IMG/VR virus record: IMGVR_UViG_3300031787_000134 | Coordinates: 1 to 59,681 of that record | Length of the DNA: 59,681 nucleotides | Origin: a virus | Lineage: Duplodnaviria; Caudoviricetes | Strand: one strand, 5' to 3' | In this document: one piece after another, positions 1 through 59,681 of the stretch | Layout: every line of letters starts with the position of its first letter | Position numbering within the stretch: position 1 is the stretch's first letter | The notes under the pieces: generated by a model | Databases searched by the model: none | Seen by the model: only the letters and a program-made list of their open reading frames with translations | What the model was told of the DNA's origin: nothing | Made by a program: the position numbers and the translations under genes

Positions 1-7
1 AGCTACC

Positions 8-47
8 AAAAAGAAAAAGACCGGCGCCAGGGCCAGTCTCTTTTTGT
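8..47. terminator. probable bidirectional intrinsic terminator
   Basis: A-tract, imperfect GC hairpin (AGACCGGC...GCCAGTCT), T-tract; lies downstream of the 65-199 ORF. Confidence 0.45.
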
Positions 48-64
48 TCTGTTTAGTTTCCTGT

Positions 65-199
65 CTACAGCGTCCGTGCCACAGCTATGAGGCAGAGCTC
101 CAGCGTCCGGAGCCGCTCAAGTTTATCGACGGAATCAGGCTCAGACCTAACTAAATCGATGGCGCCAACAAGGTATCGTATTTCTTGGGCGGGGCTCAT
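65..199 (-). CDS. small hypothetical protein (44 aa, MSPAQEIRYL...)
   Basis: Read manually (below the ORF-track cutoff); AAGGAG RBS upstream of ATG. Confidence 0.5.
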   Translation of the reverse strand: MSPAQEIRYLVGAIDLVRSEPDSVDKLERLRTLELCLIAVARTL

Positions 200-293
200 A
201 TGTTTTCTCCTTTCATATTAAGCTCCTCTGTTGACGATAATAAAAAGAGACGCGCTGGCCAGGACCGTTATATAAAGAAGAAGAAACATCATT

Positions 294-590
294 TTACCCC
301 CTTGTTAGTTTGACTTCGACGACCAAGAAACGGCAGTCGTCGTTGTGCCGGGGATAATACGTCGTGAAACGGTCGAAACCTGTCCAAAAGGTGACCGGTT
401 GCCGGTCGCCGTTGTGAATAAACGACCACACATCACGCTCTGTTACAGGACCCCAATCACCCTCAAACGTTTCTTTTTGGTCGTCGGTCGGTTCCTCAGT
501 CGTCAGCTCCCCGCCGATTATATAACCGAGGACGCCGTGGTCGTGGTAGTCGAAATGCATTTCGTATTTGCTGGTGATAATACGTTTCAT
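294..590 (-). CDS. hypothetical early protein
   Basis: 98-aa ORF with AAGGAG RBS, directly downstream of a consensus sigma28-type promoter. Confidence 0.65.
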   Translation of the reverse strand: MKRIITSKYEMHFDYHDHGVLGYIIGGELTTEEPTDDQKETFEGDWGPVTERDVWSFIHNGDRQPVTFWTGFDRFTTYYPRHNDDCRFLVVEVKLTRG

Positions 591-630
591 GGTTCACTCC
601 TTTGTATGGTGGATTTGTCTTACCTAACCC

Positions 631-657
631 TTATCGGCAATCCGTGAAAAATCTTTA
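631..657 (-). promoter_or_regulatory. sigma28 (FliA)-type promoter
   Basis: Minus strand reads TAAAGATT...GCCGATAA, i.e. TAAA-N15-GCCGATAA, the exact FliA consensus. Confidence 0.75.
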
Positions 658-981
658 GCCCTAAAAGAAAAAAAAATTATCCTACTCCCCCTAATAAAGG
701 AATGATGGGTCGGGCATGGTTTGTGCACCATGCAACAGATGGGCCAACCTGGGCTGAGTAGCTGAATTTAGGGAGGATAGCCAGTTTTAGTTAGGCTGTT
801 TTTCCCCCTCCTCCTATACACCAAAACATGATGAGAACTGGTGAATAGAAAGAGTACAAGTGCCGCAGTGGGGGCCCTGGTACCTAGAATTAACTACTCC
901 AAACACTGGGTTACACACGGGCCAGCCCTTCGCACTTGCCCCTCACTTCCCACTATGATATCCTACACTTGGGAGAATAAT

Positions 982-1578
982 ATGGCTGCTAAGAGAAGAG
1001 ACCACAAAGGTCAGAAGTATTACCACCTTACGTTACTTTACCCTACCCGAAGTGGGGGTGCGGGCAAAGGCGTGTATTGGATGGCTCGCTGCGATTGTGG
1101 AAATATAAAGGAAGTTCGGGGCTCAGAAGCTGCCCTCGGCAAGATTAAGTCATGCGGCAACTGCAAGTATCATACTGAAATGCTTAGCACTGCTGCCGCT
1201 GATGGGGCCAAACTCCGAGGATGGACCAAAGCCGTGAAGCTTCAACATCTCCGTTATATTAAGTCAGCAGTGAAACGGGGCATTGAGTGGCGGCTATCGC
1301 CTGAAGAGTTCTTACGAATCACCAAGAAAGACTGTAATTACTGCCGCGCCGAACCTAGAATCTATGAGGGCAAATTCTCCAAGAAGGGGAGAGTTGTCAA
1401 AACTTTGATGAACGGAATTGACCGTATCAACTCTGCACTTGGCTATGTAGATGGGAACGTTGTCCCTTGCTGCGGCACCTGCAATAAGATGAAGATGGCG
1501 ATGGACGAGTCGGCCTTCAAGATTCAAGTACTGAAAATTGCTAAGGTATACATTGAGAAGCACAACGGGGCGCTTTAG
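982..1578 (+). CDS. HNH-family (homing-type) endonuclease
   Basis: N-terminal WxxRCDCG...KSCG motif; C-terminal CxxC...GIDRINS..GY..GNVVPCCxxCN; GGAG RBS before ATG 982. Confidence 0.8.
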   Translation: MAAKRRDHKGQKYYHLTLLYPTRSGGAGKGVYWMARCDCGNIKEVRGSEAALGKIKSCGNCKYHTEMLSTAAADGAKLRGWTKAVKLQHLRYIKSAVKRGIEWRLSPEEFLRITKKDCNYCRAEPRIYEGKFSKKGRVVKTLMNGIDRINSALGYVDGNVVPCCGTCNKMKMAMDESAFKIQVLKIAKVYIEKHNGAL

Positions 1579-1839
1579 CCAGTAAGTCGACAAACAAGCC
1601 ACATACTGGCTGAGTTTGCAATTCGTAAACAGTAAACCACAAAGAGACATTTGTTGTCGTTATCTGGTACGGGTTTGTCCTATTGCAGTAAAATACTTGT
1701 CCATAATAGCCATAAAGGCGATTTTTGGCCACTATGTGATACAAAGTTGTCATAGAGCAGTAAATTGTGACCTATTTGTAACAGCTGTATCTTTTAAGAC
1801 ACAGTGTTGTTACTATTGACAAATGTACACATCGAGTGG

Positions 1840-1868
1840 TTGACACTCACAGCGTGGTATGCTAGAAT
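1840..1868 (+). promoter_or_regulatory. strong sigma70-type promoter
   Basis: TTGACA-17 bp-TAGAAT with extended -10 TG. Confidence 0.7.
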
Positions 1869-2429
1869 GATACTGCTGTTAGTGTGAACCACGTACAGCG
1901 ACGTGGTCTTGAGAATCCCCCTGAACTGCCGTAGTATTATCTGTTGAACCAGTAATAAACTGGACCCCCCAACGGGACGAAGGAACGGCCTCAAGATTAT
2001 TAGACAGTTACGAAGAGCGATGGTAGGAAACGGTCGATGTTGTTAGATAATACGTTCATCGGTCGTCGGCTTCGGCCAGGAGCAGCCCCCTAACCAGGGG
2101 TCCAAAGTAAGACGACAACCCGTCCTCACCTAGCAAAGCGTAACACAAGGCCAGGCACTCCCTGACCGGGTCCCTTCCAAGAGCGGGCGACAAGACTGTC
2201 CGCTCCTGATTGAGACCTCCCCGAACCGGGCTTACTATATGGTTATGGTAAAGCCAGAAAGGGGGAGATACTAGCTGGTAACTAGTATTCAGGAGCAAGA
2301 AGAAACTAACATGTAGCTACCTGTACCAAGTAGCATCCTGTACAAGCTGCTACTAGTACATATAGTTACTAGTAGTAGCTAGTAGCCTTTTGTGCTACAC
2401 TGATGTAAACAGTACCCAGTGGATTCATT

Positions 2430-2936
2430 ATGAGCCTCAAAGACATCAACAAGATACTAGCCGCCGCGCAAACTGACCTAGTCTTTGCCCCCACCCCGGA
2501 CATGCGCCGGGCCAAGGCAGCCTTCTGGTCCAAGTTCGCGGACTCCCCCATGCTGGCCGCTGACAGCTTGACCCTCGCCTCTGTCCAGCAAGTAGCATCT
2601 GATAAGAGGCTTACCAAGTGGTGGTCGCTGCCGGGCTTCGCAGAATGGTTCCAAAACAAGGAGGAGTTTCGTGAGAGGCTCGAGTACTTGGCTGATATCG
2701 CCCTCGACTCCCTGGAACAGGTCCTGACCGACCCCGACTCGAACCCGTCAGCCAAAGTGGCCTCAGCCAAACTCGTCCTCGAAGCTGCCAGCAAGATGCC
2801 CAAAAAAGATGCCGAGGCCCCAGCCTCCCGGCTGGAGACCATGTCAAGGGGCGAATTAGAGGACTACGTCCGTAAGAACCTCAAATTCTTGACAAGCGAC
2901 CCCCCACCTGCTAAAGTAGACCAGACTGAAGAGTAA
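2430..2936 (+). CDS. putative terminase small subunit
   Basis: 168-aa helical protein at the start of the morphogenesis operon; 'AKVASAKLVLE' and 'LETMSRGELE' resemble phage TerS tails. Confidence 0.55.
   Translation: MSLKDINKILAAAQTDLVFAPTPDMRRAKAAFWSKFADSPMLAADSLTLASVQQVASDKRLTKWWSLPGFAEWFQNKEEFRERLEYLADIALDSLEQVLTDPDSNPSAKVASAKLVLEAASKMPKKDAEAPASRLETMSRGELEDYVRKNLKFLTSDPPPAKVDQTEE
2889..2917 (+). promoter_or_regulatory. sigma70-type promoter inside the 3' end of the putative terS
   Basis: TTGACA-17-TAAAGT with TG extension. Confidence 0.5.
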
Positions 2937-2959
2937 CGACCTACCTGGAGGTCCCCCCA

Positions 2960-3586
2960 TTGCTGCTAAAAACCGGGCTACAAGAAGTTCTGCTTAATGC
3001 AGCCCCGACCGGGGGAGGCGTCCTTACCAAGGACTTCTCCATCCAGTCCGATGCAGCGTTGTTCCTCCTCTGGGTCAACTCTACTGCTGGCGATATCACG
3101 GTCGAAGTGTACGGCATCTTGGCCGACGACCAAGAAGTCTTCGTACTAAGCTTCCCCAAAATCAACACCCCTTCCATTGAGATATCGCAAAAGCGGACCG
3201 GGACGGTTCCTACCCGCCTCCGCGTCAAAGTCACGCACACCGCTGGTTGCGACTTCGAACTCTCGGTTCGGGCGGTTTCGACCGGTAGCTCTGATACCAG
3301 GATACTTGGCGGGGCGTCACTAAAGGTTAGCAAGAAAACGGTCAATAACGTCGCCTCCCTTCTAGTCCCCTCTTCATTAGTTGACCGAGCTGCTATCGCC
3401 ATCAAGAATTGGTCTACCAGTGGCACCATTTACATCGGGGAAACCATCGCTAAAGCCAATCAGAATAATGGATGGCCCATCGGACCCAAAGATGCCCTCG
3501 GCATTGATATCCAAGCTGGGGTCGAGATTTACGCTGTTGCTGTTGACGGGCCTTGTGATATCCGCATTATTGAGAGTGGGGGCTGA
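2960..3586 (+). CDS. beta-rich virion structural/decoration protein
   Basis: TTG start with GGAGG RBS; beta-strand pattern; position in late operon. Confidence 0.55.
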   Translation: MLLKTGLQEVLLNAAPTGGGVLTKDFSIQSDAALFLLWVNSTAGDITVEVYGILADDQEVFVLSFPKINTPSIEISQKRTGTVPTRLRVKVTHTAGCDFELSVRAVSTGSSDTRILGGASLKVSKKTVNNVASLLVPSSLVDRAAIAIKNWSTSGTIYIGETIAKANQNNGWPIGPKDALGIDIQAGVEIYAVAVDGPCDIRIIESGG

Positions 3587-3588
3587 TA

Positions 3589-3978
3589 ATGGCATCAGTA
3601 ACCCCATCAGGTTCCGCAGGCGGAACAGTAGAAATTGTTAACACCGCAGTAGCGCCCGCATATAACATTGTCGTGACCGCGTTGCGGGTGAATCCCGAGA
3701 CTAGGGTATCATACACCTTTCCGGACGGGTCCACTAATATCACCTTTCGAGTTCGGCAGCTGGGTCAAGAGGTTAGGTTCTACTCAGCCTTGAACGCCAC
3801 CGGATATTATACAACTAATACGTATTCTTCTGGCAGCGTTAATACCAGACAAGTAACCTTCTGCTGGGAGAATGACATCGGAGTCGATGTGGAGCTCACG
3901 TATTGGGGCCCTGCCGGCGTCTCTGACAGTAGCGGCTTCTTACTACTTGAAACCGGTGATTATCTTGGTCTATACTAG
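3589..3978 (+). CDS. virion structural protein
   Basis: S/T/G-rich 129-aa ORF; ends in 'FLLLETGDYLGL', a tail seen in phage structural proteins. Confidence 0.55.
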   Translation: MASVTPSGSAGGTVEIVNTAVAPAYNIVVTALRVNPETRVSYTFPDGSTNITFRVRQLGQEVRFYSALNATGYYTTNTYSSGSVNTRQVTFCWENDIGVDVELTYWGPAGVSDSSGFLLLETGDYLGLY

Positions 3979-4025
3979 TTCTCGGTAGTTTCCGCACTTA
4001 CCGAGCGACCGCAGGGAGCGTACAG

Positions 4026-4403
4026 ATGGCCAACAAAAAGATTAGTGAACTAGACGACTTGTCCACAGTTACTAGCGATGACCTTGCTGTAGTGGTAGAT
4101 ATCTCAACGCTGACGACTCGAAAAGCCAGCATGGCCAACCTCCGAAGCTACTTCCAGTCCGAGCTCCCCCGACCCAAGACACAAATACTCACCGTCACCT
4201 CTGACATGCTGTTAGCGAAAGCGTTCAACTTGACAAACCCCCCCATCTTGGGCTATAATGTCACTATCCTCCCCCACGGTGGCCCAGCCCAATTCATCAA
4301 TGAAGACTTCATTGTAGACGGATTGACTCTATCTTGGGATGGATACGGATTGGACGGCTTATTAGAAGCGGGTGACCGCATTTTGGTAAGCTACTTTTAT
4401 TAA
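4026..4403 (+). CDS. virion structural protein (fibre-associated)
   Basis: 'MANKKISEL' N-terminus typical of phage fibre/structural proteins; GGGAG RBS. Confidence 0.6.
   Translation: MANKKISELDDLSTVTSDDLAVVVDISTLTTRKASMANLRSYFQSELPRPKTQILTVTSDMLLAKAFNLTNPPILGYNVTILPHGGPAQFINEDFIVDGLTLSWDGYGLDGLLEAGDRILVSYFY
4230..4259 (+). promoter_or_regulatory. intragenic consensus sigma70 promoter upstream of the 695-aa fibre gene
   Basis: TTGACA-18-TATAAT. Confidence 0.6.
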
Positions 4404-4426
4404 CCCCCTTCTTTCAGGGAAAACTC

Positions 4427-6514
4427 ATGGCACAGATTAAGAAGAAATTCCTTGCCTCGAACGCCGTTGACGGTACTAAAGTCCAGTACTCGAACAACGA
4501 ATCGTTCCGGGCCAAATCCTCCTCGAACGTGGACGTCGAACTGTTCAAGCTCGACAACTCCAACATCTTCCAATTCTTGCAAATGCCAAGAGTTGGTTCC
4601 GACCCCAGTAACGGCAATGACGTTTCGCGTAAGTCTTACGTCGATGCTCAAGTTTTGGCTGAAGCTGCTTCCCGCGTCCAAGCTGACGCAGCTGAAACCG
4701 CAGCCCGCGAAGCGGCTATAGCTAGTGAAGCTGCCTCCCGTCAAGCTGCCGACGAGCAACTTGCCTCTGACTTGGCTGACGAATCTGCTGCTCGCGTAGC
4801 AGCAGTGTCTGCAGAGCAGTCCGCACGTGAGTCCGCTGACAGCGACCTCCAAGACGCTATCGACGCCGAAGAAGCGGCCCGCATCGCGGCAGTCTCTGCT
4901 GAAGAGTCTAGAGCTACCGCTGCTGAAGGCGTGCTCCAAGCGGCTATCACTGCTGAGCAATCCAGAGCCGAGGCCGCCGAGGCGGACCTCCAAGACCAAA
5001 TTGACGCCCTCGACACAGGCAATGCACAAGCTCTTGCCGATGAAGTTGCTGCTCGTATCGCTGCGGACTCCGTCCTCGACGGCAAAATCGAAACGGAAAA
5101 ATCCCGCATCGATGCCATCCTCCTCGCCTCCGACGCAGACAAAGATAGCTTTGCTGAAATCGTTAGCCTTATCAACAGTGTTGATACGACGAACGACACC
5201 GCCTTTGCTAGCTACGTCCTCAGCAATGACGCTGCCCTAGCTCAAGAAGTTAGTGACCGCCAAGCTGGCGACTCTGCTCTCCAGTCTTCGCTCGACAGCG
5301 AAGTCAGCCGCGCCACCGCTGCTGAAGAAACACTGCAAGACAATATTGACGCCGAAGAAGCTGCTAGAATTGCCGCTGTTTCTGCCGAACAGTCTGCTCG
5401 CGAAGCTGCTGACTCTGCTCTAGACAGCCGCCTCGACGTTTTGGAAGGAAGTGATGCTACCGAAGGTAGCGTTGCCAAAGCTGAAAAAGACGCTAAAGAT
5501 TACACCGATGCCGAAGTTTCTGCCGAGCAAGCCCGCGCCGAAGCTGCTGAAGCCGGACTTCAGTCCGCTATCGACAGTGAAGCAGCTCGTGCTACCGCAG
5601 CTGAAGGCGACCTCCAAGACGCGATTGACCAAGAAGTATCGGACCGCCAATCGGCTGTCTCGGGTGAAGAAGCTGCTCGGATGGCGGCTGACGCTGGTAT
5701 CCAATCCGAACTCGACGCTACCCAAGGTGGCGCCGGTCTAGGTGTAGACGGCGGCTATACGGCCCCAGTAGGTTCCTCCCACCTTGGCTCTGCAGTCAGC
5801 CTCAAAGATGCCGACAGCAAGCTAGACGCTGCTATCGTCGCTGAGAGCAATGCCCGACAAACCGCCGTCAGCAACCTCGAGCAAAGCATCTCCGACCTCG
5901 ACGCTGCTATGACCCAAGGCTTCGACGACGCTCAAGCTTACACGGACAGCAAAGTTGCTGCTCTTATTGACGGTGCCCCGGCCCTCCTTGACACCCTTAA
6001 CGAGCTAGCCGCCGCTATCGGTGACGACGAGAACTTTGCTGGCAACATCATGACCGCCGTCAGCAACGAAGCTGCTGCTCGTGCAGCTGCCGACACTGCT
6101 GAAGCTAGCGCCCGCGCTGCTGCTGATACCGACCTCCAAGACCAGTTGGATGCCGAAGAAGCCGCTAGAATTGCTGCCGTCTCTGCTGAGCAATCAGCAC
6201 GTGAAGCTGCTGACTCCCTCGAGTCTTCGACTCGAGTTGCCGAACTGCCCCGCCACGCTAAAGTCCGCTACACGCTGACCTCTACCGATATCAGCAACGG
6301 CTACGTCGACCTCGACCACGTTGCTCTGGGCTCCTCTTGCCACGTCTTCATTGACCGCCTGGCTTGCCACGAGTCTGATGACTACACCGTTTCGACGGTG
6401 GGTGGCGTAACCCGCGTTACTTTCTCCGCTGGCTTCATGTCTAGCGAAGAAGGTCCAGGCGAAGGTGACCTCTTCCGTTGCGGTTACATGTACAAAAATA
6501 GTGACCAACCGTAA
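4427..6514 (+). CDS. long coiled-coil fibre protein (head or tail fibre)
   Basis: Many Ala/Glu/Arg repeats (AEEAARIAAVSAEQSAREAADS); contains the fibre motif GAPALLDTLNELAAAIGDDENFA. Confidence 0.7.
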   Translation: MAQIKKKFLASNAVDGTKVQYSNNESFRAKSSSNVDVELFKLDNSNIFQFLQMPRVGSDPSNGNDVSRKSYVDAQVLAEAASRVQADAAETAAREAAIASEAASRQAADEQLASDLADESAARVAAVSAEQSARESADSDLQDAIDAEEAARIAAVSAEESRATAAEGVLQAAITAEQSRAEAAEADLQDQIDALDTGNAQALADEVAARIAADSVLDGKIETEKSRIDAILLASDADKDSFAEIVSLINSVDTTNDTAFASYVLSNDAALAQEVSDRQAGDSALQSSLDSEVSRATAAEETLQDNIDAEEAARIAAVSAEQSAREAADSALDSRLDVLEGSDATEGSVAKAEKDAKDYTDAEVSAEQARAEAAEAGLQSAIDSEAARATAAEGDLQDAIDQEVSDRQSAVSGEEAARMAADAGIQSELDATQGGAGLGVDGGYTAPVGSSHLGSAVSLKDADSKLDAAIVAESNARQTAVSNLEQSISDLDAAMTQGFDDAQAYTDSKVAALIDGAPALLDTLNELAAAIGDDENFAGNIMTAVSNEAAARAAADTAEASARAAADTDLQDQLDAEEAARIAAVSAEQSAREAADSLESSTRVAELPRHAKVRYTLTSTDISNGYVDLDHVALGSSCHVFIDRLACHESDDYTVSTVGGVTRVTFSAGFMSSEEGPGEGDLFRCGYMYKNSDQP

Positions 6515-6537
6515 TCTTTTAGTTAGCGGTTAGTTAC

Positions 6538-6568
6538 GGGGCTCCCTTCGGGGGGCCCTTTTCTTTTT
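6538..6568 (+). terminator. intrinsic terminator
   Basis: GC stem with TTCG loop followed by a T-tract. Confidence 0.8.
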
Positions 6569-6631
6569 GTCTTGCATTTCCTGGCGGTTAAAGTATACTA
6601 CTACTCAGGCGCTAGAGTAGGAGCACTACAA

Positions 6632-7021
6632 ATGAACGCTTGGATACCTAACACAGTAACTTTGCAGGGACTTGGCACCATCGTTGCCAACCAAATTGAT
6701 GTCCCGGTCAGTAAGAAATTCCCCATCACAGCTGGCGGCAGTAAGAATATTGTTGTCTCGGTGTCGTTTACGGCCTCCGCTGCAGCCACATACAAGGTCA
6801 AACTTCGGTCCAGTTTCGGCAATAATGGCACCGAGGACGCTAAAGAAGTATCTAAGGTAGTGGCCGCCCCAGGGGCGGTGACGATAGTATACCGCCTCAA
6901 TAGCGACGTGTCTGGTGACCAACAATATCTACCCCTTAACTCATTAGGCGAGGTGGTATTTACGACTCCTGCGGGTGCCACCGCGTCCGGTATCGTCGTG
7001 CAAACCTTGCAAGAGGAATAA
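6632..7021 (+). CDS. beta-rich hypothetical (structural?) protein
   Basis: AGGAG RBS before ATG 6632; TTGCAT...TATACT promoter-like sequence upstream. Confidence 0.55.
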   Translation: MNAWIPNTVTLQGLGTIVANQIDVPVSKKFPITAGGSKNIVVSVSFTASAAATYKVKLRSSFGNNGTEDAKEVSKVVAAPGAVTIVYRLNSDVSGDQQYLPLNSLGEVVFTTPAGATASGIVVQTLQEE

Positions 7022-7075
7022 GTCCACACTAGCTGAAGCGAGTGTAGACTTTTCCTTGTACAACTGCGAAATGAA

Positions 7076-8533
7076 ATGAAGCAGAAGACCGACAAATTAC
7101 TCTTGGCTGCGATGGAGAAGCTAGAAAAGCTCCGTCGCCAGGAGTGTTTTGACCCGGCAAGTCCTGACAGTAAGCCCACCGCAGCGCAACAAGAAGTGAT
7201 TCAAGACTTCGGCAAAGTCAAAATTCAGGTCATCCGCTCAGGTACGCAGGCGGGAAAATCTCAGACATGTTCGAGACTTATCACTTGGGTCTTGACTGAA
7301 ACTCACCCCAATTGGAAAAGACCAACTGAATGGGGAAATGAGCCTTTACTGGCCATCGTGGCTGGCCGTACCGGCAAGCAAATCGAGGAATCCCTCCTAC
7401 CCAAAATCAGGTCTTTCCTCGAACCGGGAACATTTAAAGAAGTCCGAATCGGGAACATCATTCAGCGCCTGGAATTGGACAACGGGAACCGTATCGTCTT
7501 TCAGTCCCTGGAAAACCCCTCGATGGCGAGAGAGCGGATTCAGTCTTACGTTGCTCATATTGCTTGGATTGATGAATTGCCCCCCACTGTAGACGTCATG
7601 GACGAATTACTTCGCCGGATTCAGGCTAGAAATGGCCACTTCTTGGCATCATTTACGCCCCTAGTCCGAAATGTCAAAGTGCAAAAGTTCGTCGACTCAT
7701 TGACAGCCCCGCTCGCCAAGACGTACCGCTTCCGAATGCTTGATAATCCCCTTTACGCGGACCCCGTTCGGCAGGCCGAAATCTTGTCGTCTTTGGGGCA
7801 TCTCCCCGAGCACGTCAGAAACAGTCGTCTCTACGGCGATTGGATGTCAGATGATAACGCGGTATTTTACTTTGATTACAATACGATGGTAGAGCTGCCT
7901 ACTGGCTACTCCCCACTGTGGCGCCACGTTGAAAGTGTCGACCCTGCAGTAAAGTCCGCCCTCGGTTACACCCTTTGGGCGGAGGACCCATCCTCTGGCG
8001 TCTGGTACTGCATCAAAGCGGAGTATATCAAAGGAGTTTACGTCCCGACCGAGCTCGTCAGCACCGTGGCAAAGCTCAGCGCCAACGTTAACATTGTCCG
8101 CCGCATATCAGACCCCCACGAATCTTGGTACATTCACACCGCCGCCAGTATGGGAATCAGCTACAGCACCGTCTACGACAAAAACAGCCGGAAGGCGGAA
8201 CTAATAAAAAACTTCCAAGAGGCCCTCGGCTCCCAGCTCCGGATTGCCCCAACGGCGGACCTCCTCATCGAAGAAATAACATCAGCAAGGTGGAGTGATA
8301 CACGGGATGGAAAGATTGCTTCTGGTAGCGATTATCATTTGCTGGACAGCTCTCAGTATTTCCTTGATGTTAAGCCGAAACGGGAAACCTCGCCTCAAGT
8401 TGGTTTACCGTGGGATGCCGCCCTTTACAAAGCCCACGTCGACCGAAAGAAAGCTGAAGCTAGTAAGCAAATGAAACTAATGCAGCGTGCTATCCAAAGA
8501 AAGGGACGAAGTCATGTCCGAAAATTCTCCTAA
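7076..8533 (+). CDS. terL: terminase large subunit
   Basis: Walker A (SGTQAGKS), Walker B (AWIDE), coupling motif (SFTP), nuclease Asp (SVDP) and C-terminal H-x-x-D. Confidence 0.9.
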   Translation: MKQKTDKLLLAAMEKLEKLRRQECFDPASPDSKPTAAQQEVIQDFGKVKIQVIRSGTQAGKSQTCSRLITWVLTETHPNWKRPTEWGNEPLLAIVAGRTGKQIEESLLPKIRSFLEPGTFKEVRIGNIIQRLELDNGNRIVFQSLENPSMARERIQSYVAHIAWIDELPPTVDVMDELLRRIQARNGHFLASFTPLVRNVKVQKFVDSLTAPLAKTYRFRMLDNPLYADPVRQAEILSSLGHLPEHVRNSRLYGDWMSDDNAVFYFDYNTMVELPTGYSPLWRHVESVDPAVKSALGYTLWAEDPSSGVWYCIKAEYIKGVYVPTELVSTVAKLSANVNIVRRISDPHESWYIHTAASMGISYSTVYDKNSRKAELIKNFQEALGSQLRIAPTADLLIEEITSARWSDTRDGKIASGSDYHLLDSSQYFLDVKPKRETSPQVGLPWDAALYKAHVDRKKAEASKQMKLMQRAIQRKGRSHVRKFS

Positions 8534-8804
8534 CATGATAGGCATTTCCCTCCTCATTAGTCAGACCCCTCCCCGAAGGGAGGAGCGCCATAGGCGGGAG
8601 CACCATGAGCGAAAGCCGACCATCGAGCAGAAAGTCCGTGACTGTATTGAGCGAATTGACAACGGCTGCGGAACTGAGGTAGACTTTCTTACGTTGAAGA
8701 AGTTGAAAGCTGCCATTCAATCTAAGCCGAAACTGACACCTCGAATGAAGAACATCCTGGATATGGTAGAACCGGTAATCCGCAAGTTTGGTTACTACTT
8801 TTAG
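8514..8804 (+). CDS. hypothetical protein
   Basis: ORF filling the gap between terL and portal. Confidence 0.5.
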   Translation: MSENSPNMIGISLLISQTPPRREERHRREHHERKPTIEQKVRDCIERIDNGCGTEVDFLTLKKLKAAIQSKPKLTPRMKNILDMVEPVIRKFGYYF

Positions 8805-8813
8805 GAGCTTAAG

Positions 8814-10841
8814 ATGCCAATAAAAATCACAGTTTGGGATGAGGCTCAAACCAAACGGGAGATAATGAAGCGCTACCAAAATGCGCAAACCCAGCGGTCC
8901 CAAATTGAGCAGCGTTGGCTATCGAATGAGCAAGCGGTTTACTCGACCGGCACCATGACCGGGGCCAATTACATGTCGGGCAGTCTTACTTCGCTACTCA
9001 CCAACCCCTTTCCCGGTGTCGACCAGTCTGGTGCCGATACCAACAACGTATACATCTTCAAAAATCTTCGCTTCTTGCACGCCCAAATGAGTGCCAACCC
9101 GCCCTCAGTCGTAATGAGGCCCACTACCTCTGACCAGGAGGACCACCGCCGCGCTGACGCAGCGGACCGAGTTGTCCGGCACGCAATTCGCCAATACCAA
9201 ATGCAAGAGAAGTTTGACCAGCTTACCTTGAACACCCTGGTCTACGGCTCGGGTGTGATGAAAACCGTTTGGGACAGCACTAAAGGCGACATCGTCGAAT
9301 TTAACGAATCGTCCGGAGAGGTTACCCTCGAAGGAGACATCTCGATTACGGTCCCCTTCATTTGGAATATCTTTATCGACCCCGATGCCAGGTCTTGGTC
9401 TGAGGTAAAGTACGTTATCGAGCGCACTTACATGGACTTTGATGAGGCTTGCGCTAGGTGGCCAGATAAGAAGGAATTCCTGGAAGCGGCTAAAGTAACT
9501 CGGGACGGTTCAGCGGAAAAGACCCCTTCCCGTCTCTCAGCTCTAGCGGATGACAAATTCAACTCAGTGGAGTTGTTAGAGTATTGGGAAACTGGCCTTC
9601 CTACAAATGGTTACATGGGCAGGTATTGCCTCACCACCGTCTCGGGCAGTGTCATCGAGCCCTGCAAGCCATCCCCTTACAGATTCAAGCGGGCCGGAGC
9701 GGCGAGGCGCGTCTTGGAAAAGAACCTCCCCGACGATATCATCGAAGAACAGCTGTCCAAATTGCCTGAACAGGCTAGTCTACCTTACCACATCTTGACC
9801 GATATTGATGTCCCGAACGCGGTTTGGGGTAGAAGCAATGTCGAATATGTGTCCCAACTACAAGACAACTTGCTCCGCATCGATACCGCAGTATTGGACA
9901 ACATTCAAGCCCACGGGGTAGCTAGAATGATTGTCCCGGACACGGCTGAAGTAGCCGAGAATGTGAGCAATAGCCCGTGGGACGTGGTCAAGATTGCCGG
10001 TAACCAGCCGCCTTACTTTATGGAAGTGCCGCAGTTAATGCCGGAGATGGTGTCCACTAGGCTAAACCTGATACAAGGGATTAATGACGGCTTCGGTGTC
10101 AACGACGCCATGTTTGGGGTACAAAAGAGGGAGACCTCAGGCACGAGTATGAACTACGCCACCAATCAAGGTAACATGATTAGGCGCCGTCTCTTTAACA
10201 AGTACGTTCTTGCGGTCGAGTCGGTATACAAATCCCTCCTGAAACTGGTAGTCAAGCATTGGCCGGTCAGTCGCACCATTCAAGTACTAGGCAAGGAGAA
10301 TGCTCTAGAGAGTATCGACCTTAAAGGAAGTGACATTGACGGCGGGTACGACATTATAGGCGAGTACGGGGTTTCGCTATCGCTGGACCCGATGAGCAGA
10401 AGAGAAGAAATCCTGATGCTCCAACCTCTGTTTGAGAAGGCGGGAGTCCCTACCAGAACCTCGCTGAAGCTGATGAAGCTCAATGAACTTGAGGGTATGT
10501 ACGACCGCTTGACCTTGGCCGAGAACCGGCAGCGAGAAGTCTTTGACGAGATGATAGCAACCGGTCGGTATATCCCGCCCGAAGACTTACTCGACCACGA
10601 GAATATGATTGCTTGGTCACTCGAGTACTTTATGACCGCTGAGTTTCATTACCTCGAACCCCAGCTAAAGGAGCTGTGCAAACAGCACATCCGAGACCGA
10701 GTTCAGCTAGCAGCGCAAGAAAAGGCCTCGTTACAGGGCACCCCTCCAGGCGCGACTCCAGGTCCCACTCCGCAGCCCACAATGCCCGAAGGGCCAGCAC
10801 CCGGGCAACCCCCGTTAGCGCTGCCGATGGAGAACGCGTAA
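8814..10841 (+). CDS. portal protein (P22-like)
   Basis: 675 aa, follows terL; 'NIFIDPDA', 'ETSGT' motifs and Pro/Gln-rich tail typical of podovirus portals. Confidence 0.85.
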   Translation: MPIKITVWDEAQTKREIMKRYQNAQTQRSQIEQRWLSNEQAVYSTGTMTGANYMSGSLTSLLTNPFPGVDQSGADTNNVYIFKNLRFLHAQMSANPPSVVMRPTTSDQEDHRRADAADRVVRHAIRQYQMQEKFDQLTLNTLVYGSGVMKTVWDSTKGDIVEFNESSGEVTLEGDISITVPFIWNIFIDPDARSWSEVKYVIERTYMDFDEACARWPDKKEFLEAAKVTRDGSAEKTPSRLSALADDKFNSVELLEYWETGLPTNGYMGRYCLTTVSGSVIEPCKPSPYRFKRAGAARRVLEKNLPDDIIEEQLSKLPEQASLPYHILTDIDVPNAVWGRSNVEYVSQLQDNLLRIDTAVLDNIQAHGVARMIVPDTAEVAENVSNSPWDVVKIAGNQPPYFMEVPQLMPEMVSTRLNLIQGINDGFGVNDAMFGVQKRETSGTSMNYATNQGNMIRRRLFNKYVLAVESVYKSLLKLVVKHWPVSRTIQVLGKENALESIDLKGSDIDGGYDIIGEYGVSLSLDPMSRREEILMLQPLFEKAGVPTRTSLKLMKLNELEGMYDRLTLAENRQREVFDEMIATGRYIPPEDLLDHENMIAWSLEYFMTAEFHYLEPQLKELCKQHIRDRVQLAAQEKASLQGTPPGATPGPTPQPTMPEGPAPGQPPLALPMENA

Positions 10842-10842
10842 G

Positions 10843-11235
10843 ATGATAACAAGAGACGAAATCCTTAAAGGGCGGGATAGAGATTACCCGCTCGATTCCG
10901 AACTAGAACAAAACCTGACTCGACTGCTCGACGCGGTCAATAAAATAAGAAAAGAATGGGGGAAGCCGTTAGTGGTTACAAGCGGTTACCGACCAGGCCA
11001 CTTCAACAAATCTGCTCGGGGAGCGAAGAAATCAGCTCACATGACGTGCGAAGCTGTTGACTTCCATGACCCAGACGGCGCGTTTGGGAAGTGGTGCTTA
11101 GCCAACCTCAAGCTATTAGAAGAAGCCGGCCTGTATATGGAAAGCCCCATCTACACCCACGAACCTCCAGCAAAGCGTTGGATTCACTTACAAATTCGGG
11201 CACCCAAATCAGGGAATCGGGTTTTCATACCATGA
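10843..11235 (+). CDS. peptidase M15A-family peptidoglycan hydrolase (putative endolysin)
   Basis: VTSGYR...SAH...AVD...WIH zinc-peptidase signature. Confidence 0.85.
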   Translation: MITRDEILKGRDRDYPLDSELEQNLTRLLDAVNKIRKEWGKPLVVTSGYRPGHFNKSARGAKKSAHMTCEAVDFHDPDGAFGKWCLANLKLLEEAGLYMESPIYTHEPPAKRWIHLQIRAPKSGNRVFIP

Positions 11236-11262
11236 AGTTCCATAATGATTTTTTGTAAGCTA

Positions 11263-11292
11263 TTGACATCCCGTCCCCGGACAAAGTATACT
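11263..11292 (+). promoter_or_regulatory. sigma70-type promoter for scaffold/capsid
   Basis: TTGACA-18-TATACT. Confidence 0.65.
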
Positions 11293-11344
11293 GACAAGTA
11301 TCACAAACAGCCTTATCCCCATGGGACAGGTAGGAGTTAGAAGC

Positions 11345-12466
11345 ATGTCAGTTACAGCACAGTCCATCGTTAACATTGCGCAGTCTTTACGGGGTGGTAG
11401 CAGCAGCGAACCAACATCGTCACCTGCAGTGTCGTCTTTTCCGGAGGTCAAAGCCGTTGACCCTGACAATGACGAGTACTCGGTGACAAGTAGTCAGTCA
11501 GAAGAAACGTCCTTTTCACTAACAGATGAGAGCGAGGGTGATACCTCCGCCGACCAGGAGACCGGGGCCGCAGACCCCACTGCAAAGTCCCCTGCACCGA
11601 GCGGGAAAGAATCAATCGTCGTCACAGATGACAAGGGAAAGCGTCGAATCGAAGTAGACTTTAATAATAAGGACCAGATTAAAAAGTACGTCCAACTCGC
11701 CCACGGTGCCAGAAAATGGCAAGCCGAACGAGACCAAGCCCTCAACAAAGCCAAGGAAGTAGAATCGAAATACTCGACTCTACAAGGCAATTGGGATGTT
11801 CTCGAACAGGCTTATCAGTCATCTGGTATTGAAGGCTTAGTAGACTTACTGGAAGGCAGACAAGGCGCGTTCCAAGAGTGGGAGAAATCCCGCCTCGACA
11901 GACACGAGATGCTCAAAAAGGCATCTCCGGCTGAAAGAGAACTCTTTGAAGCTAGGGAATTGGAAGCAAGGCGTCAACGCGAAATCGAAAAGATTCGCAA
12001 GGAGAATGAGGACTTTAAGAAGAGCGTCCAAGCAGAAAAGGAAACTGCTGAACTTCGCTCCCTCGAAAGTACCGTTCATCCAGTATTTGACCGTTACCGC
12101 TTCGCTGATAAACTCGGCGACTCAGACACGGAACAAATGTTTGACGAAATGCTTTGGAACGCCGCCTTAAAACGCTTGGAGCCGTACGAGGAGAAGGGAC
12201 TCCCCATTACACAAGACTTAGTAGACAGGGAATTCAAATCCGTTTCTACTGCCTTGCGTAAACGTATCAATCTCCAAGCCGAGAAAAAGGCTGCTAAAGT
12301 CGTGGAGCAAAAGAAAAGGGAAGCTACCGAGAATGTACAAGCTGCAGTCTCGAATGGGTACCGCTCTTCCTCCGCAGCCAAGGAAGCCGAAGAACTAATC
12401 AAAAGTGGTAATATCGCCGGCCTCTTCAAAGGATGGGGCAAATACGGCAAAGTTTTCAACAAGTAA
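11345..12466 (+). CDS. capsid scaffolding protein
   Basis: Acidic disordered N-terminus plus charged coiled coil, immediately upstream of the capsid gene; AGGAG RBS. Confidence 0.7.
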   Translation: MSVTAQSIVNIAQSLRGGSSSEPTSSPAVSSFPEVKAVDPDNDEYSVTSSQSEETSFSLTDESEGDTSADQETGAADPTAKSPAPSGKESIVVTDDKGKRRIEVDFNNKDQIKKYVQLAHGARKWQAERDQALNKAKEVESKYSTLQGNWDVLEQAYQSSGIEGLVDLLEGRQGAFQEWEKSRLDRHEMLKKASPAERELFEARELEARRQREIEKIRKENEDFKKSVQAEKETAELRSLESTVHPVFDRYRFADKLGDSDTEQMFDEMLWNAALKRLEPYEEKGLPITQDLVDREFKSVSTALRKRINLQAEKKAAKVVEQKKREATENVQAAVSNGYRSSSAAKEAEELIKSGNIAGLFKGWGKYGKVFNK

Positions 12467-12492
12467 CAAACAGAAAGAACAGGTAAACTATC

Positions 12493-13848
12493 ATGGCTTA
12501 TGATAACATCAATCAATTAAATCTAGGTAACATCCTTCAAATCGCGTTTAGCGATGGTATCCGGAATCAGATTTCCGTTGACTTCCGCGACTTTGAACAC
12601 ATCAAACGCGCTAAAGTGGCAGGCTCTCTTCCCCGGGAACTCCGCTTTATGTTCCAGACAAGTCTGGGAGCCGCCGCTATCCAGTACGCCAATCCGGGTG
12701 CCGGGGCTGGCCGGCTCTTCCCCAACTCTCAGCAAGTCAAAATTGCCGAGAACACGGCGAAGATGAAAGAACTTCAAGCGACTATCGAACTCGAGTACAA
12801 CTTGTTTGACCGGGCCCGCAAGTCTCCCGAAAAGTATGCGGAGCCACTCGCTATCGAAATCGACAGCAAGATGTCGGCCGCTAAGCGTCGTCTAGCAGCT
12901 GACCTTTACGGCGACGGAACCGGGGTTGTCGGCACGATTTCTTCTGTCTCCATTTCGGGCGGCAAAGCTGTTGTGACGCTGTCGGCCTCTGGCCGGGGGC
13001 ATGTGGGCTTCTTCGAGTACTATGACCTTCTCGTCCACAAAGCTGCTGCTGGTACCGCCGGCACCGCTCCTGTCCTTGCTTCGGGAACCTTTGCTCAGTG
13101 GTCCGTTCTTGACAAAGACCGCTCCGCTGGCACCGTTACCCTCGAAGCTCAAGACAGTGCAGGTGCTGCCCTTACTGTCAACAGCTGGGCCCCATCCGCA
13201 GGCGAAGTGTTCTACCGCTACGGCCAGCCGACCATCCCGAACTTGACCTCTATCTCTGACTACAGCTTGGCAACGGAAGTTATTGCCGGTCTTGAGTCGT
13301 TGACCGCTAACGACGGCCGTATCGTCCACAACATCACCATGAGCGGCGCTACTGGCGGCTCTAGGTTCGATGCTGGTGGCAACCCACTTGACGTGAAGCA
13401 CATTCAAAAACTGATGGACCAAGTGAAGCTGTCTGTTGGTCAAGACCGGTACCGTTGGAAAGCCCTCAACATGGCTCCAGAGTCGCACGCCTCTCTCATC
13501 GAAAGTCGTGAGACTGACCGCCGTTTCCAAACTATTGAAGACAATAAGCGCGGTGTGAAGTACTTCGCTTACGTTCACGGTAATGACGTCCTCGAGTGTG
13601 TCACGAGTGAGTTCGTGCCCCAAAACCGGATTTATGTCATGCCCGAAACTAAGGCTGGCGAGAAAGTTCTGGAGTATCACGGCTCCGACTTCGAAACGGT
13701 CAAAGGCCAAGACATGTCTGACTTCCACTTGAAAGTGGGTGGGTCGGGCTACACGAACGCCATGGTGTCTTACCTCCTCGCAACGGGTGTCCTCATCTGT
13801 AAGCATCCGAAAGCGGTGGGCGTCATCACCAACTTCGTCAACACTTAA
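12493..13848 (+). CDS. major capsid protein
   Basis: 451 aa after scaffold; 'ADLYGDGTG' and C-terminal 'LICKHPKAVGVITN' typical of HK97-fold capsids; biased codon usage. Confidence 0.85.
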   Translation: MAYDNINQLNLGNILQIAFSDGIRNQISVDFRDFEHIKRAKVAGSLPRELRFMFQTSLGAAAIQYANPGAGAGRLFPNSQQVKIAENTAKMKELQATIELEYNLFDRARKSPEKYAEPLAIEIDSKMSAAKRRLAADLYGDGTGVVGTISSVSISGGKAVVTLSASGRGHVGFFEYYDLLVHKAAAGTAGTAPVLASGTFAQWSVLDKDRSAGTVTLEAQDSAGAALTVNSWAPSAGEVFYRYGQPTIPNLTSISDYSLATEVIAGLESLTANDGRIVHNITMSGATGGSRFDAGGNPLDVKHIQKLMDQVKLSVGQDRYRWKALNMAPESHASLIESRETDRRFQTIEDNKRGVKYFAYVHGNDVLECVTSEFVPQNRIYVMPETKAGEKVLEYHGSDFETVKGQDMSDFHLKVGGSGYTNAMVSYLLATGVLICKHPKAVGVITNFVNT

Positions 13849-13855
13849 CAGCTTA

Positions 13856-13894
13856 GGGAAGGGGCGGCATTCCGCCGCCTCTTTGTCCCTTTTT
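13856..13894 (+). terminator. intrinsic terminator/attenuator after capsid gene
   Basis: GGGGCGG-CATT-CCGCCGCC hairpin followed by a T-rich run. Confidence 0.55.
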
Positions 13895-13908
13895 GAAAGG
13901 TCAATATT

Positions 13909-14337
13909 ATGAAATCTCCTACAAGAACTGAAGCCGGTCCTCTAGTTTATGGTAAAGTAAACAAGCGGGAAGCAGCCGTCTTGGAATTCGCAAAGCAAGT
14001 AGCTGCTGTTACTTGGGACTTTTCCGCTGATGGCGGTGCTGTTGGTGACGTGACGTTCGGCGTCAAGCTACCAGCCGGTGCCATTGTTGTTGCCGTTCTC
14101 AGTGATGAAGAAACCGCCGTTACTGGCGCTACTTCGATTACTCTTTCCGCCGGGTCAACTGCGCTGACCGGAGCAATCAACTTCACTTCCGATGCCGGGA
14201 TTCAGTCCCGCGATTTGGCTGGCTCCGCTGCCGGCATCAAAGTAACATCTGCTAGTGAACTAAAGATTGCCATCGCAACCAACCCAGCAACAGCTGGTAA
14301 AGTGACGTTTTACGTGCAGTTTTTAGTTAAGGCTTAA
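13909..14337 (+). CDS. capsid decoration/cement protein
   Basis: Small beta-rich A/G/T protein directly after the capsid gene (LPAGAIV motif). Confidence 0.6.
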   Translation: MKSPTRTEAGPLVYGKVNKREAAVLEFAKQVAAVTWDFSADGGAVGDVTFGVKLPAGAIVVAVLSDEETAVTGATSITLSAGSTALTGAINFTSDAGIQSRDLAGSAAGIKVTSASELKIAIATNPATAGKVTFYVQFLVKA

Positions 14338-14400
14338 TGTATCTGTACTAGCCGAGGACTTTAGTCCGTGCATGCTCGCGTCACCTGCGAGAGCCTTCGC

Positions 14401-14480
14401 GGCGATGTGATAGTGGTGAGCTGCCAGGAGGCTACCTGGTCCATTCCTCCCCAGCCGAGTTCGATGCTGGGGTGTCGCCC
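14401..14480 (+). ncRNA. candidate structured RNA with tRNA-like features (non-canonical)
   Basis: GGCGATG/TGTCGCC closing stem, CCAGG/CCTGG arm, CCCCAGC/GCTGGGG arm with GTTCGA loop; intergenic; terminator follows. Confidence 0.3.
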
Positions 14481-14512
14481 GCTCCCCCGAAGGGGGGGAG
14501 TCGGGCTTTCCC
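14477..14512 (+). terminator. intrinsic terminator
   Basis: GCCCGCTCCCCC-GAAG-GGGGGGAGTCGGGC followed by TTT. Confidence 0.6.
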
Positions 14513-14516
14513 TTAC

Positions 14517-14545
14517 TTGACATCCCCCTAGTCATGTGCTAATGT
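14517..14545 (+). promoter_or_regulatory. sigma70-type promoter
   Basis: TTGACA-17-TAATGT with TG extension. Confidence 0.55.
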
Positions 14546-14565
14546 CAACTAGACCGGAGGCTTGC

Positions 14566-16206
14566 ATGGCAGATACCATCTCAAGATATTTGAAGCTCAA
14601 AATCGCTGACGATTTGTCCGCCGATGCGAAATATAACCTCCAGCGTATTGACTCCCTTGGTGCTAGTATTGGGTCGACTTTTGTTACCGGGCTAGGTGAC
14701 AAGCTTAGTATCCTCTCCAGGGGAGACATCCAGCTAGTAGCCAATGACTCCTCTATCGGGGGCCCAGGTTCGGGTGGCACCATCACTTTAGGCGATAGTA
14801 GCAATCTTGCTACAGTCGTTATTGAAGGCGCCGCCTTTCGACTCAACTGTGGTCTCGGTCTCAAAAACGCGGCTACTTCCGCCAACAATTACTTGACCGT
14901 TTCCTTCTTGAACGCCGCCAACTTGACGACTCCCCAGTCTCTAACGATTGGGGTCGGGACCGGGAACCGCAGCATTACATTCCCTGAGGACGGGGTGGTA
15001 GTCACCTCCGACGCAACTCAGACCTTGACCAACAAGACCCTTTCTGGGGCAAGTAATACCCTGTCCAATATCGGATATTCGTCCCTCATTCTCACAAATA
15101 GTATTGTCAATGCGGATGTTTCCTCCTCCGCCGCCATCGCCACAAGTAAGCTCTCGGGCCCCCTGACAGCGGTAACTGGTAACGGACTCGGTACCCTCGC
15201 CACACAAAACACAGTCAGCCTCACTGCCGATGTGACTGGCATCCTACCCCCTGCTAATGGCGGCACCGGAACTGATGGTTCGGACAGAACAACTGCACTA
15301 CTAAACGTACTCCCGCTCCTGGCCGGGAATGAATCGGCCACCTTGCGTGTTAATCCGACCGGAACCGGTATCGAGTGGGTCGCTGGTGCGGGACAAGGAA
15401 CCGTCACCAGTGTCGGGATGGCGGTTCCCGCCGAGTGGATAGTTACTAGTAATGACATCGCGTCTCCTCCGTCTATTGACAGCGCAGGCACCTTTACTAT
15501 CACTAAAGCAGCCCAAGCAGCTAATACTATTTACTCTGCCCCGAACGGGACTAGCGGGGAGCCAACCTTCCGCTTCTTAGTTGAGGCCGATATCCCGAGC
15601 TTGGGACAAGGCAAGATTAGTAACCTTACTAGTGACTTGGCCGGGAAGCAAGCTACCATTACCGGGGCCGCTAGCACCATTACTGCTACTGACTTGACCG
15701 TTAGTCGGGCACTGCAGTCCGGTGCGTCGGGTAAAGTTGAAGTATCTACTGTCACATCTACCGAGCTCGGCTACTTATCAGGAGTAACATCCTCGATTCA
15801 GACGCAGCTCGGCAGCAAAGAGCCCACCATCACCGCCGGCACTACTAGCCAATACTGGAGAGGAGACAAGACGTGGTATTCTCCAGTAATTGACTCTACC
15901 GCCGGAAATGAGACGGACCAAGCCGCCAGCGTAGCCGCGATGAAATCATATGTCGGGTCGTACAGCGGCGGCTCATACGCCGCTGACTGGACTACCGGCA
16001 CCGCCATTACCTTAACCCACGGGCTAGGAAGCGAAGACGTTACTGTCAATGTTTACGATATGGACACCAAAAAGGAAATTTTAGTTGATGAAATCAATCG
16101 TGGGGATAGTAGCTCCCCAACTCCCCTTGACACAACAACTAAAGTAACCCTTACCGCTAGTGTAGCCCCCACCGGAAGCGGGTGGCGAGTTGTGGTTCGG
16201 AAGTAA
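14566..16206 (+). CDS. tail fibre/spike protein 1
   Basis: S/T/G/A-rich; TLTNKT, 'ELGYLSGVTSSIQTQL' and 'QYWRGDKTW' fibre repeats; GGAGG RBS. Confidence 0.75.
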   Translation: MADTISRYLKLKIADDLSADAKYNLQRIDSLGASIGSTFVTGLGDKLSILSRGDIQLVANDSSIGGPGSGGTITLGDSSNLATVVIEGAAFRLNCGLGLKNAATSANNYLTVSFLNAANLTTPQSLTIGVGTGNRSITFPEDGVVVTSDATQTLTNKTLSGASNTLSNIGYSSLILTNSIVNADVSSSAAIATSKLSGPLTAVTGNGLGTLATQNTVSLTADVTGILPPANGGTGTDGSDRTTALLNVLPLLAGNESATLRVNPTGTGIEWVAGAGQGTVTSVGMAVPAEWIVTSNDIASPPSIDSAGTFTITKAAQAANTIYSAPNGTSGEPTFRFLVEADIPSLGQGKISNLTSDLAGKQATITGAASTITATDLTVSRALQSGASGKVEVSTVTSTELGYLSGVTSSIQTQLGSKEPTITAGTTSQYWRGDKTWYSPVIDSTAGNETDQAASVAAMKSYVGSYSGGSYAADWTTGTAITLTHGLGSEDVTVNVYDMDTKKEILVDEINRGDSSSPTPLDTTTKVTLTASVAPTGSGWRVVVRK

Positions 16207-16224
16207 TCCCGCCGTAGGTGGCGT

Positions 16225-16254
16225 TTGACTACTACCGGGGTACTGTGGTATAAT
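16225..16254 (+). promoter_or_regulatory. sigma70-type promoter
   Basis: TTGACT-18-TATAAT. Confidence 0.6.
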
Positions 16255-16294
16255 ACCCGGTAACCTCCACATCTTCGTTAGGTAAGGAAACACT

Positions 16295-17101
16295 ATGTCA
16301 TTATCGACGCTTACCCGCTATCTTCGCTTGAGAGTGCGAACTGACCTCAGTTTACCGGCCAGCCAAAACCTCCAGAGGCTCGACCAGCTGGGCTTCTCTT
16401 TCGCGGTCGATGAGAATGACAACTTGGAAGTCCGGTCGAGGGGGAACCTCTCCCTTCGGCCCGAAGCATCCGAAGTCGGGGGAGCCGGCACCGGTGGTGA
16501 GGTTCATATCGGCTCATCGGCTCAGCCCTCAGTGGTCAAATTCTTCGCTAGCAGTTTCGAAGTAGCAGGGGGAGCCGGAAGCCTCCTCACCGAAGACAGC
16601 CTCAATACCGTTACTAACAAGTCAATCTCGGGCAGCAGTAACCTCTTAAGCAATATTGGCTACTCGTCACTACTGCTCAGCAACTCTATCAAAGGTAGTG
16701 ATATCGCGTCGGACGCTGCGATTCCCGACTCGAAACTGGCTACCATTTCCACTGCTGGTAAAGTCAACGTTTCCGCGCTGACCGGTTCCCTTTCAGGTAA
16801 CCTACTACCCAGCTACAGTAGTAATGACGGGAAGTACTTAAAGCTCGTCGATGGTGCCCTGTCGTGGGAAACCGCCGCCGGCGGCTCCGGCATGGAAGTC
16901 GCGAAGTCTGATTGGACGAGCGGGTCTTCTCTCACCGTTACTCATAACTTTGCCACGACCGACGTAGTCGTATCAATGTGGGACCTCGGCTCTGGCGAGC
17001 CGGTCTATACGGACAGTGTGACGAGGAACAGCAATTCGGTCGAACTCTCCGTTCCTGCCGGAACGTCGCCCAATTACCGAGTAGTCGTCGTCAAAGCATA
17101 A
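16295..17101 (+). CDS. tail fibre protein 2, shorter paralog of 14566-16206
   Basis: Shares N-terminus (RYLxL...NLQRxDxLG), 'LSNIGYSSL' and the C-terminal DWTxG...TH...RVVV domain. Confidence 0.75.
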   Translation: MSLSTLTRYLRLRVRTDLSLPASQNLQRLDQLGFSFAVDENDNLEVRSRGNLSLRPEASEVGGAGTGGEVHIGSSAQPSVVKFFASSFEVAGGAGSLLTEDSLNTVTNKSISGSSNLLSNIGYSSLLLSNSIKGSDIASDAAIPDSKLATISTAGKVNVSALTGSLSGNLLPSYSSNDGKYLKLVDGALSWETAAGGSGMEVAKSDWTSGSSLTVTHNFATTDVVVSMWDLGSGEPVYTDSVTRNSNSVELSVPAGTSPNYRVVVVKA

Positions 17102-17106
17102 AGAGC

Positions 17107-17134
17107 TAAAGCTCTACCGGCATTTTGCCGATAG
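17107..17134 (+). promoter_or_regulatory. sigma28-type promoter upstream of the main tail fibre
   Basis: TAAAG...GCCGATAG (TAAA-N16-GCCGATAG). Confidence 0.55.
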
Positions 17135-17204
17135 GGAACGAGCCCCCCATGACGGGGGGTTAGCATAACCGGGGTAGCAGCCCCACAGAAAGGTCAGTAA
17201 AATT

Positions 17205-20036
17205 ATGAAGTTGTTCGGAAGTCTACGTGAGTTAGTAGCGGCGGTATTCCGCAAAGACACAAGAGAAATTACCCTAGAGCCGAATGCTGGCACCTATTCT
17301 GGGGCGGTCAATCTCAAGTTGCCCCCAGTATTGACTGGAAGCGATGTTCTAGTTTCGGAAGCTGGAAGTCAATCTCTTACCAACAAGACCATCGATGCTG
17401 ACCTCAATACTGTAAGCAATATTGATGACGGCAATATCAAGGCCGGGGCCGGTATCGACGCGTCCAAAATTGGCGCTGGTTCCGTTGACAATACTGAATT
17501 TGGTTACCTTAACGGCGTCACGTCTAGTATACAGACTCAGCTCGGGGGCAAAGCTGCAAGTGGTGCGAACAGCGACATCACTTCCTTGTCCGGACTTACA
17601 ACTGCCTTGTCTACCGGACAGGGCGGTACCGGTGTCAACTCGACTGCTACCTTTCCCTCTTCCGGTGTGGTAGTAACTGAAGCCGGCTCTGCAACTTTGA
17701 CCAACAAAACTATCGACGGAGACAATAACACCGTTCAAGACTTGGGACTATCATCCCTTAAGACGGTATTGGCTGACGCGAACAAAGCCATCCTCCGAGA
17801 CGCGGCTGGTGCAGTGACCTCTGCTCTTATCGCGAACGCGAATATCTCTCCAACTGCCGCTATCGACGCCAGTAAAATCGGAGCAGGTTCGGTCGATAAC
17901 ACCGAGTTTGGCTACCTCAACGGCGTAACGTCCAGCATCCAAACCCAGCTCGGTGGCAAAGCGTCGAGCGGGGCCAATAGTGATATCACTTCCTTGTCCG
18001 GCTTGACAACAGCCCTGTCCATCGGACAAGGCGGTACCGGCCAAACCTCAGCTAGTGGCGCCATCAACGCCCTCTTGCCGCCTCAGGCTGCCAATTTCAA
18101 CAAGTACCTCAAAACAGATGGTACGAATGTTAGTTGGGCTTCTGCTTCTGGCGGAGCTGGGGAAATCAACGCCGTGTTGAACAGCAGTGGTGCGGACGGT
18201 ACTTCTGGCTGGGTCAATGGCACCTCTCACACCATCAATACCGTTACTGGGGCAACAATTCCCCTCTCACCAGCGGTGCCAACTGCGTTTACGATGTCGT
18301 CTTCGGCAGCGATTGCCATCGGGTCACAAACGAACGCTAGCGGTGATTACTACGAATTCACGATGCCGCCCGCGCTTCGGAATCGGAAGTTGAAGTTTGA
18401 ATTTTATTACACGACTCCAGCATCTGCTGATGGCACATGGGGCGTGGCTGTTTACAACGGCGCGACCAGAGTCAGACTCTCTACCGATACAGGCGCTACT
18501 CCAGATACCGTACTCCCGGCAGGGGTTAGCGGGGGCAAGTTTACTGCGTACTTCGACACCGATGCTGGCACCACGTACCGCGTCAACTTCGTCCAGAGGA
18601 CGAGAACCAACACCAACAGCTTGTGGGTAACTAATGTGGTGGTCGGACCCGGAATCCAACCTCAAGGTGCGGTTGTCGGAGCAGAAACTGTATATACTCC
18701 GACTACAACTGGTTTTGGTACAATCGGCTCTGCGACTGTCTATTATAAACGTGTTGGAGAAACGATTGTTATTCAGGGCCGATTTACATGCGGCACAACA
18801 GCTGCCTCATTGGCGTCGATTGCACTGCCGTCTGGACTAAATATTAACACCGCCATAATTACTCAAAACCTGATTGTGGGTAAGTGGTGGTTAAATAGCT
18901 CAACAACCAGCACACCAAAAACCGGCGCACTTTCTACCGACCGGACAGTAAATACCACGTTAGTTCGCTTTAACACACACGAGTACGCTACTACAACCCC
19001 ACCATCAGTTAACTTAAACGGCAGCCAAGTAGCTTCCACGGGGGAAGTTATTTGGTTTGAATTTCAGGCTCCCATCGCCGAATGGGCCGGCAGCGGAACG
19101 CTGACGGTAGCTCAGAATGATGTTGAGTACGCTTCAAACAGTAGCGCAACTACCACCAGCGACCCAACAACTTTTGCCTACGGCCCAAGTGGTACGTTGA
19201 TTCAAAACTTTGCTCCTACTGGATTAAACTTAATTGCCAAAAGAGTGAGGTTTCAAACTCCCATACAGCCAGGCGACCAAGTTATTGTAGAAGTTGATGA
19301 AGGAACAAATGGAGCAAGATGGGTTAATGCAGTTGCAAGAATTGGAAGCCGCGGCGTAAATAGTGCAGGTACAGCAGCTTACGGATTAAACTGGGTCACC
19401 ATAAACAGCACTGATGTTGATGTACAATTTGCCGCTACTTACGATGCTGCAGCTGCCGATACTTGGTCTACACTCAACACCTGGCGTTGGCGCGTCCGGA
19501 AATCCTCCGCCGGCGCGGCAGTCGGTTTTGGTATCGTCAGCCCCGGCGTATCCTCCGGTCTTGTCAGTGCAAGTGGATTGCCGGGGAACACCACCGGGAA
19601 CGCGATAGCAAGTGGGTATGTTGGGGAAGTTGCAAACCCATCTTCAGGCACAGGAGTTGCAGCACCTGGAGCAACTGGAGTATGGAAAACATACGAATCT
19701 ATTACTTTGACTGCCGGAGTGTGGATGGTTTGGGGTATGGGAGCTGTTTACTGGGACGGAACAAATAGCCCAACTGGTTTCAGTCAAGTTACCTTTGCCT
19801 TAACTCAATCCGTCAATGGTAATGCGGTTGGTGGTGCTGCCGGTTTATCTTTAAATTTAACAGGACAGGCCGTGACTAACAGTGGAATACAATTATCAGT
19901 TCCACCTTTGATAGTAAATACAAACGGAATCACAAACAATATTGTTTATATGTCAGCAAATTGTAGGTATACAACGCTAAATACTTTGGTGTTGGATTTA
20001 AACGCAACAACAATTTACGCAGTTCGGATAGCATAG
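17205..20036 (+). CDS. main tail fibre / receptor-binding protein (943 aa) with switchable C-terminal domain
   Basis: Fibre repeats (LTNKTID, GANSDITSLSGL); modular AT-richer distal domains; ends SGYVGE...AVRIA. Confidence 0.85.
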   Translation: MKLFGSLRELVAAVFRKDTREITLEPNAGTYSGAVNLKLPPVLTGSDVLVSEAGSQSLTNKTIDADLNTVSNIDDGNIKAGAGIDASKIGAGSVDNTEFGYLNGVTSSIQTQLGGKAASGANSDITSLSGLTTALSTGQGGTGVNSTATFPSSGVVVTEAGSATLTNKTIDGDNNTVQDLGLSSLKTVLADANKAILRDAAGAVTSALIANANISPTAAIDASKIGAGSVDNTEFGYLNGVTSSIQTQLGGKASSGANSDITSLSGLTTALSIGQGGTGQTSASGAINALLPPQAANFNKYLKTDGTNVSWASASGGAGEINAVLNSSGADGTSGWVNGTSHTINTVTGATIPLSPAVPTAFTMSSSAAIAIGSQTNASGDYYEFTMPPALRNRKLKFEFYYTTPASADGTWGVAVYNGATRVRLSTDTGATPDTVLPAGVSGGKFTAYFDTDAGTTYRVNFVQRTRTNTNSLWVTNVVVGPGIQPQGAVVGAETVYTPTTTGFGTIGSATVYYKRVGETIVIQGRFTCGTTAASLASIALPSGLNINTAIITQNLIVGKWWLNSSTTSTPKTGALSTDRTVNTTLVRFNTHEYATTTPPSVNLNGSQVASTGEVIWFEFQAPIAEWAGSGTLTVAQNDVEYASNSSATTTSDPTTFAYGPSGTLIQNFAPTGLNLIAKRVRFQTPIQPGDQVIVEVDEGTNGARWVNAVARIGSRGVNSAGTAAYGLNWVTINSTDVDVQFAATYDAAAADTWSTLNTWRWRVRKSSAGAAVGFGIVSPGVSSGLVSASGLPGNTTGNAIASGYVGEVANPSSGTGVAAPGATGVWKTYESITLTAGVWMVWGMGAVYWDGTNSPTGFSQVTFALTQSVNGNAVGGAAGLSLNLTGQAVTNSGIQLSVPPLIVNTNGITNNIVYMSANCRYTTLNTLVLDLNATTIYAVRIA
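17454..18042 (+). repeat. internal ~60-codon duplication in the tail fibre (copies start at 17454 and 17862)
   Basis: IDASKIGAGSVDNTEFGYLNGVTSSIQTQLGGKAxSGANSDITSLSGLTTALSxGQGGTG occurs twice, with mostly synonymous differences. Confidence 0.9.
19610..19628 (+). repeat. left 19-bp inverted repeat of putative invertible segment
   Basis: AAGTGGGTATGTTGGGGAA, exact reverse complement of 20513-20531; covers the SGYVGE codons. Confidence 0.9.
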
Positions 20037-20064
20037 TATCCGTAGTTACAACCGAACGAAGTTC

Positions 20065-20102
20065 GGGGGGTCCGCATCACTGCCGGCCCCCCTTCTTTGT
20101 TT
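20065..20102. terminator. terminator hairpin between the two convergent fibre tips
   Basis: GGGGGGTCCG...CGGCCCCCC followed by TTCTTTGTTT. Confidence 0.65.
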
Positions 20103-20125
20103 CATACGCTAATAATGTTTAAAGA

Positions 20126-20530
20126 TTAGGCGATTCTTACCGCTGTAACTGCCCAGACAGTAGAAGATGCGCTCACATTATTTACAGTGTACGCATTCAG
20201 ATATACCGTACCCGCCGCTGCAAATACTGCAACCATTGGAGGAAAGGTAGCGGTAGATGAGTTGGCTACGCTTCCCACCGCTGCAGTAATGTCGTTTACA
20301 CCCCCAACAGAACCGCCAATTTCAGAAAATGTCGAGACAGTTGCTCCGGTCGAACTTAAAATACGAGAATCGCCACCAGTTGCCCCAGACCACACAGCGT
20401 AACAACTGCCGCTAATTAGCCACACTCCTGCACTGGGGATAGACAAAGTACCGACCCCGCGTGTAGTATTTCCACCAGCTGCAATGCTATTGGTCCCACT
20501 TGCACGAAGTCGTTCCCCAACATACCCACT
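20126..20530 (-). CDS. silent alternative tail-fibre C-terminal domain (134 aa, no start of its own)
   Basis: SGYVGE...AGVWLISG...YLNA...AVRIA aligns by eye with the expressed tip SGYVGE...AGVWMVWG...YMSA...AVRIA; the upstream part of the track ORF is not protein-like. Confidence 0.85.
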   Translation of the reverse strand, partial: SGYVGERLRASGTNSIAAGGNTTRGVGTLSIPSAGVWLISGSCYAVWSGATGGDSRILSSTGATVSTFSEIGGSVGGVNDITAAVGSVANSSTATFPPMVAVFAAAGTVYLNAYTVNNVSASSTVWAVTAVRIA

Positions 20531-20531
20531 T
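20513..20531 (-). repeat. right 19-bp inverted repeat of putative invertible segment
   Basis: TTCCCCAACATACCCACTT on the + strand. Confidence 0.9.
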
Positions 20532-20668
20532 AGGACAAGTCGCCTCGCCACAAGGAGGGGGGGTTCCCCCTCGCTGCGCTCGGTAGTACGGTCTTCCCAG
20601 GCAGGCCTGGTAGTACGGGCTTGTCTTATTGCCAACCTCCTGCTACTCTAGTGAAGGAGGCACCTTGC

Positions 20669-21559
20669 ATGAAATTTTCCATTTTTCTTTTATTTTGGGT
20701 AATGTCATTCATTCGGACCCCCGTCCGAGTCTTCGCCCTGTTACTGGGTCTCCTGAGTACGGCAGCCTGTGGCCGGGAGATTCCGGCCGGACCAATCCTC
20801 ATCACCGAGCTGGAACAAATGTACGCGAGTAAACTCGCTCAGCTTCGTACGGAGACAGCCGGTCATATAGCGGGCTGGCCCGCCGATAATGAGTGCGACG
20901 GGGCTCTTTGGTCTGGTATCGCGCGAGCAGCTGGTGCGGAGTGGGTGGACGTCGCTGCCGCGCTCCGCCCCGACGGCCGCCCTACCAGGAAACCGTTGCG
21001 GGACTGCGTCACTCCGGACGAGAGTGCCACGACTACTAGCAACGACATGATAACGGGCATCCTCCTGGGCCTCCAAGAGGCTAAGGACGCCGAAAGCGTC
21101 CTGCGACTCTACAAATATGGAGAGGCGCATGACTGGATTATGGGCACCCCGGAGTGGTACCTCAGCAGAGTTCTGCTGAGGCCGAACGGCGTCACCCTTA
21201 TGGCCCGCATCCTATATAAGTTGACCGATGGGCAGCGTGACTACTCCGTCCGTCTCATGCCGGTAGTCTACGGTCCGGTAGACGGAGACTATGAGGGGCA
21301 TCTCCTCCTCCTCTCCCGCATCATCGAGAAAAAGGCTGGTGGACCCCAGTACGGGATGGAAGTAGCGGAGACTCTCTTCGCCAAAGCCAATCCCTCTGAC
21401 GCCTTAGCTCAGGCAGTAGCAGGTAACTACTTAGCAGCAGCCCTGCTACTGACTGGCGATTACAAGTCGCCGACATACGTTCGCGGCGACGACATCTACC
21501 ACACCGTGCATTGGCTCCTCGCAGCCCGGGTCACATTAGACGGGATGCTGGGAAAGTGA
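20669..21559 (+). CDS. putative lipoprotein, helical
   Basis: Hydrophobic stretch then lipobox-like STAAC; AAGGAGG RBS; TTGTCT-17-TACTCT upstream. Confidence 0.6.
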   Translation: MKFSIFLLFWVMSFIRTPVRVFALLLGLLSTAACGREIPAGPILITELEQMYASKLAQLRTETAGHIAGWPADNECDGALWSGIARAAGAEWVDVAAALRPDGRPTRKPLRDCVTPDESATTTSNDMITGILLGLQEAKDAESVLRLYKYGEAHDWIMGTPEWYLSRVLLRPNGVTLMARILYKLTDGQRDYSVRLMPVVYGPVDGDYEGHLLLLSRIIEKKAGGPQYGMEVAETLFAKANPSDALAQAVAGNYLAAALLLTGDYKSPTYVRGDDIYHTVHWLLAARVTLDGMLGK

Positions 21560-21606
21560 CCCGGTGCCCCCATCAAGTCCAGTACAACCCACCGATAGGT
21601 GGGGGC

Positions 21607-21635
21607 TTGACAATTAGTAACTACTCTGCTACGTT
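21607..21635 (+). promoter_or_regulatory. sigma70-type promoter
   Basis: TTGACA-17-TACGTT with TG extension. Confidence 0.5.
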
Positions 21636-21667
21636 ACTATTACCCCTAATGCCGGAGGCCCCGTGCT

Positions 21668-21880
21668 GTGTCAGACAACGAGCTCAAGCAACATCTAGAC
21701 GACAGATTCGACAGAGTTGACGCAAGGTTATCTCGTGTTGAAGACAAGCTAGATGACCATCTTCAGCGCCTGTCCACAGCCGAGGCTTCTATAGAATGGC
21801 TACGGGGTCACGCCAGACTAACCGTAACAATCATCCTAGCTGCCGGGGGATTCCTCGCCAGCTTATATTTCAACAAGTAG
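21668..21880 (+). CDS. small coiled-coil plus C-terminal TM protein (XhlA/holin-like)
   Basis: Heptad region followed by one hydrophobic helix; GGAGG RBS. Confidence 0.55.
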   Translation: MSDNELKQHLDDRFDRVDARLSRVEDKLDDHLQRLSTAEASIEWLRGHARLTVTIILAAGGFLASLYFNK

Positions 21881-21889
21881 GAGCATACC

Positions 21890-22165
21890 ATGCCCGGTAA
21901 ATTAAAGAAACTCTCGATGCCCAAGCGGGAAGAAATGGACATGTCCGAACTCGAGATGGACATGCCCGCCGAGGGCGAGATGATGGCAGGGGAAGAGCCA
22001 TCCGACAAAGGCGAAATGCCCAGCAAGGAAAGTCCGCTGGCCGGAGCTAGCGACGAAGAGCTGATGGCCGAGATGAAGAAGCGCGGCCTAATGGGCGACC
22101 TTGAGGGTGAAGGTATGGAGGGCGAAGAAGAAATCGACCTCGAAGACGAAGAGATGTACTCTTAA
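21890..22165 (+). CDS. acidic Met/Glu-rich small protein
   Basis: Low-complexity acidic ORF with GGAG RBS. Confidence 0.6.
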   Translation: MPGKLKKLSMPKREEMDMSELEMDMPAEGEMMAGEEPSDKGEMPSKESPLAGASDEELMAEMKKRGLMGDLEGEGMEGEEEIDLEDEEMYS

Positions 22166-22213
22166 GCCCCCGAACGAAGTTCGGTAGTAACGACTTGTGA
22201 ATAGGGGTAGTCC

Positions 22214-23191
22214 ATGGCCCGGCCGCTATATACCGTAGAACAATTAGCCGAATCGGTGCGGGCTCGTATTGACGAACTCAATCGGGACTCTATCGACACC
22301 GAACGGGACATTTTGCCCGCCCTCAACCGCGCCCTCGAGTACGCGGTCGACATTTACGCGAAACACTATCCGGACCCCTTCTTGGCTTACACCGCTTTAG
22401 ACCTCGATTCAAAGCAAGAGTACGCCCTACCCGAGGATGTTTACGAGGACCGCATTCTGAAGCTGGAGACAAAAGTCACAGCAAACTCGTATCAGGAGAT
22501 TCAAAGAATCTCGTACCGCGATGTGACAGCGTACGAGACCGAAGCCACTACTCCGACCCCGTATTATTACGCGGTAGTCGGGAGGAAGATTAGGCTCATC
22601 CCACCCCCGAGTGGAAGCTATGATGCTCGGCTGTGGTACATCAAGTACCCGGAGCAGCTAGTCCTACCCCAAGGCAGGATTACTTTAGTTGGTGGCAATA
22701 ACCAGTACGTTGTAGTCGACAGTATCGGGGCCGACCTAACGAGCGAGATTGACCAATTAAATAGTTTCATCAATATCGTGAACTCCAGGACGGGTGAGAT
22801 AAAGGGCACCTTCCAAATCGCCGGTCTCGATGATGGCCGTATCACTATCCGGTCTACCTCCTCGCAAGGGCGGACCGAGATATATGGCAAGGAGATACTC
22901 TTCTCTTTTGCCAATCTCGATATCGAAAAAGATGATTACGTTTGCGTAGCCTCCGGCACTTGCGTCCCGTACTTGGCCAGCCCGACCAGCAACTTCCTGA
23001 TACAGTACGCCGTAGCAGAGTTGTCTCGCCAACTCGGAGTCAATTCAATTGAAGAAGAACAGGTCCTAGCCAAGTTCGAGCAACAAGTCCAACGCACTTG
23101 GGCAGGTAGAGAGACCACGATTCGGGTCGCGAAACGCAGCCCCGCCTTTGGCTTACCCCTCCGCAGCTGGCCCCTACTCACGAAAGGGTAA
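22214..23191 (+). CDS. head-tail adaptor / tail tubular protein A-like
   Basis: 'QEYALP', 'P.YYAVVGRKIRLIPPP', 'FLIQYAVA' pattern of podovirus adaptors; position. Confidence 0.65.
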   Translation: MARPLYTVEQLAESVRARIDELNRDSIDTERDILPALNRALEYAVDIYAKHYPDPFLAYTALDLDSKQEYALPEDVYEDRILKLETKVTANSYQEIQRISYRDVTAYETEATTPTPYYYAVVGRKIRLIPPPSGSYDARLWYIKYPEQLVLPQGRITLVGGNNQYVVVDSIGADLTSEIDQLNSFINIVNSRTGEIKGTFQIAGLDDGRITIRSTSSQGRTEIYGKEILFSFANLDIEKDDYVCVASGTCVPYLASPTSNFLIQYAVAELSRQLGVNSIEEEQVLAKFEQQVQRTWAGRETTIRVAKRSPAFGLPLRSWPLLTKG

Positions 23192-23193
23192 CT

Positions 23194-23442
23194 ATGGCTT
23201 CGGTAAAGGACCTCAAAGATAAGATGCCTTGCAACCGGCCCAAACGGGATGTGAAGGGCGGCAAGAAAAGCGTCGTCAAGGCTTGCGAGGACGGAGAAGA
23301 AAAGCTCATCCGCTTCGGAGATGCTAACATGGAAATCAGGAAGGACGAACCGGCCCGCCGGAAATCTTTCCGAGCCCGGCACAACTGTGACGAAAAGAAA
23401 GACAAGATGTCAGCGGGATATTGGAGTTGTAAGGCTTGGTAA
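23194..23442 (+). CDS. conserved small basic phage protein (DUF6321-like)
   Basis: IRFGD...RRKSFRARHNC...SAGYWSCKAW signature. Confidence 0.7.
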   Translation: MASVKDLKDKMPCNRPKRDVKGGKKSVVKACEDGEEKLIRFGDANMEIRKDEPARRKSFRARHNCDEKKDKMSAGYWSCKAW

Positions 23443-23458
23443 CTAAAGGAGAAAATAT

Positions 23459-23599
23459 ATGCCGCTAAAGAAGGGTAAATCTGATAAGGTAGTCAGTAGC
23501 AACATCAGAAAGATGATGGAAGAAGGCTACCCGCAAAAGCAAGCAGTAGCAGCGGCGCTTTCCTCTGCTGGTAAAAGCAAAGACAAAAAGAAGAAGTAA
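23459..23599 (+). CDS. small basic protein (MPLKKGKS...QKQAVAAAL family)
   Basis: 46 aa read manually; AAGGAG RBS; N-terminal motif common in phage late regions. Confidence 0.75.
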
Positions 23600-23601
23600 C
23601 A

Positions 23602-26600
23602 ATGGCACTCCAATACCAAAATATCGAAGAACCATCCTTTGGCCGGGGCATTGACGCCCGTTCTGCCGAGAATCAAATTCGGGACGGCTTCGTTCGAGAC
23701 TTGGTAAATAGTGACATTGTGGAAGGCAGAGTAAGGAAGAGGAAAGGATTCGCCAACTATGCCGGAAACCTGCCGGTAAGAGTTACCGCGGTCCGCCAAA
23801 TCGGAGCTCCGACTAATAAGACCGGCTTCATCTTGGACCGAAGTATTGATTTGTCTGATGTTGATATCACCCCGCTACTGGTATACGGGAAGTATAGTAG
23901 CTCGATTGCTAATGACACCACGCTCTATTACGAGCAGTGGGAAACTAGCATCAAGAAGGCGTTCGCAGTCACAACCCCCCCCGGCCCTAGTACCCTTACT
24001 GTCCCCGTCTCCGAACACAATATCGACTCCCCGTATATTTACACGGGCACGGTACTATATTCTCCCGGTCCGGAAGAAGAAGTTATTACTGTCGATGAGA
24101 CAGAAGTCAGCAACAGTACTTACGACATCAATCTCAGCTATTTCAATTATACCGGCTTCCCTGAGGAAGTTTACGTTTATTATAAAGATGGCCGGACTAT
24201 CTTGGGCGAGACTGCGGTCATCACAGCCGTGCTCCCAAATCCAGGACCTCCTACTACTATCACCATTCCCGCTACGGGACTCGGGGGACACAACCTCTCT
24301 TTAGGTAATATCATTTACCAATTGTACGAGAATGTCGGCTCGGGCTTGGTCCGAAGAATACCCAGTAGTGCGTTCCTCGACAAGAACACCAATGAACTTA
24401 CCATCACGCCCGGCACTCCCGGCAACTATGTGGTGCTACTCTTCTCGGCCCCTGTATCGCAAAGCGTTACTTTGAGTCCCTCTCTCTTTACTGCCGGCGG
24501 CGAAGAAAATTACCGCCTCACTCTGTCCAATGTCACGTCTCGGTACATCTTCTCTAGCGTGTACCACGACTCGACCGGAGAAGAGATACTTCCTGATTCG
24601 GTCATTTATAACAGCGATAATGAAACAGTAACATTCGCTTTCGCCAAAGCTTCGTATGAAGCTAATCCCGGCGCGCTGCGGATTTACTACGATTACGGCG
24701 CGGTTCGGGCTAACGAGATAACCGTCACCGGGCCCAATGTCAACGCATATTACACCGACCCCCAGCTAACAATATACGGCCTCAGTCACGAAACTATTTA
24801 CGGCCAATATAAGAACGAGCTCCGCCGAGGATGGGCAAATCACGTTGACTCCTATAGAAGTCCCGAAACGACTCATATGGTGGCTGGCTTGGGCGGGAAT
24901 CTCTTTGCCGCATTATCGCCTAATGACTCGTACTTCCCGTCCGCCTTACTGGGAGCAACTCCTACTTACTACCCGAAACTGAGTAGTAAAACTGTTGCCT
25001 CGAACCAAGTTATTGGACCTGCCTTTTGGGACACAGACGATGTCCCGAACTTGACTAGAGCCGTGCTTAAGTTTCAGGGTGGGGGCACCAATTGGGCTTC
25101 CATTACCGGTGTGCAGCACATTACCGGCAATACAGTCCGGTATACCTTGTCCGTTCCGGGGGCGGTAGTAGTAGGCGGGACGCTTAGTAACGTCATTTCC
25201 GTCACCCCCGATTTAGAAGATTACATCTCAGTTAAAGGAATGTCTCATTCCCGGCACAACGGCAACTTCAAGATTGTAGCTCGCTCCCTTGTTGGGGACG
25301 TACTGACGCTGGATGTCGTGAATCCCAGAATTAAGAACTCCGACTACGACGATACCGGCTGCTCGGGTTTGGGCGGAGTATTCACGGACAGAGTCAGCCT
25401 TTCGGCTACTAGTCCCTTCCTCACTGATGACGTCCTCCTCTCCCCAGCTTGGACCTCCGCTACAGAACTAATAGTACAAAGCAGCGATAGCTCGACTATT
25501 ACCGTGAGCCAAGTATACGGAAAGATTACGCTCTCTCCTGGGGTCAGCATCGCGGGCCGCCGTACGTCAGCTACTATCCCGCTGAGAAATTTATCGACCG
25601 ACATCACCACCTCCCTCAATATAGTCGTCGGGGATACGGTATACTTGTCAGGCGTGAATCGCCCCCTTCAAGTACTGGCAGTCGATATCGCCAATAACGC
25701 TATTACAGTAGACGAAGCCCTAGTATGGGAAGACAATATCTCATTGCCTACTCCTATCGGAGTGTCTCAGAGATGGATACCCGCCGAGACCCCAGTACCG
25801 AGTAGCGGCGACTCCGCGTACAGCCTCATACCCAAGACGACCGTACAACACCTTTCTTCCAATCCCTATGATAATCAGCCCTTCCTCCGCTCTGCCATGG
25901 TACAGAATAACTTGTATCTTACAAATGGAAATGATGAGGTATACAAATATGATGGGCAGCATTTTTACAGGGCAGGCCTGATACCCTGGCAGCCGGGTCT
26001 CTTTCTCGCGGTAGAGAATGTCGCCACGGGCGGTATCCCACTTTCCGGCTCCGGAGCACAAGTTGTGGCCGCCCTCGAAGGGGCCCAACTAAGACTTGCC
26101 ACCGGACCCGCAGCCTACTTCCAAGCCGGGGACGTAGTAAGATTTACCAACGGGGAAGGCATCAATCAGCTCCTCACCATCAAAGCAATCAACGAAGTTA
26201 CCTCTTCCACTGATAAGCTCTTCTCCTTTGAAGAGACTCTTGATTTTACCGCGCTCGGAACTACTCCGAGATTGACTCTAGTATATCAGGCCCGGTACTA
26301 TTTTAGACTGAATGTCAAGGACGAGAATGGTGTTACCGTTTCTTCCGCCGTAACTGGGGCCTTAGACTTCGTGGCTACCATCAGCCCCGAATCTGGTAAA
26401 CAGCTCAAGGTACTCCTCCGCTTGGTGGGACTCCCACCTTGGGATAGGTACGATTTCCGTAACAAGAATATCGAGCTGGAAGTTTACCGTACCCTGTGGT
26501 CGAGGGGTAGCTTAGGCGAAGTGCCCACCTTCTACCGCATCCAGTCTATTGGACTCACGTACGAGAATAATAGCGGCTATATTGATGTCGAAGACGTTTA

Positions 26601-29070
26601 CAGTAACCAAACGCTGACCGACAGTCAGCAGGACTTCCTCATTGGGGCGCTCTCAGCTGAAGGGCCTCCCGCAGACTGGGACGAACCAGCTCGCGCGAAG
26701 TATGTTACCACCGCCGGGAACAGGCTAGTTCTAGCCAACGTCACCGACTGGCCGACTCTTACTGTCACTTATCTCGGTGCGGGGCTCACTCCGTTCGCCA
26801 GCTTTGCGGGACAGAAGTTTCTATACCGCCGGGACAGCAGCGAAAGCGCCCTGCTTACCCAAACAAATATGCTTGACCGGGTGACATATGAACTGGTACC
26901 CAGCTCAGCGGCCAAGACGATTTACCCCGTTCCCGGAACGAGTGGTCACTTCAAATTCTCCGCTACGACGGCGCTGCCCGCCACCCTCGCGGCGAAAGAC
27001 TGGGTCTACCTCTACCACAGTACGGTAAGCGGTGGTAACTCTCAAGTTGTCACTGTTAGTGCGTCGAACGATAAATTTACCGTCACAACAGACATACCAA
27101 ATGGTACCTTAGTTCATTTTTCAACTAGCGGCACGGGCACCTATCCAACATATGTTGATGGCGCCGGAACGACAAGCATTAGTCCCAACCGAGGCTATTT
27201 TGTTGTCAATAGTGGTAGTAATGAATTAAAAATTGCATTGACTTATGGCGGTGCCGCACTTGACATTGCTACTGATGGAACACCCACATTAAACCTACTT
27301 TGGGATGGGTCTGAACTAGATTATGCCGGCTGGTACCAAGTGGCCGACGTCACCGCTGGTGTCGTCACCATTCACAGTCCGAACCTCAACTGGTCCACTA
27401 TTCCCAAACAATTCCCGGATAGGGCATTATTTGCCACCAACCTCGAAGATGTCCCGGTCTTGACCGGAGTAGACGGCAATATGGGGATGTTCAATGGTAA
27501 CGGTCCCCTGCCTTGGCAAGTAGTATTGCGCCGGTTGGGGATGGCCATCAACGCCACAATGAGAGTGACGGACACGACACTAGCGGGTCAAACCACCTTC
27601 GTCCCGTGGCTCATTGCTAGGTCTGAAGGAGATACTGATGGGCAGCTCATCGTCAAGCAACCTAGGGCGGAAGTAGCCATACCAAGTCTTACTATTAAGG
27701 GACCAACAACCACCGTCAACGGCAGCGTAACAAATAGCACGACTGTGACTTTGGCCGACGCTAGTCAGTTTCAGTCAAATGGAACAATATTAGTCAACGG
27801 TAGCATTTATTCTTACGCTGGAAAAGTGGGTAATATTTTATCGGGTTTGTCGCCAGTACTCACCGCGTCTAGTGGGGCTGGAGTTGAGGCTGGTATCGGA
27901 GTTTCAACCTACGTCAATGGCGCTTTGACTAACGTGGGAACAGCAGCCAATTTAGTAACCACCCGCTACCCGAGCCGGCTATTAGTAAGCTACGACAACT
28001 ATCCAGAAATATTTGACAATCCTTGGACGGTGAATACGGACTCCAGTGATAGTGCAATTGATGTCAACTCTGCTGACGGGCAAGAGATTACCGGTGTAAT
28101 TCCCTTCTTCGGTGAATCGGCCTTCGGTGCCGCCCTCCAGTCCGGGGTACTAGTCGTCTTCAAACAGAATAGCATATACTTGGTTGACCTCTCCGCTAAA
28201 GCGGCTGGACAAAACCCAGTCCAAAGACTTGAGACGCAAGGTTTAGGTTGTACTGCTCCGTACAGTATCGCTTCTACTAAAGACGGTATCGCTTTCGCGA
28301 ACGACTCAGGCGTGTACGTACTCCGCCGGAATCAAAGGATTGAGTACCTGGGTCGGTATATTGAGAGATTGTGGCAGCAGTCGGTTGACAAGTCCGCACT
28401 CGACCTAGTGCAAGGACACCATTACGGGGTCGGCCGCCAGTATAAGTTGTCGGTACCCTTGGCTAGCGAGAGCCAAGACGGCCATGCTCAAAACAGCGAA
28501 GTATACGTCTACAACCACACCGGCGAGACGGCAGACGAACCGGGCGGGTGGGGCCGCTATACCAACCACGCAGCAACCGGGTGGGCGAACCTATTCCAAG
28601 ATGCCTTCTACAGCACGTGCAATGGCACCGTAAAGCGAATCAGGAACGTGGGGGATACCTCGGACTATAGGGACGACGACATCGCGATAGAATCGATTTT
28701 AGAGGCTCGGGCTACCGCGTACGGGAATACCGGAATCAGGAAGGTAGTGGCCAGCGTCACTGTCCATTACCGCTCGGGCGGGAACAGCAACAATACTTCG
28801 GTCTACATGTCTCCCGACCTCTATCAAGAATATGATTTGTCATCCGCGTTCCGAATCTTGGCCAAGCCTAGTTTGGTGGATGGGCTAGGCACCGTTGCGG
28901 GACAAGATGTCGTCTCGATTATGCACTCCTTTCCGAAACGGAGATGCATCTACATGTCTGTCAAGATAGTGAACAATGGTAAGGATGAAAATGTTGAGTT
29001 GGCCGGATTTGCGTATTCAGTCGCGGGTCTGTCAGGGGCGGGAGTCAAGCAAGCCGGCGAGACTGACTAG
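23602..29070 (+). CDS. large tail nozzle / tail tubular protein B-like protein (1822 aa)
   Basis: N-terminal 'G.VRKRKG' and C-terminal 'LVVFKQNSIY...GCTAPYSI' as in P22 gp10-like stabilisation proteins, with many inserted beta domains. Confidence 0.7.
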   Translation: MALQYQNIEEPSFGRGIDARSAENQIRDGFVRDLVNSDIVEGRVRKRKGFANYAGNLPVRVTAVRQIGAPTNKTGFILDRSIDLSDVDITPLLVYGKYSSSIANDTTLYYEQWETSIKKAFAVTTPPGPSTLTVPVSEHNIDSPYIYTGTVLYSPGPEEEVITVDETEVSNSTYDINLSYFNYTGFPEEVYVYYKDGRTILGETAVITAVLPNPGPPTTITIPATGLGGHNLSLGNIIYQLYENVGSGLVRRIPSSAFLDKNTNELTITPGTPGNYVVLLFSAPVSQSVTLSPSLFTAGGEENYRLTLSNVTSRYIFSSVYHDSTGEEILPDSVIYNSDNETVTFAFAKASYEANPGALRIYYDYGAVRANEITVTGPNVNAYYTDPQLTIYGLSHETIYGQYKNELRRGWANHVDSYRSPETTHMVAGLGGNLFAALSPNDSYFPSALLGATPTYYPKLSSKTVASNQVIGPAFWDTDDVPNLTRAVLKFQGGGTNWASITGVQHITGNTVRYTLSVPGAVVVGGTLSNVISVTPDLEDYISVKGMSHSRHNGNFKIVARSLVGDVLTLDVVNPRIKNSDYDDTGCSGLGGVFTDRVSLSATSPFLTDDVLLSPAWTSATELIVQSSDSSTITVSQVYGKITLSPGVSIAGRRTSATIPLRNLSTDITTSLNIVVGDTVYLSGVNRPLQVLAVDIANNAITVDEALVWEDNISLPTPIGVSQRWIPAETPVPSSGDSAYSLIPKTTVQHLSSNPYDNQPFLRSAMVQNNLYLTNGNDEVYKYDGQHFYRAGLIPWQPGLFLAVENVATGGIPLSGSGAQVVAALEGAQLRLATGPAAYFQAGDVVRFTNGEGINQLLTIKAINEVTSSTDKLFSFEETLDFTALGTTPRLTLVYQARYYFRLNVKDENGVTVSSAVTGALDFVATISPESGKQLKVLLRLVGLPPWDRYDFRNKNIELEVYRTLWSRGSLGEVPTFYRIQSIGLTYENNSGYIDVEDVYSNQTLTDSQQDFLIGALSAEGPPADWDEPARAKYVTTAGNRLVLANVTDWPTLTVTYLGAGLTPFASFAGQKFLYRRDSSESALLTQTNMLDRVTYELVPSSAAKTIYPVPGTSGHFKFSATTALPATLAAKDWVYLYHSTVSGGNSQVVTVSASNDKFTVTTDIPNGTLVHFSTSGTGTYPTYVDGAGTTSISPNRGYFVVNSGSNELKIALTYGGAALDIATDGTPTLNLLWDGSELDYAGWYQVADVTAGVVTIHSPNLNWSTIPKQFPDRALFATNLEDVPVLTGVDGNMGMFNGNGPLPWQVVLRRLGMAINATMRVTDTTLAGQTTFVPWLIARSEGDTDGQLIVKQPRAEVAIPSLTIKGPTTTVNGSVTNSTTVTLADASQFQSNGTILVNGSIYSYAGKVGNILSGLSPVLTASSGAGVEAGIGVSTYVNGALTNVGTAANLVTTRYPSRLLVSYDNYPEIFDNPWTVNTDSSDSAIDVNSADGQEITGVIPFFGESAFGAALQSGVLVVFKQNSIYLVDLSAKAAGQNPVQRLETQGLGCTAPYSIASTKDGIAFANDSGVYVLRRNQRIEYLGRYIERLWQQSVDKSALDLVQGHHYGVGRQYKLSVPLASESQDGHAQNSEVYVYNHTGETADEPGGWGRYTNHAATGWANLFQDAFYSTCNGTVKRIRNVGDTSDYRDDDIAIESILEARATAYGNTGIRKVVASVTVHYRSGGNSNNTSVYMSPDLYQEYDLSSAFRILAKPSLVDGLGTVAGQDVVSIMHSFPKRRCIYMSVKIVNNGKDENVELAGFAYSVAGLSGAGVKQAGETD

Positions 29071-29157
29071 TCAGAAAAGTGCTACACTTTTTCTACCAAC
29101 GGCGGGATGTCATATCACAGACATGATACTGACATCTCTAACCAAAGCGGCCGGGTG

Positions 29158-29185
29158 TTGACAGATTTGCAAAGCGGGTTATACT
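29158..29185 (+). promoter_or_regulatory. sigma70-type promoter facing a repeat-rich intergenic region
   Basis: TTGACA-16-TATACT. Confidence 0.45.
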
Positions 29186-29270
29186 AAGACCATGTCTTGT
29201 ATGTTTCCCTTCGGTTGCTGGTTAACAAGTATATATGTAACACGTGCAGCTATAGTAACAGCAGTAACAA

Positions 29271-29372
29271 TAGTACAAGTCGCAGCAGTGTACACGTAGC
29301 TACATGTACTAGTCGCAGCATAGTACTAGCCGCAGCATGTACTAGTCGCAGCATAGTACAGGCCGCAGCAAT
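29271..29372. repeat. degenerate ~16-18 bp tandem repeats (TACTAGTCGCAGCA-like)
   Basis: CGCAGCA occurs 5 times; CATGTACTAGTCGCAGCATAGTAC occurs twice. Confidence 0.75.
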
Positions 29373-29450
29373 ATTACCGCACCCCCTGTACAGTTGCCCG
29401 GCGTCGGTAAGTGCGGACATGTACCGGCTACCCGCAACTAAGCCCCTGAC

Positions 29451-29479
29451 TTGACAGGCCACCCCTCGTATGTTACAGT
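29451..29479 (+). promoter_or_regulatory. sigma70-type promoter for the ejection-protein cluster
   Basis: TTGACA-17-TACAGT with TG extension. Confidence 0.55.
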
Positions 29480-29515
29480 AAGTACACCCAATAAAAGGGA
29501 GCGGGGGTATCCGGC

Positions 29516-31810
29516 TTGGCTACGATGACACTTCAAGAAAGAATCAAGCGAAGTCAGCAGGTTGGCAGTGAGGCTAAGCAGCCTACCGTCAATCAACTGG
29601 CGTCCAATGCCGGCCTCCCGTCTCCTAATACTGCCGTCGGGGCGGGTATGATTCCAGGTACTACACCCGACCAAGCCAAGATGATGGGCACTCCGGCACA
29701 GAAGCAGGCTAAAGTAGCCTCGCTCGGAGGGGAGACTGCCCTAGAGCAGGCCGCGAAATTGAGAGCACCCTCGGTAGCGACTGCGGAGGAGGAGGCCAAG
29801 AAGAGAAAAGCTGTAGCCTTATCTCAAGGCCTCGGAACGTTTGGCGATAAAGCAACCGAGCTGGTCGAAACCACATTCCGAAACATTACCGGCCAACAAG
29901 TACAAGCCGCCCCTACCGCCGCACCAACAGCGGGAGCCCCCGCCCCGGAGCCGGCGGCCCTGAACTTGAAACTCGACACCGCGTCTAGCCGCTTTGCTGG
30001 CAAAAGTGCGGACCAAATGACTAAAATTAGCCAGCTCGTTAACGACATTGCCACGATGCCGGCTGGTGCTGACCGAAACGCGGTAACGATGCAGCTCAAC
30101 GCGGAGCTCGGACTGACAGGCGAGACCGCACTCAAGTCTGAAGAGGTATCCTCTCTCATCTCCAAACTACCCGAAACGGTGGCAGGAGCAGCAGCTACAG
30201 CCGTTACCAAGACAGTCGGCGACAAGGTCACTATCGGCGATTTACAGCAGGTCGGAACAGATATCAACGAAATTTCCTCCTTACTAGGTATCCCGCCCGA
30301 GCAAGTATCGGAACTTACTTTCGGCGACTTACAGAACAGACTAGCCACCATCGGTCAAGAAACCTTCGGAGAAACTCAGCAAGTCCAAGCTGGCATGGTG
30401 TCGGGTCTCCTCTCCCCTACCGAAAGGGCCGCCTTGAGGGATGTCCTGGCCACTATGGAAGAAACCGGCATCGCAGGTGCCGAGCTGCAAGTAGCCGATA
30501 TCGGGAAGGATATCGCAGCAGGTACGACTGTTACTGTCGGCGGGCAGCAGTATAGTATCGAGGAGCTGCTTGCTGCGGACGAGATGACGGACATCGTCAA
30601 ACAAGTACTATCCGACCCAAAGGGTAAGCTAGCCCAGCAACTGAAGGTCGACAGTCCGGACCTCTTCAACTGGATAGCGAAGAGCGAAGCCGGCCTCAAG
30701 ACATTACTCGCCGCCACCGAGACCGGAGTCAAGGAATTCAAGACGATTCAAGAGAAGAACCTCGCCGTAGTCAAGCCGTTGCTGGCGTACAAAGACTACT
30801 TCAGTAAAATGAAGGGCGCTGACGGGAAACCCCTCTTTGACTTGACCGCCCTCAGAGCTGGCGAAATCAAGATAGAAGACTTGCCTCCCGCCATGAAGAC
30901 TGTCTTACAGTCCCCGCCCGAGAAGCAGCAAGCAGTACTATCCGCCCTTACTCAGCTCCCCGCTGACGCGGTAGCCGAGCTAGACTCAACTGAGATAGCC
31001 AACCTCGGCCTCGATAATCCGTCCGGCCTTTGGTCTAAATACGTCGCGGAATCCTCGAATCGGAAGCGCATCGCTAGTATCCCAAATGAGCAGCCCCAGA
31101 TAATTTTTGATACCTTGGGCTGGGGTTCGGTTGACCAGGCGAACCAAGTACTCGCGGACGCCATACTTGTCGAAGCTATGGGGGGACCGAAACACCCCCT
31201 CCTCGATGTCGACTTCAATGATGACGGCAAGATTGACGCCGCCGATATGAAAAACTTGAAGGAGTTGTCTGCCGGGGCTGCATTGCCCAGCCTCAAAGAC
31301 ATCGCGAAACAGGGAACCGTTCCCACCGCCCAGCTCCCCAACGTCGCTGGGACTAAGCTCGATTACGGCGACCAAGAGACATTCAATACCATCAAGAACG
31401 TCATGGCTGATGGCTTCTTTACTCAAGAAGAAGCTGATGCCTTGCCTTGGGATATACCCAAGATGGAGTCCGTGCTGAGTAAACTCAATCGCCAAGGCGG
31501 TGTGTATCAAGGACCGGCCGGCCAAATTGCCAAGACACTGTCGGACGCCTTGGACAGGAAGCGTAAGCAACGTGCCGAAGCTGAGGCCGCTGCTGAAGAT
31601 GAACGCATCCGGGCGCAAGCCGCTGCTGATAAAGCAGCTGCCGATGCTGCCGCTGCTGAGCAAAAGCGCAAAGAAGAAGAGCGGAAGAGAAGTGACCGCC
31701 GCCTAGACATCGGCCTCCTCGGCGCTGGCGTGGCTGCCCCGGGCGCCGGACGTGCGGGACGTGCCTTGGAAGAGCCAGCCAAAAAAGCAAAGAAATACTT
31801 GGGGATATAA
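29516..31810 (+). CDS. putative internal virion / ejection protein
   Basis: Helical A/Q/K-rich protein after the nozzle gene; contains the EF-hand-like loop DFNDDGKIDAAD. Confidence 0.55.
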   Translation: MATMTLQERIKRSQQVGSEAKQPTVNQLASNAGLPSPNTAVGAGMIPGTTPDQAKMMGTPAQKQAKVASLGGETALEQAAKLRAPSVATAEEEAKKRKAVALSQGLGTFGDKATELVETTFRNITGQQVQAAPTAAPTAGAPAPEPAALNLKLDTASSRFAGKSADQMTKISQLVNDIATMPAGADRNAVTMQLNAELGLTGETALKSEEVSSLISKLPETVAGAAATAVTKTVGDKVTIGDLQQVGTDINEISSLLGIPPEQVSELTFGDLQNRLATIGQETFGETQQVQAGMVSGLLSPTERAALRDVLATMEETGIAGAELQVADIGKDIAAGTTVTVGGQQYSIEELLAADEMTDIVKQVLSDPKGKLAQQLKVDSPDLFNWIAKSEAGLKTLLAATETGVKEFKTIQEKNLAVVKPLLAYKDYFSKMKGADGKPLFDLTALRAGEIKIEDLPPAMKTVLQSPPEKQQAVLSALTQLPADAVAELDSTEIANLGLDNPSGLWSKYVAESSNRKRIASIPNEQPQIIFDTLGWGSVDQANQVLADAILVEAMGGPKHPLLDVDFNDDGKIDAADMKNLKELSAGAALPSLKDIAKQGTVPTAQLPNVAGTKLDYGDQETFNTIKNVMADGFFTQEEADALPWDIPKMESVLSKLNRQGGVYQGPAGQIAKTLSDALDRKRKQRAEAEAAAEDERIRAQAAADKAAADAAAAEQKRKEEERKRSDRRLDIGLLGAGVAAPGAGRAGRALEEPAKKAKKYLGI

Positions 31811-31817
31811 GTGACGT

Positions 31818-32750
31818 ATGGCATCCTTACTTGACAAACTACAGCAAAGCTTGGGCACGGTCGGTGGACAGGCTACTCCCGGTGACGAGACCGCGTCAGT
31901 ACAAAAACTCCTCGCCGCCAAGAAGGGCATCGTTGGCGCGGGTCCGGGTGCGTTGGGTCCCCGAGGCTTGGCAGCCCCGGAGATGGCAGCCCGCGCCACA
32001 ACTCAACAACAACTGTCCCAAGTTGGACAAGCTGCACAACTACAAGCCACCGGCATCAGCCAAGCTGCCGAAGCTCAATCCGAGGAGCAACGTCAAAGGG
32101 AGCAAGCCTTAGCCGGACAGCAACAAGAGTCCTCCCTCCGGAATAGAATTCAAACCGAGAGCGTGTTACGCGGCCTGGAGCAAGGAAGAGCGGAGCTCGG
32201 AGAGAAGGAACGACAACAGGGCCTAGAACAAGTAGCCGCCAATCTCCGCCTCCAAGATGCAAGGTATGTTGATAACTTGCGCAGAGAAGGGGAAAGGGCT
32301 AGACTACAAGAAGACATCTCCTTTACTGAGCAACTCCAGAAGAGTGTGCTCGAAGACAATATGGCCATACAAAAACTTCGAATCAAGAATCAGTCCTTAC
32401 TCGATGTCAATGACAGGGAGTTTGACAAGGCCATGGCTAAGATGGGGTACAGTGAAGCTATATCCGCGGCCCGAGACAACCTCAAAGCCGATTCTCAGCG
32501 CGCCTTAATCAGCGGCGGGGCTGGCCTAATCAGCACCGGTATTCAAGCAGCTGGCCAATATAAGTCAGGCGGGCTCAGCCAAGGCTACCAGTCTTATCTC
32601 GATACGGTACCCCAAGGTGAGCGGCCGATGAGTTATACTGCTTGGCAAGCTGACCAAGCCCGCGCTGCCCAAGAAGCGCAAGGAAGTCAGGCAGCAAAAG
32701 GCAACCTTCCGGCTACCGGTCCTAGTCGGTCTTATGGAGGATTTGCGTAA
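31818..32750 (+). CDS. putative ejection protein
   Basis: Q/A-rich coiled coil with a Gly-rich hydrophobic segment. Confidence 0.55.
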   Translation: MASLLDKLQQSLGTVGGQATPGDETASVQKLLAAKKGIVGAGPGALGPRGLAAPEMAARATTQQQLSQVGQAAQLQATGISQAAEAQSEEQRQREQALAGQQQESSLRNRIQTESVLRGLEQGRAELGEKERQQGLEQVAANLRLQDARYVDNLRREGERARLQEDISFTEQLQKSVLEDNMAIQKLRIKNQSLLDVNDREFDKAMAKMGYSEAISAARDNLKADSQRALISGGAGLISTGIQAAGQYKSGGLSQGYQSYLDTVPQGERPMSYTAWQADQARAAQEAQGSQAAKGNLPATGPSRSYGGFA

Positions 32751-33607
32751 TGGCCCAAACAGCTAAGCAATCCGGACTAGCTACCTTAGCGGGACAAATG
32801 CCGGTCCGTAATCAAGAACTAGCGGACCAGCAAAGAGCCGCTCGCGCCTTACAGTTACAGCAGACCGTAGCCAGGATGACCCCGCAACAGGCCCCAACTG
32901 CGCAGCAGGCGGCTGGGATGGGGGCCGCATTAGCGCAACAAGCGGGACAAGAACAAGTGGGCCGAGCCACCCAGCAGCTGGAAACAGCTGGCCAAGTAGC
33001 CAAATTAGGCCAACAAGAAACAGCTATCGCGGGCCAACAAAAGCTAGGTGCTTTGCAAGAAGGAGCCCGGCAACAAGAACTATCTCAAGTTGATAGATTG
33101 GCCAAACTCGACGCCGCCGCAAAGACCGAGCTCTTCGACAAGGAATTACAGTTCCGTAAAGATGCCGCGAATCAGACCTTCTTCACAGAAAGACAGCTCG
33201 CCGACTACAAGAGACAATCCGCCGCTAGTGACGAACAACTCCGCAATTGGTCTAATCAAGCCCAGAATTACCACAAGCGGAATATTACTACTTTAGAGAC
33301 GATGTACAAGAAGCTTTCCGAGATTGAAGAGAACAATTACCGGATTGGAAAGCAGCAGTTAGACCAAGCGGCGCGCAAGGAATTGGCGCAACTTAGAGCC
33401 GATACTGAGAAGAGATTGCGCGATGCCAAAAACAAAGCTGCCAAAACTGCCCAAATGTGGCAAGCTGGTGGTACGATAGTAGGGGCCGTTGTCGGTAGTA
33501 TTATACCCGGTGCCGGGACCGTGGCAGGGGCCGCGTTAGGGGCCAGTATCGGCGGCGCAGTAGGCGGCATGGCTGGGGCTCAACAAGCAGGACAAGAGGA
33601 AATATAA
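32750..33607 (+). CDS. putative ejection (pilot) protein with C-terminal glycine zipper
   Basis: Q/A-rich; GTIVGAVVG...GAALGASIGGAVGG. Confidence 0.6.
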   Translation: MAQTAKQSGLATLAGQMPVRNQELADQQRAARALQLQQTVARMTPQQAPTAQQAAGMGAALAQQAGQEQVGRATQQLETAGQVAKLGQQETAIAGQQKLGALQEGARQQELSQVDRLAKLDAAAKTELFDKELQFRKDAANQTFFTERQLADYKRQSAASDEQLRNWSNQAQNYHKRNITTLETMYKKLSEIEENNYRIGKQQLDQAARKELAQLRADTEKRLRDAKNKAAKTAQMWQAGGTIVGAVVGSIIPGAGTVAGAALGASIGGAVGGMAGAQQAGQEEI

Positions 33608-33608
33608 C

Positions 33609-35261
33609 ATGGCAGCTATAGATAAAAAGAAACCCAAAGCGGGCAGTCTTGAAGAGAGATTAACAACTTCGTCCCTCCTCAACTCGGCCCCTACGCCGCC
33701 TGTTAAAGAACCGGCCCCATCCCTAAAGCCACAGATAACCGGAGAGTCTTACTCCGATATCAAGTTTGAGCCGAGTCCGGCCGAGCTTGAGGAAGCCAAC
33801 GCTAGGGGCGGGATGGACGGGGTCCGTTCATTATGGAACACTTACTCGGCGCTGAATGCCGAATTCCAGAACAAGGCCAAGACCGAGGGCTTCACTATGA
33901 GTGACCCCAAGGAGGCTGCCTCGGCGTTTCTCCAAACCAAGCAACCCGCCACCGGGCCGGGCATGTTGACCCGACCGGCAGAGCCAGTCGCCCCTTCACC
34001 AGGGCCAGTCCCCGCACCAACTCCGGCAGCGGATAGTAAGAAAGAGAAGCAAGCTGAGCCTGCTCCTCTTCTTGGGGGGGTTGCAGCCAAGCAAAGGCCG
34101 CAACCTAAGACTATCGCCGAATCAGTAGCTGGTCAAGTGAAAACAGCTGAAACCGCACAAGACGTTGCTACCGCAGTGACGGACAAGCTCGCATCAGGCC
34201 AGCCCATTGGCAGAGACGAATTGCTGGGTCTCGTGCAAAAGATTAACGCCATTCAGCCCACCCCTGCTCAAGCTGACGACGCCGCAGTCAAAGCCCTACG
34301 CGCGGCGCGGGAAGAAGCCCGTCAAGCGTACCGGGAGCAAGCTACTAGAAACGAGTGGTCCGAAGTAGCGCAAACCGTCAGCAACGCGATAGCCAACTTC
34401 ATCTCCGCGCAGCAGGGACTAGCCGGCAAGCCGCTAGCCTTACCGCAAGTCGATTATGGGGAGAGGACAGCCCGAGCCCTCCGCGAGTATCAGACTGAAC
34501 TGGGTTCCATCACCGAGCAAGAAAGAGCTATGGAACGCGGCGTGGAACGCAAGCAAGCTGCCTCCGAACGGGAAGCGGAAGCTTCGCGGCGCGGATGGGA
34601 ACGGTATCTGATGCTTGGCGAAAAGCAAATCGAAGCCGCTGAAAAGGAAGCTTACCAGAAGAGAGACTTGGCCGCCAATCTCGCGATTGCCACCGCGAAG
34701 CGTGAGCAAGAAAAGGCCGCTTTAGAAGCTGCAGCCCGTAAAGAAGAAAAGAAAGTCGCCAAAGAAGGCGGTAAGGAGCAACTCTCCTTCCTCGACAAGA
34801 GCATCCGCCAGACTGAAGACTTGATAAAGGAAACAGAGCGCAAGCTCCAGAACGCTACCGCGGTAGCTGCCGCCGCTGACAGTAAGGCGTTCTCCGAAGC
34901 ATTGCCCGCGTATTCTATCGGGGCCGGGGTCGACCTCTCCCAGTATAGTAAGGCCGGCATCTTTAGCGGCGAGAAGTACCAGCAAGACGAAGTCAAGAAG
35001 CAGGCCAGGGGCCGGGCTGCGGAGCTCTCTGCGGAACTGCAGCGCCTCTCCCGTATACGAGAAGAGAAACAAAATCAATATGATACACTCCTTTCGGGAG
35101 GGCAGCCTGCCCGACCAGCAGCCCCGGCTGGACAACAACCCGCTACGGGTGGTAAAGTAATTACCAGCGCTGATGTGGCAGACTACGCCAAAACGCAAGG
35201 CGTCCCTCCTGAACGCGCTGCTGCTTTCCTGGCCGGACAAGGCTATACAATCCGAGACTAA
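33609..35261 (+). CDS. putative ejection protein
   Basis: Pro-rich linker plus long E/A/R coiled coil. Confidence 0.55.
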   Translation: MAAIDKKKPKAGSLEERLTTSSLLNSAPTPPVKEPAPSLKPQITGESYSDIKFEPSPAELEEANARGGMDGVRSLWNTYSALNAEFQNKAKTEGFTMSDPKEAASAFLQTKQPATGPGMLTRPAEPVAPSPGPVPAPTPAADSKKEKQAEPAPLLGGVAAKQRPQPKTIAESVAGQVKTAETAQDVATAVTDKLASGQPIGRDELLGLVQKINAIQPTPAQADDAAVKALRAAREEARQAYREQATRNEWSEVAQTVSNAIANFISAQQGLAGKPLALPQVDYGERTARALREYQTELGSITEQERAMERGVERKQAASEREAEASRRGWERYLMLGEKQIEAAEKEAYQKRDLAANLAIATAKREQEKAALEAAARKEEKKVAKEGGKEQLSFLDKSIRQTEDLIKETERKLQNATAVAAAADSKAFSEALPAYSIGAGVDLSQYSKAGIFSGEKYQQDEVKKQARGRAAELSAELQRLSRIREEKQNQYDTLLSGGQPARPAAPAGQQPATGGKVITSADVADYAKTQGVPPERAAAFLAGQGYTIRD

Positions 35262-35262
35262 G

Positions 35263-38200
35263 ATGCCTATCGATATTAGTACATTGCCGCCGATGCCGGA
35301 CGAGTTGAAGACTTCTCCGCTTGGTGTGGCTCGTCCTGATGTCGTGGCATCTCTGCCCCCAATGCCGAAGGCGGAGCAGCCTCCTGCCCAGCCCCAGGAG
35401 TTGCCGTCAATGGCGGCCCCAATCGAATTGCCTCCGATGCCCAAAGCGCCGGAGGAGCAGATGTATTGGCAACTCCAAGCCGAGAAAGAGAAGTACGGGC
35501 TCGGGAATAGTTTGTCGCCGACCGCTATGGAGCAGAGGGGCGGGATGATTACGAGTCGCGGCATTAGCGACGACGAGGTTCGCGCCTTCGCCCAACATTA
35601 CAAGCTTGACTTTGATACAGCCAGAAAGCTGGCCACGCTTAGGGGAGCGGTACCCCCCATGTCCGAGATTGATTCGGTAAGTGAGCTGCTCCAAGCCGCC
35701 GCAGGCAAGCTCAACCTCGCGACCGGAAACTTGGCAGGATGGGTTGGCAAGAAAGCGTTGACCGATGACCCCGCTATTCGGAACTTCCTTGACGACATCG
35801 GAGAACTGGCCGACGGCCGGGCCGGATTAGGGGAAGTAGTGGCTGGCTTACTCGTTCCAGGGGCCGCGATTGGCAAGGCCGGTAAGGCGTACACCGTGGG
35901 CCGGAAGCTGCAAGCTGCGGCCGGAGCGGCCGCTACCGGAGCCGGATACGGTCTTGCTGGTAGCAAAGAGGGCAAAGAAGTAGAAGGCCTAGCAGCGGGA
36001 GCCATCTTTGGTACAGGCTTGGCAGGTGCGGCGGGCGTGGCTGGTAAGCTATTAAGTCGCCGGGGCAAGATGCCTGATGTGGACAATGTCACGAAACAGG
36101 CCCTCGAAGATAGCATCACCCAGCACAAGAAGTTGACTGGGCTTGACTTAGTCGAAGAAACAACTCAAGCGTATCTACCTGTCAAGAAAAGCAATGACGC
36201 GATGAGGGACGCTATTGTCGATGAGGCCCCTCTTACCGATGACGCGGTCAGAGCTATTATTGACGAACAAACCGCTCCCGACACGAGGCAATTGGTCAAG
36301 GAGACGCTGCAAGAAAGATACCTTTCCTCTCTGCCAGAGGCCGAACAATCCGCCGCCCGCGAATACATCAAGTCCGGTAACACGTTCAAGGAACTCGAGG
36401 AAGCGGTTAGTGACAGGGCCATCGCCGAAGAGTTGACCCGCTTACAGAGAAGCGAGTTTGTCAAGGAGATGGAAGGCAGATTCCCCCAATTAAAGTATGT
36501 CCCCACTGAAGCGGGTAAAGTCCGCGCCGGGGAGAGTGAAGTATTCGCTTACCTTAAAAGACAAGGCGATGTCAACCTCAAGAAAGAGTACGACGAGTGG
36601 GCAATAGGCAATACTGCTCGCCAAGTACTGGCCGACGCTGGGGTAAAAGTAAATCCGAACGCGGACATCTTAGGCAAGACGATTGTCAATTTCGCCACTG
36701 ACCGGATGTTCGGTTTCAAGGTAATGGACGAACGCTACGGTTCTGATTTGTTACAGGACTTCTACGATGTCAATACCAACTTCAACCTCTTTACTGGCTT
36801 GAAACAAAAGGCCGGCAACGAGATTGCAGACATCTTTAAAGTAGCCAAGAAGAATGGCTTGCACAAGAAAGCCGCTCAAGTCGAAATTTTAACGAAGTTG
36901 AGAGCTGGACAATATGACCAGCTGACGCCTGAGCAAAAGCAACTAGCCGATGCGATGCGAAGTTTCTTTGAAGGGAAGAGAGAGTTCTTTAATACCGCGA
37001 AAGGCGACAACTACTCCCCCCTCAATATCCCCTTTAGGGAAGACTTCATTGCGCCCCAGATGATGGTAACTCCAGTCGAGTACGTGATTCGGATGAACAA
37101 GAAGCTCGGGGAAGTCAAGGAGCGCATACCCAATTTGGATACTATGGGTACCGATGAGTTCATGCGGCAAGTAAATATCAGACCCGAACTTGCCCAACTA
37201 AAGCAAGGACTTGAAGTAGGAACCGAGCTCCCGATTACCAGCGGCAAGCAACTGGCACTCGCTTTCCAAGACGCGACTCAAAAGGGAGCGTCAGACCCCA
37301 AGATGTATAAGCTGGCGTCTACTTTGATGCCTCGACAAGGGGCGATACCTGATTTCCTTTTAGAAAACAACATCTTCAAACTAATGACGAACTATGTTGA
37401 GGGAACGGGGCGGAGTCTGTACTTGAGGGAGCCGCTAAGTCGGATGGCTGAGAAGGCCAAAACCTTAGAACAAGTGGGCGCTACTCAAGAAGCCAAGTTC
37501 GTTAACCGGTTTATACAAGACAACATGGGTATCAGACAATACTCGATGGCTAAGATTGGCAACCAAGCTAGAATTGCTTTCGCTGATAAGGCAGACAAGC
37601 TACTCCGGAAGTATATTCAAGACGAGGAGCAGAGGGAAGCCGTCATTGCCGGCCTCCGCTTCTTGCCCGAGCTAGCTGCCAATATCCAGTACAACATCTA
37701 CCCAAACGTGCTGGGTCTCAACCCCAGAGCCCACTTGGCGCAATTGACGCAAGTCCTCTTCAAGACCGCACCTGAATTGGGCGGGACCTACGGATACGAA
37801 TCAGCTATCAAGTCAATGCTGTCTGCAGTCATAAACCTCGCCACCAAAGAAGGCCGGGCCAAGTATCTCTCCCGTGTGACCGAACTCGGCCTGGAACCGA
37901 AGGGTTTTGTCCGCGAGGCGAGGGAGGGTTTGGTAGAAGGACTCCAGTCTAGTATCATGTTCTCGGTTCCCGCTAAGGCTCTTCGTGCCTTGGCTGATGC
38001 GTTCATGTACACGTACGGCAAGATGGATACCATCAACCGAGCCATGACGATTGACATTTCGGAACGACTGGTAAGAGATATCGCCGCAGGAAATAAAGAA
38101 GCCCTGCGAGCAGTGCAAAAGATGCCTATCTCGGTCCAGAAAAAGATTGCTTCGAATATGAATAAGCCTGACGCCCAGCTCAAGGCCATTGCCACCCACC

Positions 38201-38793
38201 TCAACGCCGCGACTCAGTTCAACTATAATAGAGCTAGTATGTCCGAGTTAGGCGTCACGCTTGGGCCGATGTTCTCGACCTTTACTAAGTGGCCATTAGC
38301 TATCTCAGGCGATATCTTAGCGGATATGCGTACTAAAGGTATCTTCAAGTCCATGCCCCGGATTGCGGAGAAGTACGCTACCATCTTTGCCTTAGCGATG
38401 GCCGTGGACTCCCTCGTCCACTCGTCCCTTACCGGAGAAGACGCCCAAGCTAATCCCGATTTCAAAGAACTAAGTGACCGGGCTAGAAGGATATTCGGAG
38501 CTGGCGGCTTCAGAACTATGACTCCGGTAGCTTCGTTACAGGCATTTATGCCGAGCAAGACCGAGAAGAATCTCTTTACTCCGCCCGTTGTTGATACCTT
38601 TTATAACGGCGTCATCGGCCCTGTACTGGACGGCGACACCGAAGCGCTAGCCCGAGGGGGAATGAGGTTTCTTACTACCTTTGCTCCGGGGGCTTTTCTA
38701 CAAAGATTGATTATGAATGATATTCCGACTATGTTTGGGGAAGGTTCCAAACCCGAGACACTAGATGACTCTTTACAATTTTATGGCCTATAG
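35263..38793 (+). CDS. large internal virion / DNA-injection protein
   Basis: ~1176 aa, last large late gene; N-terminal LPPMP repeats, Gly/Ala membrane-like segment, helical C-terminus. Confidence 0.6.
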   Translation: MPIDISTLPPMPDELKTSPLGVARPDVVASLPPMPKAEQPPAQPQELPSMAAPIELPPMPKAPEEQMYWQLQAEKEKYGLGNSLSPTAMEQRGGMITSRGISDDEVRAFAQHYKLDFDTARKLATLRGAVPPMSEIDSVSELLQAAAGKLNLATGNLAGWVGKKALTDDPAIRNFLDDIGELADGRAGLGEVVAGLLVPGAAIGKAGKAYTVGRKLQAAAGAAATGAGYGLAGSKEGKEVEGLAAGAIFGTGLAGAAGVAGKLLSRRGKMPDVDNVTKQALEDSITQHKKLTGLDLVEETTQAYLPVKKSNDAMRDAIVDEAPLTDDAVRAIIDEQTAPDTRQLVKETLQERYLSSLPEAEQSAAREYIKSGNTFKELEEAVSDRAIAEELTRLQRSEFVKEMEGRFPQLKYVPTEAGKVRAGESEVFAYLKRQGDVNLKKEYDEWAIGNTARQVLADAGVKVNPNADILGKTIVNFATDRMFGFKVMDERYGSDLLQDFYDVNTNFNLFTGLKQKAGNEIADIFKVAKKNGLHKKAAQVEILTKLRAGQYDQLTPEQKQLADAMRSFFEGKREFFNTAKGDNYSPLNIPFREDFIAPQMMVTPVEYVIRMNKKLGEVKERIPNLDTMGTDEFMRQVNIRPELAQLKQGLEVGTELPITSGKQLALAFQDATQKGASDPKMYKLASTLMPRQGAIPDFLLENNIFKLMTNYVEGTGRSLYLREPLSRMAEKAKTLEQVGATQEAKFVNRFIQDNMGIRQYSMAKIGNQARIAFADKADKLLRKYIQDEEQREAVIAGLRFLPELAANIQYNIYPNVLGLNPRAHLAQLTQVLFKTAPELGGTYGYESAIKSMLSAVINLATKEGRAKYLSRVTELGLEPKGFVREAREGLVEGLQSSIMFSVPAKALRALADAFMYTYGKMDTINRAMTIDISERLVRDIAAGNKEALRAVQKMPISVQKKIASNMNKPDAQLKAIATHLNAATQFNYNRASMSELGVTLGPMFSTFTKWPLAISGDILADMRTKGIFKSMPRIAEKYATIFALAMAVDSLVHSSLTGEDAQANPDFKELSDRARRIFGAGGFRTMTPVASLQAFMPSKTEKNLFTPPVVDTFYNGVIGPVLDGDTEALARGGMRFLTTFAPGAFLQRLIMNDIPTMFGEGSKPETLDDSLQFYGL

Positions 38794-38801
38794 GAGATAG
38801 T

Positions 38802-39023
38802 ATGCCAGCAGTATTAAAGACAGTACTCTTTACAATTTTGACCGCGTTGGGTAAGACTCTCATGGCGATGCTAACGTCGCTCATGACTGAGAAGTTTCTG
38901 AAGAAGGCAATCATTGCCGGTTTGGAAAAGCTAGCTGTCAAGACCAAGTCTGATTTGGATGACCAGCTACTAAAGTATGCTAAAGAGGCTTGGAGCCAGC
39001 AACCCGGTGAGGAGAAGAAGTAA
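38802..39023 (+). CDS. small holin-like/membrane-associated protein
   Basis: Hydrophobic N-terminus and 'KT.S.LDD' motif; AGGAG RBS. Confidence 0.45.
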   Translation: MPAVLKTVLFTILTALGKTLMAMLTSLMTEKFLKKAIIAGLEKLAVKTKSDLDDQLLKYAKEAWSQQPGEEKK

Positions 39024-39313
39024 TGTTCAGTGAAGGACAGAAGAGAAGGGCATCCCTCAACATCTTGGAGAAACTCCGCTCTCAAGGAGTTCCTCCTTCC
39101 GAGAAGGGAGACTCTGGCGAAGAGTTTGACAGCATGTTTGCTAAACTAGATGAGGAAGGGAAGGTCACCACTGGTGGGGAAGCCGAAGTCCCTCCCGAAG
39201 AGAAAAAGAAAAAGAAGAAAGCTTACGAGCGGGGGGACGGGGAAACCAGACAGCCCGCCCCCAACCAGCCCGCCGCCAAAGCTTTCATGGAAGCATTCAA
39301 GAAGACTAAGTAA
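39023..39313 (+). CDS. hypothetical charged protein
   Basis: Coupled by TAATG overlap; last + strand gene before the terminator. Confidence 0.55.
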   Translation: MFSEGQKRRASLNILEKLRSQGVPPSEKGDSGEEFDSMFAKLDEEGKVTTGGEAEVPPEEKKKKKKAYERGDGETRQPAPNQPAAKAFMEAFKKTK

Positions 39314-39315
39314 AA

Positions 39316-39340
39316 GTAAGGGGCCTTGCGGCCCCGTTAC
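39316..39340. terminator. bidirectional terminator at the late/early convergence point
   Basis: GTAAGGGGCC-TTGC-GGCCCCGTTAC hairpin between convergent gene blocks. Confidence 0.7.
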
Positions 39341-39356
39341 TACCTTATGAATGCGT

Positions 39357-39596
39357 TCATAAGTACTTATGTTCTTTGAGTTTCTTGAGCAGGGTCAAGA
39401 GATGGTCCCGGTTGCGTTCGGCTAAGTCAGCGGTATCTACCAAGACACCGATAACCCGGTCTAGCTCGTCTTCAAGAGCGGACATCCTTTCTTCAAGGGA
39501 GCCGCTCCGATACTTACTATATCGTGTATCTCTCTCCTGTACCTGGCGACGTTTCCAGTCCAGGCTCACTATATTCGATTGCTTCTCTTCCTTCAT
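39357..39596 (-). CDS. hypothetical coiled-coil protein
   Basis: 79-aa ORF in the minus-strand operon. Confidence 0.55.
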   Translation of the reverse strand: MKEEKQSNIVSLDWKRRQVQERDTRYSKYRSGSLEERMSALEDELDRVIGVLVDTADLAERNRDHLLTLLKKLKEHKYL

Positions 39597-39732
39597 GTTT
39601 CTTGGCCGCCTCGGCTAGCATTTGTGCTAGTAGTTCCGCTCCTTTGAGGATGTAGTCGAGTCGAGATTTCTCCTCGGCTACCTGCTTTTTCAATACTTCC
39701 AACGTACCCAGTAAATCAATACTCTGTTCCAT
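39517..39732 (-). CDS. hypothetical protein
   Basis: AGGAG RBS; helical. Confidence 0.5.
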   Translation of the reverse strand: MEQSIDLLGTLEVLKKQVAEEKSRLDYILKGAELLAQMLAEAAKKHEGREAIEYSEPGLETSPGTGERYTI

Positions 39733-39765
39733 ATCACGTCTCCTATTATATCACGTTAGTGGTTA

Positions 39766-40173
39766 TCAAGCTAGTAGAGAAAGACGCACTGCCCAAGTTA
39801 CCTCGGACGCTTTTATACCCTTCCGAAAGGTGGCGGAGTAGCTGGGGACGGTACGTCCCATCTCTCCCGGCCAAATGATGTGGCTGCTCCCTACTGAAGC
39901 GACAGCCTGCAACTCGGGATTATAGTGGACCATGACCGCGAAGTTGCCTCTGACATGGATGCTGCAAGCGGCAACGACTTCAAGGTGCTGGTTCGCTTTG
40001 GCCTCGTCGAGAGTTGTGCCGTCATCTTTGAGGAAGTGAGAGAAAGGTATCTCGACGTATTGGTAATTGGGGCCGAACTTGGACTCAAAGCCGGGGCTCA
40101 TCTCCAGCCCCATGTAGGCGGAAAGTCGGCTGCCTCTCGTCAGATTGAGAAACATACTGTCCATTCTTGGCAC
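39766..40173 (-). CDS. hypothetical protein, possibly degenerate dUTPase-like fold
   Basis: AAGGAG RBS; beta-rich; canonical dUTPase motifs not clear. Confidence 0.4.
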   Translation of the reverse strand: MPRMDSMFLNLTRGSRLSAYMGLEMSPGFESKFGPNYQYVEIPFSHFLKDDGTTLDEAKANQHLEVVAACSIHVRGNFAVMVHYNPELQAVASVGSSHIIWPGEMGRTVPSYSATFRKGIKASEVTWAVRLSLLA

Positions 40174-40270
40174 TCCTTTTTGATACGCCGCAAAATGTCG
40201 GCGGTGTTTGTATTACGAATCCTTCTGGGACCAGCCGCGTAAACCTTACCAGTCTTACTTACTAGTAGCT

Positions 40271-40597
40271 TCACTTCTTCTCCTTCTTGCTGGCCGCCCT
40301 CAACTCGCGAGCGGCTTTGAGCAATTCCTTTTTAGTGGCCCCGTGTGACGAGGCTGCCCTTACTTGAAGCTTGCTGCTCTCTTTTAACAGTTGATAATCG
40401 CCGCCACGCTTGTACCCATCCGGGTATGATTCCTTAGTGGTGTTGGGTAACGACCACACGCGACGGACTCCCCTCTCCCCACAATTGTCACACGTGTAGA
40501 GGGTGTCCCAATCACTCGCACTATCGCGCGGCACAAGCTGGTCAGACTTGTTCTGACAAACAGCACATAGTGTGTCAATACTCATCAGGCCCATCAC
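40271..40597 (-). CDS. FmdB-like zinc-ribbon protein
   Basis: CxxC...CxxCG...RVWS.P. Confidence 0.6.
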   Translation of the reverse strand: MMGLMSIDTLCAVCQNKSDQLVPRDSASDWDTLYTCDNCGERGVRRVWSLPNTTKESYPDGYKRGGDYQLLKESSKLQVRAASSHGATKKELLKAARELRAASKKEKK

Positions 40598-40599
40598 TG

Positions 40600-41055
40600 T
40601 TACCTCCGGTACCTGTTATCACGTAAGGTTCCCAACTGCTCACAATGAAGCAGCATTGCAAGGGTTGCACGAGCATGTCCAATATGGTGTAGCCCTGACT
40701 CGGGGTCGTATGTCTCCCCTCCGTTGTACGCGAATAGGTGGCGTAGTGCTGCGGCAGTGAGCCGGGATACTTCGAAACCGTTAGTGTAATTGTACCTGCC
40801 ATACTTCTTTTCTCCAAATCCCAAGGCTAAAGCTTCAGTTGATATCGCTATATAGGGAACGAGAGACAAGTCGGGTTTCCCATTGTCGTGTTTAGCTCCT
40901 TCCGCAGCCTTCGGGTCGGAGTGTTGCTTCATGTGGGATAGGGGGTCATTCATTACTTCCGTTACACCGGCAAAGATGTCGTTAGCGGGGAGGGGCTGGG
41001 CCCCGATACCGTACTGCTTCTTCGTCATTTCCCACTCCCAAGATTTCGGGTGCAT
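40600..41055 (-). CDS. dATP/dGTP diphosphohydrolase domain protein (DUF5664-like)
   Basis: KHDNGKP...GEKKYG..NY...RHL...DPESGLHHIGHA signature. Confidence 0.85.
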   Translation of the reverse strand: MHPKSWEWEMTKKQYGIGAQPLPANDIFAGVTEVMNDPLSHMKQHSDPKAAEGAKHDNGKPDLSLVPYIAISTEALALGFGEKKYGRYNYTNGFEVSRLTAAALRHLFAYNGGETYDPESGLHHIGHARATLAMLLHCEQLGTLRDNRYRR

Positions 41056-41063
41056 ACTATCTC

Positions 41064-41570
41064 CTACTTGAAAAAGATTACGTCGTCCAGCGGGACGAGT
41101 AGTTTCTTATCGGCGTTATCGGCGTGGAACTTTAGTAATTTTTCTTTGGGCACGATATAGCCTAGTGTGGTGTAGCCTTTGTTCCTTACCGGACATGGCC
41201 TGAAGGCCGCGAGGTTTGCCTCGAGGTACTTCACTAGAGCGGCCGTACAGAAGACAAACAACTCGTCAGTCTCGGCGAACCAGTAGAGGTAGTACGTAGC
41301 TCCATGAGCTGCGGCTTGCCAGGGTCCACCGGGCTTACCGGCCCGCTCGGGGGTGGCCTCGACGGACCACCTCTCCATAAACAAGTTCGTGCTCTTGCTA
41401 TAGAAGTCGGTCTTCAATTCTAGAATGGCGCGAGACCACTTCACTTGAAGGTCGCCTTTTCGCCCATCGGTGCGAACAATCGCACCTTGACCATACCGTT
41501 CCAGGAAGTCCTTCTCGGCAGCTTTGCCCTTCTTTAATTGGGCCGCCATACTAAACGTCTTGCTTTTCAT
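41064..41570 (-). CDS. PD-(D/E)XK-family nuclease
   Basis: GD...ELKTD...NLFME motif as in small phage restriction-like nucleases. Confidence 0.6.
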   Translation of the reverse strand: MKSKTFSMAAQLKKGKAAEKDFLERYGQGAIVRTDGRKGDLQVKWSRAILELKTDFYSKSTNLFMERWSVEATPERAGKPGGPWQAAAHGATYYLYWFAETDELFVFCTAALVKYLEANLAAFRPCPVRNKGYTTLGYIVPKEKLLKFHADNADKKLLVPLDDVIFFK

Positions 41571-41647
41571 CGGACTTCCCTTATCGTTACAGGTAACTAC
41601 CACAATTTGGTTAATGTATCACAGGTATGTTAGATAGCCAAAACATG

Positions 41648-44125
41648 TTAAGTATCTGCTTTCCCATCAACTAAACAATCTAGGAACCACCGTGGTAGTA
41701 AGTGACTACCTTCGTTGTATAGTCTCATAAAGCTGCTATCCAAGCAATATGTTACTCCGTAATCCGCCTCGTGCCGCGACACCCGGCCCCCGGCCTGTAT
41801 CACAGTCTTCGCTGTCTCCCACAGATACCACTCGGGGTCCCGCTCTGCCAAAGCGGAGACCGCAGGGTCTCCAAGAGACGGCCAAGGAATCTTGGTGATG
41901 ACTTGCCAACGTCCCAAGTCGTCAGGCAAATCACATCCCTCGTACATCCCACTAGCGACAAGGATACTGCCCGGCGTGGTGAGATACCGTTGGTACATTT
42001 CTTTTTTGTTCTCTTTAGTGTGGAAGATGAACCTCCTATCGACAAGCTTACTCCGAAGGAGGTCGGCCATCTGATACGTGGCATGTACTAATCCCCGTTC
42101 GCCTTGGTGCCGCTCGAGCAGATGACTATTTATATAGTCAGCTATCACTTCGACTGACCGCTCCATATTGGCCCGGTTAACGGAGACAATGTCGTCCACT
42201 ATAAAAGGCCGCCGGTCGGGGGGAATCGGGGAGGGGCTATGCAAGTACGCCACCCGTTTGCCACTGAGGCCTAGGGTTTCGATATCCTTCGCTCCTATGG
42301 TTGCTGACAACAGTATCACCTTTGATACCTCCGATGGCCAAAGGCGCCGGGCTTCCTGCCCCACCTCAAGCGGAGTGAGCACAATGCAGTCCCGGTCCTC
42401 GGGCTCCCCGCGCTTCGTTCCCTTCCCATTAAATTCACGTACTGCCCTCGATACGCTATAAGCCGGGTGCCTACTCCGAAGAGTATCGAGGAGCTTCTCC
42501 ACCTTCACAGTCTTCTTCTTTTTGGGCGGGAGTCGCTCGGCCCAAGCTAGTAACTGCTCCCGACTGTATGCCGACGTGGGGTATAAATGGTCATGCCTCC
42601 ACAGAACTACTTCTCCCATACTACGGAGTGCTGGTATCAATTGGTGTGCTTCATCGACGATGAGGACATCTCGGTATAGGCGGTGGGCAAGGTAAGCATG
42701 GTACGTGTATACGCCCGGCCCCCGTCTGTACTTGGCTTGCGCTAGTTGTGTGCCGCAGGCGCAGCCCCTACAAAAGCCCTTCTTGATAGCGCGGACTTTA
42801 GCGCAAGGGAGCTGGCTATCCTCGCACCAATATGAGTCCAGCCGACGAAGAGTCGGCGTGTCCGGAAAGGTGGACAGGAACTGGTCGACTAGTTGATTGG
42901 TGGGGTTAATATACGAGGCGGAGTGCCCTGCTTTTAGCAGGGTCTTTGCAAGTGCGGACTTGCCTGTGTTGTGGGTTACTGTAAAATCTTCCATAAGGTA
43001 TAGATGGTTGCCGTCTAGTTCAAATCCAAAGTATTCTTGAACACCCAAATCTTCAACCTTTTTTATCCCGTCATTTCGTTGGTTTGATTTACTATTCAGT
43101 AGTGCTCCTCTCTTGTGTGGCACTAAGAGTGGTAGTTCGTTGACTCTTTGTGACGACATGTGAATACGATAATAGGGAGTACCTTTTATGACCTTTGTTT
43201 TTATCTTACCTACAGCAAATCCAAGACTGCGGGCAAGAAATACTACGTGTTGTATGAGTTTTAAATTTTTTTGGATAATCTCAATGGTTCCCATACCCGG
43301 CAGTACGTGTCCGTCGGTATCAACTAATCCAGCCAATAAAGCTAGACGACATTCGTAAGATGCAGTTAAGTACTGATGTGGAATATGCTTATTGTCTAAC
43401 ACGCCCAAGGAGCGAAGCTTATTTAAGATGGGATTTTTTTGTCCTCGAGGTACCGCGAGATGTCTGGTAATAGCTCGGTTATCTTGCTTTTTTTCGTCCC
43501 GAATCTTAAGGCCATATTCGTTTCCAATTTCTGCCCAATAGTCCAAGATAGTTGCATCCATATTCGTGACCGCCACTGTATTAGAAGAGCCATCTCCAAG
43601 CCAAGTTCCCAGAAAATATGGAGGAAGAGGAAGCTCTCCATCGCTTGGTCTAAAATCGATTCGTTCCGGCTTCCATAATTTAGTGCAATGCTTGTGGGAC
43701 TTAGAGGAGTTATTCCAATCAGATACAGTTTGCGTAATTAATTCATGTGTAAAATATCTGGGCGCTGGTCTGTTATATCCACCGTGTCGTTTGTAATATT
43801 GCAGGGACAGGATGTGATTATGTGTAACATCAAAGCTGGCCCCCCTGGTGGGGGTTACTCGCATCATTTTATCTCGGCCAGAAAATAGTTCTAGAACGGT
43901 GCGCGGTTTTGAGTCGGGTCCCATAAGCTGGTCACCAACTCGTATGTCCTCTACCGCGCGAAGTGTTCCGTCATACATGATGACCTTCTGTCCTCGGGCG
44001 TGACATGCAGTCGGAGCCACAATGACGAAGACATCGTAACGGTCCCACTGCTGCTCTAACAAAGTCAGAGTTTCTTTCTGAAAGTCCCGTATCACTTTGT
44101 ACGGGAAGTGTTTCAAGAGTTCCAC
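41648..44125 (-). CDS. DinG/Rad3-like SF2 helicase containing an intein
   Basis: Spliced Walker A APTA|TGKS, DEAH, SAT, EGCDLPDD, KIPWP, Q.xGR motifs. Confidence 0.9.
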   Translation of the reverse strand: MELLKHFPYKVIRDFQKETLTLLEQQWDRYDVFVIVAPTACHARGQKVIMYDGTLRAVEDIRVGDQLMGPDSKPRTVLELFSGRDKMMRVTPTRGASFDVTHNHILSLQYYKRHGGYNRPAPRYFTHELITQTVSDWNNSSKSHKHCTKLWKPERIDFRPSDGELPLPPYFLGTWLGDGSSNTVAVTNMDATILDYWAEIGNEYGLKIRDEKKQDNRAITRHLAVPRGQKNPILNKLRSLGVLDNKHIPHQYLTASYECRLALLAGLVDTDGHVLPGMGTIEIIQKNLKLIQHVVFLARSLGFAVGKIKTKVIKGTPYYRIHMSSQRVNELPLLVPHKRGALLNSKSNQRNDGIKKVEDLGVQEYFGFELDGNHLYLMEDFTVTHNTGKSALAKTLLKAGHSASYINPTNQLVDQFLSTFPDTPTLRRLDSYWCEDSQLPCAKVRAIKKGFCRGCACGTQLAQAKYRRGPGVYTYHAYLAHRLYRDVLIVDEAHQLIPALRSMGEVVLWRHDHLYPTSAYSREQLLAWAERLPPKKKKTVKVEKLLDTLRSRHPAYSVSRAVREFNGKGTKRGEPEDRDCIVLTPLEVGQEARRLWPSEVSKVILLSATIGAKDIETLGLSGKRVAYLHSPSPIPPDRRPFIVDDIVSVNRANMERSVEVIADYINSHLLERHQGERGLVHATYQMADLLRSKLVDRRFIFHTKENKKEMYQRYLTTPGSILVASGMYEGCDLPDDLGRWQVITKIPWPSLGDPAVSALAERDPEWYLWETAKTVIQAGGRVSRHEADYGVTYCLDSSFMRLYNEGSHLLPRWFLDCLVDGKADT
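42968..44005 (-). mobile_element. intein with LAGLIDADG homing endonuclease (346 aa) in the helicase P-loop
   Basis: Starts CHARG, ends THN, +1 Thr; FLGTWLGDG and LLAGLVDTDG blocks; AT-richer than the exteins. Confidence 0.92.
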
Positions 44126-44142
44126 AACCGCCTCCGAAAAAG

Positions 44143-44322
44143 TTATCGAGCCCGTCGCCGCAATTCCGCCATTGTCCTACTATTGTCCAGCCGAATCACA
44201 CTGATGTCAGTGTGGAGGTCGACTATCGCCCATATCAATTGCTGAATCTTGTACGTGATAAGGGCCACGCCTAGTACTCCCACTGCAATAAGGATACCGA
44301 TTAATGCTTTAATCTCTAGCAT
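44143..44322 (-). CDS. small membrane protein (59 aa)
   Basis: Read manually; GAGG RBS; N-terminal TM helix. Confidence 0.45.
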   Translation of the reverse strand: MLEIKALIGILIAVGVLGVALITYKIQQLIWAIVDLHTDISVIRLDNSRTMAELRRRAR

Positions 44323-44526
44323 GACTCACCTCTGTTAATTTCAAGACAAAGTCCGAATCCGAATAGTAGGACGTCTACTACTATTAGCTGTCCCCCTAGT
44401 AAGGGGGATACCTCGAAGACAGTATCGGCCATAATACCGATGCCTCGCTTGGATATCCGGAGTACAGGAAGTATCAATGAGACACTAATCCTCCCCACTA
44501 ATTTACTATATACTACCCCGCCGATG

Positions 44527-44709
44527 TTAATACCCGTCACGGAACCACCCCCCACCCAGGAGCAGGAATGCTCCCGCTGTTATCGCTCTCTGAAACGAGG
44601 TTCCGCCACATAGTTCACACCTCTCTTCGGGCGGCACATCCCTGTCGTCAATCTTGCGGATGACTTCGACTTGCTTTCCGCACTGAGTACAGTCCCACTG
44701 ATAGAGCAT
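44527..44709 (-). CDS. FmdB-family zinc-ribbon protein
   Basis: YQWDCTQCG...CELCG...GGGWFRDGY; AAGGAG RBS. Confidence 0.8.
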   Translation of the reverse strand: MLYQWDCTQCGKQVEVIRKIDDRDVPPEERCELCGGTSFQRAITAGAFLLLGGGWFRDGY

Positions 44710-44786
44710 ACTTGTTACTCCTTGTTGATGCTCCGGCCCCATCCCCACTAGCTGAAGCGAGTGGTGAGGGACCGACGACTTGTTAC

Positions 44787-44972
44787 TTATCCCGCGGAGC
44801 GGGGCAGCCCATGTACCTTATCGACATAATCGGGATGAACCTTTACACTTACTATTCCGGGCCGCCCAATGAGGGTATACACAAGGCCGTACACTTCTTG
44901 TTGGGTGTCTGCATCGACCTCGTAGTCAGCTACCTCGCCCATGGCGTTACGAGCCGTTAGTAGTATCTTCAT
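44787..44972 (-). CDS. hypothetical protein
   Basis: 61-aa ORF with GAGGTGG RBS. Confidence 0.5.
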   Translation of the reverse strand: MKILLTARNAMGEVADYEVDADTQQEVYGLVYTLIGRPGIVSVKVHPDYVDKVHGLPRSAG

Positions 44973-45114
44973 TCCACCACCTCATATTCTTCAATGTACA
45001 GATGGTCTGCACTATACTCATCAGTTAAGTCAACTAGTATTCGCTCGGCGGTTTCTTTGGTTTTGCAAATTGCTGGCACAAAAGAAAACCCGGCAGCGTG
45101 GATGACATAAACTT

Positions 45115-45426
45115 TCATTCTACTACTCCGTTATCTTGTAAAATTTGATTGAACAATCCTTCCAGTTGACCAATTAAGTAGGTGGCATCCTTGAAAGATT
45201 GGTACTCATCTCGGGGCCAATCGGCCACACTCGCATGTTGAACCACCAGCTCGTCCAACTTCTCGACCAGTTGTTGGATGTCAGCACGGCTATACCCGTG
45301 CTTGCGTGCTGGTCTGAAGACTTGCTGTCTAGCGTCGAACAGGGCAGCGGCCATCTTCCCGGCACTAGATGCTTGGTCAAACTCTTCTTGCTCTTCTGGT
45401 AGACTGAATTCCAAGATACCTTTCAT
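45115..45426 (-). CDS. hypothetical phage protein (MKxILEFxLPE family)
   Basis: AAGGAG RBS; common phage N-terminal motif. Confidence 0.65.
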   Translation of the reverse strand: MKGILEFSLPEEQEEFDQASSAGKMAAALFDARQQVFRPARKHGYSRADIQQLVEKLDELVVQHASVADWPRDEYQSFKDATYLIGQLEGLFNQILQDNGVVE

Positions 45427-45474
45427 TGCTGACTCCTTTCAGTAGTCATCATTCCTCAAACGCCGGTATGGCTT

Positions 45475-45765
45475 TCACAGTCCCAACTCCTTTTTTACTC
45501 GTTCTTTAAATTCATTGATGATAGTCTCAAACCTGGGCAGCTGCCCGTAGTAATGTACGTAAGCAAGGGGGTCCATCTGCGCCCGGTTCCATGCCCGGTC
45601 AAAGTCTACCGCATTAATGGTGGACTGCTTCTCCACTTCCCAATCGTCGGCAGTAATATCAACAGCACTAAGACATAAATCAATATCGTGAAATAACTCT
45701 AAGTAGCGTGGCTGTCCTCTGCGGCGAAACCGTCTCCCACTCTTGATTGCTTCAATGATATTCAC
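45475..45765 (-). CDS. hypothetical phage protein (MNIIEAIKSG...ADDWEV)
   Basis: GTGA-coupled ORF with a recurrent phage motif. Confidence 0.6.
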   Translation of the reverse strand: MNIIEAIKSGRRFRRRGQPRYLELFHDIDLCLSAVDITADDWEVEKQSTINAVDFDRAWNRAQMDPLAYVHYYGQLPRFETIINEFKERVKKELGL

Positions 45766-46067
45766 AGTTTCTCTCCCTGAAAGATGGACCAGTACTCGCC
45801 ACTGACTTTATCGGCATTATGGTAAAATATCTTGAGCGAGGCAAAGAGGTCGGCTGCTGCGCTGTAATCAAAGCTATACGTCTTGGTGCCCCCGCCAGGG
45901 CTGACATCAGTTACTTCATATCCGGAACCGGTATCTCGGATAGTAAAGTGAGCGCGTTCGTGGTGGGTGATGGTTACCCTGTCTTTGGTATACGTTGCCG
46001 ATGACCGGTCCCCGTCCACCGAGAACAGGAAGTATTTCTTTTCTTTTTCTTCCTTTGACTTTGCCAT
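45762..46067 (-). CDS. hypothetical protein
   Basis: AAGGAG RBS before MAKSK. Confidence 0.55.
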   Translation of the reverse strand: MAKSKEEKEKKYFLFSVDGDRSSATYTKDRVTITHHERAHFTIRDTGSGYEVTDVSPGGGTKTYSFDYSAAADLFASLKIFYHNADKVSGEYWSIFQGEKL

Positions 46068-46106
46068 GTTATCTCCTTTTGGTAAGTCTACCAAACTTTG
46101 GTACAT

Positions 46107-46280
46107 TCACCGTTTGTGACAAACACATTGGCCGTCAATCAGTGTGTAAGATTCAACCCGGTTAGCGCACATCGCCCGACATTCCCGCATCATCTGGTAG
46201 TGGTCTTTGGGCCACCACTCGTCTGCTCTCGGATGGGCGCAGCCGGCTAGCAACGCGGTTAGTAATGTAATGTAATACAT
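46107..46280 (-). CDS. small Cys-rich lipoprotein
   Basis: Lipobox LAGC after hydrophobic stretch. Confidence 0.55.
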   Translation of the reverse strand: MYYITLLTALLAGCAHPRADEWWPKDHYQMMRECRAMCANRVESYTLIDGQCVCHKR

Positions 46281-46300
46281 GCTGCCCTTTCTGACGTGCC

Positions 46301-46328
46301 GCAAAGGGCATCCTCGATGCCCGTTACA
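46301..46328 (+). repeat. dispersed hairpin element (AAAGGRC-stem-loop-GYCCGWTACA)
   Basis: GCAAAGGGCATC-CTC-GATGCCCGTTACA. Confidence 0.8.
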
Positions 46329-46334
46329 AAGTAC

Positions 46335-46362
46335 TTGTCGGCTGAACGGCTAAAATACTTTA
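46335..46362 (-). promoter_or_regulatory. sigma28-type promoter
   Basis: TAAAGTAT...GCCGACAA (TAAA-N16). Confidence 0.6.
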
Positions 46363-46371
46363 GCTTTTTAT

Positions 46372-46779
46372 TTAGTCTTCAGGCAAGGAGAGGTGTTTCA
46401 ATAAGTCCTCCCCCACCTGCTCCAACAGCTCTTCCACTGCATGCTCAAAGGATTGCACAATGATTTCTTCTACTTCATCCGGGATGACAGACGCGACACC
46501 GTTGACGTACAGCACAGCGTGTGCCCATTCGTGGACAAGGGTTGTCCACTGCTGGCGCCGAGTCAAGTCCTTGCTAATTCGGATTCTCCGATACAATCCT
46601 ACCGTATCACCGAGTACGTTTTCCTCGTCGAGGCTTGCCATCTCCACTCTGAACGTCCTCCCCAACACCCGCACTTCGTCCGGTAGTACCGGCTTCAATC
46701 CACCGGGCGAGACTGATGGCGACCCATCCAATTTCAATGGCGTCTTCTTTGTCTCCCTTTTTGTATTCTGGTCGGACAT
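46372..46779 (-). CDS. HExxH zinc metallopeptidase-like protein (ImmA/IrrE-like)
   Basis: TLVHEWAHA...EE; start uncertain, overlaps the upstream gene. Confidence 0.6.
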   Translation of the reverse strand: MSDQNTKRETKKTPLKLDGSPSVSPGGLKPVLPDEVRVLGRTFRVEMASLDEENVLGDTVGLYRRIRISKDLTRRQQWTTLVHEWAHAVLYVNGVASVIPDEVEEIIVQSFEHAVEELLEQVGEDLLKHLSLPED

Positions 46780-47188
46780 AATTCTTCCAAGACGCGGGGT
46801 GGATTCCCAGTACGTGGGAACTTGTAGTCGAGCATAACACAACTCCAACCGCTTTGAGAAGACTAGATATGGCGTTTTGATTGAAGCCACTGGTGGCGGG
46901 AATATCTTCGTAAACTAGCACGTCAACTTTGTACTCACTGCACAGGGTACGCAATGCGTCCCCGAGCCGACGCGCCCTCTGCCATAGTTCCAAGTGGGAA
47001 CCGCCGGTATGGATAATGCCGCTGTCAATTAGTTGGCCACCTTGGTAGTAGGCCCAGCCGGGGGAAGAGGAAGTACTCCCGATACTGGGGTCAACTGACA
47101 GGACCCCGCCCCATACTAGGGGCCCCTTCAGTTTGTCTACATTCTCGTACAGCTTGGTCTTCTTCCCAATTTCAGATACTGATTTCAT
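46607..47188 (-). CDS. RuvC-like Holliday junction resolvase
   Basis: LSVDP...GWA...VYED...P..WK...DA catalytic pattern. Confidence 0.75.
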   Translation of the reverse strand: MKSVSEIGKKTKLYENVDKLKGPLVWGGVLSVDPSIGSTSSSPGWAYYQGGQLIDSGIIHTGGSHLELWQRARRLGDALRTLCSEYKVDVLVYEDIPATSGFNQNAISSLLKAVGVVLCSTTSSHVLGIHPASWKNYVRPEYKKGDKEDAIEIGWVAISLARWIEAGTTGRSAGVGEDVQSGDGKPRRGKRTR

Positions 47189-47445
47189 TGGTGAATCTCC
47201 CCGTCGATAGTACATAACCTGACTTGGCCAGCCACTACCCTCTGCCCTACCTGCTCTACAGTATGAACCAAATCACACTCCATCCTGGGCCAAGTGAGCC
47301 AGACCTTTGTGCCGGGTAGTCCGAGTTGAACACGGGCGGTGCCCGAGATGAGGTACTCTTCACCACGAATCTGCATATGAAGCAGGTGGTTGTACTCGTC
47401 GCCGTCCTCTTCAACCATATCGATGTGGACATAGTATTCGTTCAT
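47185..47445 (-). CDS. hypothetical protein
   Basis: ATGA-coupled on both sides. Confidence 0.55.
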   Translation of the reverse strand: MNEYYVHIDMVEEDGDEYNHLLHMQIRGEEYLISGTARVQLGLPGTKVWLTWPRMECDLVHTVEQVGQRVVAGQVRLCTIDGEIHQ

Positions 47446-47660
47446 TGGTAAAAGTCCTCTTCTTCGTCCGTACTAAACTTATTATTCGTGGTATCCAAGG
47501 TACCAACCGTAGGTTGGAGGCCCGGTTCCCATCCGGTTCTGGTATAGGCACGGCCCCCGTCAATAAAACATTTCTTGCAGTCACAATACCGGAAGTCGTG
47601 TCTACTCTTAGACCAAATGACGGTCTCGCAGACCGGGCACTTTAGTGCTGATACTTTCAC
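47442..47660 (-). CDS. small zinc-finger protein
   Basis: CxxC...S..RHDF..CxC...IDGG motif common in phages. Confidence 0.7.
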   Translation of the reverse strand: MKVSALKCPVCETVIWSKSRHDFRYCDCKKCFIDGGRAYTRTGWEPGLQPTVGTLDTTNNKFSTDEEEDFYQ

Positions 47661-47810
47661 ATGTCACTCCTAGCCCACATAATTGTGTACTTGCCCAGCA
47701 TGTGAACCAAATATAAAGGCCATGTTACTGCAACCAAAAAGGAGAACAGGGACAGTACTAGTAGTCCGACCGGGAAGTAAAATATCCACCATAGGGGATG
47801 AGCTGATATC

Positions 47811-48035
47811 TCAAATCTCATCTTCCTCTCCTCCGATGCGCGTATAGTCGAGGTCAGCTAGTAAGTCTCTCGCAATCAAGATGGCAGTATCAACCATCTC
47901 AGCTGAGGACGCGTCGTCGGGGGAACGCATCACCACGGAAGGAAGTACCAGACTTGCTGCGGTGAATAGTCTGTCTCTGTACTCCTTGTTAATCTTTCTC
48001 TTTTGGTCCGCTCTTGATTTGATGTAGTTGCTCAT
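47811..48035 (-). CDS. hypothetical protein
   Basis: GGAG RBS; ATGA overlap with the upstream gene. Confidence 0.55.
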   Translation of the reverse strand: MSNYIKSRADQKRKINKEYRDRLFTAASLVLPSVVMRSPDDASSAEMVDTAILIARDLLADLDYTRIGGEEDEI

Positions 48036-48535
48036 TTGCCGACTCTCCCAAACATGTTGTTGACTAACCGGTCCCATTTCTCTTCTGCAATATCTCCGGG
48101 TAGGAGGTAAGTGTTCATGATATCTTGACCCTCGTCATAATGGTCTAAGTTCAGCGCGCAATGTCCGAGCTCGTGGTAGACCAAGGTCATCCTATCCGCC
48201 GCGCTAGCCCGGTCCCAGTACGGCTTCAAGAACGAAACTGTCCAAGGAGCTTGACAGTAGCCGATAACGTTGTCTCCTAAGGGAGACGGGAACTTGTCCT
48301 CGAAGATAGCCTTCCGGGTCCGGAGGCAAGGAACGCCTCTCTTTATCGCATCTTGGGAGAAAGCCTCGATTTGGGGAAACAGTCGTTCGTTGAACATGTA
48401 TACTATACTGTCTACAGTACACGGCTGGGGTCCATTGATACGGCGTTCAACTATATCAGTCTTACACGCGAAAGCAGACCCGCACGCGGGGGACAATAAA
48501 GTAATAGCTAGTAGGTATTTTTTCATATGTAACAT
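48032..48535 (-). CDS. exported matrixin-like zinc metalloprotease
   Basis: Signal peptide; HELGHCALNLDH plus downstream 'IM' Met-turn. Confidence 0.7.
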   Translation of the reverse strand: MLHMKKYLLAITLLSPACGSAFACKTDIVERRINGPQPCTVDSIVYMFNERLFPQIEAFSQDAIKRGVPCLRTRKAIFEDKFPSPLGDNVIGYCQAPWTVSFLKPYWDRASAADRMTLVYHELGHCALNLDHYDEGQDIMNTYLLPGDIAEEKWDRLVNNMFGRVGK

Positions 48536-48543
48536 GGCCTCCC

Positions 48544-48569
48544 TGTATCGGGCACTACGTGCCCTTTGC
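48544..48569 (-). repeat. dispersed hairpin element directly 5' of an RBS
   Basis: GCAAAGGGCAC-GTA-GTGCCCGATACA then GGGAGG. Confidence 0.85.
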
Positions 48570-48580
48570 ATACATGTTTC

Positions 48581-48608
48581 TTGTCGGCAGAACGTAAAAA
48601 TAACTTGA
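48581..48608 (-). promoter_or_regulatory. sigma28-type promoter
   Basis: TCAAGTTA...GCCGACAA (N16). Confidence 0.55.
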
Positions 48609-48614
48609 GTACTT

Positions 48615-48642
48615 TGTAACGGACACCGGTGGTGTCCTTTCC
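48615..48642 (-). repeat. dispersed hairpin element
   Basis: GGAAAGGACACC-ACC-GGTGTCCGTTACA. Confidence 0.85.
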
Positions 48643-48691
48643 GACTGGCACAAAGGGCTGACCGAAGGTCAAGCGACAACGCAGTTATCCG

Positions 48692-48919
48692 TTACCGCGT
48701 GTCGTATCCGCCACATATGACCCAGTAGCTCAAATGCTTTCGCCTCTCGACACTTCTAGCACACGGCGAGTTGGGATATAATTCGGGACAGTGATGCTTG
48801 GCACGGGCTACAGCAGACCTATCGGCTGCTGTTTCCTTTTCCCCGGGGGGCAGTATCAACTTAGTCTCTGAACAGGCGGTAAACGCTACCCAAAAAAATA
48901 CTTCGGTCGCCACATTCAT
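48692..48919 (-). CDS. small putative lipoprotein
   Basis: Hydrophobic N-terminus and FTAC; Cys-rich. Confidence 0.4.
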   Translation of the reverse strand: MNVATEVFFWVAFTACSETKLILPPGEKETAADRSAVARAKHHCPELYPNSPCARSVERRKHLSYWVICGGYDTR

Positions 48920-48940
48920 GAGAATCTTCCTGTGAGAATG

Positions 48941-51900
48941 TTAGTCTTCTAGTTTAATGCCGGCCAAAGTCTTGGCCACTGCAGCACTGCCCTTTAATGG
49001 GCAAGTGCCTCCTAGTATTCTATTCAATTCTGCGTAGGCGTCCACTTCCATTATTCGCTTCGCCACTTCGACTTGCTCGTCTGGTACCTCGATGATACTT
49101 TCATCGTGCCAGTCCATCACGATGGGGGTCCACTGTATCTTAGCCTCAGTCAAAAGTTGAGCCGCAATTCTGGAGTATAACTGCAACAAATCGTGACCGG
49201 TACTTTGCACCTGGCGATTTAGTATATCTTTCAAGTACTTATCGTCTATGCAGATAGGGCGACCATACCCGTTTTCAATCCAACCACCATTCGCTCGCCA
49301 CTCATCGCGGAGCCAGTCCACGTAATTGAGGACGCCTTCTTTGGCGGCCATAAGAGAATTGTGCATCTCCTCCACTTCGTCGAGGGACATATCCACGCCG
49401 TTAAGGGAGAGTATCTTCTGTTTCTTCTTTACTCCCGAGCCGTAGTTATCCGATAGGATAAGGAGCTTCGCAATGCCGCGCTCCTTCTTGAACGCTTTCT
49501 TTGTTGCGTCCATCGCCTCGACCGAAGGATTGTACGGGTCATAGCCAAGCGACGTTAGCTTCGGTCCGATGCCCGCCATCATACTACCGTAGAACAAGTA
49601 GATGTCATTCTTCTTGGCGCCTGGCCCGTAGAGGGCGAGCAAGTTCTTATCTTGCGATAGCTCCGCAGTCACCACCATCTCCAAGGCATTCACATCACAG
49701 TCAACAAAGCTATGGCCGGGCCGACTAACAAAGCCCGAGAGGGTACCCCTAGTCTTGGGACACTGCGATGTCACGTAAGTACTCGTGCCCCGGCGCACTA
49801 ACAAATGTTCCGTTTCCACGCTAAGACAATAGACCATTCCATCATATGTCTGAGTAGCTACATGAGACTTCTTGTATTCCCGATGCGAGCCTTTTCGGAT
49901 GTATAAGGAGTAGGCTAGTGGTCTCTTGAACTTGCGGACCCCATACCCGTGGCGAACAAGCAATGCTTGGATAGAGTCAACAACGTCTTCGTGAATACAA
50001 GTAAATTCAAAGGCATCTTTAGTTGTGCCTCGCTTATGTCCATCCCAAAAGGATAGCGCTTCCACAAAAGTTTCTACTTGGTTATCCCCGAGAACAGACA
50101 AATCAAATTTCTTGTCGGCTGTCAATAGGGGATGTTCAAATTCAACGCGGTACCAAGAATGGACGCCTCTAGTACTGACGTGACTGGCGGGAATTCCAAC
50201 CAACTCCATAAACTTTTGTATCTTTCTGTCTCTCTTAAATCCGAACCGCCACATATAAGGATTCTTTACCCGCGCACTGGAGCCGTCAGCTTGGACAGCG
50301 GCGGCCATCCATATGTCGCGCTCACTGAAGAACGACTCGGTTGTGGTACTGGGACGGATGCTGGCATGCGCCATGCACTCCTTGGTTCGGAGCTTGTGAA
50401 TGTCGGATGCTGTTGTAGTAACCCGTCTGGTTCGTTCGGTTTCGGCGGCGTGCTGTAGGTCACCGATTAGTAATAGCCGGTGGTCTGGAGTTACAAGTAG
50501 CGGGGTGTTATTAGCCATCCCGATAGCGACCATATCCCCCGAGTAGTGTCTTTGTGTTGTGGCTTGGACAGGACCCCACTGACCAAACAATGTATCTGGT
50601 TGAATGGTCCAGACCAATTCACCTACTTGTAAATCCTTGATTAGTTTCCACCCAGACGGAGTTAGTGCTTCGGTATCGGGAGCAAAACACTGCTGCAGAT
50701 TGGGAGCCTTACCAGCCAGTCGTCCAGTCACAGTGCCGGGCATTTTGAAGGAGGGGTGTATCGTAGAGCGGTGCTCTACTCTCTCGACATAGTCCGAGAC
50801 ATAAGATAGTTCCTTCACCTTCAAGGCGCGCCCGATGAGGATGTGACCAACATCGCCCATCGACTGTAATGCGTCCTCACTAATGGCTGGCATCCCGCTC
50901 TCGGTTTGAAGCAAGACTTTGTGCTTCAGCTTCTCGTACATCAGCCACCGCAAGTGGTCTCCGGATTGCAAGTTGAACGAGTAGCCTGGCTCAATTCCGA
51001 GCTCTATCCTGTGGCGCTTGGCTTCCCAGTTTTGCCACACCTTACTTTCCTCAGGAAGCATAGCTTCTAGCGCAGCCCACTTCTCCCAGTTCTTGCTTAC
51101 CGTTACCCCGTCCTTTAAGAAGCGTGGTGGTTCCTTTCGTTCCTTCTTCTTCTTGTAGCGGGCCGGCTCCGTGGCGAGGAACTCCGCTACTTTGGCCTGC
51201 TCGAAAGCGCGGACGTGCGGGGCGACAAGTGCGTGCTCCCTAAACGTCTGTTCGCTGTCTGCAATCCCCGCCTCAAGCTCCGTTGCGTAGGCGGTCCAAT
51301 GCTTCCTGTCCGTCAGGATACCAGCAATCTTTTGGTCGATGTGTACCTTCACATGGGGAAGGAAGTCATTTCGGTGGTAATCGCCGAGTGCGGGGAACCG
51401 TTTCACGATAGGCAAGAGATGCTCTGTGTAGAGGAGGTATGTAGCCTCGGCATCGAGGACGCAGTACTTACCGAGTATCTCGGGAGGGGACCGCCACATC
51501 TCGCCCTTCATCGGTGCCTTGTTCTGTTTACAGTAGCCGTTACTGACCAACCACTCGTCTAGTTCAGTTTCATTGGTGTTGGTCCACATCAGAACGTCGA
51601 CCATCGCCTCTTTAAGACCCCACTTCTGGCCCTCCCAGCCTTCACTAGCGCATTGCATGTACAGGCCGAAGGTGCAGGCGAGCCAGTCGGAGTGGACGCC
51701 TAAGTCCCTCCGAATCCATCCCCCATCGAAGTAAACGTTATGGGCCAGCAAACCGCGGTGGATTAACAATAGGTCGGTCAGCTGTTGTATCGACTCGTCT
51801 GATAGTTGGTCCATCGACAGATAACAACTACCCTTGTCCCAAGACAAGCCGACGCCTACTACGTACGCTTCACTGTCGGGAAGGGAGTAATCGTTACCTC

Positions 51901-52075
51901 GTGTTTCGAAGTCTACTGCGACCACCGCTGCTTGGCTGGCTGACAGAAGTAACGCGGAGGTCTCCGTTTCGCTGGGGCATACAAGTTGATACGACCGACC
52001 CACCCTAGCAGGTGTGGGGCGGGGTTCCACGAGCACGAAGCGGGGATGGGTAGTCAATGTAACGTGGTCAGACAT
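48941..52075 (-). CDS. polA: family A DNA polymerase (3'-5' exonuclease + polymerase) containing an intein
   Basis: Exo motifs DFET, HNVYFD, YCVLD; TVTGRL, PNLQQ, motif A (DVNALE), B (R.IAK...NYG), C (HDE). Confidence 0.92.
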   Translation of the reverse strand: MSDHVTLTTHPRFVLVEPRPTPARVGRSYQLVCPSETETSALLLSASQAAVVAVDFETRGNDYSLPDSEAYVVGVGLSWDKGSCYLSMDQLSDESIQQLTDLLLIHRGLLAHNVYFDGGWIRRDLGVHSDWLACTFGLYMQCASEGWEGQKWGLKEAMVDVLMWTNTNETELDEWLVSNGYCKQNKAPMKGEMWRSPPEILGKYCVLDAEATYLLYTEHLLPIVKRFPALGDYHRNDFLPHVKVHIDQKIAGILTDRKHWTAYATELEAGIADSEQTFREHALVAPHVRAFEQAKVAEFLATEPARYKKKKERKEPPRFLKDGVTVSKNWEKWAALEAMLPEESKVWQNWEAKRHRIELGIEPGYSFNLQSGDHLRWLMYEKLKHKVLLQTESGMPAISEDALQSMGDVGHILIGRALKVKELSYVSDYVERVEHRSTIHPSFKMPGTVTGRLAGKAPNLQQCFAPDTEALTPSGWKLIKDLQVGELVWTIQPDTLFGQWGPVQATTQRHYSGDMVAIGMANNTPLLVTPDHRLLLIGDLQHAAETERTRRVTTTASDIHKLRTKECMAHASIRPSTTTESFFSERDIWMAAAVQADGSSARVKNPYMWRFGFKRDRKIQKFMELVGIPASHVSTRGVHSWYRVEFEHPLLTADKKFDLSVLGDNQVETFVEALSFWDGHKRGTTKDAFEFTCIHEDVVDSIQALLVRHGYGVRKFKRPLAYSLYIRKGSHREYKKSHVATQTYDGMVYCLSVETEHLLVRRGTSTYVTSQCPKTRGTLSGFVSRPGHSFVDCDVNALEMVVTAELSQDKNLLALYGPGAKKNDIYLFYGSMMAGIGPKLTSLGYDPYNPSVEAMDATKKAFKKERGIAKLLILSDNYGSGVKKKQKILSLNGVDMSLDEVEEMHNSLMAAKEGVLNYVDWLRDEWRANGGWIENGYGRPICIDDKYLKDILNRQVQSTGHDLLQLYSRIAAQLLTEAKIQWTPIVMDWHDESIIEVPDEQVEVAKRIMEVDAYAELNRILGGTCPLKGSAAVAKTLAGIKLED
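49763..50689 (-). mobile_element. intein (309 aa) with atypical Ser-Gln C-terminus and degenerate LAGLIDADG domain
   Basis: NLQQ|CFAPDTE...TPDH...VYCLSV...VTSQ|CPK; AAVQADG and LSFWDG blocks. Confidence 0.88.
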
Positions 52076-52084
52076 ATTAGCTCC

Positions 52085-52112
52085 TGTAACGGACAGCGGT
52101 GCTGTCCTTTCC
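52085..52112 (-). repeat. dispersed hairpin element directly 5' of the polA RBS
   Basis: GGAAAGGACAGC-ACC-GCTGTCCGTTACA then GGAG and ATG. Confidence 0.85.
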
Positions 52113-52310
52113 GGCGTGGTTGTTAAAGGCGCTCCACAAAGTATACTAGCATCAACAGCACTAGCGTAGCAGTAAGCACATACAACAAGCCAGTTAACAT
52201 CGACTCACCCCCACTAAACCACTTAAATATTAAGTACTTTACTCGTTGGTAGGAGCGTTCACGTAAGTAGTTCCCGCCAACGCTCCCGTCGGAGAGCTAA
52301 GGCACAAATA

Positions 52311-52337
52311 AGAAAGGGCACTTTAGTGCCCGAGACA
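52311..52337 (+). repeat. dispersed hairpin element (variant)
   Basis: AGAAAGGGCAC-TTTA-GTGCCCGAGACA then GGAG. Confidence 0.7.
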
Positions 52338-52410
52338 GGAGGGGGAGCGCTACTTCCCCCAGTGTCGCCCGCTCGAAGAGCGACTACAAACTAGGTTTCT
52401 TTACACCTAG

Positions 52411-52719
52411 TTATGCTCTCTTCTGTTCTGGTGCGGGCTTAATCATAACCACGTACAGTGGTTTGCCACCAGCCACTTCTTCTTCGCTGTTCTGATAGAG
52501 GTCAATGTAGACACGTTGACCTGCTTTGATGTCGGTCTCGATGGTGGTAGCGACCGAAGCAACGGCCTTGCTCTTCTCGGACTTGGGTTTGAAAAGACCG
52601 GTCCGGAGGAGCGATGCAATCTTTTCCTTTACACCACCAGCGGGGCTGGCAGGACGGGGAGCTGCACCTGCTGGACGACCACCAAAACGGTTACCAGAAG
52701 ATTGATTGTTGTACGCCAT
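52411..52719 (-). CDS. hypothetical protein (possible ssDNA-binding)
   Basis: GAGG RBS; own sigma28-type promoter; biased codons; function is a guess from position. Confidence 0.5.
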   Translation of the reverse strand: MAYNNQSSGNRFGGRPAGAAPRPASPAGGVKEKIASLLRTGLFKPKSEKSKAVASVATTIETDIKAGQRVYIDLYQNSEEEVAGGKPLYVVMIKPAPEQKRA

Positions 52720-52774
52720 GACTAGACACCTCACTTGATACGCGGCGACATTGCCGTCGTTACTTACATACCAT

Positions 52775-52802
52775 GTATCGGCAAACTGAGTAAATTACTT
52801 TA
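52775..52802 (-). promoter_or_regulatory. sigma28-type promoter
   Basis: TAAAGTAA...GCCGATAC (TAAA-N16). Confidence 0.65.
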
Positions 52803-52826
52803 GCCCTATTTTCAGTTTGCCTTGAC

Positions 52827-52856
52827 CACCAGCACCAGCACCAGCACCAGCACCAG
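52827..52856. repeat. (CACCAG)5 microsatellite
   Basis: Five perfect hexamers. Confidence 0.9.
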
Positions 52857-52865
52857 GAACACACA

Positions 52866-53171
52866 TTAGTTTAATCCGGTTGGTTTGTCCGGAGCGGGAC
52901 TACTGTCCCCTATCAAATCAAACGCTTCTTCGAGTAGGCCGTAAATGGTATCCCTAGCCCGGTCGACTTGATTCTCGGGCACCATGTTTGCGATACAAGT
53001 GGCCAACATCTCGGTCAAGATGGTCATCGTGGCGTTGTGGCCAGCCAACTGACTAGTCGCGTTGGTCCAATACAGCAGGGAATCAAGGGCTGCTTCTTTG
53101 TAGTAGGTATCTAGCTGGTCTGAGTCACCAGTTTCCATCCTACTTATCGAAGAGTTTTTTAACTTCGTCAT
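52866..53171 (-). CDS. hypothetical protein
   Basis: GGAG RBS before MTKLK. Confidence 0.5.
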   Translation of the reverse strand: MTKLKNSSISRMETGDSDQLDTYYKEAALDSLLYWTNATSQLAGHNATMTILTEMLATCIANMVPENQVDRARDTIYGLLEEAFDLIGDSSPAPDKPTGLN

Positions 53172-54102
53172 GCCACTTCTCCCATTTGTTTTCGTACTTA
53201 TCACAGATATCAACCAAAGGACAATAGTCACAATCGCTGTAGCCCTTGTTCTTACCACTTGGTTTGAGCGGAGCTGGCCTGGGACCGAGAGCTTTCCTCT
53301 CCCCCATATTCGAGACAAACTCATAGTACCTCTCGATATCGGAGACAGTCAACACAGTCTTTGTAAAAACTCCATCAGCCGTATCATGACTGGGTGACTC
53401 AAGGCGATATTGAATCGTCCCGTTACTGTCGAAACCAATTTCGTAAATGGTAGTATGTGGTAATACTTTTTTAGGTTCATTTTTTTCATTGACTTCTACC
53501 AAAGGGTGGCCGGGAGGAAAGAACTTCTTACTCCACTCCGGCATAGTGAAGTCGGTATACTGGGTATACACTAGTCGGTATGGGACACCCAACTTCCAAC
53601 TGTAGTGGGCAGCCTGTAACAAGTGCTTCATTTGGGGCGTGAGTTCAAATGACACTTCCCGTGCGGTCCACAGGGAGCAGATGGCTTTGTGCTCGATACC
53701 AAGGACTGGCTTCCCGTCAGCGTGGCAGAGGACCATGTCAGGTCGGCCAGTCACGTTGGTCCCGTTGGCAGTCTGCCACTTGATGGGAATCTCCTCTTCT
53801 TGCTTGATGATACCCGGCCAGCTTCTCTTTACTTTATCGACCCATATTACTTCGTTCGCTTTACCAAGCTCGAACATAATGAGTCGGTCCACGCTCGGGG
53901 GGTCTATCTCAACCCCGCCGAACGAGCGGAGATAAGCGCGGCGGTGACACCCGCCTACCACATCTCCGCCCTTAGTCATCGCACCCGAGTCCCCGGCCCG
54001 AAGGTTGCCCAACTTGGCAGCTTCTCCAGCGGCGTGCTTGTCTCTGTCATCGGACATTCCTGCCCAGAATAGTGCTGTCAAATTGAGCTTCATATTAATC
54101 AC
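53140..54102 (-). CDS. Cas4-like PD-(D/E)XK exonuclease
   Basis: N-terminal Cys (GCHRR), GRPD...EHK, Q...Y and C-terminal CDYCPLVDIC (1+3 Cys Fe-S pattern); no CRISPR array. Confidence 0.75.
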   Translation of the reverse strand: MINMKLNLTALFWAGMSDDRDKHAAGEAAKLGNLRAGDSGAMTKGGDVVGGCHRRAYLRSFGGVEIDPPSVDRLIMFELGKANEVIWVDKVKRSWPGIIKQEEEIPIKWQTANGTNVTGRPDMVLCHADGKPVLGIEHKAICSLWTAREVSFELTPQMKHLLQAAHYSWKLGVPYRLVYTQYTDFTMPEWSKKFFPPGHPLVEVNEKNEPKKVLPHTTIYEIGFDSNGTIQYRLESPSHDTADGVFTKTVLTVSDIERYYEFVSNMGERKALGPRPAPLKPSGKNKGYSDCDYCPLVDICDKYENKWEKWHDEVKKLFDK

Positions 54103-54331
54103 TCCCTACTTGGTTCAAGTACACCCAAGCTCTTTCCTTGGGGGAAAGTTTCACCAGCTCGGGATTGCTATATCCTACCACCCACCCGATGATGTAGGCC
54201 CCATCGGGGCCGAAGCCCGCGATGTGCCACAACTTTCTACTGTCCTGATGACGGGCTAGGAACGGAGTCCGGTGCAATCTAAAAAGTTCAAGTAGACTGT
54301 ACTGGGTCGGAGTCGCTGGGTTGTAGTCCAC
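54095..54331 (-). CDS. hypothetical protein
   Basis: AAGGAG RBS. Confidence 0.5.
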   Translation of the reverse strand: MDYNPATPTQYSLLELFRLHRTPFLARHQDSRKLWHIAGFGPDGAYIIGWVVGYSNPELVKLSPKERAWVYLNQVGSD

Positions 54332-54509
54332 TGCCGTTCTCCTTTGCTTGCTGTTTCATCATCTGTTCCGCTCTGTCAATCACGTCTCTCATATATCTCT
54401 GCATGGCGAGTTTGGCGATACTATCAACCGGCATCCCAGCAGCGTCGGACAATTGGCGGGCTAGTTCTGCTTCATCACCATGTAACTTGAAGGCTAGACG
54501 TAGTCTCAC
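54288..54509 (-). CDS. ribbon-helix-helix-like small DNA-binding protein
   Basis: Basic beta strand (MRLRLAFKL) followed by two helices. Confidence 0.45.
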   Translation of the reverse strand: MRLRLAFKLHGDEAELARQLSDAAGMPVDSIAKLAMQRYMRDVIDRAEQMMKQQAKENGSGLQPSDSDPVQST

Positions 54510-55219
54510 TTATTGACTCCATTCGTGATAAATTGTTCGTGGATATAGACAATTTGATTGTAGCCGAACAACCCGCCGAAGGCGGAGGTATCAAGGGCCG
54601 GCTTCTCGGGGTACAAGTTACTCACGCTGTTAGTGACCTTGGTAAAGAATCCAGGTGCCGTTACTAGTAGATTGTGCGCTTGGTGGAGGGTCTCATTGTA
54701 AAAGTGCATCAAGATATCGGCTTCGCTCATCGAGAGGTGGGCACGCAAATCATGCAATGCGACTTCGTCGGCTTGTTGTAATTGGGTAGCTAAGTTGCTG
54801 GCCAGTTGTGCAGTGACCACACCTTGCGCGAAGATACGGACAGGATGCCACAGCAAGAAGCTATGTGGAGTAGAGTATCTCTCATCGCAAAAGAGCAGCA
54901 ACTGAAACGCCATGCTCGCAGCCAAGCCCCTTACAAAACACCTGAAGTGGACACCTTCACTCTTGAGTTGAACCATCTTGTCAACTAAAAAGCTACCGGC
55001 TATTACACTCCCGCCAGGACTAGAGATAATGATGTCGATATCCTTTCCGGTCTTAGCCAACGCGTCCATTGCATTCAGCATCGGGCCGGCGATATTGTCC
55101 GAGATAACCCCGTTCAAGACGATGGTTCTTTCCGGGACAAGTTCCACCTCGGTCTTCGCTCTTGCGAAAGTAGACAAAAACAAGGAAGCTAACAAGATTA
55201 GAAACTTCATTACAAACAT
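54506..55219 (-). CDS. ClpP/crotonase-fold serine protease with signal peptide
   Basis: ISSPGGSV, AASMA (catalytic Ser), LWHP (His); N-terminal MKFLILLASLFLSTFARA. Confidence 0.75.
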   Translation of the reverse strand: MFVMKFLILLASLFLSTFARAKTEVELVPERTIVLNGVISDNIAGPMLNAMDALAKTGKDIDIIISSPGGSVIAGSFLVDKMVQLKSEGVHFRCFVRGLAASMAFQLLLFCDERYSTPHSFLLWHPVRIFAQGVVTAQLASNLATQLQQADEVALHDLRAHLSMSEADILMHFYNETLHQAHNLLVTAPGFFTKVTNSVSNLYPEKPALDTSAFGGLFGYNQIVYIHEQFITNGVNK

Positions 55220-55851
55220 CTCCCGAGGTAAGAGTTGACGCGGAGAACATACTCCTGCGTCTCTTTAGATAAGGTACCGGTTTGAATGAGCCGTGTCAAC
55301 TGGGCATACCCACCATTATACAGCACCAAAGCTAAGGTACGATTGCCGTCCACGTAATCGAGGTAATACTTGAGAAGACACGTCCCATACTTGACATTCG
55401 CTCGGTTATCCATTAACCTCGCTACTAGAGTCTCGTCACTCACCCCCCGGGCATAAGGCAAGCGGCACTGGATGGCTGCTTCCTTTGCCCCTATGAGTGT
55501 AACTTGCATCAGGCCGTACGCTCCCGCTCCAGAGACTGCATCTCTGTTGAAGCCCGATTCAGCTGCGACGACAGATGCCGCCAGCTTGAGGAACGTGGTA
55601 GACGTATCAACGGACTCACTACCGAGTAAGAACATCGCGGCTTTTACCTGCTCGGGGGAAACAGCCCGGCCAATGGCCAGCTTCTCCCCACACTCGTGCC
55701 ACGACAACAGCTCCGGAGACCAAGGCAAGAAGTCACCGCTTCCCGCCTTTATCTGGGTCTCGGCCATAACCGGACCGGTCACCGCGACCGTGGAGATTAT
55801 ACTCCCTAGTAACTTTACGATTATTGTCTTCACGGAATTTTTTAGCTGCAT
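55210..55851 (-). CDS. soluble lytic transglycosylase (SLT domain)
   Basis: AESGFN..AVS.AGAYGLMQV...YNGG...ETQEYV; start uncertain. Confidence 0.9.
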   Translation of the reverse strand: MQLKNSVKTIIVKLLGSIISTVAVTGPVMAETQIKAGSGDFLPWSPELLSWHECGEKLAIGRAVSPEQVKAAMFLLGSESVDTSTTFLKLAASVVAAESGFNRDAVSGAGAYGLMQVTLIGAKEAAIQCRLPYARGVSDETLVARLMDNRANVKYGTCLLKYYLDYVDGNRTLALVLYNGGYAQLTRLIQTGTLSKETQEYVLRVNSYLGRCL

Positions 55852-56188
55852 CTTTCTTCCTCTTATACTCCGAGGCTAGCGCCTCGGTGTCGAGCGTGCT
55901 GGTTTCAGACTTGTCTTCTTCTCTTTGTACTATGGCGCGGCTGCCTGCTAGTTCATTTCCAGTATCGGCGAGGTACTCATTCTGCTTCCGGACCATGTCC
56001 TTGAGTTCGCCCATGGTCTGGTTAATCTTGGCTAGCTTCTCTTGCAAAGCGGCTTGTTTGGTGGCGGTGGGGTCTAAGAGACCCCCGGGCCGGGTTGCGG
56101 GTGGTTTGTCAAATTGCTCCTTGACAATCTTGCGGGTACGCTTCTCCCGTATCATCGGGATAACGTTGCTGGGCTTGTCCTCGCTCAC
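55733..56188 (-). CDS. hypothetical coiled-coil protein
   Basis: AAGGAGG RBS; charged. Confidence 0.55.
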   Translation of the reverse strand: MSEDKPSNVIPMIREKRTRKIVKEQFDKPPATRPGGLLDPTATKQAALQEKLAKINQTMGELKDMVRKQNEYLADTGNELAGSRAIVQREEDKSETSTLDTEALASEYKRKKDAAKKFREDNNRKVTREYNLHGRGDRSGYGRDPDKGGKR

Positions 56189-56290
56189 AGTCTGCCCTCC
56201 TTCCTTGCTCTGTTGATACGCTGATTCAGATTGTACACTAGTCTCTTCCGAAGTTTCTTTTCGGGTTTCATTGTTGCGCCTTTACCTGGT

Positions 56291-56569
56291 TTAGTCTTCA
56301 TTGTGAAATCCTTTGTTGGTGGCAAGGTAATATGCTTCTAGTGTGTCTAGTCTCTTGACAACTTCAGCTAAGTATTCATCCTTCTCTCGCTGCCGTTCGG
56401 CTAAGTCCTCAGCTACTGCGGCCACGATATCGGGCCTCTTGTCGAGAGCATCCGTTAGGATGTCGAACAGCGCTTGCGCGCTGTCGGCATTGGTAATGCC
56501 TTCCCGATATAGAGCGTCAGTTAATCTGGCTGCGAGTTGGATACTGGAAGTGATTTCGTTGGTCTTCAT
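56291..56569 (-). CDS. hypothetical protein
   Basis: GAGGAG RBS, TAATG coupling. Confidence 0.6.
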   Translation of the reverse strand: MKTNEITSSIQLAARLTDALYREGITNADSAQALFDILTDALDKRPDIVAAVAEDLAERQREKDEYLAEVVKRLDTLEAYYLATNKGFHNED

Positions 56570-56778
56570 TACAGAATCTCCTCACTAAAGGCGGCGTGGA
56601 CCGCGGTGTAAACCGCTTTTACCTGGTAAGGGGGAGCATCTTTTAGTGCTCGAAGGATAGCCATCTCCACCTCGTGTGCCGCGTCAGAGGAGCAGCCAGC
56701 TAATTCGCTGACCGAGGCTGCCAGTAGATTGGCGACACTGTCTACTTGATATTGATAATCAGTATCGTTGCTGTTCAT
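56569..56778 (-). CDS. hypothetical protein
   Basis: GAGG RBS. Confidence 0.55.
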   Translation of the reverse strand: MNSNDTDYQYQVDSVANLLAASVSELAGCSSDAAHEVEMAILRALKDAPPYQVKAVYTAVHAAFSEEIL

Positions 56779-56785
56779 ATCTGCC

Positions 56786-56998
56786 TCAGAAAGGGGTGTT
56801 AATAATGGGAGCTACTTCGGTAGGCTCCTCGTCTGTAAAGACGAGATGGATTGGGTACATCGGGACATCGTCTCGGGTGACTATGTCCAGCTTCTGGACA
56901 AGGACATCGGGTATGCCCTCGACATTGCTGATAAACAAGTCCCTCTCCCATTCAGTATCGAAGTACGCGACATTGCTAAATCCCGGTAAGTCTCGCAC
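56786..56998 (-). CDS. hypothetical acidic protein
   Basis: AAGGAGG RBS. Confidence 0.55.
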   Translation of the reverse strand: MRDLPGFSNVAYFDTEWERDLFISNVEGIPDVLVQKLDIVTRDDVPMYPIHLVFTDEEPTEVAPIINTPF

Positions 56999-57001
56999 GG
57001 C

Positions 57002-57175
57002 TCAATCCTCCTTAGCATAATTGGTAAAGTGATACTTGACTTTGACTGGGTATACTATCCTGCCGTCTTCGGTTTTCTCGGCCAACAGCTCCGCTGGTAT
57101 ATTCTCTTCGGCACACTTCGCGATAAACTTGAGGGCATCTTCTTTGGAGTCGAGAAAGAATGTTTCGGTCTTCAC
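57002..57175 (-). CDS. hypothetical protein (possible paralog of 58688-58852)
   Basis: AGGGAG RBS after hairpin element; shares DG..VYPV motif. Confidence 0.55.
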   Translation of the reverse strand: MKTETFFLDSKEDALKFIAKCAEENIPAELLAEKTEDGRIVYPVKVKYHFTNYAKED

Positions 57176-57186
57176 GTTCACTCCCT

Positions 57187-57212
57187 TGTATCGGGCACTT
57201 CGTGCCCTTTGC
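57187..57212 (-). repeat. dispersed hairpin element directly 5' of an RBS
   Basis: GCAAAGGGCAC-GAA-GTGCCCGATACA then AGGGAG. Confidence 0.85.
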
Positions 57213-57219
57213 AATCTTG

Positions 57220-57558
57220 TTATTCTTCCCCAGTTGTTGGCCGGGGATAGTTCTCATGAGTTACAGTAACCGCCTTTACCTGGTCCGGGATAATCGTCTT
57301 GAGTCCGCTGTCGCCCTTCTCCTCCCGATAGTTCAATTTTGTGGCGAGGATAGTGAGCAGCTGCGAGAGCATGATTTGGTCCAAGTATGGGATGGTCCTG
57401 TAAATCACAGTACCGGAAGCGTATTCTACTTTGACTCTCGCCCATTTGAGGTCTCTCCTAGCCGCGCGATACGCCCTAGCAAAAGAAAAACTCACCTTCA
57501 CTGCTGTGTACCCTAGCAACGCTAGTCCGCCATAGATTAGGATAGTACCGATACTCAT
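57220..57558 (-). CDS. membrane-anchored hypothetical protein
   Basis: N-terminal TM helix; AGGAG RBS. Confidence 0.55.
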   Translation of the reverse strand: MSIGTILIYGGLALLGYTAVKVSFSFARAYRAARRDLKWARVKVEYASGTVIYRTIPYLDQIMLSQLLTILATKLNYREEKGDSGLKTIIPDQVKAVTVTHENYPRPTTGEE

Positions 57559-57749
57559 TTGTTTGGCTCCTGTTCATTGAGAAAGTTCGCAATTAAATTA
57601 GCTAGCTCGTCCGCTTTTTTTAATAGGCGCCTATCCCCATTGTGCTTAATCTGAATGCATAGACCCCGGTTTGCGTGTCCATGTGTATTGTGGACGCCAA
57701 TACTTCTTGCATCTATATCTACTGTATCCGTGTTTTTATACCAAAACAT
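57555..57749 (-). CDS. hypothetical protein
   Basis: GAGGTGG RBS. Confidence 0.5.
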   Translation of the reverse strand: MFWYKNTDTVDIDARSIGVHNTHGHANRGLCIQIKHNGDRRLLKKADELANLIANFLNEQEPNK

Positions 57750-57750
57750 A

Positions 57751-58077
57751 TTAGACCACCTCGCTATTGCTATATTGTTCCATGAAATCGTTCAGTTCCC
57801 CTTCGTCGTAGTATCTGCCATCTAGCTCGACTACGTCCATGTTATCAATGTAAGTCAGGACTTCTTGGCGGTACGCAGTCGGGTCCACCTCGCGGAGTAC
57901 TTGAGACGGGGAGTAAGTGTAGGAACCGATAACAACTTCGGGCAGGGTGTCGTCCATTAGTTCATCGTGTCTCTGCTCTAGCTCTGCTTCAGTCCAGAAG
58001 CTGACCGTTTCGAGCGCAGCGTCTAACAGTTCCGGTCTGGCATTGAAGAGTTGGCGGGCTTTGTTGTACGTTGACAT
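57751..58077 (-). CDS. highly acidic early protein (DNA-mimic candidate)
   Basis: About 24 D/E versus 7 K/R in 108 aa by hand count; AAGGA RBS. Confidence 0.6.
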   Translation of the reverse strand: MSTYNKARQLFNARPELLDAALETVSFWTEAELEQRHDELMDDTLPEVVIGSYTYSPSQVLREVDPTAYRQEVLTYIDNMDVVELDGRYYDEGELNDFMEQYSNSEVV

Positions 58078-58290
58078 AGCTAATTCCTTTCAGTCATTAT
58101 CTTTTCTGCGAAGCATTGACTTTTTATTGGGTCAAGGAGGGGACACCGTCCGTGGTGTCTTGTAGGCTGGCCTTGACTCGCGGTAACGGACAACCGCAAG
58201 GCGGTGTTCCTTGACGATTTGTCCCATAGCGGATATCATGGAGGTATCTTGATTGCTACTAGCAGCATCCTGCTGCGTTGTATAACTATC

Positions 58291-58317
58291 TTATCGGCAC
58301 TTTTTAGAAAAACTTGA
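58291..58317 (-). promoter_or_regulatory. sigma28-type promoter
   Basis: TCAAGTTT...GCCGATAA (N15). Confidence 0.7.
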
Positions 58318-58320
58318 GAA

Positions 58321-58668
58321 CTATTTTTGGCTATCTGTGTCGGGCATTGGAGCACTCTTGACTGTCGTGCTGTCTGTATTGACGAGAGGCAATATTAGCC
58401 GGGTTGAGTACTTTGTGGCGATACTATCTAACTCAGCTTTTTCGCCGTAAATAAACCCACGTACCCAGATATCAACCGCAGATTCAATCAAACTTACAGT
58501 TATTTGAGTCTCACTTGTACGGACGCACTTGAGACTGTATGGCTTGTTCTTCGATGATTCCGGTATATAGATTTGAGGAATCAATTCGTCTAGTGAATTA
58601 AAATCTATCAATTCAGACTCTTCGCCGGTCATATCGTAAAAAGCTGGATAATACCGTTTGTACTGCAT
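58321..58668 (-). CDS. hypothetical protein
   Basis: 115-aa AT-rich ORF. Confidence 0.5.
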   Translation of the reverse strand: MQYKRYYPAFYDMTGEESELIDFNSLDELIPQIYIPESSKNKPYSLKCVRTSETQITVSLIESAVDIWVRGFIYGEKAELDSIATKYSTRLILPLVNTDSTTVKSAPMPDTDSQK

Positions 58669-58687
58669 GGGAATGCCCTTTATCTAG

Positions 58688-58852
58688 TTAGTCAAGACTG
58701 TACTCAGTGAATTCGACGGGGTATACCGTAGTCCCGTCTTTACCTATTATAGGCCGGAGCGCGATAGCCCGGCAGTCGGGACGGTTGCCATAGGTGGCGA
58801 GGAACACCAGTCTCGCCGCCTCGCTATTGTAGTATTGGATGGAGCGTTTCAC
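58688..58852 (-). CDS. small hypothetical protein (54 aa)
   Basis: Read manually; GTGA overlap with the upstream ORF; GAGG RBS. Confidence 0.45.
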   Translation of the reverse strand: MKRSIQYYNSEAARLVFLATYGNRPDCRAIALRPIIGKDGTTVYPVEFTEYSLD

Positions 58853-59025
58853 GCTTCGGTACCTCGCTGTTCGTTGTCGGGGGGAGTCACGGTGTCGCAG
58901 CTGAGACCCCGCGCCTTTACCTCGCTATGGAACTCGTCGGGGGTGATGATTCCCGTGTCAAGGAATACCTCTAGCTCCACATAATTATACCGAGATAGGT
59001 CTAACGTGTAGTTAATTTTGGTCAC
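58849..59025 (-). CDS. small hypothetical protein (58 aa)
   Basis: Read manually; AGGAG RBS directly after a hairpin element. Confidence 0.5.
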   Translation of the reverse strand: MTKINYTLDLSRYNYVELEVFLDTGIITPDEFHSEVKARGLSCDTVTPPDNEQRGTEA

Positions 59026-59035
59026 GGTGGTCTCC

Positions 59036-59062
59036 TGTATCGGACGCTAGCGCGTCCTTTGC
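59036..59062 (-). repeat. dispersed hairpin element directly 5' of an RBS
   Basis: GCAAAGGACGC-GCTA-GCGTCCGATACA then GGAG. Confidence 0.85.
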
Positions 59063-59078
59063 GACTAGTTGCTTTTAC

Positions 59079-59291
59079 CTATTTGTGTTTAAACCAGTAA
59101 ACCGTCTTCATGGAATGGGAATCGTATTCGGCCGCAATATTAGTGGCCTTTACCTGTTTTGCCATCGCCATAAGCGCGTGATATTCATCACTGAATACTT
59201 TGTATCCGTTCAGTAAAACATAAATAGTATTCTTGTCTTTTCTGTCCCAGAAATAGTTTCCGTCGTTTAAGAATTCATAAAAGTTTTGCAT
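59079..59291 (-). CDS. hypothetical early protein
   Basis: MQNFYEF...; AT-rich ORF. Confidence 0.5.
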   Translation of the reverse strand: MQNFYEFLNDGNYFWDRKDKNTIYVLLNGYKVFSDEYHALMAMAKQVKATNIAAEYDSHSMKTVYWFKHK

Positions 59292-59312
59292 AATTTGCCC
59301 TTTACCTGTTGT

Positions 59313-59340
59313 TGTATCGGACATCAAGGATGTCCTTTCC
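59313..59340 (-). repeat. dispersed hairpin element
   Basis: GGAAAGGACATC-CTT-GATGTCCGATACA. Confidence 0.85.
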
Positions 59341-59537
59341 GGCTTTTACCTGTTGTTGTACTGTACATAGTGAAAAGTAACTAGTGTTTCGGTTTCGGTT
59401 CGGGTTTAACTAACTCAGCCCGGATTCACCGCTTGTTAATTATTATGCACGTGCCGTGCCAATATTGGCTTGTTGTTTTTGTTGTTGTTTTTGCCCAATA
59501 CAGCGTCGACAGACTGGTCGGCGTCAATTAGTTAATT

Positions 59538-59681
59538 GACGGGTCAGCTACCGCGACGGGTCAGCTACCGCGACGGGTCAGCTACCGCGACGGGTCAGCT
59601 ACCGCGACGGGTCAGCTACCGCGACGGGTCAGCTACCGCGACGGGTCAGCTACCGCGACGGGTCAGCTACCGCGACGGGTC
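59538..59681. repeat. perfect 17-bp tandem repeat (GACGGGTCAGCTACCGC) x8 plus a partial unit continuing into positions 1-7
   Basis: Eight identical units, then GACGGGTC; the window starts with AGCTACC. Confidence 0.95.

Follow-up and report, generated by a model that had tools for sequence, protein, structure and literature searches.

A reversed tip cassette and a perfect 19-bp inverted repeat at the neck/tip junction of a phage tail fibre

Anatomy of the fibre locus

The window analysed here is the whole of IMG/VR record IMGVR_UViG_3300031787_000134, 59,681 nt from a virus of the Caudoviricetes. It contains a tail-fibre gene, whose ORF matched no Pfam family, and behind it a second tip-coding segment on the opposite strand (Table 1).

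Table 1. Features at the end of the fibre gene and up to its right border (positions in the window).
Feature	Position	Strand	Basis
Tail-fibre gene, 943 aa; conserved neck ends ...GLPGNTTGNAIASGYVGE, followed by tip A	17205..20036	+	ORF list
Left arm of the 19-bp inverted repeat; SGYVGE codons, neck/tip boundary	19610..19628	+	Sequence search
Tip A, 141 aa; expressed C-terminal tip	19611..20033	+	ORF and alignment
G+C-rich hairpin GGGGGG...CCCCCC with TTCTTTGTTT tail, between the two stops; terminator-like for the fibre gene	20065..20102	+	Sequence, folding
Tip B cassette; 134 codons (SGYVGE through AVRIA), then a TAA stop; intact, C1q/TNF-like	20126..20530	-	ORF, alignment, fold model
Right arm of the 19-bp inverted repeat; codon register as in the left arm	20513..20531	-	Sequence search
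Only in-frame candidate start near the cassette, GTG, giving MARRLVLSGYVGE...	20549..20551	-	Sequence, folding
G/C hairpin with a perfect 7-bp stem, GAGGGGG-loop-CCCCCTC, just beyond the right arm	20556..20572		Sequence, folding
GGTAGTACGG, two exact copies 27 nt apart	20582..20618	+	Sequence
Next plus-strand gene; AAGGAGG 8 nt before ATG, lipoprotein-like N-terminus; right border	20669..21559	+	ORF, sequence

A preliminary description had proposed that the last 141 residues of the fibre face a 134-residue minus-strand homologue, and that the two form an invertible segment. The homology was confirmed, with 45 of 127 aligned residues identical (35%), BLASTP aligning only the first 50 aa (E 6e-4). 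The DNA identity of the two tips collapsed immediately outside the 19-mer, in agreement with the high divergence described. The 19-mer itself, AAGTGGGTATGTTGGGGAA, forms a perfect 19-bp inverted repeat. Across the whole window there are 21 inverted pairs of 18 nt or longer, and no other is 100% complementary. No third copy was found in the window with up to three mismatches allowed, and two matches were reached in none of 100 shuffles. In both arms the first A occupies the third position of a codon, and the next six codons are AGT GGG TAT GTT GGG GAA (SGYVGE). Both the location and the reading frame of the repeat were as originally claimed. As the codon register is the same in the two arms, inversion of the 922-bp segment from 19610 to 20531 would keep the frame and fuse the alternative tip to the fibre, as had been predicted. 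No internal dyad symmetry was seen in the 19-mer, as read from the sequence.

Base composition was compared across the locus. Beyond the repeat (19629-20033), tip A has a GC content of 42.0% and a GC3 of 28.9%, against 51.2% and 42.9% for the neck and a genome GC of 51.9%. From these values, tip A is compositionally foreign and looks recently acquired. Tip B, with 51.0% GC and 36.7% GC3, matches the neck in GC.

The hairpin between the two stops folded at -28.9 kcal/mol with a z-score of -2.68 on the plus strand (-1.12 on the minus strand) and carries a T-tail, consistent with the terminator first described, and was not listed in a simple terminator scan of the window. The spacer from the right arm to the next gene is 137 nt long with 61% GC and holds both GGTAGTACGG copies. 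This sequence, allowing one mismatch, was not enriched in the window (five matches; at least five in 17 of 100 shuffles). In one related locus (L001) there is no cassette behind the fibre, and a likely counterpart of the gene at 20669..21559 lies downstream of it (translations compared by eye, unscored).

The minus-strand ORF spans 20126-20635, with tip B coding from 20530 to 20129, and is the sole non-shadow minus ORF of at least 90 aa between 841 and 39313, the others shadowing plus-strand genes. Homology to the fibre begins exactly at SGYVGE, and the extra 19th base also matches. The TTG at 20635 is not a credible start, because AGGAGG directly adjoins it with no spacer. The GTG at 20551 lies seven codons before SGYVGE and is paired inside a hairpin stem, and its sole Shine-Dalgarno-like run, GAGGGGG, is 14 nt upstream; it would be a weak start for tip B. 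The original statement that the cassette has no credible start thus holds for the TTG and is qualified by this GTG. Tip B lacks a strong ribosome-binding site, unlike the homologue in L007, the only stand-alone homologue whose DNA was read. The cassette is likely silent, as first suggested, while stand-alone homologues with a strong ribosome-binding site do exist elsewhere.

The junction in the fibre family and the fold of the tips

At a threshold of E ≤ 1e-5, 254 fibres matched the family. The pattern G[YF][VI]G[EQ], placed 110-155 aa before a C-terminus ending in R[IV][AG], was present in 89 of the 136 proteins examined. SGYVGE marks the boundary between neck and tip in this large family of fibres, whose tips are hypervariable. 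In one relative, P0017, the last 180 neck residues matched the window at 176 of 186 positions (94.6-97% identity), and its tip, which follows directly after SGYVGE, was identical to tip B at 106 of 134 residues (79%) versus 44 of 128 for tip A. A neck joined to a B-type tip at SGYVGE means that the fusion expected from inversion exists in nature, which argues that the alternative fused fibre would be viable. The same was seen between P0002 and P0016, which have a neck in common but tips of A-type and B-type, respectively; their neck alignment stops just past GY[VI]GE. Tip A is 69% identical to the P0002 tip, and tip B is 65% identical to the stand-alone gene of L007. When genome contigs were searched with the fibre neck, a single metagenome-assembled-genome contig matched.

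Related loci contained 26 tip-bearing ORFs, of which 25 end long ORFs on the strand of the fibre; the other, that of L007, stands alone on the same strand. A reversed tip cassette was found in none of the 26, and no inverted match longer than 12 nt occurred at any other junction. Conservation of the repeat in relatives, which the preliminary description had looked to as a check, was therefore not observed, and the inverted-cassette arrangement is unique among the related loci examined.

Judged by the codon usage of the window, the chance of six identical codons plus one base is P ~2e-4. The repeat is nevertheless less surprising than it seems at first, because nucleotide-level conservation of the junction codons extends across the fibre family. 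The codon at the junction was GGG in 16 of 19 fibres (background 0.15), TAT in 15 of 17 (0.50) and AGT in seven of nine (0.17), and synonymous sites at AGT GGG TAT were far more conserved family-wide than those in the adjoining neck codons. One of seven other SGYVGE-bearing relatives, L008, has all six junction codons of the window. The perfection of the repeat may reflect this family-wide conservation of the junction rather than use in this genome.

The predicted model of tip B had a pLDDT of 78.8 and a pTM of 0.76. Its best Foldseek matches were 9k09_A (from the tail complex of cyanophage A4), ExsFA/BclA and C1q-like domains, with a probability of 1.00 to ExsFA, C1QL3, BclA and 9k09_A and E values of 7e-6 to 2e-4. 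TM-scores normalised to the query were 0.5-0.6 versus solved heads; for fibre proteins of uncultured phages, TM-scores against the model were 0.7-0.75. Tip B is accordingly modelled as a C1q/TNF-like jelly-roll head domain, and both tips are C1q/TNF-like jelly-roll heads of the trimeric type, putatively trimers. The jelly-roll fold is common to the tip and to the heads of BclA/ExsFA of the Bacillus exosporium, C1QL3 and the cyanophage A4 portal-tail chain, but sequence identity to these is only 10-23%, and the tip here has no Pfam family.

Orientation of the segment and search for a recombinase

The preliminary description called for a check of both orientations. Contigs covering the locus came from four runs, and all four had the reference orientation. 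In X1 (depth 11) and X3 (depth 75), positions 18800-21400 lay within one contig each, with no joints or loose ends. In X5 and X7 the right arm was bridged in the reference form. In X7, one contig breaks off precisely at 19628, where the left arm ends, and its successor begins at 19608, so that the nine 31-mers spanning the left arm are missing; in X5, 19568-19659 is uncovered. At the local depth of only 3-6, both observations are ambiguous. No inverted junction was found in the contigs of the four runs, where a minority form below ~10% would escape; contigs drop rare variants, and the result bounds the majority form only. The exact fibre was present on eight contig records; the minus ORF was matched exactly on 8+5, and is identical in all 13. 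Neither a fused-tip-B nor a silent-tip-A protein of this phage occurred among ~15 billion proteins. Only the reference form was thus recovered.

The record is rated 100% complete by CheckV, and other contigs of the same phage are up to ~0.5 kb longer. Six-frame searches of the record at E ≤ 1 gave no matches to PF00239 (serine invertase), PF00589 (tyrosine recombinase, as Rci), PF01548 (DEDD/IS110, Piv type) or PF07508 (large serine recombinase). No recombinase family was found among 49 ORFs scanned with Pfam and 10 with PHROGs, and an Atlas search with two ORFs of unassigned function produced no recombinase lead. The reported absence of serine and tyrosine recombinases from this genome was upheld, and extends to the DEDD and large-serine types. 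A diversity-generating retroelement was also considered and rejected: no reverse-transcriptase family was present among the 49 Pfam-scanned ORFs, and the tips, inverted relative to each other, have only 35% of residues in common.

Interpretation and comparison with known systems

Active programmed switching is not supported by these data. The anatomy of the proposed switch stands, while no inverted form and no relative with the repeat was found. The reading we favour, at about even confidence, is that tip B is an archived, silent ancestral tip that a rare, homology-driven inversion could swap back. The minus-strand element would be an untranslated spare tip, probably the former tip of this lineage, reversed behind a fibre gene that now bears tip A, probably a recent acquisition. 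Lineages of the family exchange tips at exactly the SGYVGE boundary, and the present layout would be a product of recombination at that junction. As the junction codons, present twice, make up the 19-bp repeat, a crossover within it would invert 922 bp and join tip B to the neck in frame. Such a re-swap would presumably be rare, driven by homology and then selected, and not programmed, enzyme-driven or frequent. Candidate enzymes are host RecA-type recombination or, from the phage, a RuvC-like resolvase, a PD-(D/E)XK nuclease or an endonuclease VII-like protein. A length of 19 bp is short for homologous recombination.

Tip B could instead be an independent gene, with transcription beginning in the divergent spacer and translation at the GTG at 20551 yielding a stand-alone C1q-like tip protein of ~141 aa; the repeat would then be a by-product of the conserved SGYVGE junction. 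We consider this unlikely. In its favour, seven of 14 informative matches to the tip profile were proteins of only 151-188 aa that carry the domain C-terminally, five of which have an MxxK...GDG-type start in common, and the L007 gene stands alone 120 nt after its fibre and has AAGGAG 8 nt ahead of the ATG. The GTG would give MARR..., like the MAKQ/MAKR/MANK starts of stand-alone homologues. The minus ORF is intact with all family motifs kept, and identity at the junction is not rare (all six codons in one of seven relatives), since those codons are conserved across the family. About half of the genes of this phage lack a clear Shine-Dalgarno sequence, and a weak promoter-like site lies on the minus strand at 20708-20681. 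Against this, tip B is without the leader of the stand-alone homologues (MxxK..GDGTA.PAGY), including its ~12-residue neck-like part G.GDGTA.PAGY; the GTG is paired in the hairpin, with its Shine-Dalgarno-like run 14 nt off; the gene would be the sole minus-strand gene in a 38-kb block of plus-strand genes; and homology to the fibre begins exactly at the repeat, with the 19th base matching as well.

A programmed invertible segment, in which the 19-mer is the site of a host or unrecognised phage recombinase and the population carries both tips, we regard as improbable. In-frame repeats at a constant/variable boundary give it the anatomy of the Mu G and P1 C segments, synonymous conservation of AGT GGG TAT would fit a site acting at the DNA level, and the ambiguous X7 contig break and X5 gap at the left arm (depth 3-6) would be in keeping with it. 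PMC9881135 mentions invertible regions that have no recombinase close by. However, the four recombinase families searched in six frames and the scanned ORFs yielded nothing; no joint, loose end or inverted contig was seen in the four runs, the right arm being in reference form in all; inverted-form proteins numbered zero, versus eight and 13 contig records in the reference form; neither repeat nor cassette occurs in any relative; and the 19-mer lacks internal dyad symmetry. Similarly doubtful, in our estimate, is the proposal that AGTGGGTATGT, part of the 19-mer, serves the whole family as a portable site of crossover for tip exchange without a dedicated invertase, at which tip B was captured in reverse and would be switched by general recombination or a host factor. 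Such a site would explain synonymous conservation at the junction while neighbouring neck codons drift. Finally, tip B might be a dead relic, a 3′ fragment displaced by a past tip replacement, unexpressed, never swapped and not yet decayed. The lack of a start and of a recombinase, the single orientation everywhere and the uniqueness of the arrangement among relatives all agree with a relic, and the 79% identity to the P0017 tip, beside necks at ~95%, could reflect relaxed constraint. Against it, 134 codons are open to the exact family C-terminus AVRIA; most differences from P0017 and P0003 are conservative and leave the family motifs untouched (read by eye); the ORF is identical in 13 of 13 contig records; and the junction copy is perfect. 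We find a relic very improbable.

If the archived-tip reading is correct, a virulent freshwater phage with a reversed spare tip would show that spare modules for host range can be kept in store, and possibly brought back into use, with no machinery dedicated to it. On the crossover-site reading, reversible inversion would switch host range as the Mu G segment does, but without a recombinase. The family picture, in which the neck is conserved, the boundary is conserved down to its nucleotides and the C1q-like tips are hypervariable, is useful even if the copy never flips, since one neck with different tips in close relatives marks where tips exchange and where host range can be read from sequence. 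Should the cassette encode a stand-alone protein, the question becomes the role of free tip heads.

Invertible tail-fibre segments are established in Mu (G; Gin/gix), P1 (C; Cin/cix), e14 (Pin) and carotovoricin. As here, they have in-frame inverted repeats at the constant/variable boundary of the fibre, and a second part on the opposite strand that lacks expression signals of its own, as tip B probably does; inversion would change receptor specificity. They differ in their adjoining serine invertase, of which there is none anywhere in this record. The 19-mer is presumably unlike gix, the segment here contains no tail-fibre assembly gene, and this phage lacks an integrase, looks virulent and was seen in one orientation only. 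To our knowledge, tail-fibre inversion switches are confined to temperate phages and tailocins that have their own invertase. The R64-type shufflon recombines pilV tips at 19-bp sfx repeats through the Rci tyrosine recombinase. It likewise has 19-bp repeats at an adhesin tip boundary and silent alternative C-termini, but with several cassettes and a tyrosine recombinase, versus a single cassette and no such enzyme here.

Silent-cassette antigenic variation is known from pilE/pilS of Neisseria. Orphan C-terminal modules stand downstream of cdiA and rhs genes. The Mu invertible segment is cited in PMC9881135 and PMC13501310, the shufflon is discussed in the former, and inversions at short repeats in Ureaplasma mba/UU172, with distant Xer-type recombinases, are reported in PMC3047005 and PMC3599477. 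In pilE/pilS and mba/UU172 an expressed locus is paired with a promoter-less variant copy, recombined by general or distant host enzymes and not by an adjacent invertase, and the locus here would resemble them in this; they are cellular, with many cassettes or known candidate recombinases, versus one phage cassette here. The cdiA/rhs orphans are displaced, start-less 3′ fragments that carry an alternative variable tip behind a full-length gene and keep a short conserved pre-variable motif, a possible homologous crossover point; tip B would resemble them in these respects. The constant region occurs fused to the tip type of the orphan in relatives (P0017; P0002/P0016). Homology of tip B to the fibre runs from SGYVGE and the leader is absent, and a weak in-frame GTG lies seven codons upstream. 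The cdiA/rhs orphans, however, lie in direct orientation, so that a swap is a deletion or duplication, and are accompanied by immunity genes. Here the module is a phage receptor-binding tip and inverted, so that a swap would be reversible, with nothing lost.

Anatomy of the reversed fibre tip

The 19-mer occurred exactly twice in the window, in inverted orientation, a result reached in 0 of 100 shuffles, and no other inverted pair of 18 nt or longer in the window was perfect. No further exact copy was found in IMG/VR. The first A of each arm occupies a third codon position, with the SGYVGE codons next. Because this register is the same in both, inversion of the segment between the outer ends of the arms would fuse the conserved neck of the fibre (the part before SGYVGE) to tip B, the reversed tip, in frame. 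Copy count, shuffles and codon register thus bore out the preliminary description of a perfect, in-frame repeat over the SGYVGE codons. The tips had also been described as strongly diverged outside the repeat, and alignment agreed: tip A (141 aa, the end of the fibre) and tip B (134 aa) were identical at 45 of 127 aligned residues, and DNA similarity stopped at the edges of the 19-mer. A hairpin between the two stop codons was confirmed, with a T-tail. The motif GGTAGTACGG, in the spacer right of the cassette, showed no enrichment in the window as a repeated phage signal.

The claim that the minus-strand ORF has no credible start stood only in part. An in-frame GTG is present and could give a 141-aa protein starting MARRLVLSGYVGE, but it is base-paired inside a hairpin and has poor Shine-Dalgarno support. 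The reported lack of a serine or tyrosine recombinase held throughout the genome. Across the six frames of the window nothing reached E ≤ 1 with profiles PF00239, PF00589, PF01548 and PF07508, and no recombinase was found among 49 ORFs analysed by Pfam and 10 by PHROGs. The only nuclease or resolvase families among these were an endonuclease VII/HNH protein, a RuvC-like resolvase and a weak PD-(D/E)XK match; for two ORFs of invertase size without a family, Atlas gave no lead. A DGR was ruled out, as no reverse-transcriptase family occurred in the 49 ORFs and the tips are 35% identical and inverted.

Coordinates of features in the window
Feature	Position	Strand	Remark
Block of plus-strand genes	841-39313	+	
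Fourth tail-fibre-like protein	4427-6514		coiled-coil repeats
First of three successive fibre-like genes	14536-16206		
Second fibre-like gene	16295-17101		
Third fibre-like gene (the fibre)	17205-20036	+	
Duplication in fibre shaft	17448-17632 / 17856-18040		185 nt, 78% identical
Left arm of repeat	19610-19628		
Tip B cassette	20126-20530	-	
Right arm of repeat	20513-20531		
GTG in frame with tip B	20551	-	
Two exact copies of GGTAGTACGG	20582-20618		
dATP/dGTP diphosphohydrolase, N-terminal domain	40600-41055	-	E 1.6e-26
Helicase with intein	41648-44125	-	
Family-A DNA polymerase with intein	48941-52075	-	
TGTAACGGACAnnnnnTGTCCTTTCCGGC motif (family D4)	48615-48645, 52085-52115, 59313-59343		three weaker copies besides
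17-nt tandem unit GACGGGTCAGCTACCGC	59521-59681		to right end of record

Tip exchange in the fibre family

For tip B, AlphaFold predicted a C1q/TNF-like jelly roll (pLDDT 78.8). Structural matches to this model came from the cyanophage A4 portal-tail complex (one chain), from ExsFA/BclA and C1q-like proteins, and from numerous fibre proteins of uncultured phages. A profile of tips A and B retrieved 16 proteins from 1.84 billion representatives; one was the window's own ORF and a low-complexity repeat protein (P0006) was left out. In all 14 proteins used, seven of them long fibres and seven short (151-188 aa), the domain lay at the extreme C-terminus and ended A[VI]RIA. Searches of IMG/VR gave 24 pattern stretches with this profile and 22 with a profile of B-type tips (those resembling tip B), none of them confirmed.

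With fibre residues 610-943 as query, 254 proteins were found at E ≤ 1e-5. Among the 136 stored at that point, 89 carried G[YF][VI]G[EQ] 110-155 residues ahead of a C-terminus ending R[IV][AG], with a conserved neck (...GLPGNTTGNAIASGYVGE) before the motif and unrelated sequence after it. The related protein P0017, encoded on a 4795-bp contig, matched the window's neck at 176/186 positions across its last 180 residues, and its tip, straight after SGYVGE, was 79% identical to tip B and only 34% to tip A. The product of inversion therefore has a natural counterpart. Similarly, P0002 and P0016, with an A-type and a B-type tip respectively, have a common neck, and their alignment ends just past GY[VI]GE. 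Judged from these alignments, SGYVGE is the module boundary family-wide and the point at which tips are exchanged.

Codon usage at the junction was compared among 19 non-redundant fibres of the family (loci L002-L044 and window 19611-19628). GGG was used in 16/19 fibres, TAT in 15/17 and AGT in 7/9, against background frequencies in the same genes of 0.15, 0.50 and 0.17; at neighbouring conserved neck positions, three or four codons were in use at each. Locus L008 was 44% identical in the junction region, yet all six of its junction codons were those of the window. From the window's codon usage, the chance of arm identity was P about 2e-4. Since the junction codons are conserved in the family, and identical in L008, the perfect repeat can come by descent from a neck/tip junction, and on codon evidence it is less improbable than its appearance. 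This synonymous conservation is the basis for a further reading, improbable on present evidence, of the junction as a portable crossover site of tip exchange. A crossover site or a translational pause, among other causes, could account for the conservation of AGT GGG TAT.

Past the repeat, tip A has a GC content of 42.0% (GC3 28.9%) and tip B 51.0% (36.7%); the neck has 51.2% (42.9%) and the genome 51.9%. By composition, the reversed tip B looks to be the resident and the expressed tip A the more recent arrival, in keeping with P0017.

A broad tip profile identified 26 tip-bearing ORFs outside the window in 46 fetched loci, which include two contigs twice (L002/L034, L003/L035). All but one lay at the end of a long ORF, on the strand that carries the fibre; the exception, in locus L007, was a stand-alone gene on the same strand. 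No tip among the 26 was reversed, and no inverted match >12 nt lay within 6 kb of any other junction; conservation of the repeat in relatives with divergent tips was thus not found. The L007 gene (5920-6399) encodes a B-type tip (150/159 aa, 65% identical to tip B) 120 nt past a fibre with another tip type, has AAGGAG 8 nt ahead of its ATG and lacks the inverted repeat. It is followed by a fibre whose chaperone end resembles peptidase S74 by eye.

Orientation and competing readings

In sequencing runs X1 (depth 11) and X3 (depth 75), single contigs spanned 18800-21400 with no joints or loose ends. In the low-depth runs X5 and X7 the right arm was bridged in the reference form. At the left arm, where depth was 3-6, contigs of X5 broke at 19568-19659 and those of X7 within 19598-19638, where one contig ended exactly at 19628, the last base of the arm, and the next began 2 nt outside it. 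These breaks are ambiguous between a graph branch and low depth, and were counted neither for nor against inversion. The exact fibre was present in 8 contig records and the exact minus-strand ORF in 8+5. A protein search found no long protein with this phage's tip B besides P0017, and no short one with tip A. Contigs and called proteins reveal majority forms only; at this level the proposed switching between orientations was not seen, the reference form alone being present in contigs of the four runs and in protein records. An assembly chimera was ruled out, as both junctions lay inside single long contigs from two campaigns, as well as in JGI, ENA and Logan assemblies.

Our leading reading, which we consider about evenly balanced between right and wrong, is that tip B has been archived in silent form at the junction where the family swaps its tips, and could be swapped back only by a rare homology-driven inversion. 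The separate L007 gene with its strong ribosome-binding site, a MxxK...GDGTA.PAGY leader common to five short tip homologues, and a suggestive MARR start of the window's cassette would instead point to an independent small tip protein. That seems rather unlikely, as the MARR start is buried in a hairpin, the cassette lacks the leader, and the gene would be the sole minus-strand gene within 38 kb of plus-strand genes. Programmed inversion by a host-borne or unrecognised recombinase is improbable, given that no recombinase matched in the window, that contigs and proteins, as majority forms, have a single orientation, and that related loci do not conserve the arrangement; that tip B is a dead relic we regard as very improbable.

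No title or abstract among the papers listed in literature searches described a virulent phage that carries a silent fibre tip in reverse and lacks an invertase; Supplementary Table S4 of PMC9881135 might list recombinase-less fibre inversions. Cyanophage genome isomers (10.64898/2026.02.14.705889) were rejected as a parallel, that preprint concerning a 30-kb inversion, which is not comparable.

Genome setting and known systems

The window is an entire IMG/VR virus record of 59,681 bp; CheckV rated it 100% complete, and end repeats were not found. The 17-nt repeat at the right end probably explains why assembly stopped there; other contigs of this phage are longer by up to about 0.5 kb. Among the plus-strand genes are those for the terminase, the portal (P22/SU10-type) and the adaptor (SU10-type), along with several fibre-like genes. 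Of the three successive fibre-like genes, the first and second have a common N-terminal RYL[KR]L[KR]...NLQR[IL]D motif, and locus L001 has a similar gene set; the fibre protein contains a coding repeat (...IDASKIGAGSVDNTEFGYLNGVTSSIQTQLGGKA...) twice. Replication genes, helicase and polymerase included, are on the minus strand. The helicase intein has Hint and LAGLIDADG homing-endonuclease domains, and the polymerase has Hint/intein-splicing domains. The hairpin-containing TGTAACGGACAnnnnnTGTCCTTTCCGGC motif, found in the replication-gene region, may act as a promoter or terminator of the phage. A 2-aminoadenine (Z) genome, considered on account of the dATP/dGTP diphosphohydrolase domain, was not indicated, with no PurZ-like PF00709 match in the record.

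The seven runs that contain the stretch are labelled as freshwater and 'fungus' metagenomes. The search of cultured phages produced nothing for tip B or the portal; for the fibre it produced a Pelagibacter phage, with just 16% of the fibre's length aligned. Against bacterial genomes, the neck matched one metagenome-assembled-genome contig, with neither prophage context nor host clue.

Mu, P1, the shufflon, cdiA/rhs and pilE/pilS provide the systems for comparison. The anatomy of the window's element would work like that of the Mu G segment, by analogy; it falls outside that family, since the search for an invertase found none. Closest in logic are the variable modules that follow cdiA and rhs genes as orphans, with the module of this phage turned around.

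Follow-up and report, generated by a model that had tools for sequence, protein, structure and literature searches.

An uncultivated freshwater phage carries, dispersed among its early genes, a family of 26-28-base hairpins (here H) with fixed flanks and a freely covarying stem. This family looks like an insertable gene-boundary signal, distinct from the flagellar-sigma-type promoter look-alikes (P boxes) that lie beside it.

Occurrence and pairing of the hairpin

Within the window, which is the complete 59.7-kb virus record, H is present in exactly eight copies, all of which agree in coordinates, strand and stem with those described in an earlier note. A covariance model built from these eight copies (R1) and searched against the entire window with the filters disabled matched them at 35.6-40 bits; its next-best match, inside polA, reached 13.9 bits, and none fell within positions 1-46,300. 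The claim of the earlier note that H is missing from the late region is valid for the window genome, but not for the relatives L054/L068/L073 and G004, each of which has one copy among late genes. The list in that note was also incomplete, since it lacked a further degenerate, expanded copy at 48651-48697. The copies are:

59313..59340, minus strand: H, stem GGACATC/GATGTCC, loop CTT, 40 bits; 22 nt upstream of ATG 59291; 16-nt direct repeat TACAACAACAGGTAAA on its flanks
59036..59062, minus strand: H, stem GGACGC/GCGTCC, loop GCTA, 37.5 bits; abuts Shine-Dalgarno (SD) and GTG 59025
58182..58213, minus strand: degenerate H of 3 bp, a 2x2 internal loop and 5 bp; lies about 80 nt behind P box 58290-58317, within the long 5' UTR of gene 58077-57751
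57187..57212, minus strand: H, stem GGGCAC/GTGCCC, loop GAA, 35.9 bits; abuts SD and GTG 57175, 7 nt past the stop of gene 57558-57220; orthologous junction of L042 without H
52311..52337, plus strand: inverted H, stem GGGCAC/GTGCCC, loop TTTA, flank GAGACA, 35.6 bits; clean 25-nt insertion separating a conserved terminator stem from its U tract; on the minus strand the hairpin is followed by TTTCTTATTT
52085..52112, minus strand: H, stem GGACAGC/GCTGTCC, loop ACC, 37.1 bits; abuts the polA SD (ATG 52075); absent at the same polA position in L124 and L125
48651..48697, plus strand: H-like, expanded and degenerate; resembles G002 49164-49210 by sequence comparison
48615..48642, minus strand: H, stem GGACACC/GGTGTCC, loop ACC, 39.4 bits; 5 nt upstream of P box 48580-48608; absent in L134 and L137
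48544..48569, minus strand: H, stem GGGCAC/GTGCCC, loop GTA, 37.4 bits; 10 nt downstream of P box 48580-48608; abuts the SD of a lipoprotein-like gene (ATG 48526); about 31-nt insertion relative to L134 and L137
46301..46328, plus strand: inverted H, stem GGGCATC/GATGCCC, loop CTC, 38.7 bits; read on the minus strand, it follows P box 46334-46362 by 6 nt and belongs to the 5' UTR of gene 46280-46107; G002 ortholog with P box, without H

The degenerate copy at 58182-58213, already suspected in the earlier note, did not reach E 10 with R1. However, its positional ortholog in G002 is well formed, with a P box upstream and a 108/109-aa gene downstream in both genomes, so that window and G002 (P 45588, H 45670) have P and H in one long 5' UTR in common. 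The pattern AAAGGRC-N(7-13)-GYCCGWTACA matched seven times in the window compared to zero times in the reversed control, and a stricter pattern matched four times, compared to zero matches in any of 100 shuffles. In all eight copies the minimum-energy structure is the proposed hairpin (single-site z-scores -1.55 to -2.65), comprising 6-7 G+C-rich pairs and a loop of 3-4 nt, with conserved flanks G-N-M-A-A on the 5' side and G-N-U-A-C-A on the 3' side. A search of Rfam gave no match for H. Five related genomes carry 8, 5-7, 3, 1 and 0 copies.

The earlier note had proposed that the structure is under selection, and comparison among relatives bears this out. Across 23 distinct copies, 146 of 150 stem pairs are Watson-Crick (97%), two are G.T and two are mismatches (A.C/C.A), while pairing amounts to 93% against 25-53% if the partners are slid. 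The orthologous copies G000 59313 and G002 44784 are two compensatory double changes apart. Since stem tops differ yet always pair, and orthologs show such compensatory changes, pairing has been kept by selection over time. Flanks and stem base are more conserved than stem top and loop. G.T pairs are as rare as A.C/C.A, thus there is no sign of strand-specific RNA pairing and a DNA palindrome fits equally well. Loops of 3 nt are found more typically in stable DNA hairpins than in RNA hairpins.

Sigma-28-type boxes beside the hairpins

P boxes form a second motif family, with nine sites in the window against 0.07 in shuffles. They fit the flagellar sigma-28 (FliA) consensus TAAAGTTT-n11-GCCGATAA (PMC2859248), and judged by sequence they are likely early promoters; we infer that they look like promoters for the host's flagellar-type (sigma-28/FliA) holoenzyme. 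The sites are:

630..657, minus strand: P box, TAAAGATT-n11-GCCGATAA, 29.9 bits; first on the early strand
58290..58317, minus strand: P box, 30.9 bits
52774..52802, minus strand: P box upstream of a 102-aa gene
48580..48608, minus strand: P box, -10 variant GCCGACAA, 24.0 bits; between two H copies
46334..46362, minus strand: P box, -10 variant GCCGACAA, 26.4 bits; followed by inverted H
45807..45835, minus strand: P box
44817..44845, minus strand: P box, the weakest at 18.2 bits
41106..41134, minus strand: P box
17107..17135, plus strand: P box in front of tail-fibre gene 17205-20036, within the late region; conserved in both G001 and G002

Transcripts predicted to start at P generally have a stable hairpin close to their 5' end, as their first 40 nt fold with z < -1 at 16 of 29 P sites (mean z -1.09).

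The loose resemblance to a sigma-28 promoter that the earlier note saw in H was a good lead to the P boxes, while H itself does not fit, just as that note had suspected from the variable spacing. H shares the words AAAG and CCGATACA with the P boxes and contains CCGATAC(A), and genuine look-alikes lie nearby and sometimes adjoin it. However, H fails both the P spacing and the -35 box, and only 5/8 copies keep the -10 box. The distance from AAAG to CCGATA is 16-18 for the window copies and reaches 25 among relatives, compared to 19-20 in P. The spacer, in H a perfect palindrome, measures 8-10 nt, and as much as 17 in relatives, where sigma-28 promoters have 11-12. A position that is invariantly A in P can be A, T, C or G in H, and the central -10 A varies. 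The first -35 base in H is C or G instead of T; in the E. coli aer promoter, changes of this base to C or G led to an approximately tenfold drop in activity (PMC2859248).

Placement and turnover among relatives

Considering all copies of at least 23 bits in window and relatives, 20/24 are sense to the local genes, and in 13 of these 20 a GGAG, GGGAG or AAGGG box follows within 0-2 nt and then a start codon. The remaining four are inverted, with equally conserved flanks. In the window, 48544, 52085, 57187 and 59036 abut a GGAG-type SD and start codon; the earlier note had likewise counted four copies next to an SD, polA's included. H sits directly 5' of an SD, just after or before a P box, or inverted. 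Against the sequences of close relatives, it stands out as a discrete insert of about 25-60 nt. The lipoprotein-like gene illustrates this: G001, G002, L134 and L137 have the P box without H, L126 and L129 have P plus H 7 nt apart, and the window has H-P-H. Consequently, H adds on to the promoter and does not replace it. In four cases (48544, inverted 46301, L126 7170 and L129 6566) H starts 6-10 nt past the -10 box, where the transcript is predicted to have its 5' end.

The same unit of H and SD also precedes non-homologous genes, such as polA in the window (52085) and a 72-aa gene in G002 (46857), and GATACAGGAGACC precedes three different genes. Indels and gene replacements between relatives end at H elements, as the earlier note had asked to be checked for gene gain and loss, although not at one fixed position; for example, a 216-nt deletion in the near-identical relative L042 has one end inside the copy at 59036..59062.

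The available RNA data consist of unstranded assembled contigs with a depth of 2-21. In a single observation, contig X18 (48627-48842, depth 3.6) stops within the loop of H 48615. Two runs gave contigs that stop likewise, at 52404 and 52406, inside the loop of a terminator-like hairpin after the 102-aa gene, and the best-covered contigs of three metatranscriptomes (52404-52756) lie just downstream of P box 52774..52802. Downstream of H 52085, polA is not covered by any RNA contig.

A proposed boundary hairpin and its alternatives

Several known elements resemble H in part. REP/BIME elements and the RNase III hairpins of T7 early mRNAs are intergenic, can protect mRNA ends and mark cistron boundaries, as proposed for H. 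Like H, REPs have a fixed flank beside a palindrome and occur in both orientations, but they belong to the host, have a conserved stem and come with a RAYT transposase; none was found here. The RNase III sites of T7 are irregular hairpins of much greater length; with 6-7 bp, H stems are too short for this enzyme. The PeSL/PmSL elements of T4-like phages (PMC4122927) are likewise short regulatory repeats dispersed in intergenic spaces of early, plastic regions, beside small ORFs of unknown function. Their stem-loops vary between copies, and close relatives differ by insertions, deletions and gene replacements associated with them. However, PeSL joins a sigma-70-type promoter and a terminator-like stem-loop in one unit, whereas H stands alone in 5/8 copies, has a sigma-28-type promoter partner and sequence-fixed flanks, lacks a U tract in sense orientation and usually abuts an SD.

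It is rather unlikely that H is itself a promoter, i.e., a mobile cassette with a hairpin or cruciform DNA signal. On this view host RNA polymerase would initiate at ACA or close to it, perhaps helped by the same sigma-28-type factor or by a phage co-factor. The N4 early promoters used by the virion RNA polymerase show this architecture (PMC4496689): a DNA hairpin with a short stem of 5-7 bp and a 3-nt loop, in which some stem positions are fixed and others free if paired, within conserved sequence upstream of early genes. The words shared with P boxes, the almost pure Watson-Crick pairing, ACAGG... both 7 nt after P and at the end of H, and the lack of an excess of sigma-70-like promoters in the early region (19 vs 14.1 +/- 3.4) fit as well. 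In addition, H lies twice in G004 17-18 nt past a strong intrinsic terminator and directly before a gene, and in the window nothing but H lies between the terminator region and the polA SD. However, N4 has three sites with a conserved purine loop and needs a giant virion-carried T7-like polymerase (PMC4496689), while H has eight sites and unconserved loops. In the related genomes neither a phage RNA polymerase nor a sigma factor was found: PF00940 (T7/N4-like RNA polymerase) gave no match, as in all 14 control genomes, T7-like polymerase motifs were absent outside polA, and no DxDGD motif was detected. The 1822-aa virion protein appears muzzle-like and not polymerase-like; the 1206-aa ORF received no assignment. 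Besides the failed sigma-28 geometry, H and P box occur together for the same gene, and G002 polA has neither directly upstream, thus read-through suffices there.

Alternatively, a trans-acting protein (T4 RegA-like, or host CsrA) might bind the hairpin base and flanks and control translation of the gene behind the following SD. This would explain the greater conservation of exactly these parts, the close SD and the dispersed, regulon-like set of served genes, and the earlier note had pointed to the CsrA-like TACA-GGA junction. We nevertheless consider such an operator unlikely: the GGA after H is base-paired or simply the SD of the next gene, and this reading does not account for inverted copies, for those upstream of P boxes or for those lying 100 nt away from any start codon. 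Furthermore, Pfam and PHROGs yielded no candidate nuclease or RNA-binding protein among the early ORFs scanned. Similarly improbable is a mainly selfish or neutral palindrome that spreads by micro-homology or template switching to flank-like sites (AAAGG ... GGAG, RBS-like), its regulatory effect being incidental. Clean presence/absence between close relatives, the uneven copy number, short flanking duplications (the 16-nt repeat at 59313, CCGAYA at 48544), an inverted copy (52311) that also abuts a non-SD GGAGG and one head-to-head pair in L126 speak for it. Against it stand the maintained pairing, the lack of an encoded transposase or recombinase and the compactness pressure on a lytic phage genome. 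A scan of 185,579 species' genomes gave no multi-copy source among the matches listed (at least 120), which leaves room for a source elsewhere. A folded ssDNA site for site-specific capture of small gene cassettes, comparable to integron attC, would match the fixed flanks, the free stem, the position between small ORFs of unknown function and the mosaic junctions. Yet H is far shorter than attC sites and indel boundaries vary in position; since tyrosine recombinase and Y1 transposase are absent in 5/5 related phage genomes, a dedicated site of this kind is very improbable.

From the candidates of the earlier note, an RNA processing or translation element thus appears to fit the sequence evidence best. 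With somewhat less than even confidence, we propose that H is transcribed and serves as an RNA boundary hairpin that protects mRNA ends or directs their processing and insulates the RBS, and also as short homology for cassette shuffling, comparable to the PeSLs of T4-like phages; we infer both its action at the RNA level and its role there. Sense orientation, SD placement, co-occurrence with P, the start of H at predicted 5' ends, the general presence of stable hairpins early in P transcripts, the end of X18, the failed sigma-28 geometry, the lack of an encoded RNA polymerase or sigma factor and the reuse of H with SD count for this reading. Rare G.T pairs, 3-nt loops, inverted copies with conserved flanks, the sharing of AAAG and CCGATACA, H in G004 where a promoter would be expected, after a terminator and before a gene, the negative search for a flank-binding protein or nuclease among the early ORFs scanned, and the gap in RNA contigs over polA behind H 52085 count against it. 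According to the boundary-hairpin proposal, transcription would start at separate P boxes, and the portable 26-28-nt stem-loop cassette would come to lie within early mRNAs at cistron boundaries, its hairpin 6 nt before an SD or only a few bases away from where the transcript is predicted to start. In this position it might stop exonucleases, set the ends of processed transcripts and shield the ribosome-binding site from upstream structure, while the conserved single-stranded flanks could be the contact or cleavage site of a putative nuclease or binding protein. Because such a short unit, often together with an SD, recurs at many junctions, H may in addition offer the micro-homology by which small early genes are inserted, deleted and replaced.

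A hairpin family with covarying stems

The hairpin family H, a short unit with fixed flanks and a covarying stem, is real, is under selection for pairing and fits no described family. All eight copies reported in the earlier note were recovered in place; we name them by their start coordinates (46301, 48544, 48615, 52085, 52311, 57187, 59036 and 59313). A covariance model built from these copies and run with filters off scored them at 35.6–40 bits, the next match reached 13.9 bits, and the window's first 46 kb held none. A plain pattern matched seven times in the window against 0 for the reversed control, while a stricter one matched in none of 100 shuffles. The unit reads 5'-G-N-(A/C)-A-A, a stem starting GGRC, a loop of 3–4 nt, the closing GYCC and G-N-T-A-C-A, and the hairpin is the minimum-energy structure for each window copy. 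Stems are 6–7 bp long, with a loop of 3 nt in five of the eight copies and of 4 nt in three. Sequence is fixed in the flanks and at the base of the stem, and free in the upper stem and in the loop (CTC, GTA, ACC, ACC, TTTA, GAA, GCTA, CTT), of which no position is conserved on either strand. All eight copies are intergenic and lie within 46.3–59.3 kb, in the early/plastic region beside small ORFs.

This region belongs to a record rated complete by CheckV. Structural genes, including a P22/SU10-type portal and tail fibres, occupy the + strand from 1 to ~39 kb, and early/replication genes the - strand from ~39 kb to the record end, running on across the record ends; base 59681 is joined to base 1 in the near-identical contig L042. 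No tRNAs were found in the window, and the GenBank phage set held no near DNA match to it. The polA protein has only distant matches in the phage database, many of them via its intein. This intein covers about residues 463–782 of polA (48941–52075, -); a second one, at about residues 41–400 of the helicase (41648–44125, -), carries LAGLIDADG homing-endonuclease domains. Inteins are missing from polA of the related genomes G002 (734 aa) and G003 (759 aa) and from the helicases of relatives (395–479 aa). Also encoded in the early region are a RuvC-like Holliday-junction resolvase (46607–47188, -), a T7-lysozyme-type amidase (40600–41055, -), whose PHROG label is 'endolysin; inhibits RNA polymerase', and a ClpP-like protease (54506–55210, -).

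Searches with polA and with patterns yielded four complete related genomes (G001–G004, 57–61 kb), together with a dozen fragments drawn from collections of viruses and metagenomes; H is unevenly represented among them.

Copies of H in the window and the complete related genomes
Window (G000): 8 copies
G002: 5 copies of at least 23 bits, and 2 weak ones
G004: 3 copies
G001: 1 copy, lacking the 5' flank (filters off)
G003: 0 copies (filters off)

Covariation was assessed on 23 distinct copies, some of the window and some of related sequences. L075, L083 and other viral contigs that match the pattern were excluded before counting, as they share no protein in the stretch examined; their matches are probably due to chance. 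The 23 copies contain 146 Watson-Crick pairs, two G.T, one A.C and one C.A. In the model-based alignment 93% of cells pair, a share that falls to 25–53% on sliding the partners. At stem position 3, 13 sequences have A-T and 8 have G-C, and the orthologous copies upstream of a 70-aa gene (59313 in the window, 44784 in G002) differ by two compensatory double changes. From these pairing rates and compensatory changes it follows that pairing is kept by selection, as had been proposed from the sequence of the window.

Rfam holds no counterpart of H: the whole window gave 0 matches at gathering score, and in E-value mode positions 45500–59681 gave a single match, not located on H. CsrA/RsmA sites present GGA in a hairpin loop or single strand, usually twice per target. 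In five of the eight H copies GGA forms part of the 5' arm and is paired, the other GGA being the Shine-Dalgarno sequence. Sense copies are followed by G(A/T)TACA and no U tract, which is not the form of an intrinsic terminator; the only terminator-like call concerned the inverted copy 52311, read on the - strand.

Sigma-28-type boxes in the early region

Occurrences of the word CCGATA led to a separate motif family, P, of the form (C)TAAAGTT, 11–12 nt, GCCGATAA(G), which is present in all four genomes searched and in several related fragments besides G001–G003. It equals the sigma-28 (FliA) consensus of E. coli, TAAAGTTT-n11-GCCGATAA. With a cut-off of 18 bits, a weight matrix trained on sites of G001–G003 only found nine sites in the window; the rate in 30 shuffles was 0.07 per shuffle. 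Eight sites belong to the early strand, and the ninth precedes a tail-fibre gene.

P boxes of at least 18 bits in the window
630–657, - strand: P box
58290–58317, - strand: P box
52774–52802, - strand: P box
48580–48608, - strand: P box
46334–46362, - strand: P box
45807–45835, - strand: P box
44817–44845, - strand: P box
41106–41134, - strand: P box
17107–17135, + strand: P box, late, before the tail-fibre gene

Two of these sites carry the variant GCCGACA, which is also that of the functional aer promoter as described in PMC2859248. Judged by sequence, the P boxes are likely to be early promoters. A phage sigma factor was sought with Sigma70_r2 (PF04542) and Sigma70_r4 (PF04545), without a match in the window or in G001–G003, and the open-access literature searched contained no report of a lytic phage with early promoters fitting the sigma-28 consensus. 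A lytic phage dependent on a host FliA-type sigma factor would be unusual, and the expression of its genes would be coupled to whether the host is motile. A stable hairpin within the first 40 nt is common in P transcripts (z < -1 in 16 of 29).

Several repeats were seen near these elements. A box ACAGGTAAA(A/G)G(C/G) recurs in 5' UTRs of the window (59349–59360, 59302–59313 and 59066–59075, all -), G001, G002 and the fragment L125. In G001 it stands 7 nt downstream of P boxes, and in the window, G002, L125 and G001 it stands 0–3 nt past H; it may be a transcript start region or an enhancer of the ribosome-binding site. At 59538–59681 (+), the 17-bp unit GACGGGTCAGCTACCGC forms about 8.5 perfect tandem repeats that reach the record's final base, with H copy 59313 on one side and, across the ends, the first early P box on the other; L042 has the sequence running on into base 1. 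The repeats may represent an iteron-like origin or may have caused the assembly to break there. A hexanucleotide repeat (52816–52866; GCTGGT on the - strand, at least 4 units) is located just upstream of P box 52774–52802.

H has the words AAAG and CCGATAC(A) in common with P. However, where TAAAGTTT forms the -35 box, H reads (C/G/A)AAAGG(G/A)C, with a first base that is never T (8/8); in the aer promoter, a T-to-C change at the first -35 base lowered activity from 223 to 23 units, as given in PMC2859248. The distance from AAAG to CCG is 16–18 in window H copies versus 19–20 in P, and reaches 25 in the copy at 2443 of fragment L126. Compared with the -10 box GCCGATAA, H shows GATACA in 59313, 59036, 57187 and 48544, GTTACA in 52085, 48615 and 46301, and GAGACA in 52311. 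The base before the -10-like CCG word is C or T, not G, and one position that is always A in P takes any of the four bases (A, T, C, G) in H. The earlier note had called H only loosely sigma28-like, with a spacing that argues against such a promoter, and both the spacing and the -35 box indeed fail. At a lipoprotein-like gene, P stands alone in G001, G002, L134 and L137, P is followed by H 7 nt on in L126 and L129, and the window has the order H-P-H. Thus H, found alongside P at this gene, is no replacement for it.

Hairpins at gene boundaries and in RNA contigs

Among the 24 copies of H with at least 23 bits, 20 are sense to the local genes, and in 13 of these 20 a Shine-Dalgarno sequence and start codon follow within 0–2 nt. 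Four copies start 6–10 nt past a -10 box, i.e. at a predicted transcript 5' end. In the window, a P box lies within 5–10 nt of three of the eight copies (48615, 48544 and 46301), and the other five stand alone. The inverted copy 46301 is placed 6 nt after P box 46334–46362, in the 5' UTR of a gene; the ortholog of that gene in G002 has P alone. P and H together in one 5' UTR are common to the window and G002.

Comparison with relatives shows how H copies come and go. Relative to L134 and L137, the alignment gives copy 48544 as an insertion of ~31 nt and copy 48615 as one of ~60 nt. Copy 52311, an insertion of 25 nt, splits a conserved terminator precisely at the border of stem and U tract, and copy 52085, directly 5' of the polA Shine-Dalgarno sequence, is absent from L124 and L125. 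Contig L042 matches the window with 100% identity for 395 nt and with 91% identity in the block that follows. Its positions 9540–9900, set against window 58840–59400, reveal a 216-nt deletion that ends inside H 59036, removing the 5' part of this copy together with most of the 70-aa ORF, and fusing the first codons of that ORF to the Shine-Dalgarno sequence of the next gene. H 57187 is missing from L042 as well, and L042 carries another H ahead of another gene. The suggestion in the earlier note that gene gain and loss might break at these hairpins is thus supported by cases found by inspection, namely the L042 deletion, the absences of 48544, 48615, 52085 and 52311 in relatives, which have their boundaries at the unit, and that of 57187 in L042. 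Past its divergence at window base 58689, L042 (10300–10900) carries its own P box and an ORF in which an HNH/AP2-like endonuclease signature was recognized by eye; this ORF suggests homing-type gene turnover beside H/P junctions.

The RNA data are assembled contigs from three metatranscriptomes, strandless and of low depth, and are uninformative for those parts of the early region, polA among them, that they leave without cover. Within the 20 kb examined, the best-covered piece is 52404–52756, with a depth of up to 21. It corresponds to a 102-aa gene (52411–52719, -) directly downstream of P box 52774–52802, a box that this gene has in all four genomes. One run goes into adapter at 52756, 18 nt beyond the P box, which, the contigs being strandless, indicates presence only. 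The product has a glycine/proline-rich N-terminus and matched no Pfam or PHROG family; given the position of its gene just upstream of polA, it may bind DNA or RNA as a small protein. The gene is followed at 52338–52413 (-) by two conserved hairpins, CTAGGT...ACCTAG with TTTGT and then GGGGGA...CTCCCCC, of which the latter stands directly before a U tract in G002 and L125. Since contig depth falls about eightfold across these hairpins and polA downstream has no P box, they look like an attenuator. One RNA contig stops in the loop of H 48615, and the terminator-like hairpin downstream of the 102-aa gene likewise has contigs of two runs stopping in its loop. This hints, weakly, that RNA 3' ends can be marked by H.

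Possible roles of the hairpin

We tentatively favour the view that H is transcribed and does its work as RNA, at the boundaries of cistrons. This reading is based on the sense bias, the adjacency to Shine-Dalgarno sequences, the occurrence of H and P at one gene and the predicted transcript 5' ends, as well as on the P+H 5' UTR conserved with G002 and the misfit of H to promoter geometry. Counted against it are stems made up almost wholly of Watson-Crick pairs, G.U not being in excess, the frequent three-nt loops, and four inverted copies with intact flanks. These points make a hairpin promoter a serious, if unlikely, rival, and a selfish palindromic insertion conceivable but improbable. Counting likewise against the RNA reading, and in favour of the promoter, H stands twice in G004 17–18 nt after a strong terminator and directly before a gene. 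The early promoters of phage N4, whose transcripts start a fixed distance downstream of the loop, resemble H in being hairpins of 5–7 bp that stand ahead of early genes and have a 3-nt loop; however, in the account of PMC4496689 they keep conserved loop and stem bases for the polymerase, with purines at the loop centre, whereas H loops are unconserved. The same account gives N4 a T7-like virion RNA polymerase, and none was found for the phage carrying H, although the PF00940 search is itself uninformative: in six frames it matched none of four phage genomes, and none of 14 control genomes either. Of the T7-like polymerase motifs, motif B occurred in polA only, and the DxDGD motif of two-barrel polymerases was missing. 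With no polymerase from Pfam, these motifs, the PDB sequence search or ESM Atlas, we rejected an N4-like mechanism. We would also give little credence to H as a promoter of the host holoenzyme that is derived from P, needs no phage RNA polymerase and is read only as an extruded palindrome or ssDNA. If true, such a structured-DNA reading would define a supercoiling- or replication-gated 'middle' promoter class, mobile as a 27-nt cassette.

Sigma-54 and sigma-70 readings were dismissed by inspection, as spacing and boxes misfit; the only likeness is that of the GGGCAC stems to a -24 box. A dsDNA operator of a dimeric protein was rejected because the half-sites GGRC/GYCC are spaced by 7, 8, 9 or 16 nt and the centre is not fixed but covaries. 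Among ~50 ORFs scanned with Pfam and PHROGs, no RNA-binding candidate emerged. Of the late ORFs, two are very large, 23602–29070 (+, 1822 aa) and 35173–38793 (+, 1206 aa); they matched no Pfam family and nothing meaningful in the PDB sequence search. ESM Atlas places the 1822-aa virion protein closest to muzzle-protein clusters of crAss type, where the cluster score is 0.90; 'muzzle-like' may serve as a lead only.

Regarding the selfish insertion, REP/RAYT systems combine a cognate Y1 transposase with many copies in a cellular genome. For H, neither was found: PF01797 had no match in five of five phage genomes, and a search of one genome per prokaryote species gave at least 120 single-match stretches and no multi-copy genome among the matches listed, in which no cellular source of H emerged. 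Integron attC sites have a tyrosine recombinase as partner, and PF00589 matched none of the five related phage genomes, the control being positive in 14 of 14.

Among described concepts, the PeSL of T4-like phages comes closest, a composite of early promoter and stem-loop that occurs in plastic regions and is implicated in modular shuffling, according to the account in PMC4122927. Like the PeSLs of that account, H is repeated in intergenic early/plastic spaces beside small ORFs, and indels or gene replacements between close relatives end at it, as found by inspection. However, in a PeSL promoter and stem-loop are joined, whereas H is a unit of its own with fixed flanks, adjoined by a P box in three of the eight window copies, that usually touches the Shine-Dalgarno sequence. 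Its promoter partner is of sigma-28 type, while the PeSLs described there have sigma-70 promoters.

If H does act in RNA at cistron boundaries, the early operons of this clade would consist of two interchangeable parts, a sigma-28-type box and a 27-nt hairpin cassette that is insertable in front of any ribosome-binding site. H would then be a compact natural insulator or stabiliser with built-in covariation data, and the idea of a 'mobile regulatory cassette' would extend from T4-like myoviruses to an unrelated podophage lineage.
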